This document shows positions 1-64,000 of a stretch of DNA of 64,000 nucleotides, in pieces (the first letter of the stretch is position 1; every line of letters begins with the position of its first letter). The position numbers were made by a program, and so were the translations under genes. The stretch lies in NCBI GenBank assembly GCA_977017575.1, contig CDRNVI010000059.1, forward strand, positions 415,113 through 479,112, written 5' to 3'. Under the pieces are notes generated by a model. That model saw only the letters and a list, made by a program, of their open reading frames with translations, searched no databases and was not told where the DNA came from. The stretch comes from Paramoeba atlantica. Its lineage: Eukaryota; Protista; Discosea.

Positions 1-336
1 AGTAAGACACCTTTTTTTATTAGGACAACGTTTTTTATTAAGACAACAATTTTTATTAAGACAACGTTTTTTATTTAGACAACGTTATTTGTTAAGACAA
101 CGTTTTTTATTAAGACACCTTTTTTTATTCAGACAACGTTTTTTATTAAGACAACGTTTTTTATTAAGACAACGTTTTTTATTAAGACAACGTTGTTTGT
201 TAAGACAACGTTTTTGATTAAGAGAACGGTTTTTATTAAGACAATGTTTTTTATTAAGACAACGTTTTTTATTAAGACACCTTTTTTTATTAAGACAACG
301 TTTTTTATTAAGACAACGTTTTTTATTAAGACAACG
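1..336. repeat. 18-bp tandem repeat (GACAACGTTTTTTATTAA)n, probably continuing beyond the window start
   Basis: Directly visible periodic TTTTTTATTAAGACAACG with variants (GACACC, GTTTGTTAA); ends where the hairpin-ended element begins at 337. Confidence 0.95.
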
Positions 337-367
337 TTGCGGTAGTAAAACTACCGCTCTAGCCTCG

Positions 368-1274
368 ATTGCGGTGGTTGTAAAACTACCGCCCTACACT
401 CGATTATTGAAAAAAAAGTGAACAAAAACAGTGAAAATATAAAGAGGAACACAGTAATATAATAGAAGAAAAAAATATAAAAGGGGGCTCCGGTGGTCCA
501 AAACTGAAAAAATGGAAAATAATGTGGGGTCCAGGGGTGGGGGGGGGCAGGGGGGGTCATGGTCGGCCCAGGGGGGTCATGGTCGAGCAAATTTTTTCGA
601 AAAAATTAGTTTTCGAAAAAAAACCGCAGAAAGGGTAGCCGGGGTCTTGGCGCGCATTTTCCACCCCCCTACCCGGGCGTGACCCCCCCGCGTATCCGCA
701 GGACGGGTCCGCCAAGTTCGGATTTTTTCGGAAAAAAAAATTTGAAAAAAATTTCAACTTGGCGAAAAAAATGAAAAAAGAAATATTTTTCTAAAATCGT
801 TTCCCCTATTGCATTTTGATAGTTTGGGACGTACACTAGCTTTCGCCGCAGTTGTTTTCGCAAGGTATCACTTCTTCGAACCGTGGAGCGCCCCTTAAAA
901 TGACCCATTTTTGACTAAAAAAGGTGAAAAAGTATTTTTCGGACCTAAAGGGGCATTTTTGTGTCGAAAGAATGGTATGGTTGGAGTCGCATTCTCTACC
1001 CAATACGTTCGGTGGGCTTTCATTCATGCCTACGAGTGATTTCCCACGCGCAAATGTCGGATTTAGTGCTCTGACAGCAAAAATACGCGAAAATTACCCC
1101 ATTTTTACCAGAAATTCGGCTATTTTTGGCTATAATCTTTCCGTTTTCCAGGCTAAACTTTCTCTTTTAGGCTCTTCGTTAAACGCGGCGGTAGTTTTCA
1201 ACGCGAATCGCGCAGCATGAGTGACTTCTAAGTTGAAAACAACCACCGCGTTTAACGAAGAGCCTAAAAAAGAA
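368..1274. mobile_element. R1: non-autonomous hairpin-ended element, Helentron/Helitron2-like, copy 1
   Basis: Ends ATTGCGGTGG and GAGCCTAAAAAAGAA; small hairpin GCGGTGGTT-GTAA-AACTACCGC; 38-bp inverted repeat 1165-1202/1232-1269; near-identical copies elsewhere; no TSD seen. An extra copy of the terminal hairpin lies at 337-367 and an internal fragment at 1275-1400. Confidence 0.75.
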
Positions 1275-1404
1275 TATAAAGGGGAACATAGTAATACAAG
1301 TGTATAATAGAAGAAAAAAATATAAAAGGTGGCTCCGGTGGTCCAAAACTGAAAAAAAAAATTGAAAAAAATGGGGGGTCTATGGGGGGGGTCAAGGGAG
1401 GGCC

Positions 1405-1585
1405 ACTCGCACACTGATAATGCATAAAACTCGCACACTGATAATGCATAAAACTCGCACTGATAATGCACATTGGCACACTGATAATGCATATTAGCAC
1501 ACTGATAATCCATATAGGCACACTGATAATGCATAAAAACTCGTACACTGATAATGCATAAAACTCGCACACTGATAATGCATAT
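1405..1585 (+). repeat. Array of ~20-bp subrepeats with core CACTGATAATGCA (left array)
   Basis: About 9 copies visible; inverted counterpart at 4179-4322. Confidence 0.9.
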
Positions 1586-1691
1586 TTTGAACAAGCCCTT
1601 CGAAAAAAAATTGTGCCCTTCAAAAAAAAATTGAGCCCTTCAAAAAAATTGGAGAAAGGCCCTTGAAAAAAAATTCTAGAAAAAATGGCGG

Positions 1692-1967
1692 AAGCCAAGA
1701 CCTTGTTTACCCTTCTGCAAGATAACAACGTCTGACGTTAGTGGGAAGCTATTTGCGAAGCCCAACATTTCCACCATACCCAACCCGTAATAAGCCAAGA
1801 CCTTGTTTACCCGTCTGCAAGATAAAAACGTCTGACGTTAGTGGGAAGCTATTTGCGAAGCCCAACAATTCCACCATACCCCACCCTTAATAAAGCCAAG
1901 ACCTTGTTTATCCGTGTGCAAGACAAAAACGTCTGACGTTAGTGGGAAGTAATTTGCGAAGCCCAAC
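1692..1967. repeat. ~100-bp tandem repeat, about 2.7 copies
   Basis: AAGCCAAGACCTTGTTTA starts at 1692, 1792 and 1893 with near-identical continuation. Confidence 0.9.
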
Positions 1968-2170
1968 CGTCTGCAAGGTAAAATAGAAATGGAAAGCCCA
2001 TTCTAGGGATCGGAAATATGCAGTTGAAGGAAAGTTGGTAAAACTCAAAATTGGAAGAATTTATTATGTAGCCCATGCCGCTATCAAGAGAGTCACATCT
2101 TATGCAGAAGAGAAGAACCCGCCCAGCTTGGAGTTGAGTAGATGTCCAAACATGTTTAAAAATTGTATGG

Positions 2171-2228
2171 AAGAGTGAAATACGCACGTAAAGAGTGAAA
2201 TACGCACATGGAAGAGTGAAATACGCAC
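2171..2228. repeat. Three copies of AAGAGTGAAATACGCAC, 20-21 bp period
   Basis: Copies at 2171, 2191 and 2212. Confidence 0.9.
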
Positions 2229-2271
2229 ATAAAAAGCGCTAGAGAAAGGGACTGATGGGCCCTTCGGAGAT

Positions 2272-3273
2272 TCAAGAGGACTCCTGGGAACTGTCGACCA
2301 AAAATTGTGGGCGAGTTTTCCGAAGAATTTCTACGAACTCAGATGGCGATTGTTCTTGGAGCACTTCTTTTGGTCGAGCATTTATATCCCGCGAAACGGA
2401 GTCAAGATCCTTCTGCGAGATGTCACTAAACAAACGTCGTTTCGGGTAGAAATCTCGTACTACGCCGTTGAAATTTTCAACACCCCCCTTCTCCCAACTT
2501 GCATACGGTTTAAAAAAATACGAAGAGCAATTAAGCGACTGATTTACTTTCTCGTGTTTTGCAAACTCGGTTCCGTTATCATATGTTATGGAGTGAACCA
2601 AGAAACCTTGAAGAGCACTGGTTATGTTTTCAGCGACTAGTGCTGATTTCTTGCATGTGAGCTTCTTTAGTATCCCGAACCGACTCTTTCGCTCAACCAA
2701 GGTGAGGAAGAATCCGCTGTGCCTTGTGCCTTCTATAAGGTCACATTCCCAATCGCCGTATCGCTCCCGATTGTTAACAATATTCGGTCGCTCCTCAATG
2801 TCGGTGCGATTCGGAATACCGGTACGGTTGGTTCCCCGACGGCGAGGTTGACCACGTCTTCCTCCACGGCGCAGACAACTCTCCAAGTTCCCATGTTGAC
2901 CATCATCCCGCTTGATAAACCCGTATATTGACGTTCGGGATACTTTAATATCATCTTCTTTGCACAAGACTACTGTAATTTGCTGTGGGCTAAAGCGCCT
3001 GCGTAGGAGAGACACGACTTTGTCTTTAATCTCTCCTTTAATCATGCATGGGCGCGGCTGGCTTTTCAGCATGGACTGCTTCGCTGCTCGTTCAGCGCGC
3101 CTGGCACTGTACGTATCATTTCGAAGTCCGCGTGCGAGTTCCCGGCTCAGAGAGGATTGATTCATATTCAATTTCGCGGCAATTTGGACTTGGGTGAAAT
3201 TCTGTTGATTGTAAAGCACCTCAATCATGGTGCGGTCCTCTGAATCTATACGTTGACTTCGTGGTTCACTCAT
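2272..3273 (-). CDS. IS30-family DDE transposase, uninterrupted ORF (ATG at 3273; ORF track starts at TTG 3288)
   Basis: N-terminal HTH (QIAAKLNMNQSSLSREL); IS30 motifs GDWECDLIEG, TLVERKSR, SITYDNGTEFAKH, PYASWEKGGVENFNGVVRDFYPK and INARP; D-D-E triad apparently intact. Confidence 0.93.
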   Translation of the reverse strand: MSEPRSQRIDSEDRTMIEVLYNQQNFTQVQIAAKLNMNQSSLSRELARGLRNDTYSARRAERAAKQSMLKSQPRPCMIKGEIKDKVVSLLRRRFSPQQITVVLCKEDDIKVSRTSIYGFIKRDDGQHGNLESCLRRGGRRGQPRRRGTNRTGIPNRTDIEERPNIVNNRERYGDWECDLIEGTRHSGFFLTLVERKSRFGILKKLTCKKSALVAENITSALQGFLVHSITYDNGTEFAKHEKVNQSLNCSSYFFKPYASWEKGGVENFNGVVRDFYPKRRLFSDISQKDLDSVSRDINARPKEVLQEQSPSEFVEILRKTRPQFLVDSSQESS

Positions 3274-3293
3274 ACTAAAATGCAACAAAAATT

Positions 3294-4178
3294 ATTGCGG
3301 TGGTTGTAAACCTACCGCTCTACACTCGATTATTGAAAAAAAAGTGAACAAAAACAGTGAAAATATAAAGGGGAACACAGTAATATAATAGAAGAAAAAA
3401 ATATAAAAGGGGGCTCCGGTGGACCAAAACTGAAAAAAAAAATTGAAAAAAATGGGGGGTCCAGCGGGGGGGTCCAGGGGGGGGTCATGGTCGAGCAAAT
3501 TTTTTCGAAAAAATTAGTTTTCGAAAAACAACCGCAGAAGGGGTAGCCGGGGTCTTGGCGCGCATTTTCCACCCCCCTACCCGGGGGTGACCCCCCCGCG
3601 TATCCGCAGGACGGGTCCGCCAAGCTCGGATTTTTTCGGAAAAAAACGTTTGAAAACAAATTCAACTTGGCGAAAGAAATGACAAAAAAAATATTTTTCC
3701 AAAATCGTTTCCCCTATTGCATTTTGATAGTTTGGGACCTACACTGGCTTTCTCAGCAGTTGTTTTCGCAAGGTATCCCTTCTTCGAACCGTGGTGCGCC
3801 CCTCCAAATGACCCATTTTTGACTAAAAAAGGTGAAAAAGTATTTTTCGGACCTAAAGGGGCATTTTTGTGTCGAAAGAATGGTATGGTTGGAGTCGTAT
3901 TCTCTACCCAATACGTTCAGTAGGCTTTCATTCATGCCTACGAGTGATTTCCCACGCGCAAATGTCGGATTTAGTGCTCTGAGAGCAAAAATACGCGAAA
4001 ATGACCCTACTTGTACCAGAAATTCGGCTATTTTTGGCTATAATCTTTCCGTTTTCCAGGCCAAATTTCCTTTTTTAGGCTCTTCGTTGAACGCGGCGGT
4101 AGTTTTCAACGCGAAGCGCGCAGCATGAGTGACTTCTAAGTTGAAAACAGCCACCGCGTTGAACGAAGAGCCTAAAAA
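3294..4178. mobile_element. R1 copy 2, inserted just upstream of the IS30 start codon
   Basis: Same termini and terminal hairpins as 368-1274. Confidence 0.8.
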
Positions 4179-4322
4179 TGCATCATCAGTGTGCATTATG
4201 CATTATCAGTGTGCATTATGCATTATCAGCGTGCATTATGCATTATCAGCGTGCATTATGCATTATCAGTGTGCATTATGCATTATCAGTGTGCGAGTTT
4301 TATGCATTATAAGTGTGCCTAT
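4179..4322 (-). repeat. Array of ~20-bp subrepeats TGCATTATCAGTG, reverse complement of the 1405-1585 array
   Basis: About 7 copies; the reverse complement ATATAGGCACACT(T/G)ATAATGCATAAAACTCG matches 1512-1545. Confidence 0.9.
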
Positions 4323-4325
4323 ATC

Positions 4326-4440
4326 CTCTTAGAGAGAGGCCGCCAGGAATATTGCGATGAGTGGATTTGAACTCGCCGTCTGAGCACCATGTGCTTCAAA
4401 CTTTGAGTTCTTGCCACTCCCCCACCTCCGCTTCTTGCCA
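4326..4440 (-). mobile_element. SINE-A 5' fragment
   Basis: Reverse complement of the SINE-A head and core start. Confidence 0.75.
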
Positions 4441-4609
4441 CTCCGCTTCTTGCTAGCACTGTGCGTGAGGGTAACACGTACTCTTTTCGTTCCTTTCTTA
4501 TTTTCAAAGAAAGTACAACATTCGCAAATGCGTAATGTTTTGCCTCAGGCTTTGTTAGAGCCCTTTCAGCTGTCCCCAATTGCTATGATCACCAATTGCT
4601 ATCATGGCG

Positions 4610-4972
4610 GAAGTGGCGGAGTGGCAATAATTCAAAGTTTGAATCACATGGTGCTCAGACGGCGAGTTCAAACCCACTCATCGCAATATTCCCGGCGGCC
4701 TCACTCTAAGAGGCTGGGCTGATAACCGACTAAGCCCAGTACTCGGAGGACCGTCCCGGACCCTCCCCTCAGGGAACCAGCTCCCTTACCCGGCTTACAC
4801 CTCTTGGGTAAGCCGTGTTGACGTACAGTTCGTCGACGCAGCGTGTTGGCAACAGCACGTTGGTGCCGCCTTGGACAAGCGGAAACTGGTAGAGGACGTC
4901 GGCCCCGGAACTTCCAAATCTGTCTGTGAAGGGTCTGGCTTGCCAGTGACCATCCGGAGCAATCCGGAAATG
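4610..4972 (+). mobile_element. SINE-A: tRNA-derived SINE with a highly structured body
   Basis: A-box-like TGGCGGAGTGG, B-box-like GAGTTCAAACCC, serial hairpins (GGCTTAC/GTAAGCC, CGTGTTG-GCAA-CAGCACG, TCCGGA-GCAA-TCCGGA); further copies at 13090-13870 and 62228-62858. Confidence 0.8.
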
Positions 4973-5452
4973 ATGATCACCCTGGTGGGGAGGGGGGGGC
5001 AGGGGGTACCCATCGGAATTGTTGAAAAACTAGTTATTTTGTCATTCAATTTGATTCATACGTCTACCTTTTTTCCTTGCGCCTCCTCCTTCCTCTGCGG
5101 CCTTGCGTGTCACACACTTCCGGGTAAAGTTTGGCCTTTGTAGGTGTATTATCGGCACAGGGTGGAGAAATATCGAATGAAATCAAAGAGTATACAGGTA
5201 TAGAAGGCTCGAAACTCTCAAAAAAGTGGTCTAGGAGTTGATTTGGGAAAAATATATTTTTTCACTTTCACCCATAAATTTTTAGTTTCTTTTTGCAAAA
5301 TTTCAAAAATTGCTATGATCAGAACTAGTTATTTTGTCACTAAATTCGATTCATACATATTGGTGAAACGATATTTTGGTGAAACGATATCGGGCACGAA
5401 ATCGGGCCACAAATCGGGTACGACGAATTAACCTATGGTAGCGAGGGAGTAG
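4973..5452. repeat. R2 dispersed repeat, unclassified non-autonomous element
   Basis: Same sequence at 13870-14350; inverted and rearranged at 9915-10450; fragment at 21600-21676. Confidence 0.65.
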
Positions 5453-5454
5453 TG

Positions 5455-5612
5455 CAGATTGAAAGGGGCGAGGGAGATACGAAGCAACAGGCGTGGCAGA
5501 TTCCCACTGAAAAGAAATGGTATCTCCCCGCACGAAAAACGCCTTTTCGCTTTCTAGCTCGTAGACAAACTTCGTGCAGGGAGATACCATTTCTTTTCAG
5601 TGGGAATCTGCC
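5455..5612. mobile_element. MITE-2 left part, followed by a LINE 3' end (5613-5843)
   Basis: ~45-bp inverted repeat GTGGCAGATTCCCACTGAAAAGAAATGGTATCTCCC / GGGAGATACCATTTCTTTTCAGTGGGAATCTGCCAC; duplicate of 14353-14741. Confidence 0.7.
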
Positions 5613-5841
5613 ACACACAACAACAACAAAGACACTGATATTGAAATATCAGTTGACGGATTTGTAGTTCATACTAGTAACGAAGCATACAAAAATACAA
5701 TATCACCTAGAATTTGCGCGGTGAAGCACCTTCCACAGCCCTGTCATCCATGTATCCTAGTTACTTTCTTTGGAAATGCCTCTTTAGGGCGAATGTGTCT
5801 TCCAGCAACTCGCCTTCATATTCATTTGACCTTCTGACCTG

Positions 5842-6126
5842 TTAGAGGAAGTAAAGATAGCTGTCCTTTCTGTTAGTTACTCCAAATACGATGCGTCGCA
5901 TGCGATTTATTTGAGTTTCAATCTCCTGCAATTCCGATTGATTTAAATTCCAAGTTCCCGGATTGTAGTATACAACAGGCTGTACAAGCGTTTTGTATAT
6001 TTGAAACTTACACAAAGCGGAAAGAGAAGAAGACCAAATTGCTTTAAGTTTATGCATTACGCTCCAACCGAGCCGTACTCTCTCGTTTGGATTTGACCCG
6101 CCGTCCTCCAACCAACAACCAACCAA
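5842..6126 (-). pseudogene. LINE RT C-terminal (thumb) fragment
   Basis: ERVRLGWSVMHKLKAIWSS...YNPGTWNLNQ...INRMRRIV closely resembles the same region of the 6590-8791 ORF. Confidence 0.85.
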
Positions 6127-6589
6127 CCATCACTGGGATAATAAATTAATATGTCCCAGTTGAAAGCTTCACAAATTTCTCCTACCCATAAAACACTTTG
6201 GCGGTGTCCACAAAACTAACATATTCACCAGAAGCTTTTCAAAAACATCTTGCAACAACTTCCATGTATCCTAATCATTCGAGGTGGATGACGTTCCAGT
6301 ACTTAGTCAAAGAATTGTGATATGAAATCGACTTTTCATTTTCAGCACAAACGGTTTACCTAATAAAACATTTTCACGCGAAACAACAGCATATCACCTT
6401 ATCACACTATCCCTCACCTGTTCAGAAAATGCGATCAAGGGGGGTATGAGGGGGGTATCATTTCTTTGGTGTTCGTAATACGTTCTTAGTTCGCGATCTA
6501 TCGTCTTTCCCCTGACCCTTTTCTGTCTTTTTGACGCAGTTCTCTCTTTTACTGAGTGTCAATGTGTTGTTGGACTGTACGCGTTCTTG

Positions 6590-8949
6590 TTATCTTGTGC
6601 ATTTCGTTTCCGTTTCTATCTCTGTATGGTTGCCTTTGCTAACTGTCCTACTTTTTGGCAATATTTTTACGTGCTCACCATGGGTGCATATTTGGCTAGA
6701 GGTAAGTTTGCGCTGCATTTTGCTGCCATTAGAATCACCATTGGTATGGTTTTTGCGCTTGTCTTCTGCATGAGGAATCTCGCCGTAGAATCTCAAGGCC
6801 TTTTCTCCCTTGCTTATTTTACTTGCTTGTTTAGCCACCCAGTCTGCCATATAATTATGTGGATTTTCGTTATGCGCTTTAACTTTTACGCAGTAGAAGC
6901 GCTTTGTCCCTCTTAGCGAAATATATGTTTCTTGCAATTTTTGAAGTATAGCGCCTCCCTCAAACGATTTAAATCCTATGAATCTGAACCTATGGATAGC
7001 TCCATGAAAGAAATCCCAAACATACTCAGAGTCCGTGTGCAAAATGACATCTCCATCGTAGGACAATGCGATGAGAAGAGCCTCGTGCGCGGCAAAGGAT
7101 TCTATTTCCTGAATAGATTGAGAGAATTCATGATGAGGTTTTAACCCAAGAGATATAGAGGGCTCGCGGCGGCGTAGGCAGACTACCCCACAACCTGTGT
7201 GAGTTTCATCCTTTTTAACGATTCGTGCTCCATCTGTATAAATGTGTGTTTCATTTGGCCGGATTGGAAATGGTTGCCGCCCTTCTTCAATGTATTGCAG
7301 GGTTTCGTAGCACCCCTTGTTTACCCCCTTTACCAAAAGATTTTCCCATAGTTTTGAAGTTGTTTTAGTGTACGAGGGCCTGGGTTCAAGCTGATTTTGA
7401 AGATTTTCAAGTTTCTTGCACCATTGAGACCGATTTTGACCAAGTTTTAGAATCTCAGATACGTCAGAATGTAACTCTTTTGCACATCTTTCTGATAGCG
7501 AGGGCTTGGAACTCTCATCATTCGTTCTCCATAGTACGGCAGTTACGAATGGAGTAGGGTGACGAATAAGGTGGCCTACTAGCGAGGCACGTTGCAATTG
7601 TATCACAGTATTGGGCTTTAGGTCAGTGGGGTAAAGAGAGTCTACTCTGCAATGCGCCTCTTTCGAGCACTTGACTCCCAATACGACCCTCCTCATTCTG
7701 TTTATTTGGACTTCCACTTCATGTAGCTCTTTCTGATTTAAATTCCAAGTCCCTGGATTAAAGTAGACCACTGATTGAACGAGGGACTTAAAGATGTGTA
7801 ATTTGCTTTTTGGTGATATAGTAGAACTCCATATGGCTTTGAGTTTGTGCATTATTGCCCAACCTAATCGTACACGTTCTTGTGAGTTTGAGCTGCGATC
7901 CTCCTCGTTCTGAGTGCTACCCAAGTAGCGATAAGATGTAACTTTTGGTATATCGCCGAGTGTCGCTACTTGCAAAGGTCTTCCATCATCCTTAACTTTA
8001 CCTAGTGTCATCCATGCCGTTTTGTTTGGTCCGACATTTATTTTCAAATTAGCTTTTTCTGCGGAAGTTTTAAGTTTGTGCAACATTGTGCTTAGCTCCT
8101 CCTTGGATTCGGAGAAGAGAACTATATCATCAGCATAATTTATATCAGATACACGCAGTTCCTTTAGGCCTCTGCTCCTAGTTCCTGAGCTGTGTGTCAC
8201 AAGCCCTAAGCGATTTATGTCGATAGATTCAACCAAAATACGATCAAGCACCATAATAAACAGGTATGGGGCCAGAACGTCACCTTGAAGAGTCCCCTGT
8301 AAAAGTGGAAATGAGTCTGTATTACCGTATGGTGTTTTCACGTGCGATTTGAGATCTTGATAAATACACATGATCGTAGAACTGAGATTTTCGGGAATAT
8401 CGAAAGCACGTAATGTCTCTTTTATCGCAGCGAATGATAATGAAGGAAAGGCTTGTTGAAAGTCGACGAAACAGACGAACACCCCAGCCCCTCGGCGCGA
8501 TTTTTCCATTATTTCTAAAAACGTTGCCTGAGCGCCAGCTGTTGAGCGGTTAGGTCGAAATCCGAATTGATTCCCGCGAAGCGAACTTTCCACTGCTGGT
8601 TGTATTCTGTCTAAAATGATTCGATTCAAAATCTTCACTACATGATTCACAAGACAGATTGGTCTCCAATTTGTGAGTGAGCGCAAGTTACCTTTCTTTG
8701 GCAATGGGACCTGCAATATCGATTTCCAAGATTCATCCGCTTTTCCGGTTTTTTGTACTTCGTTCATTATATCCAGGAGAGCATTACGCAAGTCTTAATC
8801 AGCTGAAATAGCACGTAGAGATTCAACCGGGATATTATCATCGCCTGTAGCTTTTCCTGACTTAATCTTTACCATCGCAGCAGTTAGTTCCTCCACTCGA
8901 AATTCACCATCATCAATTTTTGCCAGTCGTTTTGGTGCAGTAGGTAAAC
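6590..8949 (-). pseudogene. LINE RT + RNase H, 5' part lost at the R1 insertion
   Basis: PKKGNL...NWRPICL, QFGFRPNRST, QGDVLAPYLF, YADD; RNase H IYTDG...HTDSEYV...KVKAH...ADWVA. Homologous frame continues to 8949 (GKATGDDNIPVE) past an in-frame stop near 8797. Confidence 0.92.
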
Positions 8950-8951
8950 TT

Positions 8952-9864
8952 ATTGCGGTGGTTGTAAAACTACCGCTCTACACTCGATTATTGAAAAAAA
9001 GTGAACAAAAACAGTGAAAATATAAAGAGGAACACAGTAATATAATAGAAGAAAAAAATATAAAAGGGGGCTCCGGTGGTCCAAAACTGAAAAAAAAATT
9101 TGAAAAAAATGGGGGGTCCAGGGGGGGGGTCCAGGGGGGGGGTCCAGGGGGGGGTCCAGGGGGGGGGGCATGGTCGATCAAATTTTTTCGAAAAAATTAG
9201 TTTTCGAAAAAAAACCGCAGAAAAGGGTAGCCGGGGTCTTGGCGCGCATTTTCCACCCCCCTACCCGGGGGGTGACCCCCCCGCGTATCCGCAGGACGGG
9301 TCCGCCAAGTTCGGATTTTTTCGGAAAAAAACGTTTGAAAAAAAAATTCAACTCGGCGAAAAAAATGACAAAAAAAATATTTTTCCAAAATCGTTTCCCC
9401 TATTGTATTTTGATAGTTTGAGACCTACACTGGCTTTCTCAGCAGTTGCTTTCGCAAGGTATCCCTTCTTCGAACCGTGGTGAGCACCTCAAAATGACCC
9501 ATTTTTGACTAAAAAAGGTGAAAAAGTATTTTTCGGACCTAAAGGGGCATTTTTGTATCGAAAGAATGGTATGGTTGGAGTAGCATTCTCTACCCAATAC
9601 GTTCGGCAGGCTTCCATTCATGCCTTAGAGTGATTTCCCACGCGCAAATGTCGGATTTAATGCTCTGACAGCAAAAATACGCGAAAATCACCCCAATTTT
9701 ACCCGAAATTCGGCTATTTTTGGCTATAATCTTTCCGTTTTCCAGGCTAAATTTCCTTTTTTAGGCTCTTCGTTTAAACGCGGCGGTAGTTTTCAACGCG
9801 AAGCGCGCAGCATGAGTGACTTCTAAGTTGAAAACAACCACCGCGTTTTAACAAAGAGCCTAAA
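8952..9864. mobile_element. R1 copy 3, with an expanded GGGGGGTCCA tract
   Basis: Same termini and hairpins; G-tract repeats at 9111-9170. Confidence 0.8.
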
Positions 9865-10475
9865 TATACAAGGACATATTTTTATTGTTATATTTTTTCT
9901 GTTTTATTGAGGGAGATACTACTCCCTCGCTACCGTAGGTTAATTCGCCGTGCCCGATTTCGTGCCCGATTTGTGGCCCGATTTCGTGCCCGGTGTCGTG
10001 CCCGATATGAGTTTTCGAAAAAAATGTTTACAAAGACGTATGTATCGAATTTAGACAAGATTACTAGTTTTTCAACAATTCCGATGGGTACCCCCTGCCC
10101 GCCCCACCTCCCCACCAGGGTGATAATAGCAATTTTTGAAATTTTGCAAAAAAAATTAAAAAATTTATGGGGTGAAAGTGAAAAAATATATTTTTCTCAA
10201 ATCAACTCCTAGACCGTTTTTTGAGAGTCTGTGGCCTGATATACGTGTATACGCTTTGGTTTCATTCGATATTTCTCCACCCTGTTCCGGTAATACACCT
10301 ACAAAGGCCAAACTTTACCTGGAAGTGTGTGACACGCAAGGCCGATGAGGAAGGAGGAGGCGCAAGGCAAAAAGGCAGAAGGCGGAGCCTTTTGTCTTTT
10401 TGCCGCGGCGACGACGACTTCCTCGCGTGGGAAGCAGTAAAGCGCCATAGGTAGCATGTTCGGATGGCTATGTAA

Positions 10476-10680
10476 TCCAGGCTAAAGTGGACGAGGGAGA
10501 TACTAAAAGCACTTTTGGAAAACCACCTCGAAACTGGAACCGTATCTCCCGGTTTGTAGAGCATTCTGATGTGGCGAAAAGGTCTTTAACGGGTGATACC
10601 GTTCCAGTTTCGAGGTGGTTTTCCAAAGTTCCAGTTTCCTAAAGTGCCTGTAGTATCTCCCTCGTCCACTTTAACCTGGA
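10476..10680. mobile_element. MITE-1, ~205 bp with long TIRs
   Basis: TCCAGGCTAAAGTGGACGAGGGAGATACTA / TAGTATCTCCCTCGTCCACTTTAACCTGGA, plus inner IR TTGGAAAACCACCTCGAAACTGGAAC; TA-rich flanks. Confidence 0.85.
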
Positions 10681-11486
10681 TTATATTACTGTGTCCCTCT
10701 TTATATTTTAACTGTTTTTGTTCACTTTTTTTTCAATAATCGAGTGTAGAGCGGTAGTTTTACAACCACCGCAATTTCTTTTTTAGGCTCTTTGTTAAAC
10801 GCGGCGGTAGTTTTCAACGCGAAGCGCGCAGCATGAGTGACTTCTAAGTTGAAAACAACCACCGCGTTTAACAAAGAGCCTAAAAAAGGAAATTTAGCCT
10901 GGAAAACGGAAAGATTATAGCCAAAAATAGCCGAAATTCGGGTAAAATTGGGGTGATTTTCGCGTAGTTTTGCTCTCAGAGCACTAAATCCGACATTTGC
11001 GCGTGGGAAATCACTCTAAGGCATGAATGGAAGCCTATTGAACGTATTGGGTAGAGAATGCGACTCCAACCATACCATTCTTTCGACACAAAAATGCCCC
11101 TTTAGGTCCGAAAAATACTTTTTTCACCTTTTTTTAGTCAAAAATGGGTCATTTTGAGGTGCTCACCACGGTTCGAAGAAGTGATACCTTGCGAAAACAA
11201 CTGCGGAGAAAGCTAGTGTAGGTCCCAAACTATCAAAATACAATAGGGGGAAACGATTTTGGAAAAGTATTTTTTTTGTCATTTTTTTAGCCCCGAGACC
11301 CCCCCACGGAGCCCCCCCAGATCCCCCATTTTTTTCAATTTTTTTTTTCAGTTTTGGACCACCGGAGCCCCCTTTTATATTTTTTTCTTCTATTATATTA
11401 CTGTGTTCCCCTTTATATTTTCATTGTTTTAGTTCACTTTTTTTGCAATAATCGAGGTAGAGCGGTAGTTATACAACCACCGCAAT
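10681..11486. mobile_element. Two inverted-orientation R1 copies joined head-to-tail at 10775/10776
   Basis: CCACCGCAAT is directly followed by TTCTTTTTTAGGCTC; the second copy is internally deleted. Confidence 0.8.
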
Positions 11487-11689
11487 GAAAAATTAGATAA
11501 AGTGGGACGATATATGGCAGCCCCCTGGGGGAAAAGAGATAAGCTTGTGAAGACAAGTGAGGTAAACTACGGAACAATGGCAAGTTGAATGGCAAATTAT
11601 GAAGATATAAAGAAGTCTGTACAACGAGGATTTGGCACCCTTACAAAGTTAATGCCACTCGTAAAATACAAGGAGCGTATAAGGAGATT

Positions 11690-12512
11690 ATTGCGGTGGT
11701 TGTAAAACTCCCGCTCTACCCTCGATTATTGAAAAAACAGTGAACAAAAACAGTGAAAATATAAAGAGGAACACAGTAATATAATAGAAGAAAAGCGGCT
11801 CCGGTGGTCCAAAACATTTTAAAAAAAATCGGACCCTTGGAGGGTCCATGGGGGGGGGGTCCAGTGGGGGTCATACCGCACGAATTTTTTTTGAAAAATT
11901 ATTTTTCGAAACAAAATAGCAGAAGGGGTAGCCGGGGTCTTGGTGCGTATTTTCCACCCCCTACCCGGGGGTGACCCCCCCTCGTATGCGCAGGACGGGT
12001 CCGACAAGTTCGGATTTTTTCGGAAAAAAAATATGTAAAACAATTTCAACTTGGCGAAAAAATGGCAAGAAGAAATATTTTTCCAAAGTTGTTTCGCCTA
12101 TGGTATTTTATCATTGGTCTACGTCCTTCTAGCATTCTACGTCATTGGTTTTGCGAGATGTCGCTTCTTGAAGCCGTGGTACGCCCCTCAAAATGACCGA
12201 TTTTTGACCCAAAAAATGCGAAAAAGTAATTCTCTACCCAATACGGACTGTAGCCTCGAATGCATGCTTACGAGCGTTTTGCCACGAGCAAATGTCGAAT
12301 TTAGTGCTCTAAGAGCAAAAATACTCAAAAATCACCCCAATTTTACCCGAATTTCGGCTATTTTTGGCTATAATCTTTCCGTTTATCGGGCTAAATTTTC
12401 TTTTTTAGGCTCTTCGTTAAACGCGGCGGTAGTTTTCAACGCGAAGCGCGCAGCATGAGTGATTTCTAAGTTGAAAACAACCACCGCGTTTAACGAAGAG
12501 ACTAAAAAAGAA
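11690..12512. mobile_element. R1 diverged copy
   Basis: Both termini are recognisable; the interior is more diverged. Confidence 0.75.
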
Positions 12513-13089
12513 TGAGTAGATCAACAATGCTTTTGGAGAGCAATGATGTACTTAAACAGCAATAATCAACTTAGTCTGAATCTTCTTGTTCATATGTCCA
12601 CCAGGAATCTGGGAATTAGAGTCGGATAGTTCCTTCGATTTGAAAAAATTCAATATGGAACCATCTTTTAGGCCTTGGGGTAACGCCCGCTTGGGGCTTC
12701 AAACTTTGAATTTTGCCACTCTGCCACCTCCGCCTATGTACTCATACTTAAATGTACGATGTTCAGGGTTTTGATCGCCCTGTGTTGTGGCACATTTAGT
12801 AGCTCCAGTATGTGCCGCTTCATCAGGGGAACTGTCAGTTCCACCGGAATGTTCGCTTTGCACACTCTTTGCCGGTGTATAATTCACCTTCTTCAGCAAC
12901 AAAGAGTTGCCATTGCTCGTAAATCTGAGCTGCGCGTTTGTGCTTCTTGCTAGCACTGCGTGAGGGTAACACGTACCCTTTTCGCTCCTTTCTTATTCTC
13001 AAAGAAAGTACAACATTCGCAAATGCGTAATGTTTTGCCTCAGGCTTTGTTAGAGCCTTTCGGCTGTCCCCAATTGCTATGATCACCAA

Positions 13090-13870
13090 TTGCTATCATG
13101 GCGGAGGTGGCGCAGTGGCAATAATTCAAAGTTTGTATCACATGGTGCTCAGACGGCGAGTTCAAACCCACTCATCGCAATATTCCTGGCGGCCTCACTC
13201 TAAGAGGCTGGGCTGATAACCGACTAAGCCCAGTACTCGGAGGACCGTCCCGGACCCTCCCCTCAGGGAACCAGCTCCCTTACCCGGCTTACAGCTCTTG
13301 GGCAAGCTGTGTTGACGTACAGTTCGTCGACGCAGCGTGCTGGCAACAGCACGTTGGTGCCGCCTTGGACAAGCGGAAACCCCAAAATCCAATCCAAATC
13401 ATTCCGGATTGCTCCGGATGGTCACTGGCAAGCCAGGCCCTTCACAGACAGATTTGGAAGTTCCGAGGCCGACGTCCTCTACCAGTTTCCGCTTGTCCAA
13501 GGCGGCACCAACGTGCTGTTGCCAACACGCTGCGTCAACGAACTGTACGTCAACATGGCTTACCCAAGAGGTGTAAGCCGGGTAAGGGAGCTGGTTCCCT
13601 GAGGGGAGGGTCCGGGACGGTCCTCCGAGTACTGGGCCCAGTCGGTTCTCAGCCCAGCCTCTTAGAGTGAGGCCGCCAGGAATATTGCGATGAAGAGTGA
13701 GGCCGCCAGGAATATTGCGATGAGTGGGTTTGAACTCGCCGTCTGAGCACCATGTGCTTCGGCCACTAAACTAAGCGGAAACTGGTAGAGGACGTCGGCC
13801 TCCGGAACTTCCAAATCTGTCTGTGAAGGGTCTGGCTTGCCAGTGACCATCCGGAGCAATCCGGAAATGA
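13090..13870 (+). mobile_element. SINE-A (+) containing a nested, 5'-truncated SINE-A (-) at 13381-13772
   Basis: TSD AAGCGGAAAC at 13371-13380 and 13773-13782; the nested copy shows its tail as CCCCAAAATCCAATCCAAATC. Confidence 0.88.
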
Positions 13871-14512
13871 TGATCACCCTGGTGGGGAGGGGGGTGGCAG
13901 GGGGTACCCATCGGAACTGTTGAAAAACTAGTTATTTTGTCATTCAATTTGATTCATACGTCTACCGTTTTTCCTTGCGCCTCCTCCTTCCTCTGCGGCC
14001 TTGCGTGTCACACACTTCCGGGTAAATTTTGGACTTTGTAGGTGTATTATCGGCACAGGGTGGAGAAATGTCGAATGAAATCAAAGAGTATACAGGTATA
14101 GAAGGCTCGAAACTCTCAAAAAAGTGGTCTAGGAGTTGATTTAGGAAAAATATATTTTTTCACTTTCACCCATAAATTTTTAGTTTCTTTTTGCAAAATT
14201 TCAAAAATTGCTATGATCAGAACTAGTTATTTTGTCACAAAATTCGATTCGTACATATTGGTGAAACGATATTTTGGTGAAACGATATCGGGCACGAAAT
14301 CGGGCCACAAATCGGGTACGACGAATTAACCTATGGTAGCGAGGGAGTAGTGCAGATTGAAAGGGGCGAGGGAGATACGAAGCAACAGGCGTGGCAGATT
14401 CCCACTGAAAAGAAATGGTATCTCCCCGCACGAAAAACGCCTTTTCGCTTTCTAGCTCGTAGACAAACTTCGTGCAGGGAGATACCATTTCTTTTCAGTG
14501 GGAATCTGCCGC

Positions 14513-17500
14513 ACAGAATAACAACAAAGACACTGATATTGAAATATCAGTTAACGGATTTGTAGTTCATACTAGTAACGAAGCATACAAAAATACAATA
14601 TCACCTAGAATTTGCGCGGTGAAGCACCTTCCACAGCCCTGTCATCCATGTATCCTAGTTACTTTCTTTGGAAATGCCTCTTTAGGGCGAATGTGTCTTC
14701 CAGCAACTCGCCTTCATATTCATTTGACCTTCTGACCTGTTGGCTCTATAACTCTGTTTTTGCCTAGGGCACAGAGCGAGACGCGTTGTTAATTCAAAAC
14801 CTTGTTTACGCAACCAGTGTATATAAAAAGGGTATGTATATTTTGAAAAGAAAGAAAATAATAATGAGCCCATTCAAACACCTCCCTATGCATGAAAATT
14901 CAGTCCTCATTTGTTTAATCAGAACTCCTCGTAGATTTTTGTGTTGTACATTCCTCCTCACAATGTAATCGTTTAATTTGTGGAGTGCGCGTCGTAACTG
15001 TAGGTACGAAAACCTTGGTTTTACGTTGTACACGTTGTTTTTCATTATTCTGGAGCCTTTTTGGGCAAACTTTCTCATTGGATCTTGTTTGCTTGGCCTT
15101 TGATCGATCACGTTTGTGCGTTTCTGATTTAGAATTTCTACTATTTGATTCCTTCGCGGATCTGTTTATTGGTTGTACGGGGCTGGGGTTTATGTCTTTG
15201 GCCGTAACCTGTGGGAGCGCGAAAGCTGGCAAAGTGCGTTTTTGCAAAGTTTTAATTTTCTTATCAGTACTCAATGGAATAGGGTCTCTCCTTTTCGTGT
15301 GTGATTTATCATCAAAGCCACGGTAACAGAAGGAGCAATTTACTTCAACTTGTTGCGAGGCGCGTTTCGCAAGCCAATCCGATCTGGCATTGTGCGGATT
15401 ACCTTCATGACCCCTGACTTTAATGCAGTAAATGTTATGATTCTCCTCTATCTAAAAGCAAATCCGGGTTATTTTTGATAAAAGCTCCGAATTTTCGAAT
15501 GACTGAAATCCGATTAAAGAAAACCTCTTCCGAATTACGTGAAAGAAGTCCCAGACATACGCCGAATCCGTGTGAATAACAGCGTCCTTGGAATGTGTCC
15601 TTGCAAGGCTCAACGCCACATAGACAGCGTATAGTTCTGCGGCTGTTATGGTGAGCGATATGTGTGTCGGTGGTTTCAATCCTATAAGTGTCTTCCCGAC
15701 TCGTCCCCCCAACAACACGATACCACACCCTGAAGAAGTTCTCGTTCTCGTCGTTTTTAGTGCTCCATCGGTGTATAGATGCAATGAATCTGATAGAAAA
15801 TGGAAAGGTACTGACCCCTCTTCAACAAATTGTAGCGTTGCATAGTTTTCCTCATCTTGCAAGCTGCGTACATTCTTTCCCCACCCAGGAGATTCAATAG
15901 GCTTATAGGTTGGGCGGGGCTCCAGGCGTGATTTCAAACGATCCACATTCGAACGCCATCGTGACCGATCCTTGGAAATTTGAATTACTTCTGATAGGGA
16001 CAAGCCAAGGCCATCGGAACATGCTTCGGAAAGAGAGGCGTGTGTCGTTTTACCTCGCTCGCGCCAAAGAATAGCAACACTGAATGGAGAATCGTGCCGA
16101 AGAAGGTGACCAATAAGCTGCGCCCGTTGAGTCTTTGCTGTGGTGCTGAGCTTCAAATCATTCTGATATAGAGCTTCTAATCGAATAGACCGTTTTCCAC
16201 CCGGTGCGAGCGTAGTTGGTAGACGGTGGGCCTTACAACCTGCAGGGTGTGGGTTCGATTCCCGCTATCGACAAAACTCGCAACCTGGCGGCCTCACTTC
16301 AAAGGGAAAGCGATCAGGAGTGCCTTCAAGGCCCACACCCAACCCCGCTCCCCTGGAGGACCGACCCGGAACCGCCGAGCTGAACCAGGTTCCAGCGCAG
16401 CCGCTAAATTGCGAGCTGCTTACGCAAAGGAGGCTTGAGACACAGCCTACACGATGCAACGGGGTTGGACGCCAGTCCTGGTATCTACGGTTGGGTAGCC
16501 GTTCTCGGGCCGCAAGGCGTCGAGTGCCGCCTGGGAAGGGGGTAGCAAGACGATGAAGGTCGGTGACCTGAGGCTCTACCCTAACGGTTGGCGCTGCAGA
16601 GCCCTCCGTGTTCTTCTCTCTCTTCTCTCTCTCTCTCTCTCTTCCACCCCATGTACGCCCAACATTGCATACCATTCTTCGCATCTTATTCATCTCAATG
16701 TCGAGTTCCCGAAGTTTGGAAGTCGATATATCCCACGCCCCTGCATTGTAGTTCACTACCGGCATGACTAGCGTGCGGAATACTGTCATTCGACTAGACA
16801 TTGGAAGAGGCGATTTCCATATTGACCGGAGTTTGTACATCACCGCCCATCCTAATCTCAAACGTTCGTTGGGTGCAACATTGCGATCATCACTCTCCTG
16901 TGTGCTGCCCAGGTACCGGTATTTGTAGACTCAAGGAATTTGCCCTACCCATGGTACTCTAAGTTCACCTTCGTGCCAAGGGTCATCCAGGCAGTTTTAT
17001 TGTTTCCTAGATTAATGCACAGATTAGATTTCCTAGCGACTTTAAAGAGACTTTCTAACATGTCGGCCAGTTCGACCTTAGTTGGCGCGAATAGGACTAA
17101 ATCATCGGCGTAATCAATGTCTGAGATACACAAATGCTTCTCACCCCGGCTCTTCGTTCCCGTGCAATAGGTTATTAGACCGGACTCCTTTGCGTTAATT
17201 GCTTCAGCCATTATCCGATCGAGAACCATGATGAAAAGATAGGGGGCGAGAACATCTCCTTGCAAAGTTCCATTGTTGATTGAAAAGGGTTCCATATTCC
17301 CATGCGGTGTTCTTACGAAAAATTGTACCCCAGCATACATACTCATAATTACTTTGGTGAGGTGTTCGGGTATATGAAAAGCTTTCAATGCACTTACATT
17401 GGCGGAGAATGATACTGATGGAAAATCCTGCTTGAAATCCACGAATGCCACTGCAACTCCCTGACTTCTCAAAGCCTTGGCGGAGATTTCTACGAAAGTA

Positions 17501-19708
17501 GCTTGTGCACCAGCAGTCGATCGGTGTGGGCGAAAACCGAATTGATTCGGCCGAAGCATGTTTTCTACCGCTGGTTGAATTCGGTCTAATACCATCCTGT
17601 TCATTATCTTGACCACGTGATTTACTATGCATACCGGCCTCCAGTTGGACAGATTGCCCAGATTTCCCTTTTTTGGAAAAGGCACTTGCAATATCATTTT
17701 CCTTTTGTCTGATGCAATTCCTGTCAAGCAAAGTCCCTATATCCTATATGAAGCAAAGTCCCCATCAATCCCTCATTTGCGCTCAATGACCTTAACGCTT
17801 CGATTGGAATACCATCGGAACCTGCCGCTTTTACCGACTTCACTTTCAGTAGTGCGGAACACAGCTCTGATATTGTAAACTCTCCATCTTGTATTCCAAA
17901 GAGGCTCTTTGTCGAAAGAGGAAAGTTTACCAGACCACCTGTGTTCATCTCTTGCTGCCCGATCGCCTGAAAGTGATTTTGGACAGTGCGGAGGCTATCC
18001 CGAACAGTATCACCAAACAAAGAAAATTCCTTTCTATTGTCACCTACAATGTTTCGTATGGTGCGGTAAGCGCTCTTCGGACGTTTGTATAAATCTTCCG
18101 CAAGCACGTTGCATTCTTCTTTTATGCTTTTTCCAATCTTTTCCGCATGTGCCCTGGCAAAAGCATCAAATCTGCGCGGATTTCGAGCAACTTTCACAGT
18201 AGCTTTCATGTCGAGCTACCCGGGACCCGGCGCTTCATCCTTATTTGTATTGTGATTAGAAACTCGGGAAGGAAGCTCTCCGGAAGCATTTTTTACGACA
18301 TTAGCGAATTTGTCCCACAACAAAGGACCGACTGCATCATCTCTTGTTCGTTTGTTGCCACCCTCCATTGCCAATTCTACGTTCTTGACAAATTTATCCT
18401 TTATTACCTCATTCCGAAGAGATCCCCAAAAAGGCACTTGTTTACCAGCTTTGCTTTGCACCTTCCACCGTATTTTCAACTGTGCTCTCACCACGCAGTG
18501 GCGCGTCGGTAATGGGGCTAGAAGCACCCGCTGAGAGCGAATCGCTGAACTAAAGCGTGTGTTTGTAATGATGTGATCCAGCTGCTTCGTGAGTCCCAGA
18601 GGATGTTTCACATTAGGCGGGAACCGATACGTCCACTTCCTCCCCGCACTACAACATTCGTGCGCGGATTTTGCTCCTATAGATAGCAGAAACTTCCTAA
18701 ATTGTTTCGCCCTTTTAGAAAAACACTTCACCCCCTGCGGCGTTTGCAGAGGCGAGTTCATATCTCCACATATAAGCTTCAATGCCGACTGTGAGCCATG
18801 CCATGCATCAAAGAGCTTCTCATCAAACTCAGACTGTATAGCTTGTTTGGCGCCTGCTGTTGGAGAGTAAACATTGAATACACTCGCTCTAACATCACCA
18901 AGTTCAATAGTTCCCCTCATCATTCTATCACTGATCTTGTCAACATGCATAAGTAATAGATTTATCATTGCCATCCCGTTATACCCATTAACGGCACACA
19001 TAAGATATAGATGAATGCTCATGCCACCCAGGTAGAGCCGACGGTGAATAATTGGCTCCTCACCTTTAAACGACAAACGCGTTTCCTGCAGAGTCATTAA
19101 GGAAACACCGTAACTCCTCATGAATGCCACGACTTGATGTAGTCGATAGCATCCCCGTAGAGCAAACTCGTCCGTGCTTTTGCACTTCAACGTATCCACG
19201 TTAATAGTACTCACCACAAACCCACCTCTCATAGCTTGCATCTTGGGCTGCTCTCGGACTCCACGCCGAAAACAGTTTTTGCGCTTCCGATCTCGTCTTG
19301 ACCGGCGCTTTGGAAGAAGACCCACTCTGCCGCCTAGAATAAGGATCCTGTCGTCCCTCGGGGGAAACGGGAGAAGCTGACCATTCATCAAGTCATACTT
19401 GATAAGCCAGGAAGACTTATCCAGCGATGAATGAACAACTCCTTCCCAGAGAATTGCTCGTGCGTCGTAAGCCTTACTCCAAACGACTGCTACCCGTTTG
19501 CCCACTTTCAAAGCACCTGTCATACGATAAAGTGCACGCGGCCGGAGTTTAGCCACACCCTCTCTCTGCTGTGGGGGGAGAAAAAGGTTGCCCCGACCAC
19601 ACCTGGCCGACCGTAGCTTTTCACAGACTCTTAACATGCTATCGAACGGTCCGGAGGCCTCCGCCATTTTGTACTAACTTGTTAATACAAAAAGTGATTA
19701 ATACAAAA
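14513..19708 (-). mobile_element. Full-length but frameshifted LINE (N-terminal domain, APE, RT, RNase H) with a SINE-B insertion
   Basis: TSD AATCTGCCGC at 14503-14512 and 19709-19718; ORF pieces 18216-19667 (QETR, VYSPT, GDMNS, LDHI), 17724-18209, 16945-17727 (QGDVLAPYLF, YADD), 15452-16156 (YTDG, HTDSAYV); 3' hairpin ACTGATAT-TGAA-ATATCAGT and (TTG)-like tail. Confidence 0.92.
16203..16641 (+). mobile_element. SINE-B: tRNA-derived SINE (head possibly tRNA-Val TAC) with a (CT/TTC)n tail
   Basis: Head GGTGCGAGCGTAGTTGGTAGA...CTTACAA...GGTTCGATTCCC; TSD TTCCACCC at 16195-16202 and 16642-16649; removing it restores the LINE frame (GRTWGGKRSIRLEALY). Confidence 0.9.
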
Positions 19709-19769
19709 AATCTGCCGCGCCTGTTGCTTCGTATCTCCCTCGCCCCTTTCAATCTGGGTTATCTCCCAG

Positions 19770-20422
19770 CTGGCCACTGCATCAATACAGTCACCGCCTC
19801 AAGTAGCAGTACACTTACTCTCGCACGTGCCACTGCAGCTACATTGCATTACTGCAGTCACTTCCTCACGTGGCAGTACACTTACTCTTTCACGTACCAC
19901 TGTACTTACAGTGGTAGTGCACTTACTCTGGCACGTGCCACTGCAGCTGCACTGCATCAGTGTGCAACCACTCCGTCACGTGGCACTGCTCTTACTCTTT
20001 CACGCGACAGTGCATCTACACTGCGTTCACTGCCTCACGTGGCAGTACAACACTGCCACGAAAGAGTAAGTGCCACGTGTACAAGTATCCACGTGGCACT
20101 TACTCTTTCACGTACCACTGTACTTACAGTGGCAGTGCACTTACTTTCGCACGTGCCACTGTACTTGCACTGCATCACTGTACAACCCCTGCCTCACGTG
20201 GCAGTGCATTTACTATCGCACGTGCCACTGTACGTGCACTGCGTCACTATGCAACCACTGCTTCACGTGGCTGTGCACTTACTCTCTCACGTGCCACTGC
20301 AGCTGCGCTGCATCACTGCGTTCACTGCCTCACGTGGCAGTGTACTTACTCTCTCACGCGCCACTGCTTCTATACGGCGTTCACTGCCGCACGTGGCAGT
20401 ACACTTAATCTTTCACGTACGT
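19770..20422. repeat. Degenerate minisatellite rich in CACGTG palindromes
   Basis: Recurring CACGTGGCAGT..CACTTACTCT..CACGTGCCACTG units. Confidence 0.85.
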
Positions 20423-20424
20423 GA

Positions 20425-20928
20425 TCCTGCAAAAAAAAATTCAAATCATTCCGGATCGCTCCGGACGGTCACTGGCAAGCCATACCCTTCACAGACAGAT
20501 TTGGGCGGTGCGAGCGTACTTGGTAGACGGTGGGCCTTACAACCTGCAGGTTGTGGGTTCGATTCCCGCTATTGACAAAACTCGCAACCTGGCGGCCTCA
20601 CTTCAAAGGGAAAGCGATCAGGAGTGCCTTCAAGGCCCACACCCAACCCCGCTCCCCTGGAGGACTGACCCGGAACCGCCGAGCTGAACCAGGCTCCAGC
20701 GCAGCCGCTAAATTGCGAGCTGCTTACGCAAAGGAGGCTTGAGACACAGCCTACACGATGCAACGGGGTGGACGCCCGTCCTGGTAGCTACGGTTGGGTA
20801 GCCGTGCTCGGGCCGCAAGGCGTCGAGTGCCGTCTGGGAAGGGGGTAGCAAGACGATGAAGGTCGGTGACCTGAGACTCTATCCTAACGGTTGGCGCTGC
20901 AGAGCCCTCCGTGTTCTTCTTCTTCTTC
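20425..20928. mobile_element. SINE-A 3' fragment (-, 20425-20503) abutting SINE-B (+, 20507-20928)
   Basis: Near identity to the other copies; SINE-B ends in (TTC)n. Confidence 0.85.
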
Positions 20929-21029
20929 CCCGATACATTTTTGAGGGGATGGCATACGTCGCGAAATTTCTTTCCAATTTTTTGCTTTTCGAAATCGAGC
21001 GTAGGGAAGTTACAACCACTGCAATATAA

Positions 21030-21600
21030 CCCAGGCTAAAGCGGACGAGAGAGATACTAAGGGCACCTTTGGCAAACTACCACAAAACTGGGACAGTATC
21101 TCCCGTTAAAGATTCTGGGGCCCTTCAGAATGCTTTACAAACCGGAAGATACCGTTTCAGTTTTCTGGTAGTGTAGCGTACCTCTTTTCTGGCCTTCAAG
21201 AACGTCACGTTCCTTCTTTACCTCAACTACGTTCGACATTCCGTACAATTCGGTAAGAAGAGTACGGATTTGCCGTTCGAAAATGCTAGTGCATCTACAG
21301 GATTCACTTGCACAAACTCAGATCGCCTGAGAGGGTTGGCCCGCATTTCCTGCATTTTTTCGCTCTCATCATTTGTGATGATTCTTAGAGCTAGAACGTT
21401 ATCGTTCATGTTTGGACTCACTGTGATCCAGTAGGTTGACAGTCCGTATCGCCTGTATAAGGCGTAGATCTGACCTTGTGATGCCTTTCGCTTTGCTGGC
21501 AGAAACTTTGTTTCCAGCAGTTTCGCCTCGGAACTGTTTGGGTTAAATTTGTTTTCCAAAGGTGCATTTAGTATCTCCTTCGTCCACTTTACTTCCTAGA
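21030..21600. mobile_element. MITE-1 copy with a Helitron Rep fragment inside its right TIR
   Basis: TIR halves at 21030-21105, 21147-21172 and 21554-21600 match 10476-10680. Confidence 0.7.
21227..21559 (-). pseudogene. Helitron-type Rep (HUH) motif-1 fragment
   Basis: IYALYRRYGLSTYWITVSPN...NPVDALAF resembles the Helitron Rep pattern G.P..F.T.SP...NP. Confidence 0.6.
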
Positions 21601-21676
21601 TTATATTTTTCGAAATTTCAAAAATTGCTACGATCACCCTGGTGGGGAGGGGGGGGGACATGGAGTACCCATCGGA

Positions 21677-22264
21677 ATTGCGGTGGTTGTAAAACTACCG
21701 CTCTACACTCGATTATTGAAAAAAAAGTGAACAAAAACAGTGAAAATATAAAGGGGAACACAGTAATATAATAGAAGAAAAAAATATAAAAGGGGGCTCC
21801 GGTGGACCAAAACTGAAAAAAAAATTTGAAAAAAATGGGGGGTCCATGGGGGGGGTCCAGGGGGGGGGATCATGGTCGAGCAAATTTTTTCGAAAAAATT
21901 AGTTTTCGAAAAAAAACCGCAGAAGGGGTAGCCGGGGTCTTGGCGCGCATTTTCCACCCCCCTACCCGGGGGTGACCCCCCCGCGTATCCGCAGGACGGG
22001 TCCGCCAAGCTCGGATTTTTTCGGAAAAAAAACGTTTGAAAACAAATTCAACTTGGCGAAAAAAATGACAAAAAAAATATTTTTCCAAAATCGTTTCCCC
22101 TATTGTATTTTGATAGTTTGGGACCTACACTGGCTTTCTCAGCAGTTGTTTTCGCAAGGTATCCCTTCTTCGAACCGTGGTGCGCCCCTCCAAATGACCC
22201 ATTTTTGACTAAAAAAGGTGAAAAAGTATTTTTCGGACCTAAAGGGGCATTTTTGTGTCGAAAG
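21677..22264. mobile_element. R1 truncated copy fused to the Helitron coding remnant
   Basis: R1 left terminus at 21677; homology to other R1 copies stops near 22264. Confidence 0.75.
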
Positions 22265-24000
22265 CCTCCAACACGGTCGATTAAAAATGATACCATTTGG
22301 TCAGTACTTGATGAACTGTCTCTGATTGTGCTTCTGCGCAATATCCAGGACCTGACACAAGACACTAAACGGGAATCCATCACCGTTCCGTACAATGAAA
22401 CACTCACTGCTTGCGTAAGATGCAATACATGTGCAGTTTTCATTGGGAGCGAAGGCCCCGGCATAAAAATTATGCAGTATCTCATAAAATATATGAGCAA
22501 GAACATTGGTCCACCTGTGTACATTGTACCAGCACTTCGCGCAGCCAATGACCACCTTCAAAGGGGTCTGAATTCAGAGCACAGAGTGCAAACTGACATT
22601 CCGGTGGCACGCTTAGTTTTACAGAAATTGTCGAACATGACACATCGAAAGATGGAAGTTTCAATCGAAATGGCAACTGCCTTTTGTCTCGGCCAACCCT
22701 CCAGGTACATGAGCCATAACTTCACATGGATCAATATGAACCGTGTAATGAAGTTCCTGGCAAACATCTCAAGTGAGTTAGATCACAGATATATAGAAAT
22801 CAGTGACGATGATTCGTCACAAGACTCCGATATAGAGTTCGACAACGGTATCTTAGAGGCTCCTATAATGACCACCGAGCATGATTGTGCAGTTATTGCA
22901 CCGCTCCATGTGCGTTATATGCACAGGGGCGAAGATCTTCAAGACCTTGAACTGTATTCCTATACAGGCATTGTCAGCGTAAAGAAGAAAAGAGCTGAGC
23001 TAGCTCAAGAAGAGCCCGATCATGATTCAGATTTTGAGTCAGGGACAAATCGAAGACGTCGTCGCGGACGTCGTGCTAATGGGAGATACGCCTTTGAGGA
23101 AATTGAAGGCCTCCCGGAATTTAAGCCTGGATATATTGTTGAGCAACAGTTGCGCTCTTTGCACACTGTGCCAGCTATACCAGGTTTTCCCATATTGAGT
23201 TCTTCAAAAGAACCTGGGACACGAGCTCGAAGCCAGCTTCGAGTAGGGAAACGCATGGTGGCATTGTTTTCCCCATGGACGAAAGGCTCACCGAGCCATG
23301 AAATGACCCTAGAAGAGTTTAAAAAACTTCTCAATGAAGCGAAAGTAAATACGCCTGGAAAGTATGACACAATGTGCAACTTTCTTCGGCTTTTACATGC
23401 TTCTAAGAATACAGAGAACGCGGCAGATTTGTATAACGCAAAGATGCTTGCCATCTAGAAGAAGCAAGATTAGCACGCAACATTGTGTACGAAAATGAGC
23501 TTGAAGTCCGAGAGGTTGAACCTCATCTTCAAGATGCTCTTGAAGCACAGCAGAATACTGCAGTGGTCAATGAAGAGCGATTGGTTCAGCAGAATGCATA
23601 CTGCGAACTACAAACGCGAGCTTTAACGGCCGCGTTAGGAGGTTCTACTGAGAACTCCCCTGAAGAAAATGTTGATCTTGCATCGACAATGACAAGGACG
23701 AGGTCCAATATTTCAGTCATAAATGCGCGAGAGCGCTATACTGAAATGATTCAAAACGAGCGACCTGCAACTTCGGCTCAATCTGAGCCAAGTGCACCAG
23801 TGGACAGATCTCATTTCAATGAGGATCATCCACTTTTTTTTTTTTGGAATCAATACGAAGAGATTACGTTCGATCGCAGCTACATATGCGGAAATGAGCG
23901 GAAATGTATGTTTCTGCTCGGTGGCCCCGGAACCGGGGCAAGACCTGGGAAGCCAATGTATTGCAATGGCGCCCACTGGGATCGCCGCATCAGTACTGCA
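22265..24000 (+). pseudogene. Helitron/Helentron Rep-helicase remnant, part 1
   Basis: VPYNETLTACVRCNT...QYLIKYMSK (Rep motif with two Tyr); degenerate Walker A LLGGPGTG near 23910; APTGIAAS near 23970; frameshifted. Confidence 0.75.
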
Positions 24001-24174
24001 TTTTGAGATTCGTTCCCTGCAAGCTAAGAACATAAAATGTTATGTGAGTAAGGTATGTTATGTGAGTAATCACACAACGGTAATCCCCACTATGAAAAAG
24101 CGGATGCGTTAGCACTTGCAGGTTCTTGTAAGCCTGTTCCATCCCTGGAAATTAAGAGGAACAAAACGTTAAAT
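24001..24174 (+). pseudogene. 5'-truncated LINE, left piece (end of RNase H)
   Basis: KCYVSKV...HNGNPHYEKADALALAGS matches the RNase H KVKGH..N..NE.AD.LA motif. Confidence 0.75.
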
Positions 24175-24367
24175 AAGACTCACTTACTCACTCACTCTAC
24201 ACTAACTCCATAGAGTTAGTTAAGTATTTATCTATATTCATTCTTAAATTTCCTCATATTACTTTCGAACAACTTATTTTTCAAGTGGAAATTTCCCCCC
24301 AATACATTCCCCACTGCATACAGCTCAGTGTTCGCTTGCCCTGGTAGGTGGCCGCATTTCGTGGTTT

Positions 24368-27300
24368 CTAGCGGGGGCGACGCTTTGCTTGGGCTGTTTG
24401 ATTCCCGTCCCGTAGACTACCGCGGCGACAATTGGCACTGGTGTTAGGGATCCTTGCTACCTCTGGCATGCCAGGCTCGGAAAGGAGATCAGGATTTTGG
24501 CCTTTGCTTGTCGCGGCGGAGGTTTTGCGCTTTTTCTTCGAAGAGTTGCGCGAAAGAGCTGCTTTGGCTATTAAATCGCACTTCTCGTTGTAAATATTTC
24601 CGCAGTGACCTTTCACCTTAAAAACAAAAAGCTGCACACTATGCGTTTCGAAGCCTCGAAAAGCGTGTTCCAGATCCAAATATATATCGCTATTTGGAAG
24701 GCCTTCAAAACCAATCAAATAATACTTTTTTCTAATCACATTTGCAAAATGCCAAACTACCCAGGAATCCGTATGCAGTATGATTCTTTCCCTATCTTGT
24801 GGTGCCCTTTGTATGGCTGTTAGTGCCGCATATAGTTCCGCCCTCTCCGGCGAGCCGCAGCCTAAAGTTTCCTTGCAAATGGCAAAGCTTGACACTTCCT
24901 TCCCACATTGTACTTCAACCATTCCCAGCCCCATTTTCCCAATAAACCCAGAACTCACCGATGCATCAGAATAAATATGTAAAGCACCTTCGTCGATTAC
25001 AAATGGCGTGGTGCCTTCCTCCGCATACTGAAGATCCGATAAATTGGTATCCCGAAGTGCTGTTGAGGTAACCTTATGCCAACCTTTTCCCCGATAGCTC
25101 ACGTATGTTTTCTTGCGCCCAAGGCTAGATTGCAGATTCTCAACTTGGGTCTGCCAATATTTTCGATCCCCTGCATAGACCAATGCTTGTTCAATCATGA
25201 TCCCCATATCGCCCATGCAGGCTTCAGAAGGAGAATGAATCCTGCTTTTTTCTTTAACGTTCCACTGTACAAGCTCGGAATATATCTCCGAATGTCTTAT
25301 CAGGTGCCCTAGAAGTCGTGCCCGGTTTACCTTATGTAGTGTGGAGAATAACGGTGTGTCAACGTAAAGGGCTGTAAGAGGTATACTTTTCCCACGGTGG
25401 TCCAATTTTGGGCAACGACATATGATGCGACGCATTTTGTTTACCTGAATGTCTACCCAATTTAACGTTTTATCCGTCAATACAAGAGTACCTGAGTTAT
25501 AGTTCAGAACGGGGTAAACCAGTGTATCGAAAAGGCGAAGTTTAGTTTTCACAGATAGTGGTGATATCCATATTCCTTGAAATTTTGAGAAGCTTGCCCA
25601 GGTAAGCCGCACCCTGTCCCTAATGCACGCCTTGGGGTCCTGTTCATGAAAAAGGTGCCCTAGGTAACGGTAACTCTCGACGTGTGGAACCTTTCCCAAT
25701 GTATCGGATATTATTTCTTCGGTGTTGTTATTTTTTCCTATGCTCATCCAGGCGGATTTGGTGGGCCCAACAGCAATCTTTAAATTCGCAGCAAGGGCTT
25801 GCTCTGCTGTATCTTCCATCATGCTTTGCAAGTCTTCCTTGTCGCTCCCAAATAGGAGCAAATCGTCAGCATAATTCAGATCAGTGAGCCGCGTTTCCCG
25901 TAACACTCTGCTCCTCGTACCCTTCGATGATAATAAGATGCCGTGGGGTTTTGAATCTATTGCCTTAAATAATATTCGATCCAGGACCATAACAAAGAGG
26001 TACGGTGCGAGAACGTCGCCCTGTAGAATTCCTGTCGTGATGGGGAAAGCTTCCGTTAGCCCATACGGTGTACGAACGACGCCTCTCATATTGCGATAGA
26101 CCGACATAATCATTTCTACTAACTTGGGGCCAATGTGGAATGCTACCAGAGATGCCCTGATAGCATCAAACGAAACAGATGGAAAAGCCTTTGCAAAATC
26201 CACGAAACCAATGTTGAGCCCATTTTCCCGCAAAGCTTTAACTCTTGCTTCGTTGAGAATCGCCTGGGCTTGAGTTGTTGAGCGATCTGGTCGAAACCCA
26301 TATTGATTCTCGCGAAGCACGGGCTCCACATAAGGTCTCATTCGTTGCAAGATTAAACTGTTCATTAGTTTGACGATGCAATTCACTAAGCAAATAGGTC
26401 GCCAGTTCTTAAGAAGACTCAAATCACCCTTTTTTGGTATAGGAACTTGTAAGACATCACCCCAAACATCCGGAGCCATCCCAGTATCGTGAACTCTGTT
26501 TATGACACATAGCAGCCAATCTCGAAGTAACTCGTTACCAGCTATGCATTTCAAGGCTTCCATTGGGATTTCGTCTTTTCCTGGCGATTTTCCCCTACCA
26601 AAGTGTGAGATGCCAATTTGAAGCTCTTCTTCCGTAAAAGTGGAGTCGTTAATCGTGTTAGGGGATGGTTTGGCCTCAGGAAATTTTATATTCGTGTCCC
26701 CCCCGGCGTCTCCCGCAAAGGCTTCGAAGAATGATCTGATTTCCGCCAGCTTTTGTTTATTACAGGTCCCTGAAATCTTAAAATCGGCGCGATGAACTCC
26801 ACATATTTCTTTCAGAGCTCTCCATGGGCTGGCATGATTCTTCTTTAGTTTAGTTTCCAGGACATCACATGATTTGGCTATTTCTTCCTCTATTGGCACC
26901 TGTGTTTGTAAAACCAATTCATTGAAGTCCTTGTGCTTTCTGCTTAGCTCAAAGATTCTGCGCAAATAACCAGTTTCGGTTCCTTCGAGCGTTTCCATTG
27001 GCGAATCGATTTCAAGAGATATTTTGTTTTGTGGATTCGGAATTTCCCTGCCAGACGATCGAAGGCAAGAGGCAAGAAGGTCCCAGGAAGGGAAATCCTT
27101 GTTGTGCAGTTCGCCATTGACATGATCGCAGATTCGTTTGTTAAATTTTTCACTATGTTCTGGGTTAGAAAGTTGAAGCCAGGGAATCTTATTTCTGTGG
27201 GTATTTGTGGAAACTTTCCATTTGATCTTGATCTCGGCTCTCACCAGAAAGTGTACAGTTGGTGTTGGTGCGCCAAAATCTTGATGTTTATGTAGGGCAG

Positions 27301-28429
27301 ACGCAAAGCGCGAACACACTGCAATGTGATCGAGCTGTCGCTTAGCATCGTTCGGCAGTATACATGTATATTTACGGCGGCTTGGGCATAAGGTGTGCCC
27401 CGATTTACAATTTATTCCTTCTAAAAGGCCTTCTAATCTTTCCATTGATAGCGCGTCCTCTTCCGTCTTATTTTTAAAAGTGAGCGGTGCATTCAAATCT
27501 CCAAGGAGAAGAGCTGGCCGTCGTGAATATTTACCAACTGCGTCATGAAATGCAGTGGTGAGAGAAATGTCAAACACTTCCATTGCATCTTGTGAAGAAT
27601 CGCGCGTCGGCCTATATACGTTCATGATAAAGGCCGACCCCCCTTCTATAGTAAACTCGGCCCCCATGATCCTGTCACTCACCTTCCAAAACTTCAAAAA
27701 CGGATGCTGAGAGATAAACCCCATACCGTTGTACCCATTCACCGCCGACAAAAGGTAGATGAAAAAGTGTTTATCTCCGTACCGTAGTTGCCTGCGCAAA
27801 ATGTCAGACCCACCGCTAGAAGTAAAAGAGAATCTTGTTTCCTGTAAAGCCAGAACATGCAAATCTTTCTGAGCCATATATCGCAATGTTTCATGTAATC
27901 GGGAGGATGTTTTCAGTCTGAAAACGTCGTCGCCCTTAAGTTTCAACGAAGTCGTGTTAAGAGTTCCTATAGATAAATACTTCCTCACAGCAGACCCTTC
28001 AGGGTCGTTGTCGCGAAGAGCATGCTTGCCACACAGTGCCCTATTTTTACGTACTTTCTTTCGGGTATTCGAACGTCGAGGTTTCCGAATTCGCACCCCA
28101 CACAGCACTATACGTGGGTCATAGTTTCCGGTCAGCGTTTCCGATCGCCGGTAGTATTTCACCCGCCAGCGACCTAGCTGAAAGAGAGACCCATAACCTC
28201 TCTGTGTGACATCCCCCCTCCAAACCCGATACTCCGCAGCCCCCGCATATCGCCAGCACAGCGCGATGCAGTCACCAAGAATTTTACATATTCTCATCAC
28301 AGTATGCAGGCGAAGTTTAGCATGTCCATCAAAATCCAAAGTTGGTTCAAAAAGGACACCCCGACCTAACGTGGACCGTACTAGAAGATTCACTATACTC
28401 TTCTCGCAAGGCCCGGACGCCTTCGCCAT
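24368..28429 (-). CDS. Non-LTR retrotransposon polyprotein, 1353 aa: N-terminal domain, APE endonuclease, RT, RNase H
   Basis: APE (GTLN, LQETR, VYRPT, GDLNA, LDHI); RT (PKKGDL, NWRPICL, QYGFRPDRST, QGDVLAPYLF, YADD); RNase H (IYSDAS, AELYAA, HTDS, KVKGH, KCD); no stops or frameshifts. Confidence 0.96.
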   Translation of the reverse strand: MAKASGPCEKSIVNLLVRSTLGRGVLFEPTLDFDGHAKLRLHTVMRICKILGDCIALCWRYAGAAEYRVWRGDVTQRGYGSLFQLGRWRVKYYRRSETLTGNYDPRIVLCGVRIRKPRRSNTRKKVRKNRALCGKHALRDNDPEGSAVRKYLSIGTLNTTSLKLKGDDVFRLKTSSRLHETLRYMAQKDLHVLALQETRFSFTSSGGSDILRRQLRYGDKHFFIYLLSAVNGYNGMGFISQHPFLKFWKVSDRIMGAEFTIEGGSAFIMNVYRPTRDSSQDAMEVFDISLTTAFHDAVGKYSRRPALLLGDLNAPLTFKNKTEEDALSMERLEGLLEGINCKSGHTLCPSRRKYTCILPNDAKRQLDHIAVCSRFASALHKHQDFGAPTPTVHFLVRAEIKIKWKVSTNTHRNKIPWLQLSNPEHSEKFNKRICDHVNGELHNKDFPSWDLLASCLRSSGREIPNPQNKISLEIDSPMETLEGTETGYLRRIFELSRKHKDFNELVLQTQVPIEEEIAKSCDVLETKLKKNHASPWRALKEICGVHRADFKISGTCNKQKLAEIRSFFEAFAGDAGGDTNIKFPEAKPSPNTINDSTFTEEELQIGISHFGRGKSPGKDEIPMEALKCIAGNELLRDWLLCVINRVHDTGMAPDVWGDVLQVPIPKKGDLSLLKNWRPICLVNCIVKLMNSLILQRMRPYVEPVLRENQYGFRPDRSTTQAQAILNEARVKALRENGLNIGFVDFAKAFPSVSFDAIRASLVAFHIGPKLVEMIMSVYRNMRGVVRTPYGLTEAFPITTGILQGDVLAPYLFVMVLDRILFKAIDSKPHGILLSSKGTRSRVLRETRLTDLNYADDLLLFGSDKEDLQSMMEDTAEQALAANLKIAVGPTKSAWMSIGKNNNTEEIISDTLGKVPHVESYRYLGHLFHEQDPKACIRDRVRLTWASFSKFQGIWISPLSVKTKLRLFDTLVYPVLNYNSGTLVLTDKTLNWVDIQVNKMRRIICRCPKLDHRGKSIPLTALYVDTPLFSTLHKVNRARLLGHLIRHSEIYSELVQWNVKEKSRIHSPSEACMGDMGIMIEQALVYAGDRKYWQTQVENLQSSLGRKKTYVSYRGKGWHKVTSTALRDTNLSDLQYAEEGTTPFVIDEGALHIYSDASVSSGFIGKMGLGMVEVQCGKEVSSFAICKETLGCGSPERAELYAALTAIQRAPQDRERIILHTDSWVVWHFANVIRKKYYLIGFEGLPNSDIYLDLEHAFRGFETHSVQLFVFKVKGHCGNIYNEKCDLIAKAALSRNSSKKKRKTSAATSKGQNPDLLSEPGMPEVARIPNTSANCRRGSLRDGNQTAQAKRRPR

Positions 28430-28443
28430 GTTTTTGAAGAATA

Positions 28444-31400
28444 TTCAAAAAAACAAAGGTCTTCAAAAAAACAAAGGTCTTCAAAAACACTAACGTCTTC
28501 AAAAAAACAAAGGTCTTCAAAAAAACAAAGGTCTTCAAAAAAACAAAGGTCTTCAAAAAAACAAAGGTCTTCATAAAAACAAAGGTCTTCATAAAAACAA
28601 GGGTCTTCAAAAAAAACAAAGGTCTTCAAAAAAAAAACAAAGGTCTTCAAAAAAACAAAGGTCTTCAAAAAAACAAAGCTCTTCAAAAAAACAAAGGTCT
28701 TCAAAAAAACAAAGATCTTCAAAAAAGGAAAGGTCTTCAAAAAAACAAAGGTCTTCAAAAAAACAAAGGTCTTCAAAAAAACAAAGGTCTTCAAAAAAAC
28801 AAAGGTCTTCAAAAAAACAAAGGTCGTCAAAAAACAAAGGTCTTCAAAAAAACAAAGGTCTTCAAAAAAACAAAGGTCTTCAAAAAACAAAGGTCTTCAA
28901 AAAAACAAAGGTCTTCAAAAAATCAAAGGTCTTCAAAAAAACAAAGGTCTTTAAAAAAACAAAGGTCTTCAAAAAAACAAAGGTCTTCAAAAAAACAAAG
29001 GTCTTCAAAAAAACAAAGGTCTTCAAAAAAAAACAAAGGTCTTCAAAAAAACAAAGGTCTTCAAAAAAACAAAGGTCTTCAAAAAGACAAAGGTCTTCAA
29101 AAAAACAAAGGTCTTCAAAAAAACAAAGGTCTTCAAAAAAACAAAGGTCTTCAAAAAAACAAAGGTCTTCAAAAAAACAAAGGTCTTCAAAAAAACAAAG
29201 GTCTTCAAAAAAACAAAGGTCTTCAAAAAAACAAAGGTCTTCAAAAAAAAACAAAGGTCTTCAAAAAAACAAAGGTCTTCAAAAAAACAAAGGTCTTCAA
29301 AAAGACAAAGGTCTTCAAAAAAACAAAGGTCTTCAAAAAAACAAAGGTCTTTAGAAAAAACAAAGGTCTTCAAAAAAACAAAGGTCTTCAAAAAAGGAAA
29401 GGTCTTCAAAAAAACAAAGGTCTTCAAAAAAACAAAGGTCTTTAAAAAAAACAAAGGTCTTCAAAAAAACAAAGGTCTTCAAAAAAACAAAGGTCTTCAA
29501 AAAAACAAAGGTCTTCAAAAAAAAACAAAGGTCTTCAAAAAAACAAAGGTCTTCAAAAAAACAAAGATCTTCAAAAAAGGAAAGGTCTTCAAAAAAACAA
29601 AGGTCTTCAAAAAAAAACAAAGGTCTTCAAAAAAACAAAGGTCTTCAAAAAAACAAAGGTCTTCAAAAAAACAAAGGTCTTCAAAAAAAGAAAGGTCCTC
29701 AAAAAAACAAAGGTCTTTAGAAAAAACAAAGGTCTTCAAAAAAACAAAGGTCTTCAAAAAAACAAAGGTCTTCAAAAAAACAAAGGTCTTCAAAAAAACA
29801 AAGGTCTTCAAAAAAACAAAGGTCTTCAAAAAAACAAAGGTCTTCAAAAAAACAAAGGTCTTCAAAAAAACAAAGGTCTTCAAAAAAACAAAGGTCTTCA
29901 AAAAAACAAAGGTCTTCAAAAAAACAAAGGTCTTCAAAAAAACAAAGGTCTTCAAAAAAACAAAGGTCTTTAAAAAAAACAAAGGTCTTCAAAAAAACAA
30001 AGGTCTTCAAAAAAACAAAGGTCTTCAAAAAAACAAAGGTCTTCAAAAAAGCAAAGGTCTTCAAAAAAACAAAGGTCTTTAAAAAAAACAAAGGTCTTCA
30101 AAAAAACAAAGGTCTTCAAAAAAACAAAGGTCTTCAAAAAAACAAAGGTCTTCAAAAAAACAAAGGTCTTCAAAAAAACAAAGGTCTTCAAAAAAACAAA
30201 GGTCGTCAAAAAACAAAGGTCTTCAAAAAAACAAAGGTCTTCAAAAAAACAAAGGTCTTCAAAAAAACAAAGGTCTTCAAAAAAACAAAGGTCTTCAAAA
30301 AAACAAAGGTCTTCAAAAAAACAAAGGTCTTCAAAAAAACAAAGGTCTTCAAAAAAACAAAGGTCTTCAAAAAAACAAAGGTCTTCAAAAAAACAAAGGT
30401 CTTCAAAAAAACAAAGGTCTTCAAAAAAACAAAGGTCTTTAAAAAAAACAAAGGTCTTCAAAAAAACAAAGGTCTTCAAAAAAACAAAGGTCTTTAAAAA
30501 AAACAAAGGTCTTCAAAAAAACAAAGGTCTTCAAAAAAACAAAGGTCTTCAAAAAAACAAAAGTCTTCAAAAAAACAAAGGTCTTCAAAAAAACAAAGGT
30601 CTTCAAAAAAACAAAGGTCTTCAAAAAAACAAAGGTCTTTAAAAAAAACTAAGGTCTTCAAAAAAACAAAGGTCTTCAAAAAAACAAAGGTCTTCAAAAA
30701 AACAAAGGTCTTCAAAAAAACAAAGGTCTTCAAAAAAACAAAGGTCTTCAAAAAAACAAAGGTCTTCAAAAAAACAAAGGTCTTCAAAAAAACAAAGGTC
30801 TTCAAAAAAACAAAGGTCTTCAAAAAAACAAAGGTCTTCAAAAAAACAAAGGTCTTTAAAAAAAACAAAGGTCTTCAAAAAAACAAAGGTCTTCAAAAAA
30901 ACAAAGGTCTTCAAAAAAACAAAGGTCTTCAAAAAAACTAAGGTCTTCAAAAAAACAAAGGTCTTCAAAAAAACAAAGGTCTTCAAAAAAACAAAGGTCT
31001 TCAAAAAAACAAAGGTCTTCAAAAAAACAAAGGTCTTCAAAAAAACAAAGGTCTTCAAAAAAACAAAGGTCTTCAAAAAAACAAAGGTCTTCAAAAAAAC
31101 AAAGGTCTTCAAAAAAACAAAGGTCTTCAAAAAAACAAAGGTCTTCAAAAAAAATAAAGGTCTTCAAAAAAACAAAGGTCTTCAAAAAAACAAAGGTCTT
31201 CAAAAAAACAAAGGTCTTCAAAAAAAATAAAGGTCTTCAAAAAAAACAAAGGTCTTCAAAAAAACAAAGGTCTTCAAAAAAACAAAGGTCTTCAAAAAAA
31301 CAAAGGTCTTCAAAAAAACAAAGGTCTTCAAAAAAAATAAAGGTCTTCAAAAAAACAAAGGTCTTCAAAAAAACAAAGGTCTTCAAAAAAACAAAGGTCT

Positions 31401-34400
31401 TCAAAAAAACAAAGGTCTTCAAAAAAACAAAGGTCTTCAAAAAAACAAAGGCCTTCAAAAAAACAAAGGTCTTCAAAAAAACAAAGGTCTTCAAAAAAAC
31501 AAAGGTCGTCAAAAAACAAAGGTCTTCAAAAAAACAAAGGTCTTCAAAAAATCAAAGGTCTTCAAAAAAACAAAGGTCTTCAAAAAAACAAAGGTCTTCA
31601 AAAAAACAAAGGTCTTCAAAAAAACAAAGGTCTTCAAAAAAACAAAGGTCTTCAAAAAAACAAAGGTCTTCAAAAAAACAAAGGTCTTCAAAAAAAAACA
31701 AAGGTCTTCAAAAAAACAAAGGTCTTCAAAAAAACAAAGGTCTTCAAAAAAACAAAGGTCTTCAAAAAAACAAAGGTCTTCAAAAAAACAAAGGTCTTCA
31801 AAAAAACAAAGGTCTTTAAAAAAAACAAAGGTCTTCAAAAAAACAAAGGTCTTCAAAAAAACATAGGTCTTCAAAAAAACAAAGGTCTTCAAAAAAACAA
31901 AGGTCTTCAAAAAAAACAAAGGTCTTCAAAAAAACAAAGGTCTTCAAAAAAACAAAGGTCTTCAAAAAAACAAAGGTCTTCAAAAAAACAAAGGTCTTCA
32001 AAAAAAATAAAGGTCTTCAAAAAAACAAAGGTCTTCAAAAAAACAAAGGTCTTCAAAAAAACAAAGGTCTTCAAAAAAACAAAGGTCTTCAAAAAAACAA
32101 AGGTCTTCAAAAAAACAAAGGCCTTCAAAAAAACAAAGGCCTTCAAAAAAACAAAGGTCTTCAAAAAAACAAAGGTCGTCAAAAAACAAAGGTCTTCAAA
32201 AAAACAAAGGTCTTCAAAAAATCAAAGGTCTTCAAAAAAACAAAGGTCTTCAAAAAAACAAAGGTCTTCAAAAAAACAAAGGTCTTCAAAAAAACAAAGG
32301 TCTTCAAAAAAACAAAGGTCTTCAAAAAAACAAAGGTCTTCAAAAAAACAAAGGTCTTCAAAAAAACAAAGGTCTTCAAAAAAACAAAGGTCTTTAAAAA
32401 AAACAAAGGTCTTCAAAAAAACAAAGGTCTTCAAAAAAACAAAGGTCTTCAAAAAAACAAAGGTCTTCAAAAAAGCAAAGGTCTTCAAAAAAACAAAGGT
32501 CTTTAAAAAAAACAAAGGTCTTCAAAAAAACAAAGGTCTTCAAAAAAACAAAGGTCTTCAAAAAAACAAAGGTCTTCAAAAAAACAAAGGTCTTCAAAAA
32601 AACAAAGGTCTTCAAAAAAACAAAGGTCTTCAAAAAAACAAAGGTCTTCAAAAAAACAAAGGTCTTCAAAAAAACAAAGGTCTTCAAAAAAACAAAGGTC
32701 TTCAAAAAAACAAAGGTCTTCAAAAAAACAAAGGTCTTCAAAAAAACAAAGGTCTTCAAAAAAACAAAGGTCTTTAAAAAAAACAAAGGTCTTCAAAAAA
32801 ACAAAGGTCTTCAAAAAAACAAAGGTCTTTAAAAAAAACAAAGGTCTTCAAAAAAACAAAGGTCTTCAAAAAAACAAAGGTCTTCAAAAAAACAAAAGTC
32901 TTCAAAAAAACAAAGGTCTTCAAAAAAACAAAGGTCTTCAAAAAAACAAAGGTCTTCAAAAAAACAAAGGTCTTTAAAAAAAACTAAGGTCTTCAAAAAA
33001 ACAAAGGTCTTCAAAAAAACAAAGGTCTTCAAAAAAACAAAGGTCTTCAAAAAAACAAAGGTCTTCAAAAAAACAAAGGTCTTCAAAAAAACAAAGGTCT
33101 TCAAAAAAACAAAGGTCTTCAAAAAAACAAAGGTCTTCAAAAAAACAAAGGTCTTCAAAAAAACAAAGGTCTTCAAAAAAACAAAGGTCTTCAAAAAAAC
33201 AAAGGTCTTTAAAAAAAACAAAGGTCTTCAAAAAAACAAAGGTCTTCAAAAAAACAAAGGTCTTCAAAAAAACAAAGGTCTTCAAAAAAACTAAGGTCTT
33301 CAAAAAAACAAAGGTCTTCAAAAAAACAAAGGTCTTCAAAAAAACAAAGGTCTTCAAAAAAACAAAGGTCTTCAAAAAAACAAAGGTCTTCAAAAAAACA
33401 AAGGTCTTCAAAAAAACAAAGGTCTTCAAAAAAACAAAGGTCTTCAAAAAAACAAAGGTCTTCAAAAAACAAAGGTCTTCAAAAAAACAAAGGTCTTCAA
33501 AAAAACAAAGGTCTTCAAAAAAACAAAGGTCTTCAAAAAAACAAAGGTCGTCAAAAAACAAAGGTCTTCAAAAAAACAAAGGTCTTCAAAAAAACAAAGG
33601 TCTTCAAAAAAACAAAGGTCTTCAAAAAAACAAAGGTCTTCAAAAAAACAAAGGTCTTCAAAAAATCAAAGGTCTTCAAAAAAACAAAGGTCTTCAAAAA
33701 AACAAAGGTCTTCAAAAAAACAAAGGTCTTTAAAAAAAACAAATCTCTTCAAAAAAACAAAGGTCTTCAAAAAAACAAAGGTCTTCAAAAAAACAAAGGT
33801 CTCCAAAAAAACAAAGGTCTTCAAAAAAACAAAGGTCTTCAAAAAAACAAAGGTCTTCAAAAAAACAAAGGTCTTCAAAAAAACAAAGGTCTTCAAAAAA
33901 ACAAAGGTCTTCAAAAAAACAAAGGTCTTCAAAAAAACAAAGGTCTTCAAAAAAACAAAGGTCTTCAAAAAAACAAAGGTCTTTAAAAAAAACAAAGGTC
34001 TTCAAAAAAACAAAGGTCTTCAAAAAAACATAGGTCTTCAAAAAAACAAAGGTCTTCAAAAAAACAAAGGTCTTCAAAAAAAACAAAGGTCTTCAAAAAA
34101 ACAAAGGTCTTCAAAAAAACAAAGGTCTTCAAAAAAACAAAGGTCTTCAAAAAAACAAAGTTCTTCAAAAAAAATAAAGGTCTTCAAAAAAACAAAGGTC
34201 TTCAAAAAAACAAAGGTCTTCAAAAAAACAAAGGTCTTCAAAAAAACAAAGGTCTTCAAAAAAACAAAGGTCTTCAAAAAAACAAAGGCCTTCAAAAAAA
34301 CAAAGGTCTTCAAAAAAACAAAGGTCTTCAAAAAAACAAAGGTCGTCAAAAAACAAAGGTCTTCAAAAAAACAAAGGTCTTCAAAAAATCAAAGGTCTTC

Positions 34401-37400
34401 AAAAAAACAAAGGTCTTCAAAAAAACAAAGGTCTTCAAAAAAACAAAGGTCTTCAAAAAAACAAAGGTCTTCAAAAAAACAAAGGTCTTCAAAAAAACAA
34501 AGGTCTTCAAAAAAACAAAGGTCTTCAAAAAAAAACAAAGGTCTTCAAAAAAACAAAGGTCTTCAAAAAAACAAAGGTCTTCAAAAAAACAAAGGTCTTC
34601 AAAAAAACAAAGGTCTTCAAAAAAACAAAGGTCTTCAAAAAAACAAAGGTCTTTAAAAAAAACAAAGGTCTTCAAAAAAACAAAGGTCTTCAAAAAAACA
34701 TAGGTCTTCAAAAAAACAAAGGTCTTCAAAAAAACAAAGGTCTTCAAAAAAAACAAAGGTCTTCAAAAAAACAAAGGTCTTCAAAAAAACAAAGGTCTTC
34801 AAAAAAACAAAGGTCTTCAAAAAAACAAAGGTCTTCAAAAAAAATAAAGGTCTTCAAAAAAACAAAGGTCTTCAAAAAAACAAAGGTCTTCAAAAAAACA
34901 AAGGTCTTCAAAAAAACAAAGGTCTTCAAAAAAACAAAGGTCTTCAAAAAAACAAAGGCCTTCAAAAAAACAAAGGTCTTCAAAAAAACAAAGGTCTTCA
35001 AAAAAACAAAGGTCGTCAAAAAACAAAGGTCTTCAAAAAAACAAAGGTCTTCAAAAAATCAAAGGTCTTCAAAAAAACAAAGGTCTTCAAAAAAACAAAG
35101 GTCTTCAAAAAAACAAAGGTCTTCAAAAAAACAAAGGTCTTCAAAAAAACAAAGGTCTTCAAAAAAACAAAGGTCGTCAAAAAACAAAGGTCTTCAAAAA
35201 AACAAAGGTCTTCAAAAAATCAAAGGTCTTCAAAAAAACAAAGGTCTTCAAAAAAACAAAGGTCTTCAAAAAAACAAAGGTCTTCAAAAAAACAAAGGTC
35301 TTCAAAAAAACAAAGGTCTTTAAAAAAAACAAAGGTCTTCAAAAAAACAAAGGTCTTCAAAAAAACAAAGCTCTTCAAAAAAACAAAGGTCTTCAAAAAA
35401 ACAAAGGTCTTCAAAAAACAAAGGTCTTTAAAAAAACAAAGGTCTTCAAAAAAACAAAGGTCTTCAAAAAAACAAAGGTCTTCAAAAAAACAGAGGTCTT
35501 CAAAAAAACAAAGGTCTTCAAAAAATCAAAGGTCTTCAAAAAATCAAAGGTCTTCAAAAAAACAAAGGTCTTCAAAAAAACAAAGGTCTTCAAAAAAACA
35601 AAGGTCTTCAAAAAAACAAAGGTCTTCAAAAAAACAAAGGTCTTCAAAAAAACAAAGGTCTTCAAAAAAACAAAGGTCTTCAAAAAAACAAAGGTCTTCA
35701 AAAAAACAAAGGTCTTCAAAAAAACAAAGGTCTTCAAAAAAACAAAGGTCTTCAAAAAAACAAAGGCCTTCAAAAAAACAAAGGTCTTCAAAAAAACAAA
35801 GGTCTTCAAAAAAACAAAGGTCTTCAAAAAAACAAAGGTCTTCAAAAAAACAAAGGTCTTCAAAAAAACAAAGGTCTTTAAAAAAAACAAAGGTCTTCAA
35901 AAAAAATAAAGGTCTTCAAAAAAACAAAGGTCTTCAAAAAAACAAAGGTCTTCAAAAAAACAAAGGTCTTCAAAAAAACAAAGGTCTTCAAAAAAACAAA
36001 GGTCTTCAAAAAAACAAAGGTCTTCAAAAAAACAAAGGTCTTTAAAAAAAACAAAGGTCTTCAAAAAAACAAAGGTCTTCAAAAAAACAAAGGTCTTCAA
36101 AAAATCAAAGGTCTTCAAAAAAACAAAGGTCTTCAAAAAAACAAAGGTCTTCAAAAAAACAAAGGTCTTCAAAAAAAACAAAGGTCTTCAAAAAAACAAA
36201 GGTCTTCAAAAAAACAAAGGTCTTCAAAAAAACAAAGGTCTTCAAAAAAACAAAGGTCTTCAAAAAAACAAAGGTCTTCAAAAAAACAAAGGTCTTCAAA
36301 AAAACGAAAGTCTTCAAAAAAACAAAGGTCTTCAAAAAAACAAAGGTTTTCAAAAAAACAAAGGTCTCCAAAAAAACAAGGGTCTTTAAAAAAAAAAGGG
36401 TCTTCAAAAAAACAAAGGTCTTTAAAAAAACAAAGGTCTTCAAAAAAACAAAAGTCTTCAAAAAAACAAAGGTCTTCAAAAAAACAAAGGTCTTCAAAAA
36501 AACAAAGGTCTTCAAAAAAGCAAAGGTCTTCAAAAAAACAAAGGTCTTCAAAAAACAAAGGTCTTCAAAAAAACAAAGGTCTTCAAAAAAACAAAGGTCT
36601 TCAAAAAAACAAAGGTCTTCAAAAAAACAAAGGTCTTCAAAAAAACAAAGGTCTTCAAAAAAACAAAGGTCTTCAAAAAAACAAAGGTCTTCAAAAAAAC
36701 AAAGGTCTTCAAAAAAACAAAGGTCTCCAAAAAAACAAAGGTCTTCAAAAAAACAAAGGTCTTCAAAAAAACAAAGGTCTTCAAAAAAAAAAAGGTCTTC
36801 AAAAAAACAAAGGTCTTCAAAAAAACAAAGGTCTTCAAAAAAACAAAGGTCTTCAAAAAAACAAAGGTCTTCAAAAAAACAAAGGTCTTCAAAAAAACAA
36901 AGGTCTTCAAAAAAACAAAGGTCTTCAAAAAAACAAAGGTCTTCAAAAAAACAAAGGTCTTCAAAAAAACAAAGGCCTTCAAAAAAACAAAGGTCTTCAA
37001 AAAAACAAAGGTCTTCAAAAAAACAAAGGTCTTCAAAAAAACAAAGGTCTTCAAAAAAACAAAGGTCTTCAAAAAAACAAAGGTCTTTAAAAAAAACAAA
37101 GGTCTTCAAAAAAAATAAAGGTCTTCAAAAAAACAAAGGTCTTCAAAAAAACAAAGGTCTTCAAAAAAACAAAGGTCTTCAAAAAAACAAAGGTCTTCAA
37201 AAAAACAAAGGTCTTCAAAAAAACAAAGGTCTTCAAAAAAACAAAGGTCTTTAAAAAAAACAAAGGTCTTCAAAAAAACAAAGGTCTTCAAAAAAACAAA
37301 GGTCTTCAAAAAATCAAAGGTCTTCAAAAAAACAAAGGTCTTCAAAAAAACAAAGGTCTTCAAAAAAACAAAGGTCTTCAAAAAAAACAAAGGTCTTCAA

Positions 37401-40400
37401 AAAAACAAAGGTCTTCAAAAAAACAAAGGTCTTCAAAAAAACAAAGGTCTTCAAAAAAACAAAGGTCTTCAAAAAAACAAAGGTCTTCAAAAAAACAAAG
37501 GTCTTCAAAAAAATAAAGGTCTTCAAAAAAACAAAGGTCTTCAAAAAAACAAAGGTCTTCAAAAAAACAAAGGTCTTCAAAAAAACAAGGGTCTTTAAAA
37601 AAAAAAGGGTCTTCAAAAAAACAAAGGTCTTTAAAAAAACAAAGGTCTTCAAAAAAACAAAAGTCTTCAAAAAAACAAAGGTCTTCAAAAAAACAAAGGT
37701 CTTCAAAAAAACAAAGGTCTTCAAAAAAGCAAAGGTCTTCAAAAAAACAAAGGTCTTCAAAAAACAAAGGTCTTCAAAAAAACAAAGGTCTTCAAAAAAA
37801 CAAAGGTCTTCAAAAAAACAAAGGTCTTCAAAAAAACAAAGGTCTTCAAAAAAACAAAGGTCTTCAAAAAAACAAAGGTCGTCAAAAAACAAAGGTCTTC
37901 AAAAAAACAAAGGTCTTCAAAAAAACAAAGGTCTTCAAAAAAACAAAGGTCTTCAAAAAAACAAAGGTCTTCAAAAAAACAAAGGTCTTCAAAAAAACAA
38001 AGGTCTTCAAAAAAACAAAGGTCTTCAAAAAAACAAAGGTCTTTAAAAAAAACAAAGGTCTTCAAAAAAACAAAGGTCTTCAAAAAAACAAAGGTCTTCA
38101 AAAAATCAAAGGTCTTCAAAAAAACAAAGGTCTTCAAAAAAACAAAGGTCTTCAAAAAAACAAAGGTCTTCAAAAAAAACAAAGGTCTTCAAAAAAACAA
38201 AGGTCTTCAAAAAAACAAAGGTCTTCAAAAAAACAAAGGTCTTCAAAAAAACAAAGGTCTTCAAAAAAACAAAGGTCTTCAAAAAAACAAAGGTCTTCAA
38301 AAAAACAAAGGTCTTCAAAAAAACAAAGGTCTTCAAAAAAACAAAGGTCTTCAAAAAAACAAAGGTCTTCAAAAAAACAAAGGTCTTCAAAAAAACAAAG
38401 GTCTTCAAAAAAACAAAGGTCTTCAAAAAAACAAAGGTCTTCAAAAAAACAAAGGTCTCCAAAAAAACAAAGGTCTTCAAAAAAACAAAGGTCTTCAAAA
38501 AAACAAAGGTCTTCAAAAAAAAAAAGGTCTTCAAAAAAACAAAGGTCTTCAAAAAAACAAAGGTCTTCAAAAAAACAAAGGTCTTCAAAAAAACAAAGGT
38601 CTTCAAAAAAACAAAGGTCTTCAAAAAAACAAAGGTCGTCAAAAAACAAAGGTCTTCAAAAAAACAAAGGTCTTCAAAAAAACAAAGGTCTTCAAAAAAA
38701 CAAAGGTCTTCAAAAAAACAAAGGTCTTCAAAAAAACAAAGGTCTTCAAAAAAACAAAGGTCTTCAAAAAAACAAAGGTCTTCAAAAAAACAAAGGTCTT
38801 TAAAAAAAACAAAGGTCTTCAAAAAAACAAAGGTCTTCAAAAAAACAAAGGTCTTCAAAAAATCAAAGGTCTTCAAAAAAACAAAGGTCTTCAAAAAAAC
38901 AAAGGTCTTCAAAAAAACAAAGGTCTTCAAAAAAAACAAAGGTCTTCAAAAAAACAAAGGTCTTCAAAAAAACAAAGGTCTTCAAAAAAACAAAGGTCTT
39001 CAAAAAAACAAAGGTCTTCAAAAAAACAAAGGTCTTCAAAAAAACAAAGGTCTTCAAAAAAACAAAGGTCTTCAAAAAAACAAAGGTCTTCAAAAAAACA
39101 AAGGTCTTCAAAAAAACAAAGGTCTTCAAAAAAACAAAGGTCTTCAAAAAAACAAAGGTCTTCAAAAAAACAAAGGTCTTCAAAAAAACAAAGGTCTTCA
39201 AAAAAACAAAGGTCTTCAAAAAAACAAAGGTCTTCAAAAAAACAAAGGTCTTCAAAAAAACAAAGGCCTTCAAAAAAACAAAGGTCTTCAAAAAAACAAA
39301 GGTCTTCAAAAAAACAAAGGTCTTCAAAAAAACAAAGGTCTTCAAAAAAACAAAGGTCTTCAAAAAAACAAAGGTCTTTAAAAAAAACAAAGGTCTTCAA
39401 AAAAAATAAAGGTCTTCAAAAAAACAAAGGTCTTCAAAAAAACAAAGGTCTTCAAAAAAACAAAGGTCTTCAAAAAAACAAAGGTCTTCAAAAAAACAAA
39501 GGTCTTCAAAAAAACAAAGGTCTTCAAAAAAACAAAGGTCTTTAAAAAAAACAAAGGTCTTCAAAAAAACAAAGGTCTTCAAAAAAACAAAGGTCTTCAA
39601 AAAATCAAAGGTCTTCAAAAAAACAAAGGTCTTCAAAAAAACAAAGGTCTTCAAAAAAACAAAGGTCTTCAAAAAAAACAAAGGTCTTCAAAAAAACAAA
39701 GGTCTTCAAAAAAACAAAGGTCTTCAAAAAAACAAAGGTCTTCAAAAAAACAAAGGTCTTCAAAAAAACAAAGGTCTTCAAAAAAACAAAGGTCTTCAAA
39801 AAAACGAAAGTCTTCAAAAAAACAAAGGTCTTCAAAAAAACAAAGGTTTTCAAAAAAACAAAGGTCTCCAAAAAAACAAAGGTCTTCAAAAAAACAAAGG
39901 TCTTCAAAAAAACAAAGGTCTTCAAAAAAACAAAGGTCTTTAAAAAAAACAAAGGTCTTCAAAAAAACAAAGGTCTTCAAAAAAACAAAGGTCTTCAAAA
40001 AAACAAAGGTCTTCAAAAAAACAAAGGTCTTCAAAAAAATAAAGGTCTTCAAAAAAACAAAGGTCTTCAAAAAAACAAAGGTCTTCAAAAAAACAAAGGT
40101 CTTCAAAAAAACAAGGGTCTTTAAAAAAAAAAGGGTCTTCAAAAAAACAAAGGTCTTCAAAAAAACAAAGGTCTTCAAAAAAACAAAGGTCTTCAAAAAA
40201 AACAAAGGTCTTCAAAAAAACAAAGGTCTTCAAAAAAACAAAGGTCTTCAAAAAAACAAAGGTCTTCAAAAAAACAAAGGTCTTCAAAAAAATAAAGGTC
40301 TTCAAAAAAACAAAGGTCTTCAAAAAAACAAAGGTCTTCAAAAAAACAAAGGTCTTCAAAAAAACAAAGGTCTTCAAAAAAACAAAGGTCTTCAAAAAAA

Positions 40401-43400
40401 ACAAAGGTCTTCAAAAAAACAAAGGTCTTCAAAAAAACAAAGGTCTTCAAAAAAACAAAGGTCTTCAAAAAAACAAAGGTCTTCAAAAAAAATAAAGGTC
40501 TTCAAAAAAACAAAGGTCTTCAAAAAAACAAAGGTCTTCAAAAAAACAAAGGTCTTCAAAAAAACAAAGGTCTTCAAAAAAACAAAGGTCTTCAAAAAAA
40601 CAAAGGCCTTCAAAAAAACAAAGGTCTTCAAAAAAACAAAGGTCTTCAAAAAAACAAAGGTCGTCAAAAAACAAAGGTCTTCAAAAAAACAAAGGTCTTC
40701 AAAAAATCAAAGGTCTTCAAAAAAACAAAGGTCTTCAAAAAAACAAAGGTCTTCAAAAAAACAAAGGTCTTCAAAAAAACAAAGGTCTTCAAAAAAACAA
40801 AGGTCTTCAAAAAAACAAAGGTCTTCAAAAAAAAACAAAGGTCTTCAAAAAAACAAAGGTCTTCAAAAAAACAGAGGTCTTCAAAAAAACAAAGGTCTTC
40901 AAAAAAACAAAGGTCTTCAAAAAAACAAAGGTCTTTAAAAAAAACAAAGGTCTTCAAAAAAACAAAGGTCTTCAAAAAAACAAAGGTCTTCAAAAAAACA
41001 GAGGTCTTCAAAAAAACAAAGGACTTCAAAAAAATAAAGGTCTTCGAAAAAACAAAGGTCTTCAAAAAAACAAAGGTCTTCAAAAAAACAAAGGTCTTCA
41101 AAAAAACAAAGGTCTTCAAAAAAAAACAAAGGTCTTCAAAAAAACAAAGGTCTTCAAAAAAACAAAGGTCTTCAAAAAAACAAAGGTCTTCAAAAAAACA
41201 AAGGTCTTCAAAAAAACAAAGGTCTTCAAAAAAACAAAGGTCTTCAAAAAAACAAAGGTCTTCAAAAAAACAAAGGTCTTCAAAAAAACAAAGGTCTTCA
41301 AAAAATCAAAGGTCTTCAAAAAATCAAAGGTCTTCAAAAAAACAAAGGTCTTTAAAAAAAACAAAGGTCTTCAAAAAAACAAAGGTCTTCAAAAAAACAA
41401 AGGTCTTCAAAAAAACAAAGGTCTTCAAAAAAACAAAGGTCTTCAAAAAAACAAAGGTCTTCAAAAAAACAAAGGTCTTCAAAAAAACAAAGGTCTTCAA
41501 AAAAACAAAGGTCTTCAAAAAAACAAAGGTCTTCAAAAAAACAAAGGTCTTCAAAAAAAGAAAGGTCTTCAAAAAAACAAAGGTCTTTAAAAAAACAAAG
41601 GTCTTCAAAAAAACAAAGGTCTTCAAAAAAACAAAGGTCTTCAAAAAAACAAAGGTCTTCAAAAAAACAAAGGTCTTCAAAAAAACAAAGGTCTTCAAAA
41701 AAACAAAGGTCTTCAAAAAAACAAAGGTCTTCAAAAAAACAAAGGTCTTCAAAAAAACAAAGGTCTTCAAAAAAACAAAGGTCTTTAAAAAAAACAAAGG
41801 TCTTCAAAAAAACAAAGGTCTTCAAAAAAAACAAAGGTCTTCAAAAAATCAAAGGTCTTCAAAAAAACAAAGGTCTTCAAAAAAACAAAGGTCTTCAAAA
41901 AAACAAAGGTCTTCAAAAAAAACAAAGGTCTTCAAAAAAACAAAGGTCTTCAAAAAAACAAAGGTCTTCAAAAAAACAAAGGTCTTCAAAAAAACAAAGG
42001 TCTTCAAAAAAACAAAGGTCTTCAAAAAAACAAAGGTCTTCAAAAAAACAAAGGTCTTCAAAAAAACAAAGGTCTTCAAAAAAACAAAGGTCTTCAAAAA
42101 AACAAAGGTCTTCAAAAAAACAAAGGTCTTTAAAAAAAACAAAGGTCTTCAAAAAAACACAGGTCTTCAAAAAAACAAAGGTCTTCAAAAAAACAAAGGT
42201 CTTCAAAAAAACAAAGGTTTTCAAAAAAACAAAGGTCTCCAAAAAAACAAAGGTCTTCAAAAAAACAAAGGTCTTCAAAAAAACAAAGGTCTTCAAAAAA
42301 ACAAAGGTCTTCAAAAAAACAAAGGTCTTCAAAAAAACAAAGGTCTTCAAAAAAACAAAGGTCTTCAAAAAAACAAAGGTCTTCAAAAAAACAAAGGTCT
42401 TCAAAAAAACAAAGGTCTTCAAAAAAACAATGGTCTTCAAAAAAACAAAGGTCTTTAAAAAAAAACAAAGGTCTTCAAAAAAACAAAGGTCTTCAAAAAA
42501 ACAAGGGTCTTCAAAAAAACAAAGGTCTTCAAAAAAACAAAGGTCTTCAAAAAAAACAAAGGTCTTCAAAAAAACAGAGGTCTTCAAAAAAACAAAGGTC
42601 TTCAAAAAAACAAAGGTCTTCAAAAAAACAAAGGTCTTCAAAAAAACAAAGGTCTTCAAAAAAACAAAGGTCTTCAAAAAAACAAAGGTCTTCAAAAAAA
42701 AAAAGGTCTTCAAAAAAACAAAGGTCTTCAAAAAAACAAAGGTCTTCAAAAAAATAAAGGTCTTCAAAAAAACAAAGGTCTTCAAAAAAACAAAGGTCTT
42801 CAAAAAAACAAAGGTCTTCAAAAAAAAAAAGGTCTTCAAAAAAACAAAGGTCTTCAAAAAAACAAAGGCCTTCAAAAAAACAAAGGTCTTCAAAAAAACA
42901 AAGGTCTTCAAAAAAACAAAGGTCGTCAAAAAACAAAGGTCTTCAAAAAAACAAAGGTCTTCAAAAAATCAAAGGTCTTCAAAAAAACAAAGGTCTTCAA
43001 AAAAAGAAAGGTCTTCAAAAAAACAAAGGTCTTCGAAAAAACAAAGGTCTTCAAAAAAACAAAGGTCTTCAAAAAAACAAAGGTCTTCAAAAAAAAACAA
43101 AGGTCTTCAAAAAAACAAAGGTCTTCAAAAAAACAAAGGTCTTCAAAAAAACAAAGGTCTTCAAAAAAACAAAGGTCTTCAAAAAAACAAAGGTCTTCAA
43201 AAAAATAAAGGTCTTCAAAAAAACAAAGGTCTTCAAAAAAACAAAGGTCTTCAAAAAAACAAAGGTCTTCAAAAAAACAAGGGTCTTCAAAAAAAATAAA
43301 GGTCTTCAAAAAAACAAAGGTCTTCAAAAAAAAACAAAGGTCTTCAAAAAAAAACAAAGGTCTTCAAAAAAACAAAGGTCTTCAAAAAAACAAAGGTCTT

Positions 43401-46400
43401 CAAAAAAACCAAGGTCTTCAAAAAAAGAAAGGTCTTCCAAAAAACAAAGGTCTTCAAAAAAACAAAGGTCTTCAAAAAAACAAAGGTCTTCAAAAAAACA
43501 AAGGTCTTTAAAAAAAACAAAGGTCTTCAAAAAAACAAAGGTCTTCAAAAAAACAAAGGTCTTCAAAAAAACAAAGGTTTTCAAAAAAACAAAGGTCTTC
43601 TAAAAAACAAAGGTCTTCAAAAAAACAAAGGTCTTCAAAAAAACAAAGGTCTTCAAAAAAACAAAGGTCTTCAAAAAAACAAAGGTCTTCAAAAAAACAA
43701 AGGTCTTCAAAAAAACAAAGGTCGTCAAAAAACAAAGCTCTTCAAAAAAACAAAGCTCTTCAAAAAAACAAAGGTCTTCAAAAAAACAAAGGTCTTCAAA
43801 AAAACAAAGGTCTTTAAAAAAACAAAGGTCTTCAAAAAAACAAAGGTCTTCAAAAAAATAAAGGTCTTCAAAAAAACAAAGGTCTTCAAAAAAACAAAGG
43901 TCTTCAAAAAAACAAAGGTCTTCAAAAAAAAAAAGGTCTTCAAAAAAACAAAGGTCTTCAAAAAAACAAAGGCCTTCAAAAAAACAAAGGTCTTCAAAAA
44001 AACAAAGGTCTTCAAAAAAACAAAGGTCGTCAAAAAACAAAGGTCTTCAAAAAAACAAAGGTCTTCAAAAAATCAAAGGTCTTCAAAAAAACAAAGGTCT
44101 TCAAAAAAAGAAAGGTCTTCAAAAAAACAAAGGTCTTCGAAAAAACAAAGGTCTTCAAAAAAACAAAGGTCTTCAAAAAAACAAAGGTCTTCAAAAAAAA
44201 ACAAAGGTCTTCAAAAAAACAAAGGTCTTCAAAAAAACAAAGGTCTTCAAAAAAACAAAGGTCTTCAAAAAAACAAAGGTCTTCAAAAAAACAAAGGTCT
44301 TCAAAAAAATAAAGGTCTTCAAAAAAACAAAGGTCTTCAAAAAAACAAAGGTCTTCAAAAAAACAAAGGTCTTCAAAAAAACAAGGGTCTTCAAAAAAAA
44401 TAAAGGTCTTCAAAAAAACAAAGGTCTTCAAAAAAAAACAAAGGTCTTCAAAAAAAAACAAAGGTCTTCAAAAAAACAAAGGTCTTCAAAAAAACAAAGG
44501 TCTTCAAAAAAACCAAGGTCTTCAAAAAAAGAAAGGTCTTCCAAAAAACAAAGGTCTTCAAAAAAACAAAGGTCTTCAAAAAAACAAAGGTCTTCAAAAA
44601 AACAAAGGTCTTTAAAAAAAACAAAGGTCTTCAAAAAAACAAAGGTCTTCAAAAAAACAAAGGTCTTCAAAAAAACAAAGGTTTTCAAAAAAACAAAGGT
44701 CTTCTAAAAAACAAAGGTCTTCAAAAAAACAAAGGTCTTCAAAAAAACAAAGGTCTTCAAAAAAACAAAGGTCTTCAAAAAAACAAAGGTCTTCAAAAAA
44801 ACAAAGGTCTTCAAAAAAACAAAGGTCGTCAAAAAACAAAGCTCTTCAAAAAAACAAAGCTCTTCAAAAAAACAAAGGTCTTCAAAAAAACAAAGGTCTT
44901 CAAAAAAACAAAGGTCTTTAAAAAAACAAAGGTCTTCAAAAAAACAAAGGTCTTCAAAAAAACAAAGGTCTTCAAAAAAACAAAGGTCTTCAAAAAAACA
45001 AAGGTCTTCAAAAAATCAAAGGTCTTCAAAAAATCAAAGGTCTTCAAAAAAAACAAAGGTCTTCAAAAAAACAAAGGTCTTCAAAAAAACAAAGGTCTTC
45101 AAAAAAACAAAGGTCTTCAAAAAAACAAAGGTCTTCAAAAAAACAAAGGTCTTCAAAAAACAAAGGTCTTCAAAAAAACAAAGGTCTTCAAAAAAACAAA
45201 GGTCTTTAAAAAAAACAAAGGTCTTCAAAAAAACAAAGGTCTTCAAAAAAACAAAGGTCTTCAAAAAAACAAAGGTCTTCAAAAAAACAAAGGTCTTCAA
45301 AAAAACAAAGGTCTTCAAAAAAACAAAGGTCTTCAAAAAAACAAAGGTCTTCAAAAAAAACAAAGGTCTTCAAAAAAACAAAGGTCTTCAAAAAAACAAA
45401 GGTCTTCAAAAAAACAAAGGTCTTCAAAAAAACAAAGGTCTTCAAAAAAACAAAGGTCTTCAAAAAAAATAAAGGTCTTCAAAAAAACAAAGGTCTTCAA
45501 AAAAACAAAGGTCTTCAAAAAAACAAAGGTCTTCAAAAAAAAAAAGGTCTTCAAAAAAACAAAGGTCTTCAAAAAAACAAAGGCCTTCAAAAAAACAAAG
45601 GTCTTCAAAAAAACAAAGGTCTTCAAAAAAACAAAGGTCGTCAAAAAACAAAGGTCTTCAAAAAAACAAAGGTCTTCAAAAAAACAAAGGTCTTCAAAAA
45701 AACAAAGGTCTTCAAAAAAAAACAAAGGTCTTCAAAAAAACAAAGGTCTTCAAAAAAACAAAGGTCTTCAAAAAAACAAAGGTCTTCAAAAAAACAAAGG
45801 TCTTCAAAAAAACAAAGGTCTTTAAAAAAAACAAAGGTCTTCAAAAAAACAAAGGTCTTCAAAAAAACAAAGGTCTTCAAAAAAACAAAGGTCTTCAAAA
45901 AAATAAAGGTCTTCAAAAAAACAAAGGTCTTCAAAAAAACAAAGGTCTTCAAAAAAACAAAGGTCTTCAAAAAAACAAGGGTCTTCAAAAAAAATAAAGG
46001 TCTTCAAAAAAACAAAGGTCTTCAAAAAAAAACAAAGGTCTTCAAAAAAAAACAAAGGTCTTCAAAAAAACAAAGGTCTTCAAAAAAACCAAGGTCTTCA
46101 AAAAAAGAAAGGTCTTCCAAAAAACAAAGGTCTTCAAAAAAACAAAGGTCTTCAAAAAAACAAAGGTCTTCAAAAAAACAAAGGTCTTTAAAAAAAACAA
46201 AGGTCTTCAAAAAAACAAAGGTCTTCAAAAAAACAAAGCTCTTCAAAAAAACAAAGCTCTTCAAAAAAACAAAGGTCTTCAAAAAAACAAAGGTCTTCAA
46301 AAAAACAAAGGTCTTTAAAAAAACAAAGGTCTTCAAAAAAACAAAGGTCTTCAAAAAAACAAAGGTCTTCAAAAAAACAAAGGTCTTCAAAAAAACAAAG

Positions 46401-49400
46401 GTCTTCAAAAAATCAAAGGTCTTCAAAAAATCAAAGGTCTTCAAAAAAAACAAAGGTCTTCAAAAAAACAAAGGTCTTCAAAAAAACAAAGGTCTTCAAA
46501 AAAACAAAGGTCTTCAAAAAAACAAAGGTCTTCAAAAAAACAAAGGTCTTCAAAAAACAAAGGTCTTCAAAAAAACAAAGGTCTTCAAAAAAACAAAGGT
46601 CTTTAAAAAAAACAAAGGTCTTCAAAAAAACAAAGGTCTTCAAAAAAACAAAGGTCTTCAAAAAAACAAAGGTCTTCAAAAAAACAAAGGTCTTCAAAAA
46701 AACAAAGGTCTTCAAAAAAACAAAGGTCTTCAAAAAAACAAAGGTCTTCAAAAAAAACAAAGGTCTTCAAAAAAACAAAGGTCTTCAAAAAAACAAAGGT
46801 CTTCAAAAAAACAAAGGTCTTCAAAAAAACAAAGGTCTTCAAAAAAACAAAGGTCTTCAAAAAAAATAAAGGTCTTCAAAAAAACAAAGGTCTTCAAAAA
46901 AACAAAGGTCTTCAAAAAAACAAAGGTCTTCAAAAAAAAAAAGGTCTTCAAAAAAACAAAGGTCTTCAAAAAAACAAAGGCCTTCAAAAAAACAAAGGTC
47001 GTCAAAAAACAAAGGTCTTCAAAAAAACAAAGGTCTTCAAAAAAACAAAGGTCTTCAAAAAAACAAAGGTCTTCAAAAAAAAACAAAGGTCTTCAAAAAA
47101 ACAAAGGTCTTCAAAAAAACAAAGGTCTTCAAAAAAACAAAGGTCTTCAAAAAAACAAAGGTCTTCAAAAAAACAAAGGTCTTTAAAAAAAACAAAGGTC
47201 TTCAAAAAAACAAAGGTCTTCAAAAAAACAAAGGTCTTCAAAAAAACAAAGGTCTTCAAAAAAATAAAGGTCTTCAAAAAAACAAAGGTCTTCAAAAAAA
47301 CAAAGGTCTTCAAAAAAACAAAGGTCTTCAAAAAAACAAGGGTCTTCAAAAAAAATAAAGGTCTTCAAAAAAACAAAGGTCTTCAAAAAAAAACAAAGGT
47401 CTTCAAAAAAAAACAAAGGTCTTCAAAAAAACAAAGGTCTTCAAAAAAACAAAGGTCTTCAAAAAAACCAAGGTCTTCAAAAAAAGAAAGGTCTTCAAAA
47501 AAACAAAGGTCTTCAAAAAAACAAAGGTCTTCAAAAAAACAAAGGTCTTCAAAAAAACAAAGGTCTTTAAAAAAAACAAAGGTCTTCAAAAAAACAAAGG
47601 TCTTCAAAAAAACAAAGCTCTTCAAAAAAACAAAGCTCTTCAAAAAAACAAAGGTCTTCAAAAAAACAAAGGTCTTCAAAAAAACAAAGGTCTTTAAAAA
47701 AACAAAGGTCTTCAAAAAAACAAAGGTCTTCAAAAAAACAAAGGTCTTCAAAAAAACAAAGGTCTTCAAAAAAACAAAGGTCTTCAAAAAATCAAAGGTC
47801 TTCAAAAAATCAAAGGTCTTCAAAAAAAACAAAGGTCTTCAAAAAAACAAAGGTCTTCAAAAAAACAAAGGTCTTCAAAAAAACAAAGGTCTTCAAAAAA
47901 ACAAAGGTCTTCAAAAAAACAAAGGTCTTCAAAAAACAAAGGTCTTCAAAAAAACAAAGGTCTTCAAAAAAACAAAGGTCTTTAAAAAAAACAAAGGTCT
48001 TCAAAAAAACAAAGGTCTTCAAAAAAACAAAGGTCTTCAAAAAAACAAAGGTCTTCAAAAAAACAAAGGTCTTTAAAAAAAACAAAGGTCTTCAAAAAAA
48101 CAAAGGTCTTCAAAAAAACAAAGGTCTTCAAAAAAACAAAGGTCTTCAAAAAAACAAAGGTCTTCAAAAAAACAAAGGTCTTCAAAAAAACAAAGGTCTT
48201 CAAAAAAACAAAGGTCTTCAAAAAATCAAAGGTCTTCAAAAAAACAAAGGTCTTCAAAAAAACAAAGGTCTTCAAAAAAACAAAGGTCTTCAAAAAAACA
48301 AAGGTCTTTAAAAAAAACAAAGGTCTTCAAAAAAACAAAGGTCTTCAAAAAAACAAAGGTCTTCAAAAACACAAAGGTCTTCAAAAAAACAAAGGTCTCC
48401 AAAAAAACAAAGGTCTTCAAAAAAACAAAGGTCTTCAAAAAAACAACGGTCTTCAAAAAAACAAAGGTCTTCAAAAAAACAAAGGTCTTTAAAAAAAACA
48501 AAGGTCTTCAAAAAAACAAAGGTCTTCAAAAAAACAAAGGTCTTCAAAAAAACAAAGGTCTTCAAAAAAACAAAGGTCTTCAAAAAAACAAAGGTCTTCA
48601 AAAAAACAAAGGTCTTCAAAAAAACAAAGGTCTTCAAAAAAAGAAAGGTCTTCAAAAAAACAAAGGTCTTCAAAAAAACAAAGGTCTTCAAAAAAACAAA
48701 GGTCTTCAAAAAAACAAAGGTCTTCAAAAAAACAAAGGTCTTCAAAAAAACAAAGGTCTTCAAAAAAACAAAGGTCTTCAAAAAAACAAAGGTCTTCAAA
48801 AAAACAAACGTCTTCAAAAAAACAAAGGTCTTTAAAAAAAACAAAGGTCTTCAAAAAAACAAAGGTCTTCAAAAAAACAAAGGTCTTCAAAAAAACAAAG
48901 GTTTTCAAAAAAACAGAGGTCTCCAAAAAAACAAAGGTCTTCAAAAAAACAAAGGTCTTCAAAAAAACAAAGGTCTTCAAAAAAACAAAGGTCTTCAAAA
49001 AAACAAAGGTCTTCAAAAAAACAAAGGTCTTCAAAAAAACAAAGGTCTTCAAAAAAACAAAGGTCTTCAAAAAAACAAAGGTCTTTAAAAAAAACAAAGG
49101 TCTTCAAAAAAACAAAGGTCTTCAAAAAAACAAAGGTCTTCAAAAAAACAAAGGTCTTCAAAAAAACAAAGGTCTTCAAAAAAACAACGGTCTTCAAAAA
49201 AACAAAGGTCTTCAAAAAAACAAAGGTCTTTAAAAAAAACAAAGGTCTTCAAAAAAACAAAGGTCTTCAAAAAAACAAAGGTCTTCAAAAAAACAAAGGT
49301 CTTCAAAAAAACAAAGGTCTTCAAAAAAACAAAGGTCTTCAAAAAAACAAAGGTCTTCAAAAAAACAAAGGTCTTCAAAAAAACAAAGGTCTTCAAAAAA

Positions 49401-52400
49401 ACAAAGGTCTTCAAAAAAACAAAGGTCTTCAAAAAAACAAAGGTCTTCAAAAAAAGAAAGGTCTTCAAAAAAACAAAGGTCTTCAAAAAAACAAAGGTCT
49501 TCAAAAAAACAAAGGTCTTCAAAAAAACAAAGGTCTTCAAAAAAACAAAGGTCTTCAAAAAAACAAAGGTCTTCAAAAAAACAAAGGTCTTCAAAAAAAC
49601 AAAGGTCTTCAAAAAAACAAAGGTCTTTAAAAAAAATAAAGGTCTTCAAAAAAACAAAGGTCTTCAAAAAAACAAAGGTCTTCAAAAAAAAACAAAGGTC
49701 TTCAAAAAAACAAAGGTCTTCAAAAAAACAAAGGTCTTCAAAAAAACAAAGGTCTTCAAAAAAACAAAGGTCTTCAAAAAAACAAAGGTCTCCAAAAAAA
49801 CAAAGGTCTTCAAAAAAACAAAGGTCTTCAAAAAAACAAAGGCCTTCTAAAAAACAAAGGTCTTCAAAAAAGCAAAGGTCTTTAAAAAAAACAAAGGTCT
49901 TCAAAAAAACAAAGGTCTTCAAAAAAACAAAGGTCTTCAAAAAAAGAAAGGTCTTCAAAAAAACAAAGGTCTTCAAAAAAACAAAGGTCTTCAAAAAAAC
50001 AAAGGTCTTTAAAAAAATCAAAGGTCTTCAAAAAAACAAAGGTCTTCAAAAAAACAAAGGTCTTCAAAAAAAAACAAAGGTCTTCAAAAAAACAAAGGTC
50101 TTCAAAAAAACAAAGGTCTTCAAAAAAACAAAGGTCTTCAAAAAAACAAAGGTCTTCAAAAAAACAAAGGTCTTCAAAAAAACAAAGGTCTTCAAAAAAA
50201 CAAAGGTCTTCAAAAAAACTAAGGTCTTCAAAAAAACAAAGGTCTTCAAAAAAACAAAGGTCTTCAAAAAAACAAAGGTCTTCAAAAAAACAAAGGTCTT
50301 CAAAAAAACAAAGGTCTTCAAAAAAACAAAGGTCTTCAAAAAAACAAAGGTCTTCAAAAAAACAAAGGTTTTCAAAAAAACAAAGGTCTTCAAAAAAACA
50401 AAGGTCTTCAAAAAAACAAAGGTCTTCAAAAAAACAAAGGTCTTCAAAAAAACAAAGGTCTTCAAAAAAACAAAGGTCTTCAAAAAAACAAAGGTCTTCA
50501 AAAAAACAAAGGTCGTCAAAAAACAAAGGTCTTCAAAAAAACAAAGGTCTTCAAAAAAACAAAGGTCTTCAAAAAAACAAAGGTCTTCAAAAAAACAAAG
50601 GTCTTCAAAAAAACAAAGGTCTTTAAAAAAAACAAAGGTCTTCAAAAAAACAAAGGTCTTCAAAAAAACAAAGGTCTTCAAAAAAACAAAGGTCTTCAAA
50701 AAAACAAAGGTCTTCAAAAAAACAAAAATCTTCAAAAAAACAAAGGTCTTCAAAAAAACAAAGGTCTTCAAAAAAACAAAGGTTTTCAAAAAAACAAAGG
50801 TCTTCAAAAAAACAAAGGTCTTCAAAAAAACAAAGGTCTTCAAAAAAACAAAGGTCTTCAAAAAAACAAAGGTCTTCAAAAAAACAAAGGTCTTCAAAAA
50901 AACAAAGGTCTTCAAAAAAACAAAGGTCTTTAAAAAAAACAAAGGTCTTCAAAAAAACAAAGGTCTTCAAAAAAACAAAGGTCTTCAAAAAAACAAAGGT
51001 CTTCAAAAAATCAAAGGTCTTCAAAAAAACAAAGGTCTTCAAAAAAACAAAGGTCTTCAAAAAAACAAAGGTCTTCAAAAAAACAAAGGTCTTTAAAAAA
51101 AACAAAGGTCTTCAAAAAAACAAAGGTCTTCAAAAAAACAAAGGTCTTCAAAAAAACAAAGGTTTTCAAAAAAACAAAGGTCTCCAAAAAACCAAAGTCT
51201 TCTAAAAAACAAAGGTCTTCAAAAAAACAAAGGTCTTCAAAAAAACAAAGGTCTTCAAAAAAACAAAGGTCTTTAAAAAAAACAAAGGTCTTCAAAAAAA
51301 CAAAGGTCTTCAAAAAAACAAAGGTCTTCAAAAAAAAACAAACGTCTTCAAAAAAACAAAGGTCTTCAAAAAAACAAAGGTCTTCAAAAAAACAAAGGTC
51401 TTCAAAAAAACAAAGGTCTTCAAAAAAACAAAGGTCTTCAAAAAAACAAAGGTCTTCAAAAAAACAAAGGTCTTCAAAAAAAGAAAGGTCTTCAAAAAAA
51501 ACAAAGGTCTTCAAAAAAACAAAGGTCTTCAAAAAAACAAAGGTCTTCAAAAAAACAAAGGTCTTCAAAAAAACAAAGGTCTTCAAAAAAACAAAGGTCT
51601 TCAAAAAAACAAAGGTCTTCAAAAAAACAAAGGTTTTCAAAAAAACAAAGGTCTTCAAAAAAACAAAGGTCTTCAAAAAAACAAAGGTCTTCAAAAAAAC
51701 AAAGGTTTTCAAAAAAACAAAGGTCTTCAAAAAAACAAAGGTCTTCAAAAAAACAAAGGTCTTCAAAAAAACAAAGGTCTTCAAAAAAACAAAGGTCTTC
51801 AAAAAAACAAAGGTCTTCAAAAAAACAAAGGTCGTCAAAAAACAAAGGTCTTCAAAAAAACAAAGGTCTTCAAAAAAACAAAGGTCTTCAAAAAAACAAA
51901 GGTCTTCAAAAAAACAAAGGTCTTCAAAAAAACAAAGGTCTTCAAAAAAAAACAAAGGTCTTCAAAAAAACAAAGGTCTTCAAAAAAACAAAGGTCTTCA
52001 AAAAAACAAAGGTCTTCAAAAAAACAAAGGTCTTCAAAAAAACAAAGGTCTTCAAAAAAACAAAGGTCTTCAAAAAAACAAAGGTCTTCAAAAAAACCAA
52101 GGTCTTCAAAAAAAACAAAGGTCTTCAAAAAAACAAAGGTCTTCAAAAAAACAAAGGTCTTCAAAAAAACAAAGGTCTTCAAAAAAACAAAGGTCTTCAA
52201 AAAAACAAAGGTCTTCAAAAAAACAAAGGTCTTCAAAAAAACAAAGGTCTTCAAAAAGACAAAGGTCTTCAAAAAAACAAAGGTCTCCAAAAAAACAAAG
52301 GTCTTCAAAAAAACAAAGGTCTTCAAAAAAACAAAGGCCTTCTAAAAAACAAAGGTCTTCAAAAAAGCAAAGGTCTTTAAAAAAAACAAAGGTCTTCAAA

Positions 52401-55400
52401 AAAACAAAGGTCTTCAAAAAATCAAAGGTCTTCAAAAAAACAAAGGTCTTCAAAAAAACAAAGGTCTTCAAAAAAACAAAGGTCTTCAAAAAAACAAAGG
52501 TCTTCAAAAAAACAAAGGTCTTCAAAAAAACAAAGGTCTTCAAAAAAACAAAGGTCTTTAAAAAAAACAAAGGTCTTCAAAAAAACAAAGGTCTTCAAAA
52601 AAACAAAGGTCTTCAAAAAAAAACAAAGGTCTTCAAAAAAACAAAGGTCTTCAAAAAAACAAAGGTCTTCAAAAAAACAAAGGTCTTCAAAAAAACAAAG
52701 GTCTTCAAAAAAACAAAGGTCTTCAAAAAAACAAAGGTCTTCAAAAAAACAAAGGTCTTCAAAAAAAACAAAGGTCTTCAAAAAAACAAAGGTCTTCAAA
52801 AAAACAAAGGTCTTCAAAAAAACAAAGGTCTTCAAAAAAACAAAGGTCTTCAAAAAAACAAAGGTCTTCAAAAAAACAAAGGTCTTCAAAAAAACAAAGG
52901 TTTTCAAAAAAACAAAGGTCTTCTAAAAAACAAAGGTCTTCAAAAAAACAAAGGTCTTCAAAAAAACAAAGGTCTTCAAAAAAACAAAGGTCTTCAAAAA
53001 AACAAAGGTCTTCAAAAAAACAAAGGTCTTCAAAAAAACAAAGGTCGTCAAAAAACAAAGGTCTTCAAAAAAACAAAGGTCTTCAAAAAAACAAAGGTCT
53101 TCAAAAAAACAAAGGTCTTCAAAAAAACAAAGGTCTTCAAAAAAACAAAGGTCTTTAAAAAAAACAAAGGTCTTCAAAAAAACAAAGGTCTTCAAAAAAA
53201 TAAAGGTCTTCAAAAAAACAAAGGTCTTCAAAAAAACAAAGGTCTTCAAAAAAACAAAGATCTTCAAAAAAACAAAGGTCTTCAAAAAAACAAAGGTCTT
53301 CAAAAAAACAAAGGTTTTCAAAAAAACAAAGGTCTCCAAAAAAACAAAGGTCTTCAAAAAAACAAAGGTCTTCAAAAAAACAAAGGCCTTCTAAAAAACA
53401 AAGGTCTTCAAAAAAGCAAAGGTCTTTAAAAAAAACAAAGGTCTTCAAAAAAACAAAGGTCTTCAAAAAAACAAAGGTCTTCAAAAAAACAAAGGTCTTC
53501 AAAAAAACAAAGGTCTTCAAAAAAAGAAAGGTCTTTAAAAAAAACAAAGGTCTTCAAAAAAACAAAGGTCTTCAAAAAAACAAAGGTCTTCAAAAAAAAA
53601 CAAAGGTCTTCAAAAAAACAAAGGTCTTCAAAAAAACAAAGGTCTTCAAAAAAACAAAGGTCTTCAAAAAAAATAAAGGTCTCCAAAAAAACAAAGGTCT
53701 TCAAAAAAACAAAGGTCTTCAAAAAAACAAAGGTCTTCAAAAAAACAAAGGTCTTCAAAAAAACAAAGGTCTTCAAAAAAACAAAGGTCTTTAAAAAAAA
53801 CAAAGGTCTTCAAAAAAACAAAGGTCTTCAAAAAAACAAAGGTCTTCAAAAAAACAAAGGTCTTCAAAAAAAAACAAAGGTCTTCAAAAAAACAAAGGTC
53901 TTCAAAAAAACAAAGGTCTTCAAAAAAACAAAGGTCTTCAAAAAAACAAAGGTCTTCAAAAAAACAAAGGTCTTCAAAAAAAAACAAAGGTCTTCAAAAA
54001 AACAAAGGTCTTCAAAAAAACAAAGGTCTTCAAAAAAACAAAGGTCTTCAAAAAAACAAAGGTCTTCAAAAAAACAAAGGTCTTCAAAAAAACAAAGGTC
54101 TTCAAAAAAACAAAGGTCTTCAAAAAAACAAAGGTCTTCAAAAAAAACAAAGGTCTTCAAAAAAACAAAGGTCTTCAAAAAAACAAAGGTCTTCAAAAAA
54201 ACAAAGGTCTTCAAAAAAACAAAGGTCTTCAAAAAAACAAAGGTCTTCAAAAAAACAAAGGTCTTCAAAAAAACAAAGGTCTTCAAAAAGACAAAGGTCT
54301 TCAAAAAAACAAAGGTCTCCAAAAAAACAAAGGTCTTCAAAAAAACAAAGGTCTTCAAAAAAACAAAGGCCTTCTAAAAAACAAAGGTCTTCAAAAAAGC
54401 AAAGGTCTTTAAAAAAAACAAAGGTCTTCAAAAAAACAAAGGTCTTCAAAAAATCAAAGGTCTTCAAAAAAACAAAGGTCTTCAAAAAAACAAAGGTCTT
54501 CAAAAAAACAAAGGTCTTCAAAAAAACAAAGGTCTTCAAAAAAACAAAGGTCTTCAAAAAAACAAAGGTCTTCAAAAAAACAAAGGTCTTTAAAAAAAAC
54601 AAAGGTCTTCAAAAAAACAAAGGTCTTCAAAAAAACAAAGGTCTTCAAAAAAAAACAAAGGTCTTCAAAAAAACAAAGGTCTTCAAAAAAACAAAGGTCT
54701 TCAAAAAAACAAAGGTCTTCAAAAAAACAAAGGTCTTCAAAAAAACAAAGGTCTTCAAAAAAACAAAGGTCTTCAAAAAAACAAAGGTCTTCAAAAAAAA
54801 CAAAGGTCTTCAAAAAAACAAAGGTCTTCAAAAAAACAAAGGTCTTCAAAAAAACAAAGGTCTTCAAAAAAACAAAGGTCTTCAAAAAAACAAAGGTCTT
54901 CAAAAAAACAAAGGTCTTCAAAAAAACAAAGGTTTTCAAAAAAACAAAGGTCTTCTAAAAAACAAAGGTCTTCAAAAAAACAAAGGTCTTCAAAAAAACA
55001 AAGGTCTTCAAAAAAACAAAGGTCTTCAAAAAAACAAAGGTCTTCAAAAAAACAAAGGTCTTCAAAAAAACAAAGGTCGTCAAAAAACAAAGGTCTTCAA
55101 AAAAACAAAGGTCTTCAAAAAAACAAAGGTCTTCAAAAAAACAAAGGTCTTCAAAAAAACAAAGGTCTTCAAAAAAACAAAGGTCTTTAAAAAAAACAAA
55201 GGTCTTCAAAAAAACAAAGGTCTTCAAAAAAATAAAGGTCTTCAAAAAAACAAAGGTCTTCAAAAAAACAAAGGTCTTCAAAAAAACAAAGATCTTCAAA
55301 AAAACAAAGGTCTTCAAAAAAACAAAGGTCTTCAAAAAAACAAAGGTTTTCAAAAAAACAAAGGTCTCCAAAAAAACAAAGGTCTTCAAAAAAACAAAGG

Positions 55401-56618
55401 TCTTCAAAAAAACAAAGGCCTTCTAAAAAACAAAGGTCTTCAAAAAAGCAAAGGTCTTTAAAAAAAACAAAGGTCTTCAAAAAAACAAAGGTCTTCAAAA
55501 AAACAAAGGTCTTCAAAAAAACAAAGGTCTTCAAAAAAACAAAGGTCTTCAAAAAAAGAAAGGTCTTTAAAAAAAACAAAGGTCTTCAAAAAAACAAAGG
55601 TCTTCAAAAAAACAAAGGTCTTCAAAAAAAAACAAAGGTCTTCAAAAAAACAAAGGTCTTCAAAAAAACAAAGGTCTTCAAAAAAACAAAGGTCTTCAAA
55701 AAAAATAAAGGTCTTCAAAAAAACAAAGGTCTTCAAAAAAACAAAGGTCTTCAAAAAAAAACAAAGGTCTGCAAAAAAACAAAGGTCTTCAAAAAAACAA
55801 AGGTCTTCAAAAAAACAAAGGTCTTCAAAAAAACAAAGGTCTTCAAAAAAACAAAGGTCTTCAAAAAAACAAAGGTCTTTAAAAAAAACAAAGGTCTTCA
55901 AAAAAACAAAGGTCTTCAAAAAAACAAAGGTCTTCAAAAAAACAAAGGTCTTCAAAAAAACAAAGGTCTTCAAAAAAACAAAGGTCTTCAAAAAAAAACA
56001 AAGGTCTTCAAAAAAACAAAGGTCTTCAAAAAAACAAAGGTCTTCAAAAAAACAAAGGTCTTCAAAAAAACAAAGGTCTTCAAAAAAAGAAAGGTCTTCA
56101 AAAAAAGAAATGTCTTCAAAAAAACAAAGGTCTTCAAAAAAACAAAGGTCTTCAAAAAAACAAAGGTCTTCAAAAAAACAAAGGTCTTCAAAAAGCAAAG
56201 GTCTTCAAAAAAACAAAGGTCTCCAAAAAAACAAAGGTCTTCAAAAAAACAAAGGTCTTCAAAAAAACAAAGGCCTTCAAAAAAACAAAGGTCTTCAAAA
56301 AAACAAAGGTCTTCAAAAAAACAAAGGTCTTCAAAAAAACAAAGGTCTTCAAAAAACAAAGGTCTTCAAAAAAACAAAGGTCTTCAAAAAAACAAAGGTC
56401 TTCAAAAAAACAAAGGTCTTCAAAAAAACAAAGGTCTTCAAAAAAACAAAGGTCTTCAAAAAAGCAAAGGTCTTCAAAAAACAAAGGTCTTCAAAAAAAC
56501 AAAGGTCTTCAAAAAAACAAAGGTCTTCAAAAAAACAAAGGTCTTCAAAAAAACAAAGGTCTTCAAAAAAACAAAGGTCTTCAAAAAAACAAAGGTCTTC
56601 AAAAAAGGAAAGGTCTTC
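28444..56618. repeat. Satellite array, 18-bp monomer CAAAGGTCTTCAAAAAAA, roughly 1560 monomers (length/18), 72% AT
   Basis: Directly visible; A-tract length variants and point variants recur in higher-order blocks. Confidence 0.99.
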
Positions 56619-56917
56619 AATGTCCAGCGTGTTGCCAAAAACAAACGCAAGATATCTAATACTGGGGGGGAACCGGTCAACAAAAGGGGTATATTACTTC
56701 CTACTAGTGCTGGAGTAAAATCGTCCGAAGAGAGTGAGGATCTAACCCTGGAAGCTGATTATGTTGGAAAAGATAAAAGTTATGAACAATTAAGAGTGCT
56801 TCTTGAAAAAGTGGATAATAAGAGGGAAGATTCACCTAGGAGGAAGGTGTCTTTACGAAAAACAAAACAGTAGTTTTATCAGCCGATGTAAATCGGACTT
56901 TTTGGATTGGATTTGAT
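56619..56917 (+). pseudogene. 5'-truncated LINE, right piece (ORF C-terminus, 3' hairpin, TTGGA tail)
   Basis: Open frame NVQRVAKNKRK...RKTKQ*, then CCGAT-GTAA-ATCGG at 56883-56896 and TTTTTGGATTGGATTTG, followed by TSD AGTACTGCA. Confidence 0.75.
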
Positions 56918-57378
56918 AGTACTGCACTGTTGCACAATACACGCTTCCCTCTGCATAACGATAGGGGCTACTGCAAGAAATTTGAAACATCTTTCAAGCA
57001 GTAGCCTTCTACCATACCAAGAAAGGTATGAGAAATGTCGATTAATCATAGTAAACGAAGTGTCAAGGATCAGCAAGTGTTTCCTTCAATCAAAATCAAC
57101 AATAGATTGCAGCAAATCAAAGGCAATGAGCAGCTCCCCTATGGAGGCATCAACATGCTCTTTGTTGGAGTGTTCATCCAATTGGTAAAACCTCTGAACT
57201 CTGAGGGCCAAGAAAAGTTCCGCAATGCAATTGTCATTGTTTGAACAAATATTGAACGACACAAGATTAATGCCGCAATAGAAAGAAATTTTGCCAGACG
57301 TCACAATTGCCCATTGTTCGCATGGGCAGGCGATAACGTCCAAGGTACTCATTGATAGAAAAAACTCATTGATACACA
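56918..57378 (+). pseudogene. Helitron PIF1-like helicase remnant, part 2
   Basis: VLHCCTIHASL, LIIVNEVS (Walker B-like), INNRLQQIKG...PYGGINMLFVGVFIQL. Confidence 0.8.
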
Positions 57379-57709
57379 TTCATCGTCTTGCTACCCCCTT
57401 CCCAGACGGCACTCGACGCCTTGCGGCCCGAGCAAGGCTACCCAACCGTAGCTACCAGGACGGGCGTCCACCCCTTTGCATCGTGTAGGCTGTGTCTCAA
57501 GCCTCCTTTGCGTAAGCAGCTCGCAATTTAGCGGCTGCGCTGGAGTCTGGTTCAGCTCGGCGGTTCCGGGTCAGTCCTCCAGGGGAGCGGGGGGTGTGGG
57601 CCTTGAAGGCACTCCTGATCGCTTTCCCTTGCGAGTTTTGTCGATAGTGGGAATCGAACCCCCAACCTGCAGGTTGTAAGGCCCACCGTCTACCAACTAC
57701 ACTCGCACC
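57379..57709 (-). mobile_element. SINE-B copy lacking its 3' tail
   Basis: Reverse complement of the 16203 copy, including the B-box GGTTCGATTCCC. Confidence 0.85.
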
Positions 57710-57784
57710 GCTTTAATTGTAGGCAATTGGGATTTGCCTACACGTATCACAAAGTACAAGGAATTAACGTGAAGAACGGTGTTT

Positions 57785-58902
57785 GACCATCTTTTTGTTA
57801 AGACCATCTTTTTGTTAATATTTTAACAAAATGACGACGGATGCGTCCGGTGCGGTCGAGGTGCGCGTTGTTCGCAAATGCCTCGATCATTCCACGCTTG
57901 GTCGGGGCTCCCTTTTTCTGCCGCCTATTCCGGTTGAAAATGAGGGTGCAAAACTCCTTCGCAGTGCGTTATCAAGTCTCATGCGCTGGATGCGTAGAGG
58001 TTGCCTTATTGCAGTCGTATGGCGGTATGATGGTTCGAGTAAATACCGACTATGGGAGGGAGATGTTATGGGAAACTTTGAGGATACTGATCGCTTCAGT
58101 GTGAAATATCATCAAAGAGCTGACCTGGTGTTTCCCTTCCCACCCATTTCCGCGAGAGTTATCATATGCGCTGTTCGAATGAGAGCGGCTCCCTCCCGGC
58201 GTAAGAGACGATGGCGTCGCTGCCCTATCTAATCGACGTCGACCGGCGAGCATGTCGATCGCGCTTTGGAGAACCAAAATGGTTCGGCTGTGAAGGAGAA
58301 GTTGTCCATAGCGACCCTGAATGTGACCTCATTAAAATTAGATGGGGGGGATTTGTTTTCTATTCGATCATGTGCCCGATTGAAGGAAATATTGACCTTT
58401 ATGAGTAGCAAGAGCATTCAGGTACTGGGTTTGCAGGAAACGAGGTTCCGTTTTTGATTCTCGTCTCTTTGGTGAGATTCTACGTCAGCAAACGGAGGAC
58501 ATGGACGTTACGTATTACTTATATTTTTCCTCAGCCACGTCCGACCGTTCTTACAACGGAATGGTGCTCGTTAGTACTTTTCCATTGGAAAAGGTGCGGG
58601 TTATCTCAGAACGGATTATGACTGCACAGTTTCCTTGGGAAAACGGGAACTCTACACTATTCAATGTGCACGGTCCCATTAGGGATTCTTCTAGGGAAAT
58701 GAATCTACCTTCGGCGCTTCTTTAAGAAAAGCCGTTCGCGATCTTGACTCCACGAACCCCCAAAGACCTACGATCTTAATGGGAGATTTTAATTCCCCTT
58801 TAACGCTGGTCAACAAAACTGCTGAAGACAAAGCAGCTGTAGCTCGATTTCGCGCCTTACTTGTAGACGTTGGTTGCAAGTCTGCCCACACTCTCTCACC
58901 AA
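57785..58902 (+). pseudogene. Degenerate LINE 5' portion (monomers, N-terminal domain, broken APE)
   Basis: GACCATCTTTTTGTTAA x2, ATG at 57831 (MTTDASG...), IATLNVTSLKL...LQETR, GDFNS; stops and frameshifts. Confidence 0.85.
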
Positions 58903-61900
58903 GATCAACCTTTTTGTAAATTTTTGCAAAATGGCGGATGCGTCCGGTGCGCAGGAGTCCACGCGCATTATGAATCTTCTTTTGCGTTCCACGCTTGATC
59001 GGGGGGCCTTGTTTCGTCCTCACAAGGGCGGGAGGAGTCCTGCTAAGCTCCGCGCGAGGTCGTTGAGACAGTTGTTTCTGCGTATGGAAAAGGGGGCGAG
59101 GCTGGCAGTGGTGTGGAGATACGGGTATAGTGATGATTTGAAGTTGTGGGAGGGGGTCGTCGAACGATGGCTTGGCTTGTGGCGCATTCGATGCACCGAG
59201 CGCCTGCGTGAAACACTTCCGTTTCCCCCTTTAAGTCCTTTGATCGTTCTCTGCGCTGCTCGTGTTTTCAAACCTTTTTCCCTGTCCAGCGGAAAAAAGC
59301 GACATCGCAAAAGTAGGGCATTGTCCGGCAAACGTGCTCTTCATGACTCGGAGGGTCCTAGAGGCCCCGCTTTGAAGGGAAAGCTTAACGTGGCAACCTT
59401 GAATGTGACTAGTTTAAAGCTAAAGGGTGAGGATGAGTTTAGTTTGAGAAAGTGCGGGCACCTGTATGAAGTATTTAATTTTATGAATATGAAAGGAATC
59501 AATATTCTGGGAATGCAGGAGACAAGGTACAGATTTTCGTCTTCTGAAAAGTCGGAGGTACTTTGCCGCAAAGTACAATACCGGAATTCGGAATATTTCT
59601 TCAACCTCATTACAGCTCGCGCGAAGGATGCGTACAATGGAATGGGCATCGTAAGCTCAATGCCTATGTCCAAGGTATTTCGAGTAAGTAAAGGATCATG
59701 GCTGGTGAATTTGAGATGGAAGACGGAGTTGGGACAGTTGTTAATGTTTATGCTCCTACAAGAGATTCTTCGGAACTCGCGCTATCAACATTTTACGGAG
59801 ATTTAGAAAAGTGTTGCACAAAAGCATTAGAAAACAATCAGCGACGCCCTCTTTTCGTGATAGGAGATTTCAACGCGCCCTTAACGCTTATATCAAACAA
59901 AGAAATGGACCCACTGGCTGTTGCTCGTCTCAGAGGTCTTTCCTGTGCTATGGGATGGAAATCCGCGCATAGCCTGTGCCCTAGTAGTAGGAAGTGGACC
60001 TGTGAGCTGCCAAACAAAACTTTGCGTCAATTGGATCATATATTTATAAGCAGCCGATTCGCATCAGCCATTCAGCGCCACAAGGTCGTAAAGGCACCAG
60101 TTCCCACAACGCACTGCTGTGCAATTGCCAGTGTAAAAATTAAATGGAGAGCAGTAAACCCGAAAGCTGCAAATAATTATCTCTCTTGGGCCTTTCTTCG
60201 AAACAGTGAAAATCGTCAAGCATTTATTACCAAAGTTCACTCTCAATCTGAGAAGGGGGGTAATATCATGCAAGGGTGGGAACGACTTTCGAACAGTATA
60301 ATAACCGCCGCCAAAAATTTTAAGAAGCGACAAAAACGTACGATAAACAGAGAACCTATTAAGCATGTGGAGATAAATAACCTGCGGGGCCTTTATCAGA
60401 GAAGCAGACAGAAGACTACGTTTAATGAGTTAATAAAAGAACATAAAAAAGATATTGAACAGACCATTTCGGAAGAATGCTTAAAACTTGAGAACAAGCT
60501 TCGCAAGAATCACTCAAATCCATGGAGAACTCTTCGGCAAATATGTGGACAATACCGTACTCAGTTCAATACAAATGGTGAGACGCGTGATATGAAACTA
60601 CAAGCGATCCGTGAACATTTCTTAAAATTCAATAATTATGATGCAGGAGATCCAAATATCAGTTTCGACCCTATTCCACCATTATTCGTGCCGATCGAGG
60701 ATGGCCCATTTATTGTTCAGGAGTTGACTTTGTCAGTGAAGCATTTTGGGAGAGGACGAGCACCCGGAAGCGACGGAATACCTATGGAGGCCCTACAAGC
60801 TATCGCAAGTCACGGAGTTCTAAGAGAGCAGCTTTTAGGTATAATAAACAAAGTTTGTGAGACCGGGTCTACGGATGAAGCTTGGCGAATGACACTCCAG
60901 ATACCCATACCAAAGAAAGGGGATCTCACTGACATTTCAAACTGGAGGCCGATATGTGTGGTGAATAGCGTTGTTAAACTGATGAATCACATGATTCTTT
61001 CACGCATTCGGCCCAGCGTAGAAGGTTTCCTACGCGATAATCAGTATGGGTTTCGGCCAAACAGATCTACAGCTGGCGCCCAAATCATTATGAACGAGGT
61101 TAAAACTAAGGCTTTTCGAAAAGACGGAATAATGGTAGCCTTTGTAGATTTTGCTAAAGCATTTCCCTCCGTATCCTTTGCTGCTATAAAAGCCTGCCTA
61201 AATGCTTTCCGAGTTGGCAATCGATTGTCCACCACAATCTTGTCCATCTATCGCGACTTGAAAGGAACAGTTCGAACGCCGTTTGGTAATACTGAACCTT
61301 TTCCAATCACCACAGGGATTCTACAAGGGGATGTATTAGCTCCCTATCTATTCGTTATGGTGATGGACAGGATTCTACACAAGGCTCTCGACGACGGATC
61401 AGATGGTGTTCTTCTGAAATCTAGAGGTACACGAAGGCGAGGGTTAAACGAAAAACGACTGAGTGATATCGATTATGCCGACGACGTCGCGCTATTTAGT
61501 GATTCGATGGAAGGTTTGCAAAATATGATAAACAGCGTTTCTCGGGAAGCAGAGAAAGCTAATCTACGACTTGCGGTTGGTCAATCGAAAACTGCATGGA
61601 TGTCTTTTGGTAAAGTTGCACGTTCCGAAAACGACCCCGTCATCTACAACAACAACTTGAAGGTACCAAAGGTGTGGTCATACAGGCATCTGGGGCAACG
61701 TCAAGATCAAGATTTTTCTTCCACCGTAAAAGATCGATTAAAGCTTGCATGGGGATCACTCCAGCGTTTAAATGGAATTTGGTCTTCTCCTCTAAGTGAA
61801 GGGATGAAACTTCGACTTTATGATGCCTTAGTTTACCCTGTTCTGAATTTTGGAATGGGAGCAGTTCATATTTCTCAAAAGGAGCTCCGTAAAATTGGTA

Positions 61901-63031
61901 TTGAGGTCAACACAATGAGAAGAATTGCCACCCGCTCAAACAAAGTTGATGAGTACGGGTTATGCTACCCCAACGCTTCTCTCTATGTTAATACCGACCG
62001 GTTTTCTACTATTCATAAAGTGCAGCGAGCAAAACTGGTGGGACATATGATCCGTCATTCTTCAGACTTTCGGGAACTGATTCAATGGAAACAACGTAGC
62101 AACGCTAGATTACCTTCCCCAAGTGAAGCTTGTGTTAAAGATCTTGGCATTACTATTGAACAAGCATTGGTTTACGCCATGGACCGCGAGCATTGGTTCA
62201 GAATTACAGAACAACTTCTTGACAACCTCATCAGGGAACCAGCTCCCTTACCCGGCTTAAACCTCTTGGGTAAGCCGTGTTGACGTACAATTCGTCGACG
62301 CAGCGTGTTGGCAACAGCACGTTGGTGCCGCCTTGGACAAGCGGAAACTGGTAGAGGACGTCGGCCTCGGAACTTCCAAATCTGTCTGTGAAGGGTCTGG
62401 CTTGCCGGTTACCATCCGGAGCAATCCGGAATGATTTGGATTTTGGATTTGGATTTGACAACCAAAAATCCAAAAAAAAAATCCAAATCATTCCGGATTG
62501 CTCCGGATGGTCACTGGCGAGCCAGACCCTTCACAGACAGATTTGGAAGTTCCGAGGCCGACGTCCTCTACCAGTTTCCGCTTGTCCAAGGCGGCACCAA
62601 CGTGCTGTTGCCAACACGCTGCGTCGACGAATTGTACGTCAACACGGCTTACCCAAGAGGTGTGAGCCGGGTAAGGGAGCTGGTTCCCTGAGGGGAGGGT
62701 CCGGGACGGTCCTCCAAGTACTGGGCCTAGTCGGTTCTCAGCCCAGCCTCTTAGAGTGAGGCTGCCGGGAATATTGCGATGAGCGGGTTTGAACTCGCCG
62801 CCTGAGCACCATGTGCTTCAAGCTTTGAATTCTTGCCACTCCGCCACCTCCACAAACTTTGATAACCTTGAACCAGCTGCAACCTATATAAAATCTGGCA
62901 CGCAAAAGTGGAGAACCGCCGTCACAAAAGCCAAGAAGACTAAAGACTTGCGCGAGTAACAGTATATTGAAGAGTCAACGGATCCTTTCCCTAACTTTAA
63001 AGCTATGCAGATATATACGGATGCTTCTATT
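58903..63031 (+). mobile_element. LINE with one frameshift near 59690, two SINE-A insertions, and RNase H cut by R1
   Basis: ATG at 58931 (MADASG...); APE; RT ORF 59698-62283 (QGDVLAPYLF, YADD); frame resumes after the SINEs as DNLEPAATY...QYIEE...IYTDAS. Confidence 0.92.
62228..62858. mobile_element. Tail-to-tail SINE-A pair: 5'-truncated (+) 62228-62454 and full-length (-) 62464-62858
   Basis: TTGACAACC at 62219-62227 and 62455-62463, TTGATAACC at 62859-62867; (TTGGA/GGATTT)n tails. Confidence 0.88.
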
Positions 63032-63960
63032 TTCTTTTTTAGGCTCTTCGTTAAACGCGGTGGTTGCTTTCAACTTAGAAGTCACTCATGCTGCGCGCTT
63101 CGCGTTAAAAACTACCGCCGCGTTTAACGAAGAGCCTAAAAAAGAAAATTTAGCCTGGAAAACGGAAAGATTATAGTCAAAAATAGCCGATTTTCGGGTA
63201 CAAATGGGGTCATTTTCGCATATTTTTGCTCTCAGAGCACTAAATCCGACATTTGCGCGTGGGAAATCACTCGCAGGCATGAATGGAAGCCTACCGAACG
63301 TATTGGGTAGAGAATGCGACTCCAACCATACCATTCTTTCGACACAAAAATGCCCCTTTAGGTCCGAAAAATACTTTTTCACCTTCTTTAGTCAAAAATG
63401 TGTCATTTTGAGGGCCGCACCACAGTTCGAAGAAGTGATACCTTGCGAAAACAACTGCGTAGAAAGCTAGTGTAGGTCCCAAACTATCAAAATACAATAG
63501 GGGAAACGATTTTAGAAAAATATTTCTTTTTTCATTTTTTTCGCCAAGTTGAAATTTTTTTCAAATTTTTTTTTCCGAAAAAATCCGAACTTGGCGGACC
63601 CGTCCTGCGGATACGCGGGGGGGTCACCCCCGTGTAAGGGGGTGGAAAATGCGCGCCAAGACCCCGGCTACCCTTTCTGCGGTTTTTTTTCGAAAACTAA
63701 TTTTTTCGAAAAAATTTGCTCGACCATGCCCCCCCCCCCTGGACCACCCCGCTGGACCACCCCCCTGGACCCCCCCCCTGGACCCCTCCATGGACCCCCC
63801 ATTTTTTTCAAATTTTTTTTTCAGTTTTGGTCCACCGGAGCCCCCTTTTATATTTTTTTCTTCTATTATATTACTGTGATCCTCTTTATATTTTCACTGT
63901 TTTTGTTCACTTTTTTTTCAATAATCGAGTGTAGAGCGGTAGTTTTACAACCACCGCAAT
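63032..63960. mobile_element. R1 complete copy, inverted orientation
   Basis: TTCTTTTTTAGGCTC...CCACCGCAAT; inserted in a T run with no TSD. Confidence 0.82.
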
Positions 63961-64000
63961 TTTAGGATTCTCTAGCCCCATTTGAAGTTTTTCAACTTGT

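Follow-up and report, generated by a model that had tools for sequence, protein, structure and literature searches.

The question raised by this locus is how a 28-kb satellite with an 18-bp unit came to lie directly against the start of a retrotransposon. We examined a 64,000-nucleotide stretch of the Paramoeba atlantica genome, referred to here as the window. TRF returned a single period-18 array at 28444-56620 (1557.3 copies, 96% matches), and our own tiling, which covered the 28.2-kb array from end to end and met no inserted foreign sequence, gave 1557 monomers, in good agreement with the ~1560 copies of the original prediction. No transposable element had inserted within the 28 kb of the array, while the surrounding DNA is densely nested. 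Consensus monomers made up 70% of the array and the remainder fell into 59 variant types. The array was found to be composed of near-identical block duplications, nested within one another; its length and block structure are known from one assembly. The features of the window are collected in Table 1.

On the minus strand the array ran, in phase, into TATTCTTCAAAAAC and the ATG at 28429, confirming the predicted succession of array, pre-ATG segment and coding region. Pairing of TTCAAAAA with TTTTTGAA of the last monomer formed an 8-bp hairpin immediately 5′ of this ATG. The encoded 1353-aa protein consists of an N-terminal region with an xASG motif, followed by APE, RT and an RNase H-like C-terminus. 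Pfam matches above the curated cut-offs were obtained for Exo_endo_phos (aa 178-315, E=1.9e-5) and RVT_1 (aa 664-925, E=4e-30), and RNase_H matches were found across the C-terminal part in relatives of the protein. With an RT and an apurinic-type endonuclease in one ORF, the element is a non-LTR (LINE) retrotransposon with APE. It resembles the Ingi/I-type clade, with its single ORF and APE-RT-RNase H order, a likeness of domain order only. The ORF had been described as intact and unmutated. It is indeed open for 1353 codons, but among its 3948 comparable nt there are 24 private substitutions (0.61%), 6 of them synonymous and 18 nonsynonymous, a neutral pattern, so that the view that it stayed unmutated is not supported. 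Some of this private divergence may not reflect decay after insertion but have been inherited from a master lineage outside our sample. No record matched the 1353-aa ORF exactly, and hence no second assembly of the window locus was found. Searched by word index, the full-length protein returned relatives at up to 28% identity and nothing closer, and an exhaustive representative search recovered fragments at 95-97%.

Table 1. Positions of the array, the LINE, its insertion site and related 5′ ends in the window
Feature	Position	Strand	Basis
Second array, related monomer GACAACGTTTTTTATTAA, at least 18.7 copies	1..338	+	Cut by window start
Fourth subfamily 5′ end: two monomers of ~16-17 bp (..TTTTTGTATTAA), 11-bp hairpin, ATG	19665..19714	-	Fold
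Left half of host, decayed putative Helitron fragment	22262..24174	+	P-loop GGPGTG and APTGIAA helicase motifs, across frameshifts
AAT, putative 3-bp target-site duplication, copies 1 and 2	24172..24174 and 56619..56621	+	Flank comparison
3′ UTR with (GTGA)n-like tail, without poly-A	24175..24367	-	3′ end sequence
LINE ORF, open, single, 1353 codons	24368..28429	-	Domain matches
Unique 5′ UTR segment TATTCTTCAAAAAC	28430..28443	-	TTCAAAAA pairs with last-monomer TTTTTGAA
Array of 18-bp units, GACCTTTGTTTTTTTGAA, 1557 monomers	28444..56618	-	TRF, tiling and variant map
Right half of host, putative Helitron fragment	56622..57376	+	Helicase motifs TIHASL, LIIVNEVS, PYGGINMLFVG..QL
Second LINE subfamily 5′ end: 2 x GACCATCTTTTTGTTAA, hairpin, ATG	57785..57833	+	TRF and fold
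Third subfamily 5′ end, nested in the second: 1 x GATCAACCTTTTTGTAA, hairpin, ATG	58903..58933	+	Fold

The window element was compared with four other 5′-complete copies from another assembly, three of the same subfamily (97.4-98.8% nucleotide identity) and one of a sister subfamily with 70% amino-acid identity. Every 5′-complete copy of the subfamily began with the identical unit, in phase. Monomer number differed within the one subfamily, with 9.6 (L001), 48 (L007), 94 (L002, 11+83) and 1557 in the four copies, and the sister copy (L006) carried 21. In L002 the entire array was enclosed by a 12-bp TSD, TGACGCAGTTCA. Three further copies (L003, L004 and L005) had the common 3′ end and were 5′-truncated, L003 with a 10-bp TSD, and one nested copy was accompanied by a target deletion of 60 bp. 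The common 3′ end, the variable 5′ truncation and the TSDs are those of a LINE. The (GTGA)n tails were cleaner in other copies than in the window LINE. As had been predicted, no monomer was present at the 3′ junction of the window LINE (24175), and none was found at the 3′ junction of any copy examined; site-specific insertion of the LINE into satellite was therefore rejected. The 5′ ends of the copies started at differing monomer phases, and the junctions began directly with monomers. We also considered that the monomers, in which AG follows a pyrimidine tract, might serve as trans-splice acceptors feeding retrotransposition, and dropped this idea because no leader sequence preceded the monomers at these junctions.

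The same 5′ design was found beyond this subfamily. Six other subfamilies had monomers of their own, 1-15 each, and in 7/7 subfamilies examined the 3′ half of the last monomer formed the 5′ arm of an 8-11-bp stem, the stem sequences being different. Three distant relatives from unrelated metagenomes also started with 18-bp monomers, and the 18-bp period was kept across the clade while the monomer sequence diverged. The hairpin was seen when the 5′ modules were folded one by one, and RNAalifold on a MAFFT alignment of seven modules missed it because this alignment is not structure-aware. Scanned against Rfam, the window and three of the loci yielded tRNAs only. Collectively, the phase continuity, the base pairing with the 5′ hairpin and the other copies bear out the claim that the array belongs to the element: the monomer is part of the LINE, and the array is homologous to a defined part of it. 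The related claim that this LINE family repeatedly seeds arrays also held, given the copies with 9.6, 21, 48 and 94 monomers and the like arrangement in other subfamilies and distant relatives. Judged from sequence, there appears to be a LINE clade whose 5′ end is made of 18-bp monomers, represented in the present genome and in three unrelated environmental samples. Our literature search found no description of 18-bp LINE 5′ monomers or of this clade.

The flanks of the LINE and its array had been read as two halves of one older LINE that join in frame through a common AAT. The join itself was upheld, the plus-strand frame staying open through 24174/56619 for 35 + 83 codons, but the flanks look like halves of a Helitron-type element, so that the older LINE finds no support. 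Helicase motifs I, Ia, Ib, II and III were recognised by eye, in the correct order across both flanks despite frameshifts. Among the stop-free flank pieces, Pfam gave one weak PIF1 match (E=0.048), in the right half, and phmmer against PDB found no match for the two host pieces. A paralog of the left half (L008:10355-11977, 93% identical) lies directly after a Helitron_like_N gene, and these features suggest that the host of the LINE insertion is a Helitron fragment. We did not find a paralogous empty site: L008 is the sole paralog, the other loci having no copy, and it yields no empty site because another insertion cuts it ~300 bp before that point. The 3-bp AAT of the window copy is a weak TSD next to the 10-12 bp of the two other copies.

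To gain insight into how the array reached its present size, we mapped its variant monomers. Recurrent variants occurred in long repeated strings. Fifteen block pairs scored at least 14, and in 20 shuffles none reached even 8. In total, 63% of the monomers lay within a recognisable near-identical block pair, with blocks of 0.6-1.8 kb; the pairs were 99.5-100% identical, and seven of them, covering 7,271 bp, differed at 9 sites. The blocks were found at many different lags and included three-copy series with stepwise differences, and unique markers were spread over the whole array. A full-size array of the age of the insertion would have been expected to receive ~172 independent hits (from the 0.61% divergence of the body). 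By observation, 22 of the monomers were singletons and the substitution variants came in 42 types, and unique array variants were ~8-fold rarer than changes private to the LINE body. The singletons were concentrated at the LINE-proximal edge (4/20 versus 18/1537 elsewhere, p=1.3e-4), and L002, L006 and L007 had degenerate monomers at the distal edge; both edge effects are expected if the array interior turned over. No variant pattern was common to the arrays of sister copies. These results demonstrate that the window array is composed of blocks and younger than the LINE body, and they indicate that its expansion beyond the usual copy number of the element occurred mainly by duplication at the DNA level.

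Based on these data, we consider it likely that the LINE inserted into a Helitron fragment and that its terminal monomers were amplified in place to ~1,557 by many tandem block duplications. An element whose 5′ end consisted of one to many 18-bp monomers and a short hairpin would have entered the fragment on the minus strand, and its own terminal monomers would then have multiplied in situ through repeated tandem duplication of blocks that held 34-100 monomers each and were displaced by 37-194. The route may have been unequal exchange between sister chromatids, or slippage and template switching during replication; we infer both this process, whether unequal exchange or replication-based, and the monomer number at the time of insertion. 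Of the two mechanisms that the original prediction offered, post-insertion unequal exchange or segmental duplication is thus favoured for the bulk of the array, and re-copying by the RT is not.

Re-copying would mean that the RT re-aligned the nascent cDNA on a monomer at the RNA 5′ end and copied it again, so that most monomers were present on arrival. Several observations fit this: multi-monomer 5′ ends are found clade-wide with the 18-bp period held despite sequence divergence, the copies start at different monomer phases, and some small arrays are 100% homogeneous (18.7 copies at L002:17742-18077 and 4.2 copies in L001). The substitution-type variants in L002 and L007 also come close to the number that body divergence predicts for arrays of the age of the insertion. 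However, repeated copying of a single template monomer should leave independent, unordered errors, whereas the window array consists of ordered-variant blocks at many lags, its unique changes fall well below the body-divergence prediction, and array edges are degenerate around a homogenised interior. An array of this size made by the RT would also require a ~32-kb cDNA, and we regard this origin as very improbable for the window array. The preferred reading of growth in place still leaves room for a retrotransposition-linked step in array seeding, because small homogeneous arrays exist and more than one monomer is near-universal.

That the satellite came first, with the LINE settling on the border of an array already in place or carrying along an upstream satellite by read-through transduction, appears scarcely credible. 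The short putative TSD and the unrecovered empty site would suit such an origin, as would the orphan arrays of related monomers that have no LINE body joined to them, at L002:17742-18077 and at window positions 1-338, the latter bounded by a nested repeat inserted at 339 and free of a LINE body within the window. Against this, the monomer is complementary to the pre-ATG segment of the element and the pairing covaries across subfamilies, the identical monomer is in phase on every 5′-complete copy of the subfamily, monomers never occur at the 3′ end, the L002 array lies within its TSD, and the helicase motifs are correctly ordered across the two flanks of the window element. A further concern was that the locus is real and its size an assembly artefact, with reads from a shorter array mis-overlapped into false block duplications. 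The near-perfect identity of the block pairs and the absence of the locus from a second assembly, by exact-protein look-up, are compatible with this. The many lags, the stepwise three-copy series and the unique markers along the full array speak against mis-overlap, and an independent assembly holds like arrays of 48 and 94 monomers, making such an artefact distinctly unlikely.

We also entertained a broader idea, which we put forward tentatively and hold to be doubtful, that the whole LINE clade uses the 18-nt monomer as a functional component of its retrotransposition machinery. The cDNA 3′ end, freed after RT/RNase H had copied the terminal monomer, would anneal to a further monomer, either of that RNA or of a second one, and be extended once more, much as in the strong-stop transfer of retroviruses or in telomerase. 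Roughly, the 18-nt period would then reflect the spacing of polymerase and RNase H that is known from retroviral RTs. If this were true, each insertion would arrive with a variable run of monomers, later inflated by DNA-level exchange, and the clade would be an intrinsic satellite generator.

The closest parallel to the 5′ design is the mouse L1 5′ UTR, whose monomers are of the A, F, Tf and Gf types. There too, the LINE begins with tandem monomers placed immediately 5′ of the coding sequence, and their number varies by copy and their sequence by subfamily while the design is kept. The unit is ~200 bp in mouse L1 versus 17-18 bp here, and copies hold a handful of monomers rather than 1 to 1,557; in the present clade a short inverted segment ahead of the ATG pairs with the last monomer, and a single ORF includes an RNase H domain. 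If the analogy with mouse L1 extends to function, the monomers may act as promoters.

We count the array among the known class of transposon-derived satellites. Satellites formed from internal transposon repeats include PisTR-A from the Ogre 3′ UTR, those from DINE-1/Helitron central repeats, Tetris, and CRM-derived and SINE-derived arrays (PMC9659126, PMC4079207, PMC3648361, PMC10702118). Likewise, a short internal tandem repeat appears to have given a long array by unequal exchange at the DNA level, and arrays may have arisen independently at several loci. In the review table of PMC9659126, LINE-derived satellites stem from the 3′ UTR or ORF2 and none from a LINE 5′ terminal monomer. The window array differs from this class in that its mother element is still attached, open and bounded by insertion junctions.

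The transposon origin of satellites is known, and its first steps are seldom caught. This locus gives a clean view of satellite birth, with the mother LINE attached, its ORF open and the boundaries visible. Monomer numbers across the sister copies form a size series (9.6, 21, 48, 94 and 1,557), and the history of duplication is preserved in the variant map. How monomeric 5′ ends are made and maintained is, to our knowledge, still an open question for mouse L1. If the monomers described here are promoters or RT-handling signals, this clade would offer a compact model for the making and upkeep of monomeric LINE 5′ ends.

Tandem-repeat analysis (TRF) of the window returned 28444-56620 as one array with a period of 18, 1557.3 copies and 96% matches, across which GC content fell to 27.5% with a strong AT skew. 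Tiling with the consensus recovered 1557 monomers from the minus strand, of which 1380 were 18 nt and the remainder 17-21 nt, and the whole 28-kb array contained no foreign insertion or untiled stretch. The ORF that follows matched Pfam Exo_endo_phos (aa 178-315) and RVT_1 (aa 664-925), while gene calls on other LINE copies and relatives added RNase_H at the C-terminus. An exact look-up of the 1353-aa protein found no other record. No monomer was found after the 3' end of the LINE at 24175. TRF, tiling, ORF and 3' junction together confirmed the coordinates and description of the array-ORF unit in the original prediction. The LINE 3' tails surveyed were short microsatellites that differed by subfamily, (GTGA)n, (GGATT)n or (TAGG)n, with no poly-A.

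Coordinates of features in the window and at related loci (L001-L007, loci with LINE copies or sister subfamilies; L009-L011, distant relatives)
Feature	Location	Strand	Detail
5' UTR segment	window, after last monomer, directly before ATG 28429	minus	TATTCTTCAAAAAC
LINE ORF	window 28429..24368	minus	open, 1353 codons
LINE 3' UTR	window, ends 24175	minus	(GTGA)n-like tail, without poly-A
Subfamily 5' end	window 57785-57833		2 monomers
Subfamily 5' end	window 58903-58933		1 monomer
Subfamily 5' end	window 19665-19714		2 monomers
Subfamily 5' end	L001:8634		4.2 monomers
Subfamily 5' end	L001:4230		15 monomers
Subfamily 5' end	L006:10001		21 monomers
Array of sister copy	L001		9.6 monomers
Array of sister copy	L007		48 monomers
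Array of sister copy	L002		11 + 83 monomers, interrupted by 456-bp nested insertion
5' array of relative	L009:1-70		GATAAGGGTGTTCATTTT
5' array of relative	L010:1-145		ATATTTTTTAGTGTGTTT, at least 7 copies
5' array of relative	L011:1-115		AAAAGATTGTTTTAAAGG, 5.9 copies
3' tails surveyed	window 24175-24205; L002:14840-14868; L003:13540-13573; L001:12780-12830; L011:4795-4820		
59-69-bp tandem repeats	window 19767-20420; L001:4832-5385		CACGTGCCACTG...CACTGCAT type
~350-420-bp repeat	window 16202-16625; 20505-20928; 57376-57711		89-96% identity
~900-bp repeat	window 21677-22264; 368-1278; 3294-4178; 8952-9864; 63028-63960		90-98% identity

Folding revealed that TTTTTGAA, which makes up the 3' half of the final monomer, is complementary to TTCAAAAA, immediately 5' of the ATG. 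In this genome, six further subfamilies had the same layout of monomer(s), hairpin, ATG and xASG N-terminus. In 7/7 subfamilies the last monomer formed an 8-11 bp stem with the pre-ATG segment, and the stem sequence varied between the seven, indicating covariation. Sister copies were traced by an exhaustive protein search, in which 95-97% identical fragments led to contigs of the ENA assembly ERZ24900291. Six loci there carried copies at 97.4-98.8% nucleotide identity to the window element, and the same monomer was present, in phase, in 3/3 copies retaining the 5' end (L001, L002 and L007). At L002, a 12-bp duplication, TGACGCAGTTCA, stood on both sides of the array and LINE. Among the window element and its sister copies, none had monomers at the 3' end. 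Furthermore, three full-length relatives (36-39% amino-acid identity) from three unrelated environmental samples started with 18-bp tandem monomers whose sequences were unrelated, and each of these contigs ended within the array.

A satellite that was present first and received the LINE, or that was transduced by it, can be set aside on these data: the monomer pairs with the LINE's own pre-ATG segment in all seven subfamilies, it stays in phase in sister copies whose 3' ends lack it, the L002 duplication encloses array and LINE together, and 18-bp monomers recur in the distant relatives. The proposal that the array belongs to the LINE, and was not an existing array hit by an insertion, was thus upheld. 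Because subfamilies, sister copies and distant relatives all have monomers, the 18-bp monomeric 5' end is a hallmark of this LINE clade, and its period of 18 bp seems to have been kept throughout.

At L002:17742-18077 the minus strand also carried GACCCTTTCTTTTGTTAA 18.7 times without any difference between copies, as an orphan array with no hairpin, ATG or LINE body after it, and 2 copies of the same unit lie at L004:3720-3755. The 94-monomer array contains a 456-bp insertion (L002:6955-7410), an element with several short hairpins rich in GC; small arrays therefore last long enough for other transposons to insert.

The consensus made up 70% of the monomers of the 28-kb array, and the other 30% comprised 58 variant types, many recurrent. 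Written as a symbol string, these variants formed long ordered patterns repeated at many lags. In a block scan, 15 pairs reached a score of 14 or more, with lags between 37 and 224 monomers (~0.7-4 kb), and no block scored even 8 in 20 shuffles of the string. Monomers 51-150 were copied 112 monomers further on (1812 bp, 1 difference), and monomers 644-706 at a lag of 61 (1140 bp, 0 differences); seven block pairs had 9 differences over 7,271 bp in total. Three-copy series with stepwise differences were present, and 63% of monomers fell within a recognisable block pair. A pattern of this kind marks repeated rounds of tandem duplication, at the DNA level, of blocks that span several monomers.

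Array and LINE body were then compared for age, scoring private substitutions where at least 3 other copies covered a site and agreed. The window LINE had 24 in 3948 nt (0.61%; 0.21-1.22% in other copies), so that the ORF, taken to be unmutated in the original prediction, is open but does carry mutations. The 6 synonymous and 18 nonsynonymous changes form a neutral pattern, as for a dead-on-arrival copy, and an open ORF is unremarkable given ~24 random hits. Had the full 28 kb, a length taken from one assembly, existed since insertion, ~172 independent substitutions were expected; the array had 42 types of substitution variant and 22 singletons among its monomers, and therefore most of it arose long after the insertion. 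Singletons clustered at the LINE-proximal edge (4/20 last monomers versus 18/1537; Fisher p=1.3e-4), with weaker clustering at the distal edge, and the distal-most monomers were degenerate in L002, L006 and L007, which fits unequal exchange that would homogenise the interior while the edges escape. No variant pattern common to the arrays of sister copies was found, indicating that each grew independently. The 28-kb array held no transposon despite its densely nested neighbourhood, whereas the 1.7-kb L002 array has one, and this points to recent growth or turnover.

Of the two mechanisms originally put forward, post-insertion unequal exchange, or segmental duplication, is favoured for the bulk of the array, given its ordered blocks and young interior; the 18-bp 5' monomers would have been amplified mainly after insertion, through block duplication. 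Re-copying of one template monomer by the reverse transcriptase fits poorly, because it predicts independent, unordered errors, and an RNA- or RT-level step would have a minor share in the present bulk. Such a step in seeding the monomers could involve long multi-monomer transcripts copied with random 5' truncation, or cDNA re-primed on another monomer. In its favour, almost every 5' end has more than one monomer, the period is kept although the sequence diverges, 5' ends begin at differing monomer phases, some arrays are perfectly homogeneous, and substitution variants in L002 and L007 are about as many as body divergence predicts.

The flanks had been read as halves of an older LINE. This was not supported: tblastn with the LINE ORF had no match in 22262-24174 or 56619-57376, and by eye, across frameshifts, the plus strand carried a P-loop GGPGTG and APTGIAA on the left and TIHASL, LIIVNEVS and PYGGINMLFVG..QL on the right. 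These are Pif1/Helitron helicase motifs in the right order, with I and Ia on the left side and Ib, II and III on the right; the junction lies within ~440 bp of non-helicase sequence between Ia and Ib. Pfam PIF1 matched one flank piece weakly (E=0.048), and phmmer with flank pieces found no match in PDB. The sole homologue of a 418-aa left-flank ORF (86% amino-acid identity over one third of the query) lies on an ENA contig, L008, immediately 3' of a gene that matches Helitron_like_N, and that locus has 93% nucleotide identity to window 22262-23871. Based on motif order and this paralog, the host is probably a decayed Helitron fragment, of which the left and right flanks very probably form one continuous stretch. 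The in-frame join through a shared AAT was borne out, the plus-strand frame being open over 35 + 83 codons. No empty site was recovered, the L008 paralog being interrupted by another insertion before the site. The AAT is 3 bp only, whereas two other copies of this subfamily have duplications of 12 and 10 bp and a nested sister-subfamily copy has a target deletion of ~60 bp; because junction types vary across the family, the AAT match is tenable, if weak, evidence of a target-site duplication.

Several other repeats were observed. The ~900-bp repeat, with short hairpins at its start, has at least 5 window copies, and since copy 21677-22264 continues straight into the Helitron coding fragment, the family may be a non-autonomous derivative with the Helitron's 5' end. 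In two different LINE subfamilies on the minus strand, the related 59-69-bp repeats adjoin the 5' monomers on their upstream side; they could represent additional 5' sequence of those LINEs or a preferred target. The ~350-420-bp repeat has a tRNA-like segment and looks like a tRNA-derived SINE; one of its three copies immediately precedes the LINE 5' end at 57785. Five tRNA genes occupy 620 bp at L006:7830-8443, ~1.2 kb upstream of the 21-monomer LINE 5' end.

Among known designs, mouse L1 with its monomeric 5' UTR comes closest; its unit is ~10 times longer, and it is not known to have a hairpin that links last monomer and ATG. No description of this LINE clade or of 18-bp LINE monomers was found in the literature searched. 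Transposon-derived satellites are well documented (PMC9659126; also PMC4079207, PMC3648361, PMC10702118); in the table of the review PMC9659126, satellites derived from LINEs come from the 3' UTR or ORF2, tandem repeats in LTR-element UTRs are a further source, and a LINE 5' terminal monomer is not among the sources. Trypanosomatids are described as having only four known TE clades, all retrotransposons (PMC12278014); Helitrons and DDE transposons are also present in this genome, and this speaks against a trypanosomatid host. Collectively, the original observation was confirmed and its interpretation holds in part: the locus is a nascent satellite, made of the 18-bp 5' monomers of a LINE whose ORF is still open and expanded mainly via block duplication after insertion.

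Follow-up and report, generated by a model that had tools for sequence, protein, structure and literature searches.

The four LINE relatives with a complete 5' end in the DNA studied here share a leader made of one or more short T-rich monomers, a hairpin, the start codon and a conserved xASG. The analysis suggests that this arrangement is probably the 5' half of an RNA fold whose topology is that of the large HDV-like self-cleaving ribozymes, in which the RNA would cut itself 5' of the first G of the monomer (G1) and so set the 5' end of the element. The fold is about 150 nt long, reaching about 270 nt, and it overlaps the first ~45 codons of the ORF. HDV-like ribozymes at the 5' ends of LINEs are already known, as they define the 5' ends of L1Tc/ingi and R2 elements (PMC3185411, PMC4035085, PMC3774820), and P1.2 domains are known as well (PMC4908430). 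In the literature searched there was no report of tandem ribozyme 5' strands forming a 17-19 nt monomer that grows into satellites, of a ribozyme core within the first ~45 codons including the AUG, or of a CC bulge and long L3 stem in HDV-like ribozymes.

The window, by which is meant the whole stretch of 64,000 nucleotides that was analysed, is TE-dense protist DNA. When an intact 1353-aa ORF was used as the query for tblastn, four 5'-complete APE+RT+RNase H LINE relatives were found in it: copy A (28429 to 24368, minus strand), which holds the intact ORF itself, copy B (19667 to ~15359, minus strand), which is frameshifted, copy C (57831 to 58901, plus strand), which is cut short, and copy D (58931 to 62238, plus strand), which interrupts the ORF of C. 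The ORF of copy A (24368..28429, minus strand) encodes an N-terminal domain followed by APE endonuclease, reverse transcriptase and RNase H, and the Pfam domains Exo_endo_phos, RVT_1 and RNase_H were present in the same single-ORF organisation in copy A and in a relative from a JGI metagenome (L029). A search for homologous proteins with the 1353-aa ORF returned distant RT matches only, all of them without the N-terminal domain. Between the four copies the N-terminal 170 aa are 31-43% identical, and this level of sequence identity indicates that they represent old, separate and deeply diverged families. Copies B and C are decayed and have mismatches in the fold. Copy C is dead, with a stop at codon 133 and one P2 mismatch, and copy B has a mismatch at the first position of P1 and a 1-nt bulge in P2.

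Several other repeats share the window with these copies. A 5'-truncated LINE with RT and RNase H (6590-8959, minus strand) is ~40% identical to A and has no 5' module. A repeat of ~340-420 bp with a tRNA-like head occurs at 57376-57711 (minus strand), 16202-16625 and 20505-20928, with one copy inside LINE B and another 73 nt upstream of the first monomer of C; ARAGORN called no tRNA in this repeat, which is probably a tRNA-derived SINE. A ~930-bp repeat family with 77-98% identity (368-1278, 3294-4178, 8952-9864, 11690-12513, 21677-22264 and 63028-63960) contains short hairpins and (GGGGGGTCCAGGG)n and AAATTATTTTCGAAA tracts. It may be a DNA transposon, since a neighbouring ORF (2275-3288, minus strand) has weak HTH_32 and HTH_38 domains. 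The blocks 4877-5843 and 13773-14741 are 98.6% identical and consist of a long palindromic repeat together with the last ~229 nt of a B-type LINE; because that LINE has the same insertion site in both, the site was already occupied when the segment was duplicated. A tandem repeat with a 69-bp unit (3.5 copies at 20129-20366, with diverged copies out to 19767-20420) lies a few hundred bases past the 5' flank of LINE B. The nest in which C is interrupted by D was found with the same upstream flank at least three further times in the assembly, two of them on one contig. These loci (L032, L033 and L034; ENA ERZ24900291, contigs ctg3800c and ctg3806c) are duplicates of the C/D locus, the whole C/D block having been duplicated at the DNA level.

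A preliminary description of this DNA had reported the order of monomer(s), hairpin, ATG and xASG in four LINE subfamilies, and direct reading of the sequence bore out the strings and their coordinates in all four window copies, with T-rich monomers of 17-18 nt. Copy C (plus strand) has two 17-nt GACCATCTTTTTGTTAA units at 57785-57818, the proximal one at 57802-57818 and each opening with the P1 5' strand GACCA, followed by TATT, TTAACAAA and the ATG at 57831. Copy D (plus strand) has one GATCAACCTTTTTGTAAA (58903-58920), then TTTTTGCAAA and the ATG at 58931. On the minus strand, copy B has two TTTTTGTATTAA units, the hairpin and the ATG at 19667, and copy A has the last unit of an 18-mer array, TATTC, TTCAAAAA, a single C and the ATG at 28429. 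Two further claims of that description also held. The 5' arm of the hairpin is supplied by the end of the last monomer at all four sites, and the sequence of the stem changes while its pairing is kept, with G-U pairs allowed. The wobbles occur in B and D and both are U.G on the sense strand, where the antisense strand would have A.C. The description did not mention that ORF nt ~61-71 are the pairing partner of the opening 5-6 nt of the monomer, that the 'xASG' codons act as strands of RNA helices, or that the module has an HDV-like topology.

The strands of the module follow the order P1 5' strand (P1a), P1.2, P2a, P3a with GCN(U), CC bulge, L3 stem, P3b, P1b, GG, P4, J4/2 and P2b. This is the strand order of an HDV-like nested double pseudoknot, and it was found in 4/4 window copies, with a fold that was derived partly from the same sequences on which it was scored. 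P1a always starts with a G after ...UAA. P1 is formed when the first 5-6 nt of the monomer pair with the 5-6 nt directly before an invariant GGGG at ORF nt 66-72, the strands being GACCU/AGGUC in A, GACCA/UGGUC in C and GAUCAA/UUGAUC in D. In D, a Gly-to-Asp change in 'LGRG' matches a C-to-U change in the monomer. The P2 5' strand is at or beside the ATG, with ORF nt 3-9 pairing with the 'KLR' codons near nt 120, and P3 pairs the GCG(U) of 'ASG' with the (A)CGC of 'STL'. The 'ASG' codons are thus the P2a and P3a strands plus the CC bulge. A CC comes after P3a, a GG after P1b, and C-U-A-A-A stands ahead of P2b.

In copy A the module spans 28309..28461 on the minus strand, with P1a at 28461-28457, P1.2 at 28451-28444 / 28438-28431, the ATG at 28429, P2a at 28427-28421, P3a at 28420-28417, CC at 28416-28415, the L3 stem at 28414-28373, P3b at 28372-28369, P1b at 28367-28363, GG at 28362-28361, P4 at 28359-28322, the candidate catalytic C at 28320 and P2b at 28315-28309. 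P1.2, P2, P3, the CC bulge, the L3 stem and P4 are all part of the minimum free energy structure of this copy (-48.7 kcal/mol, z -2.8), in which neither P1 strand is paired, so that both are available for the pseudoknot. The module of copy B (19540..19708, minus strand) lies inside the TSD and begins with a distal partial monomer; the proximal monomer starts from 19699 with (A)AUCAC as P1a, followed by P1.2 (19691-19681 / 19678-19668), ATG 19667, P2a (19665-19659), P3a (19658-19655), P3b (19604-19601), P1b (19600-19595) and P2b (19547-19540). The coding part of copy C (57835..57961, plus strand) consists of P2a (57835-57841), P3a (57843-57846), the CC bulge (57847-57848), the L3 stem (57849-57893), P3b (57894-57897), P1b (57899-57903), GG (57904-57905), P4 (57907-57949), the candidate catalytic C (57949) and P2b (57955-57961). 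The module of copy D (58903..59053, plus strand) has P1a at 58903-58908, P1.2 at 58913-58919 / 58924-58930, the ATG at 58931, P2a at 58934-58938, P3a at 58940-58943, P3b at 58991-58994, P1b at 58995-59000, GG at 59001-59002 and P2b at 59049-59053.

Relatives were collected by an exhaustive HMMER search with the first 600 aa of A, and their DNA was examined. This gave eight further elements, L024-L027 from the same assembly and L028-L031 from other samples (L028 and L030 from two ENA metagenomes, L029 from the JGI metagenome and L031 from a Logan run), the latter four probably from other organisms. No clear P1a was found in the available sequence of L026 and L030, and L026 is without a clear 5' end. 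The strands were placed by a rule blind to the monomers: P3a was the GCNU of a single GCNTCCGG motif, P3b was the first downstream complement followed by a G-run, and P1b was the 5-6 nt before that G-run. Under this rule every upstream monomer opened with the complement of P1b in 9 elements (6 from this assembly and 3 contigs from other samples), and the HDV-like strand order was recovered in 9-12 elements.

The larger set of sequences showed covariation. In the 9 elements, 45/45 P1 cells were paired, compared with 20-42% when the partner was slid. The G1-C pair never changes, and 4-5 pair types occur at each of positions 2-5; further P1 strand pairs include GUUGAU/GUCAAC, GCCGU/GCGGC and GGGUGU/ACACCC. 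For the four window sequences, 89.7% of cells were paired against 33-45% in slid controls, with six pairs showing double changes against 0-1. For the full nested model on 12 sequences, which bears on P2 and P3, 90.6% of cells were paired against 33-50%, and there were 14 double-change cells against 0-4, a value reached by 0/500 shuffles. P2 was paired in all 11 of the aligned sequences, with A-U/G-C and G-C/C-G exchanges, and unguided RNAalifold on the 12 sequences recovered P3 and the GG/CC closure. Comparison of these sequences shows that the P1, P2 and P3 helices are real and that they covary both between families and between contigs of several samples. The earlier suggestion of a selected cis element was right.

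The strands proposed to form P1.1, a CC immediately behind P3a and a GG immediately behind P1b, occur in 12/12 sequences and are invariant, so they give no covariation readout. HDV-like ribozymes have a catalytic cytosine in J4/2 (C-N-R-A) directly before the P2 3' strand, and J4/2 here is C-N-A-A-R at this place in 11/12 sequences (CUAAA, CAAAA, CUAAG, CCAAA, CGAAA, CCAAG or CAAAG), with CGAUA in family G. L3 is made of the CC bulge and a 42-54 nt stem closed by GG/CC; this stem, leaving the CC free, and the P4 hairpin are predicted in nearly all copies despite their sequence differences. Codons at conserved residues were identical in 8/20 columns inside the fold compared to 5/52 downstream (p = 0.005), which would explain the 'xASG' noticed in the preliminary description.

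Other pairings were considered for the same region. A local P3 adjoining P1b (ACG/CGU in A, GCG/CGC in D) was rejected since it cannot form in C and would put P2 and P3 ~40 nt apart, whereas the distal P3, whose GCN(U) strand follows P2a directly, agrees with 12/12 sequences and covaries. No consistent partner was found for a 'canonical' P2 directly upstream of this local P3. A rival nested helix, CGGGG/CUCCG, pairs the end of P1b and the G-run with P2b (alignment columns 79-83 and 130-134, which in copy A correspond to about 28363-28359 and 28315-28311). In this helix 95% of cells are paired and none of them covary, and the module may adopt it as an alternative conformer that is inactive.

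A generic HDV-like descriptor matched 4/4 window copies but only 0.4-1.6% of dinucleotide shuffles. With a base rate of 0.6% across the window this descriptor is weak when taken alone, and the case rests on homologous placement and covariation. Its matches include the monomer starts 28461, 28479 and 28515. Rfam cmscan of the C, D and A modules returned no HDV-family match at E<=10 and chance matches only, with HDV-type models that cover few subfamilies and ignore pseudoknots. A pattern scan of metagenomes (GCGTCCGG..TCCACG..GRTCGGGG) gave 23 matches, all of them GC-rich bacterial chance matches. The short L3 loop of ~7-8 nt and the G.U wobble as first pair that are seen in HDV and CPEB3 were not found here, as L3 is a long stem and the first P1 pair is G-C in 9/9 elements.

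The hairpin of the leader has a stability of -3.8 to -7.3 kcal/mol (z -3.1 to -5.5) in the four window copies. In copy C (57810..57831, plus strand) its 5' arm is 57810-57818, the loop is TATT and the 3' arm is 57823-57831, which includes the A of the ATG; this hairpin has -6.0 kcal/mol and z -5.5. Similar hairpins occur in the window at ~0.003 per strand-nucleotide, and one ends at the ATG in 4/4 copies. The claim that the hairpin comes directly before the ATG stands for the window copies, but it does not extend to four related elements, in which the ATG is within the hairpin. In these elements, of families G, I, J and M, the ATG is in the loop or straddles the 5' arm and loop, with loops of 4 to 120 nt, and this contradicts the translation-start hairpin that had been proposed. 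Loop length is 4-6 nt in A, C, D, F and I and rises to 13 nt in K, 51 nt in M and 120 nt in J. In all elements the hairpin abuts P1 and P2, also where a loop of 51 or 120 nt contains the ATG, its 5' arm beginning 0-7 nt after P1a and its 3' arm ending 0-6 nt before P2a. The constant feature of the hairpin is therefore that it bridges P1 and P2, not its nearness to the start codon. In large HDV-like ribozymes this is where the P1.2 helix of J1/2 sits. Of the three functions that the preliminary description offered for the leader, '5'-end completion signal' comes closest.

The monomers also form long arrays. The array that ends in the leader of copy A (28444..56620, minus strand) has the monomer GACCTTTGTTTTTTTGAA in 1557 copies over 28 kb, so that P1a and P1.2a recur with each intact unit. 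A second 18-mer array (3..338, plus strand) with GACAACGTTTTTTATTAA x18.7 has the same construction. The first 6 nt of its unit, GACAAC, match the family-I P1b GTTGTC (L027) as a perfect complement, and on this sequence match the array is probably the leader array of an I-like LINE. This array stops mid-unit, just ahead of the ~930-bp repeat, whose copies align from 368. Long upstream arrays of their own 18-19 nt monomer were found in L024, L025 and L027. For the C-type monomer, contig word depth at 57784-57847 was 13,613 (X2) and 178,892 (X3), compared with ~250-760 beside it, so this 17-mer must form very large arrays elsewhere in the genome. Fifteen contigs showed further monomers upstream in other C copies, and a second C-family copy had one extra monomer with the hairpin retained. 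The sequencing runs searched were contig-type runs of one study plus a single putative RNA run, and the latter gave no signal for this sequence.

Two of the copies bear on where the element begins. Copy B is flanked by the TSD GCGGCAGATT at 19718-19709 and at 14512-14503, and its flanks rejoin into one arm of a palindromic repeat with an intact copy at 5476-5520. The position of the TSD places both monomers and the ~41-nt leader inside the element, in agreement with the preliminary description. The 5' end of B falls within a distal monomer, and its 5' nucleotide is ambiguous by 0-4 nt owing to GATT/TT microhomology with the target. Other C-family contigs continue past 58903 with different sequence, so the 5' end of D is G1 or A2 of its monomer.

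Three other explanations of the module have to be weighed against self-cleavage. The conserved pseudoknot may be real and non-cutting, serving as a platform for the element's own protein or as an IRES-like start-codon structure. The 5' RNA of R2, for instance, binds the R2 protein. Such a role would be in line with the AUG inside the fold, with an L3 region that is atypical of HDV-like ribozymes and with the lack of an Rfam match, and all of the covariation evidence bears on structure, not on catalysis. However, the strand order, the +1 G, the CC/GG, the C-N-A-A before P2b and the placement of P1.2 together agree with the HDV-like design in every point, and the 5' end of D coincides with the predicted cut site, which makes a structure that does not cut unlikely.

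The monomers could also be mini-promoter or initiator units, comparable to mouse L1 5' monomers and Pr77, with transcription starting at G1 and with the hairpin and P1 pairing tuning translation or RNA stability. Tandem T-rich units ending in UAA|G, and genomic 5' ends at or near the start of a monomer, fit this idea, and since Pr77 of L1Tc is both promoter and ribozyme (PMC3383444) the two roles can coexist. The monomers may thus have a promoter or initiator role alongside the ribozyme. As a replacement for the ribozyme it is quite improbable, because it leaves unexplained both the double-pseudoknot order and the pairing of 5-6 nt of the monomer with codons ~100-210 nt downstream in every P1 cell. 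The third explanation, that the monomers are target-DNA satellites (landing pads) outside the element and that the palindrome is an artefact of the junction, has in its favour that copy A adjoins a 28-kb array. A satellite-targeting LINE would have the repeats as target outside its TSD, but the monomers of B are inside the TSD, the single monomer of D lies inside the C ORF and begins exactly where that interrupted ORF stops, and the monomer of each family covaries with its own ORF. These observations already contradict the target-DNA explanation, which is given almost no weight here.

The ribozyme reading can be compared with known systems. With L1TcRz/Pr77 (PMC3185411, PMC4035085, PMC3383444) the elements studied here share a single-ORF APE+RT+RNase H organisation, a 5'-terminal HDV-like fold, read in both as freeing the element RNA from co-transcripts, and a cut 5' of the first ribozyme nucleotide, which here is predicted. 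Judging from its description, Pr77 is set apart as a single 77-nt unit, whereas P1a and P1.2a here make up a 17-19 nt T-rich tandem unit present from 1 to >1,500 times; in addition, the core here lies in the first ~45 codons and has a P1.2 helix and an L3 stem. The drz-Agam-2 ribozyme (Webb et al. 2016, PMC4908430) likewise has a base-paired J1/2 helix with short linkers to P1 and P2. Its P1.2 'pinches' P1 and P2 and makes cleavage up to ~1000-fold faster, an effect that saturates near 4 kcal/mol (PMC4908430), and the hairpins in the window are at or above about this level of stability. In contrast, Agam-2 combines a large P1.2 domain with a P2 of 12 bp, while the P1.2 helix here is AU-rich, has 7-12 bp, takes its 5' arm from the repeated monomer and has a loop of up to 120 nt that can include the start codon. 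The HDV-like ribozymes of R2 (PMC3774820) also process a LINE 5' end out of a co-transcript, as is proposed here, but R2 is an RLE-type element, site-specific in 28S rDNA, and its ribozyme is not built of tandem monomers. A role in translating the uncapped product has been proposed for the R2 ribozyme, as cited in PMC4908430.

Mouse L1 elements, too, are headed by tandem 5' monomers of variable number, with the last unit joined to a unique leader, and the LINEs described here are alike in this respect. The monomers of mouse L1 are promoter units of ~200 bp, whereas those here are 17-19 nt and carry strands of RNA helices.

If the ribozyme reading is correct, the element RNA would be made by read-through or monomer-driven transcription and would cut itself just 5' of the monomer G1, which would define the 5' end of the element. 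The hairpin would act like the 'pinch' of Agam-2 P1.2 and keep P1 beside P2, the GG after P1b would pair with the CC bulge as P1.1, and the C of J4/2 would be the candidate catalytic C. Upstream monomers would then be spare substrate (P1a) and P1.2a strands, through which RNAs with two or more monomers could arise and seed arrays. Insertion of a multi-monomer RNA is shown by the two monomers of copy B. The arrays would grow by template jumps and/or by duplication at the DNA level. With its start codon embedded in the fold, the uncapped RNA may also be open to cap-independent translation.

More tentatively, the ribozyme substrate strand (P1a with the 5' arm of P1.2) might itself be the unit of the satellite repeat, with cDNA of the cleaved end re-annealing to other monomers, and RT template jumps, followed by DNA-level amplification, giving arrays of tens of kb. 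This extension is possible rather than probable. If it is true, satellite DNA could arise from catalytic RNA by a general route, operating across a LINE clade seen both in this assembly and among contigs of four other samples, with a catalytic core that lies in protein-coding sequence and includes the start codon.

Confirmation of cleavage would mean that an HDV-like core doubles as the first ~45 codons of an ORF, that a long stem has replaced the L3 loop and that the 5' strands of a ribozyme exist as a 17-19 nt tandem repeat that can expand to 28-kb satellites, three unusual traits combined in one ribozyme. It would also account for the conservation of xASG...LGRG...AKLR down to synonymous sites. 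The natural variants found here, with P1.2 loops of 4-120 nt and from 1 to >1500 monomers, would then bear on how peripheral helices and repeated substrates tune the action of a ribozyme and the inheritance of LINE 5' ends, and the abundant ~18-bp satellites of this genome would have a concrete molecular origin.
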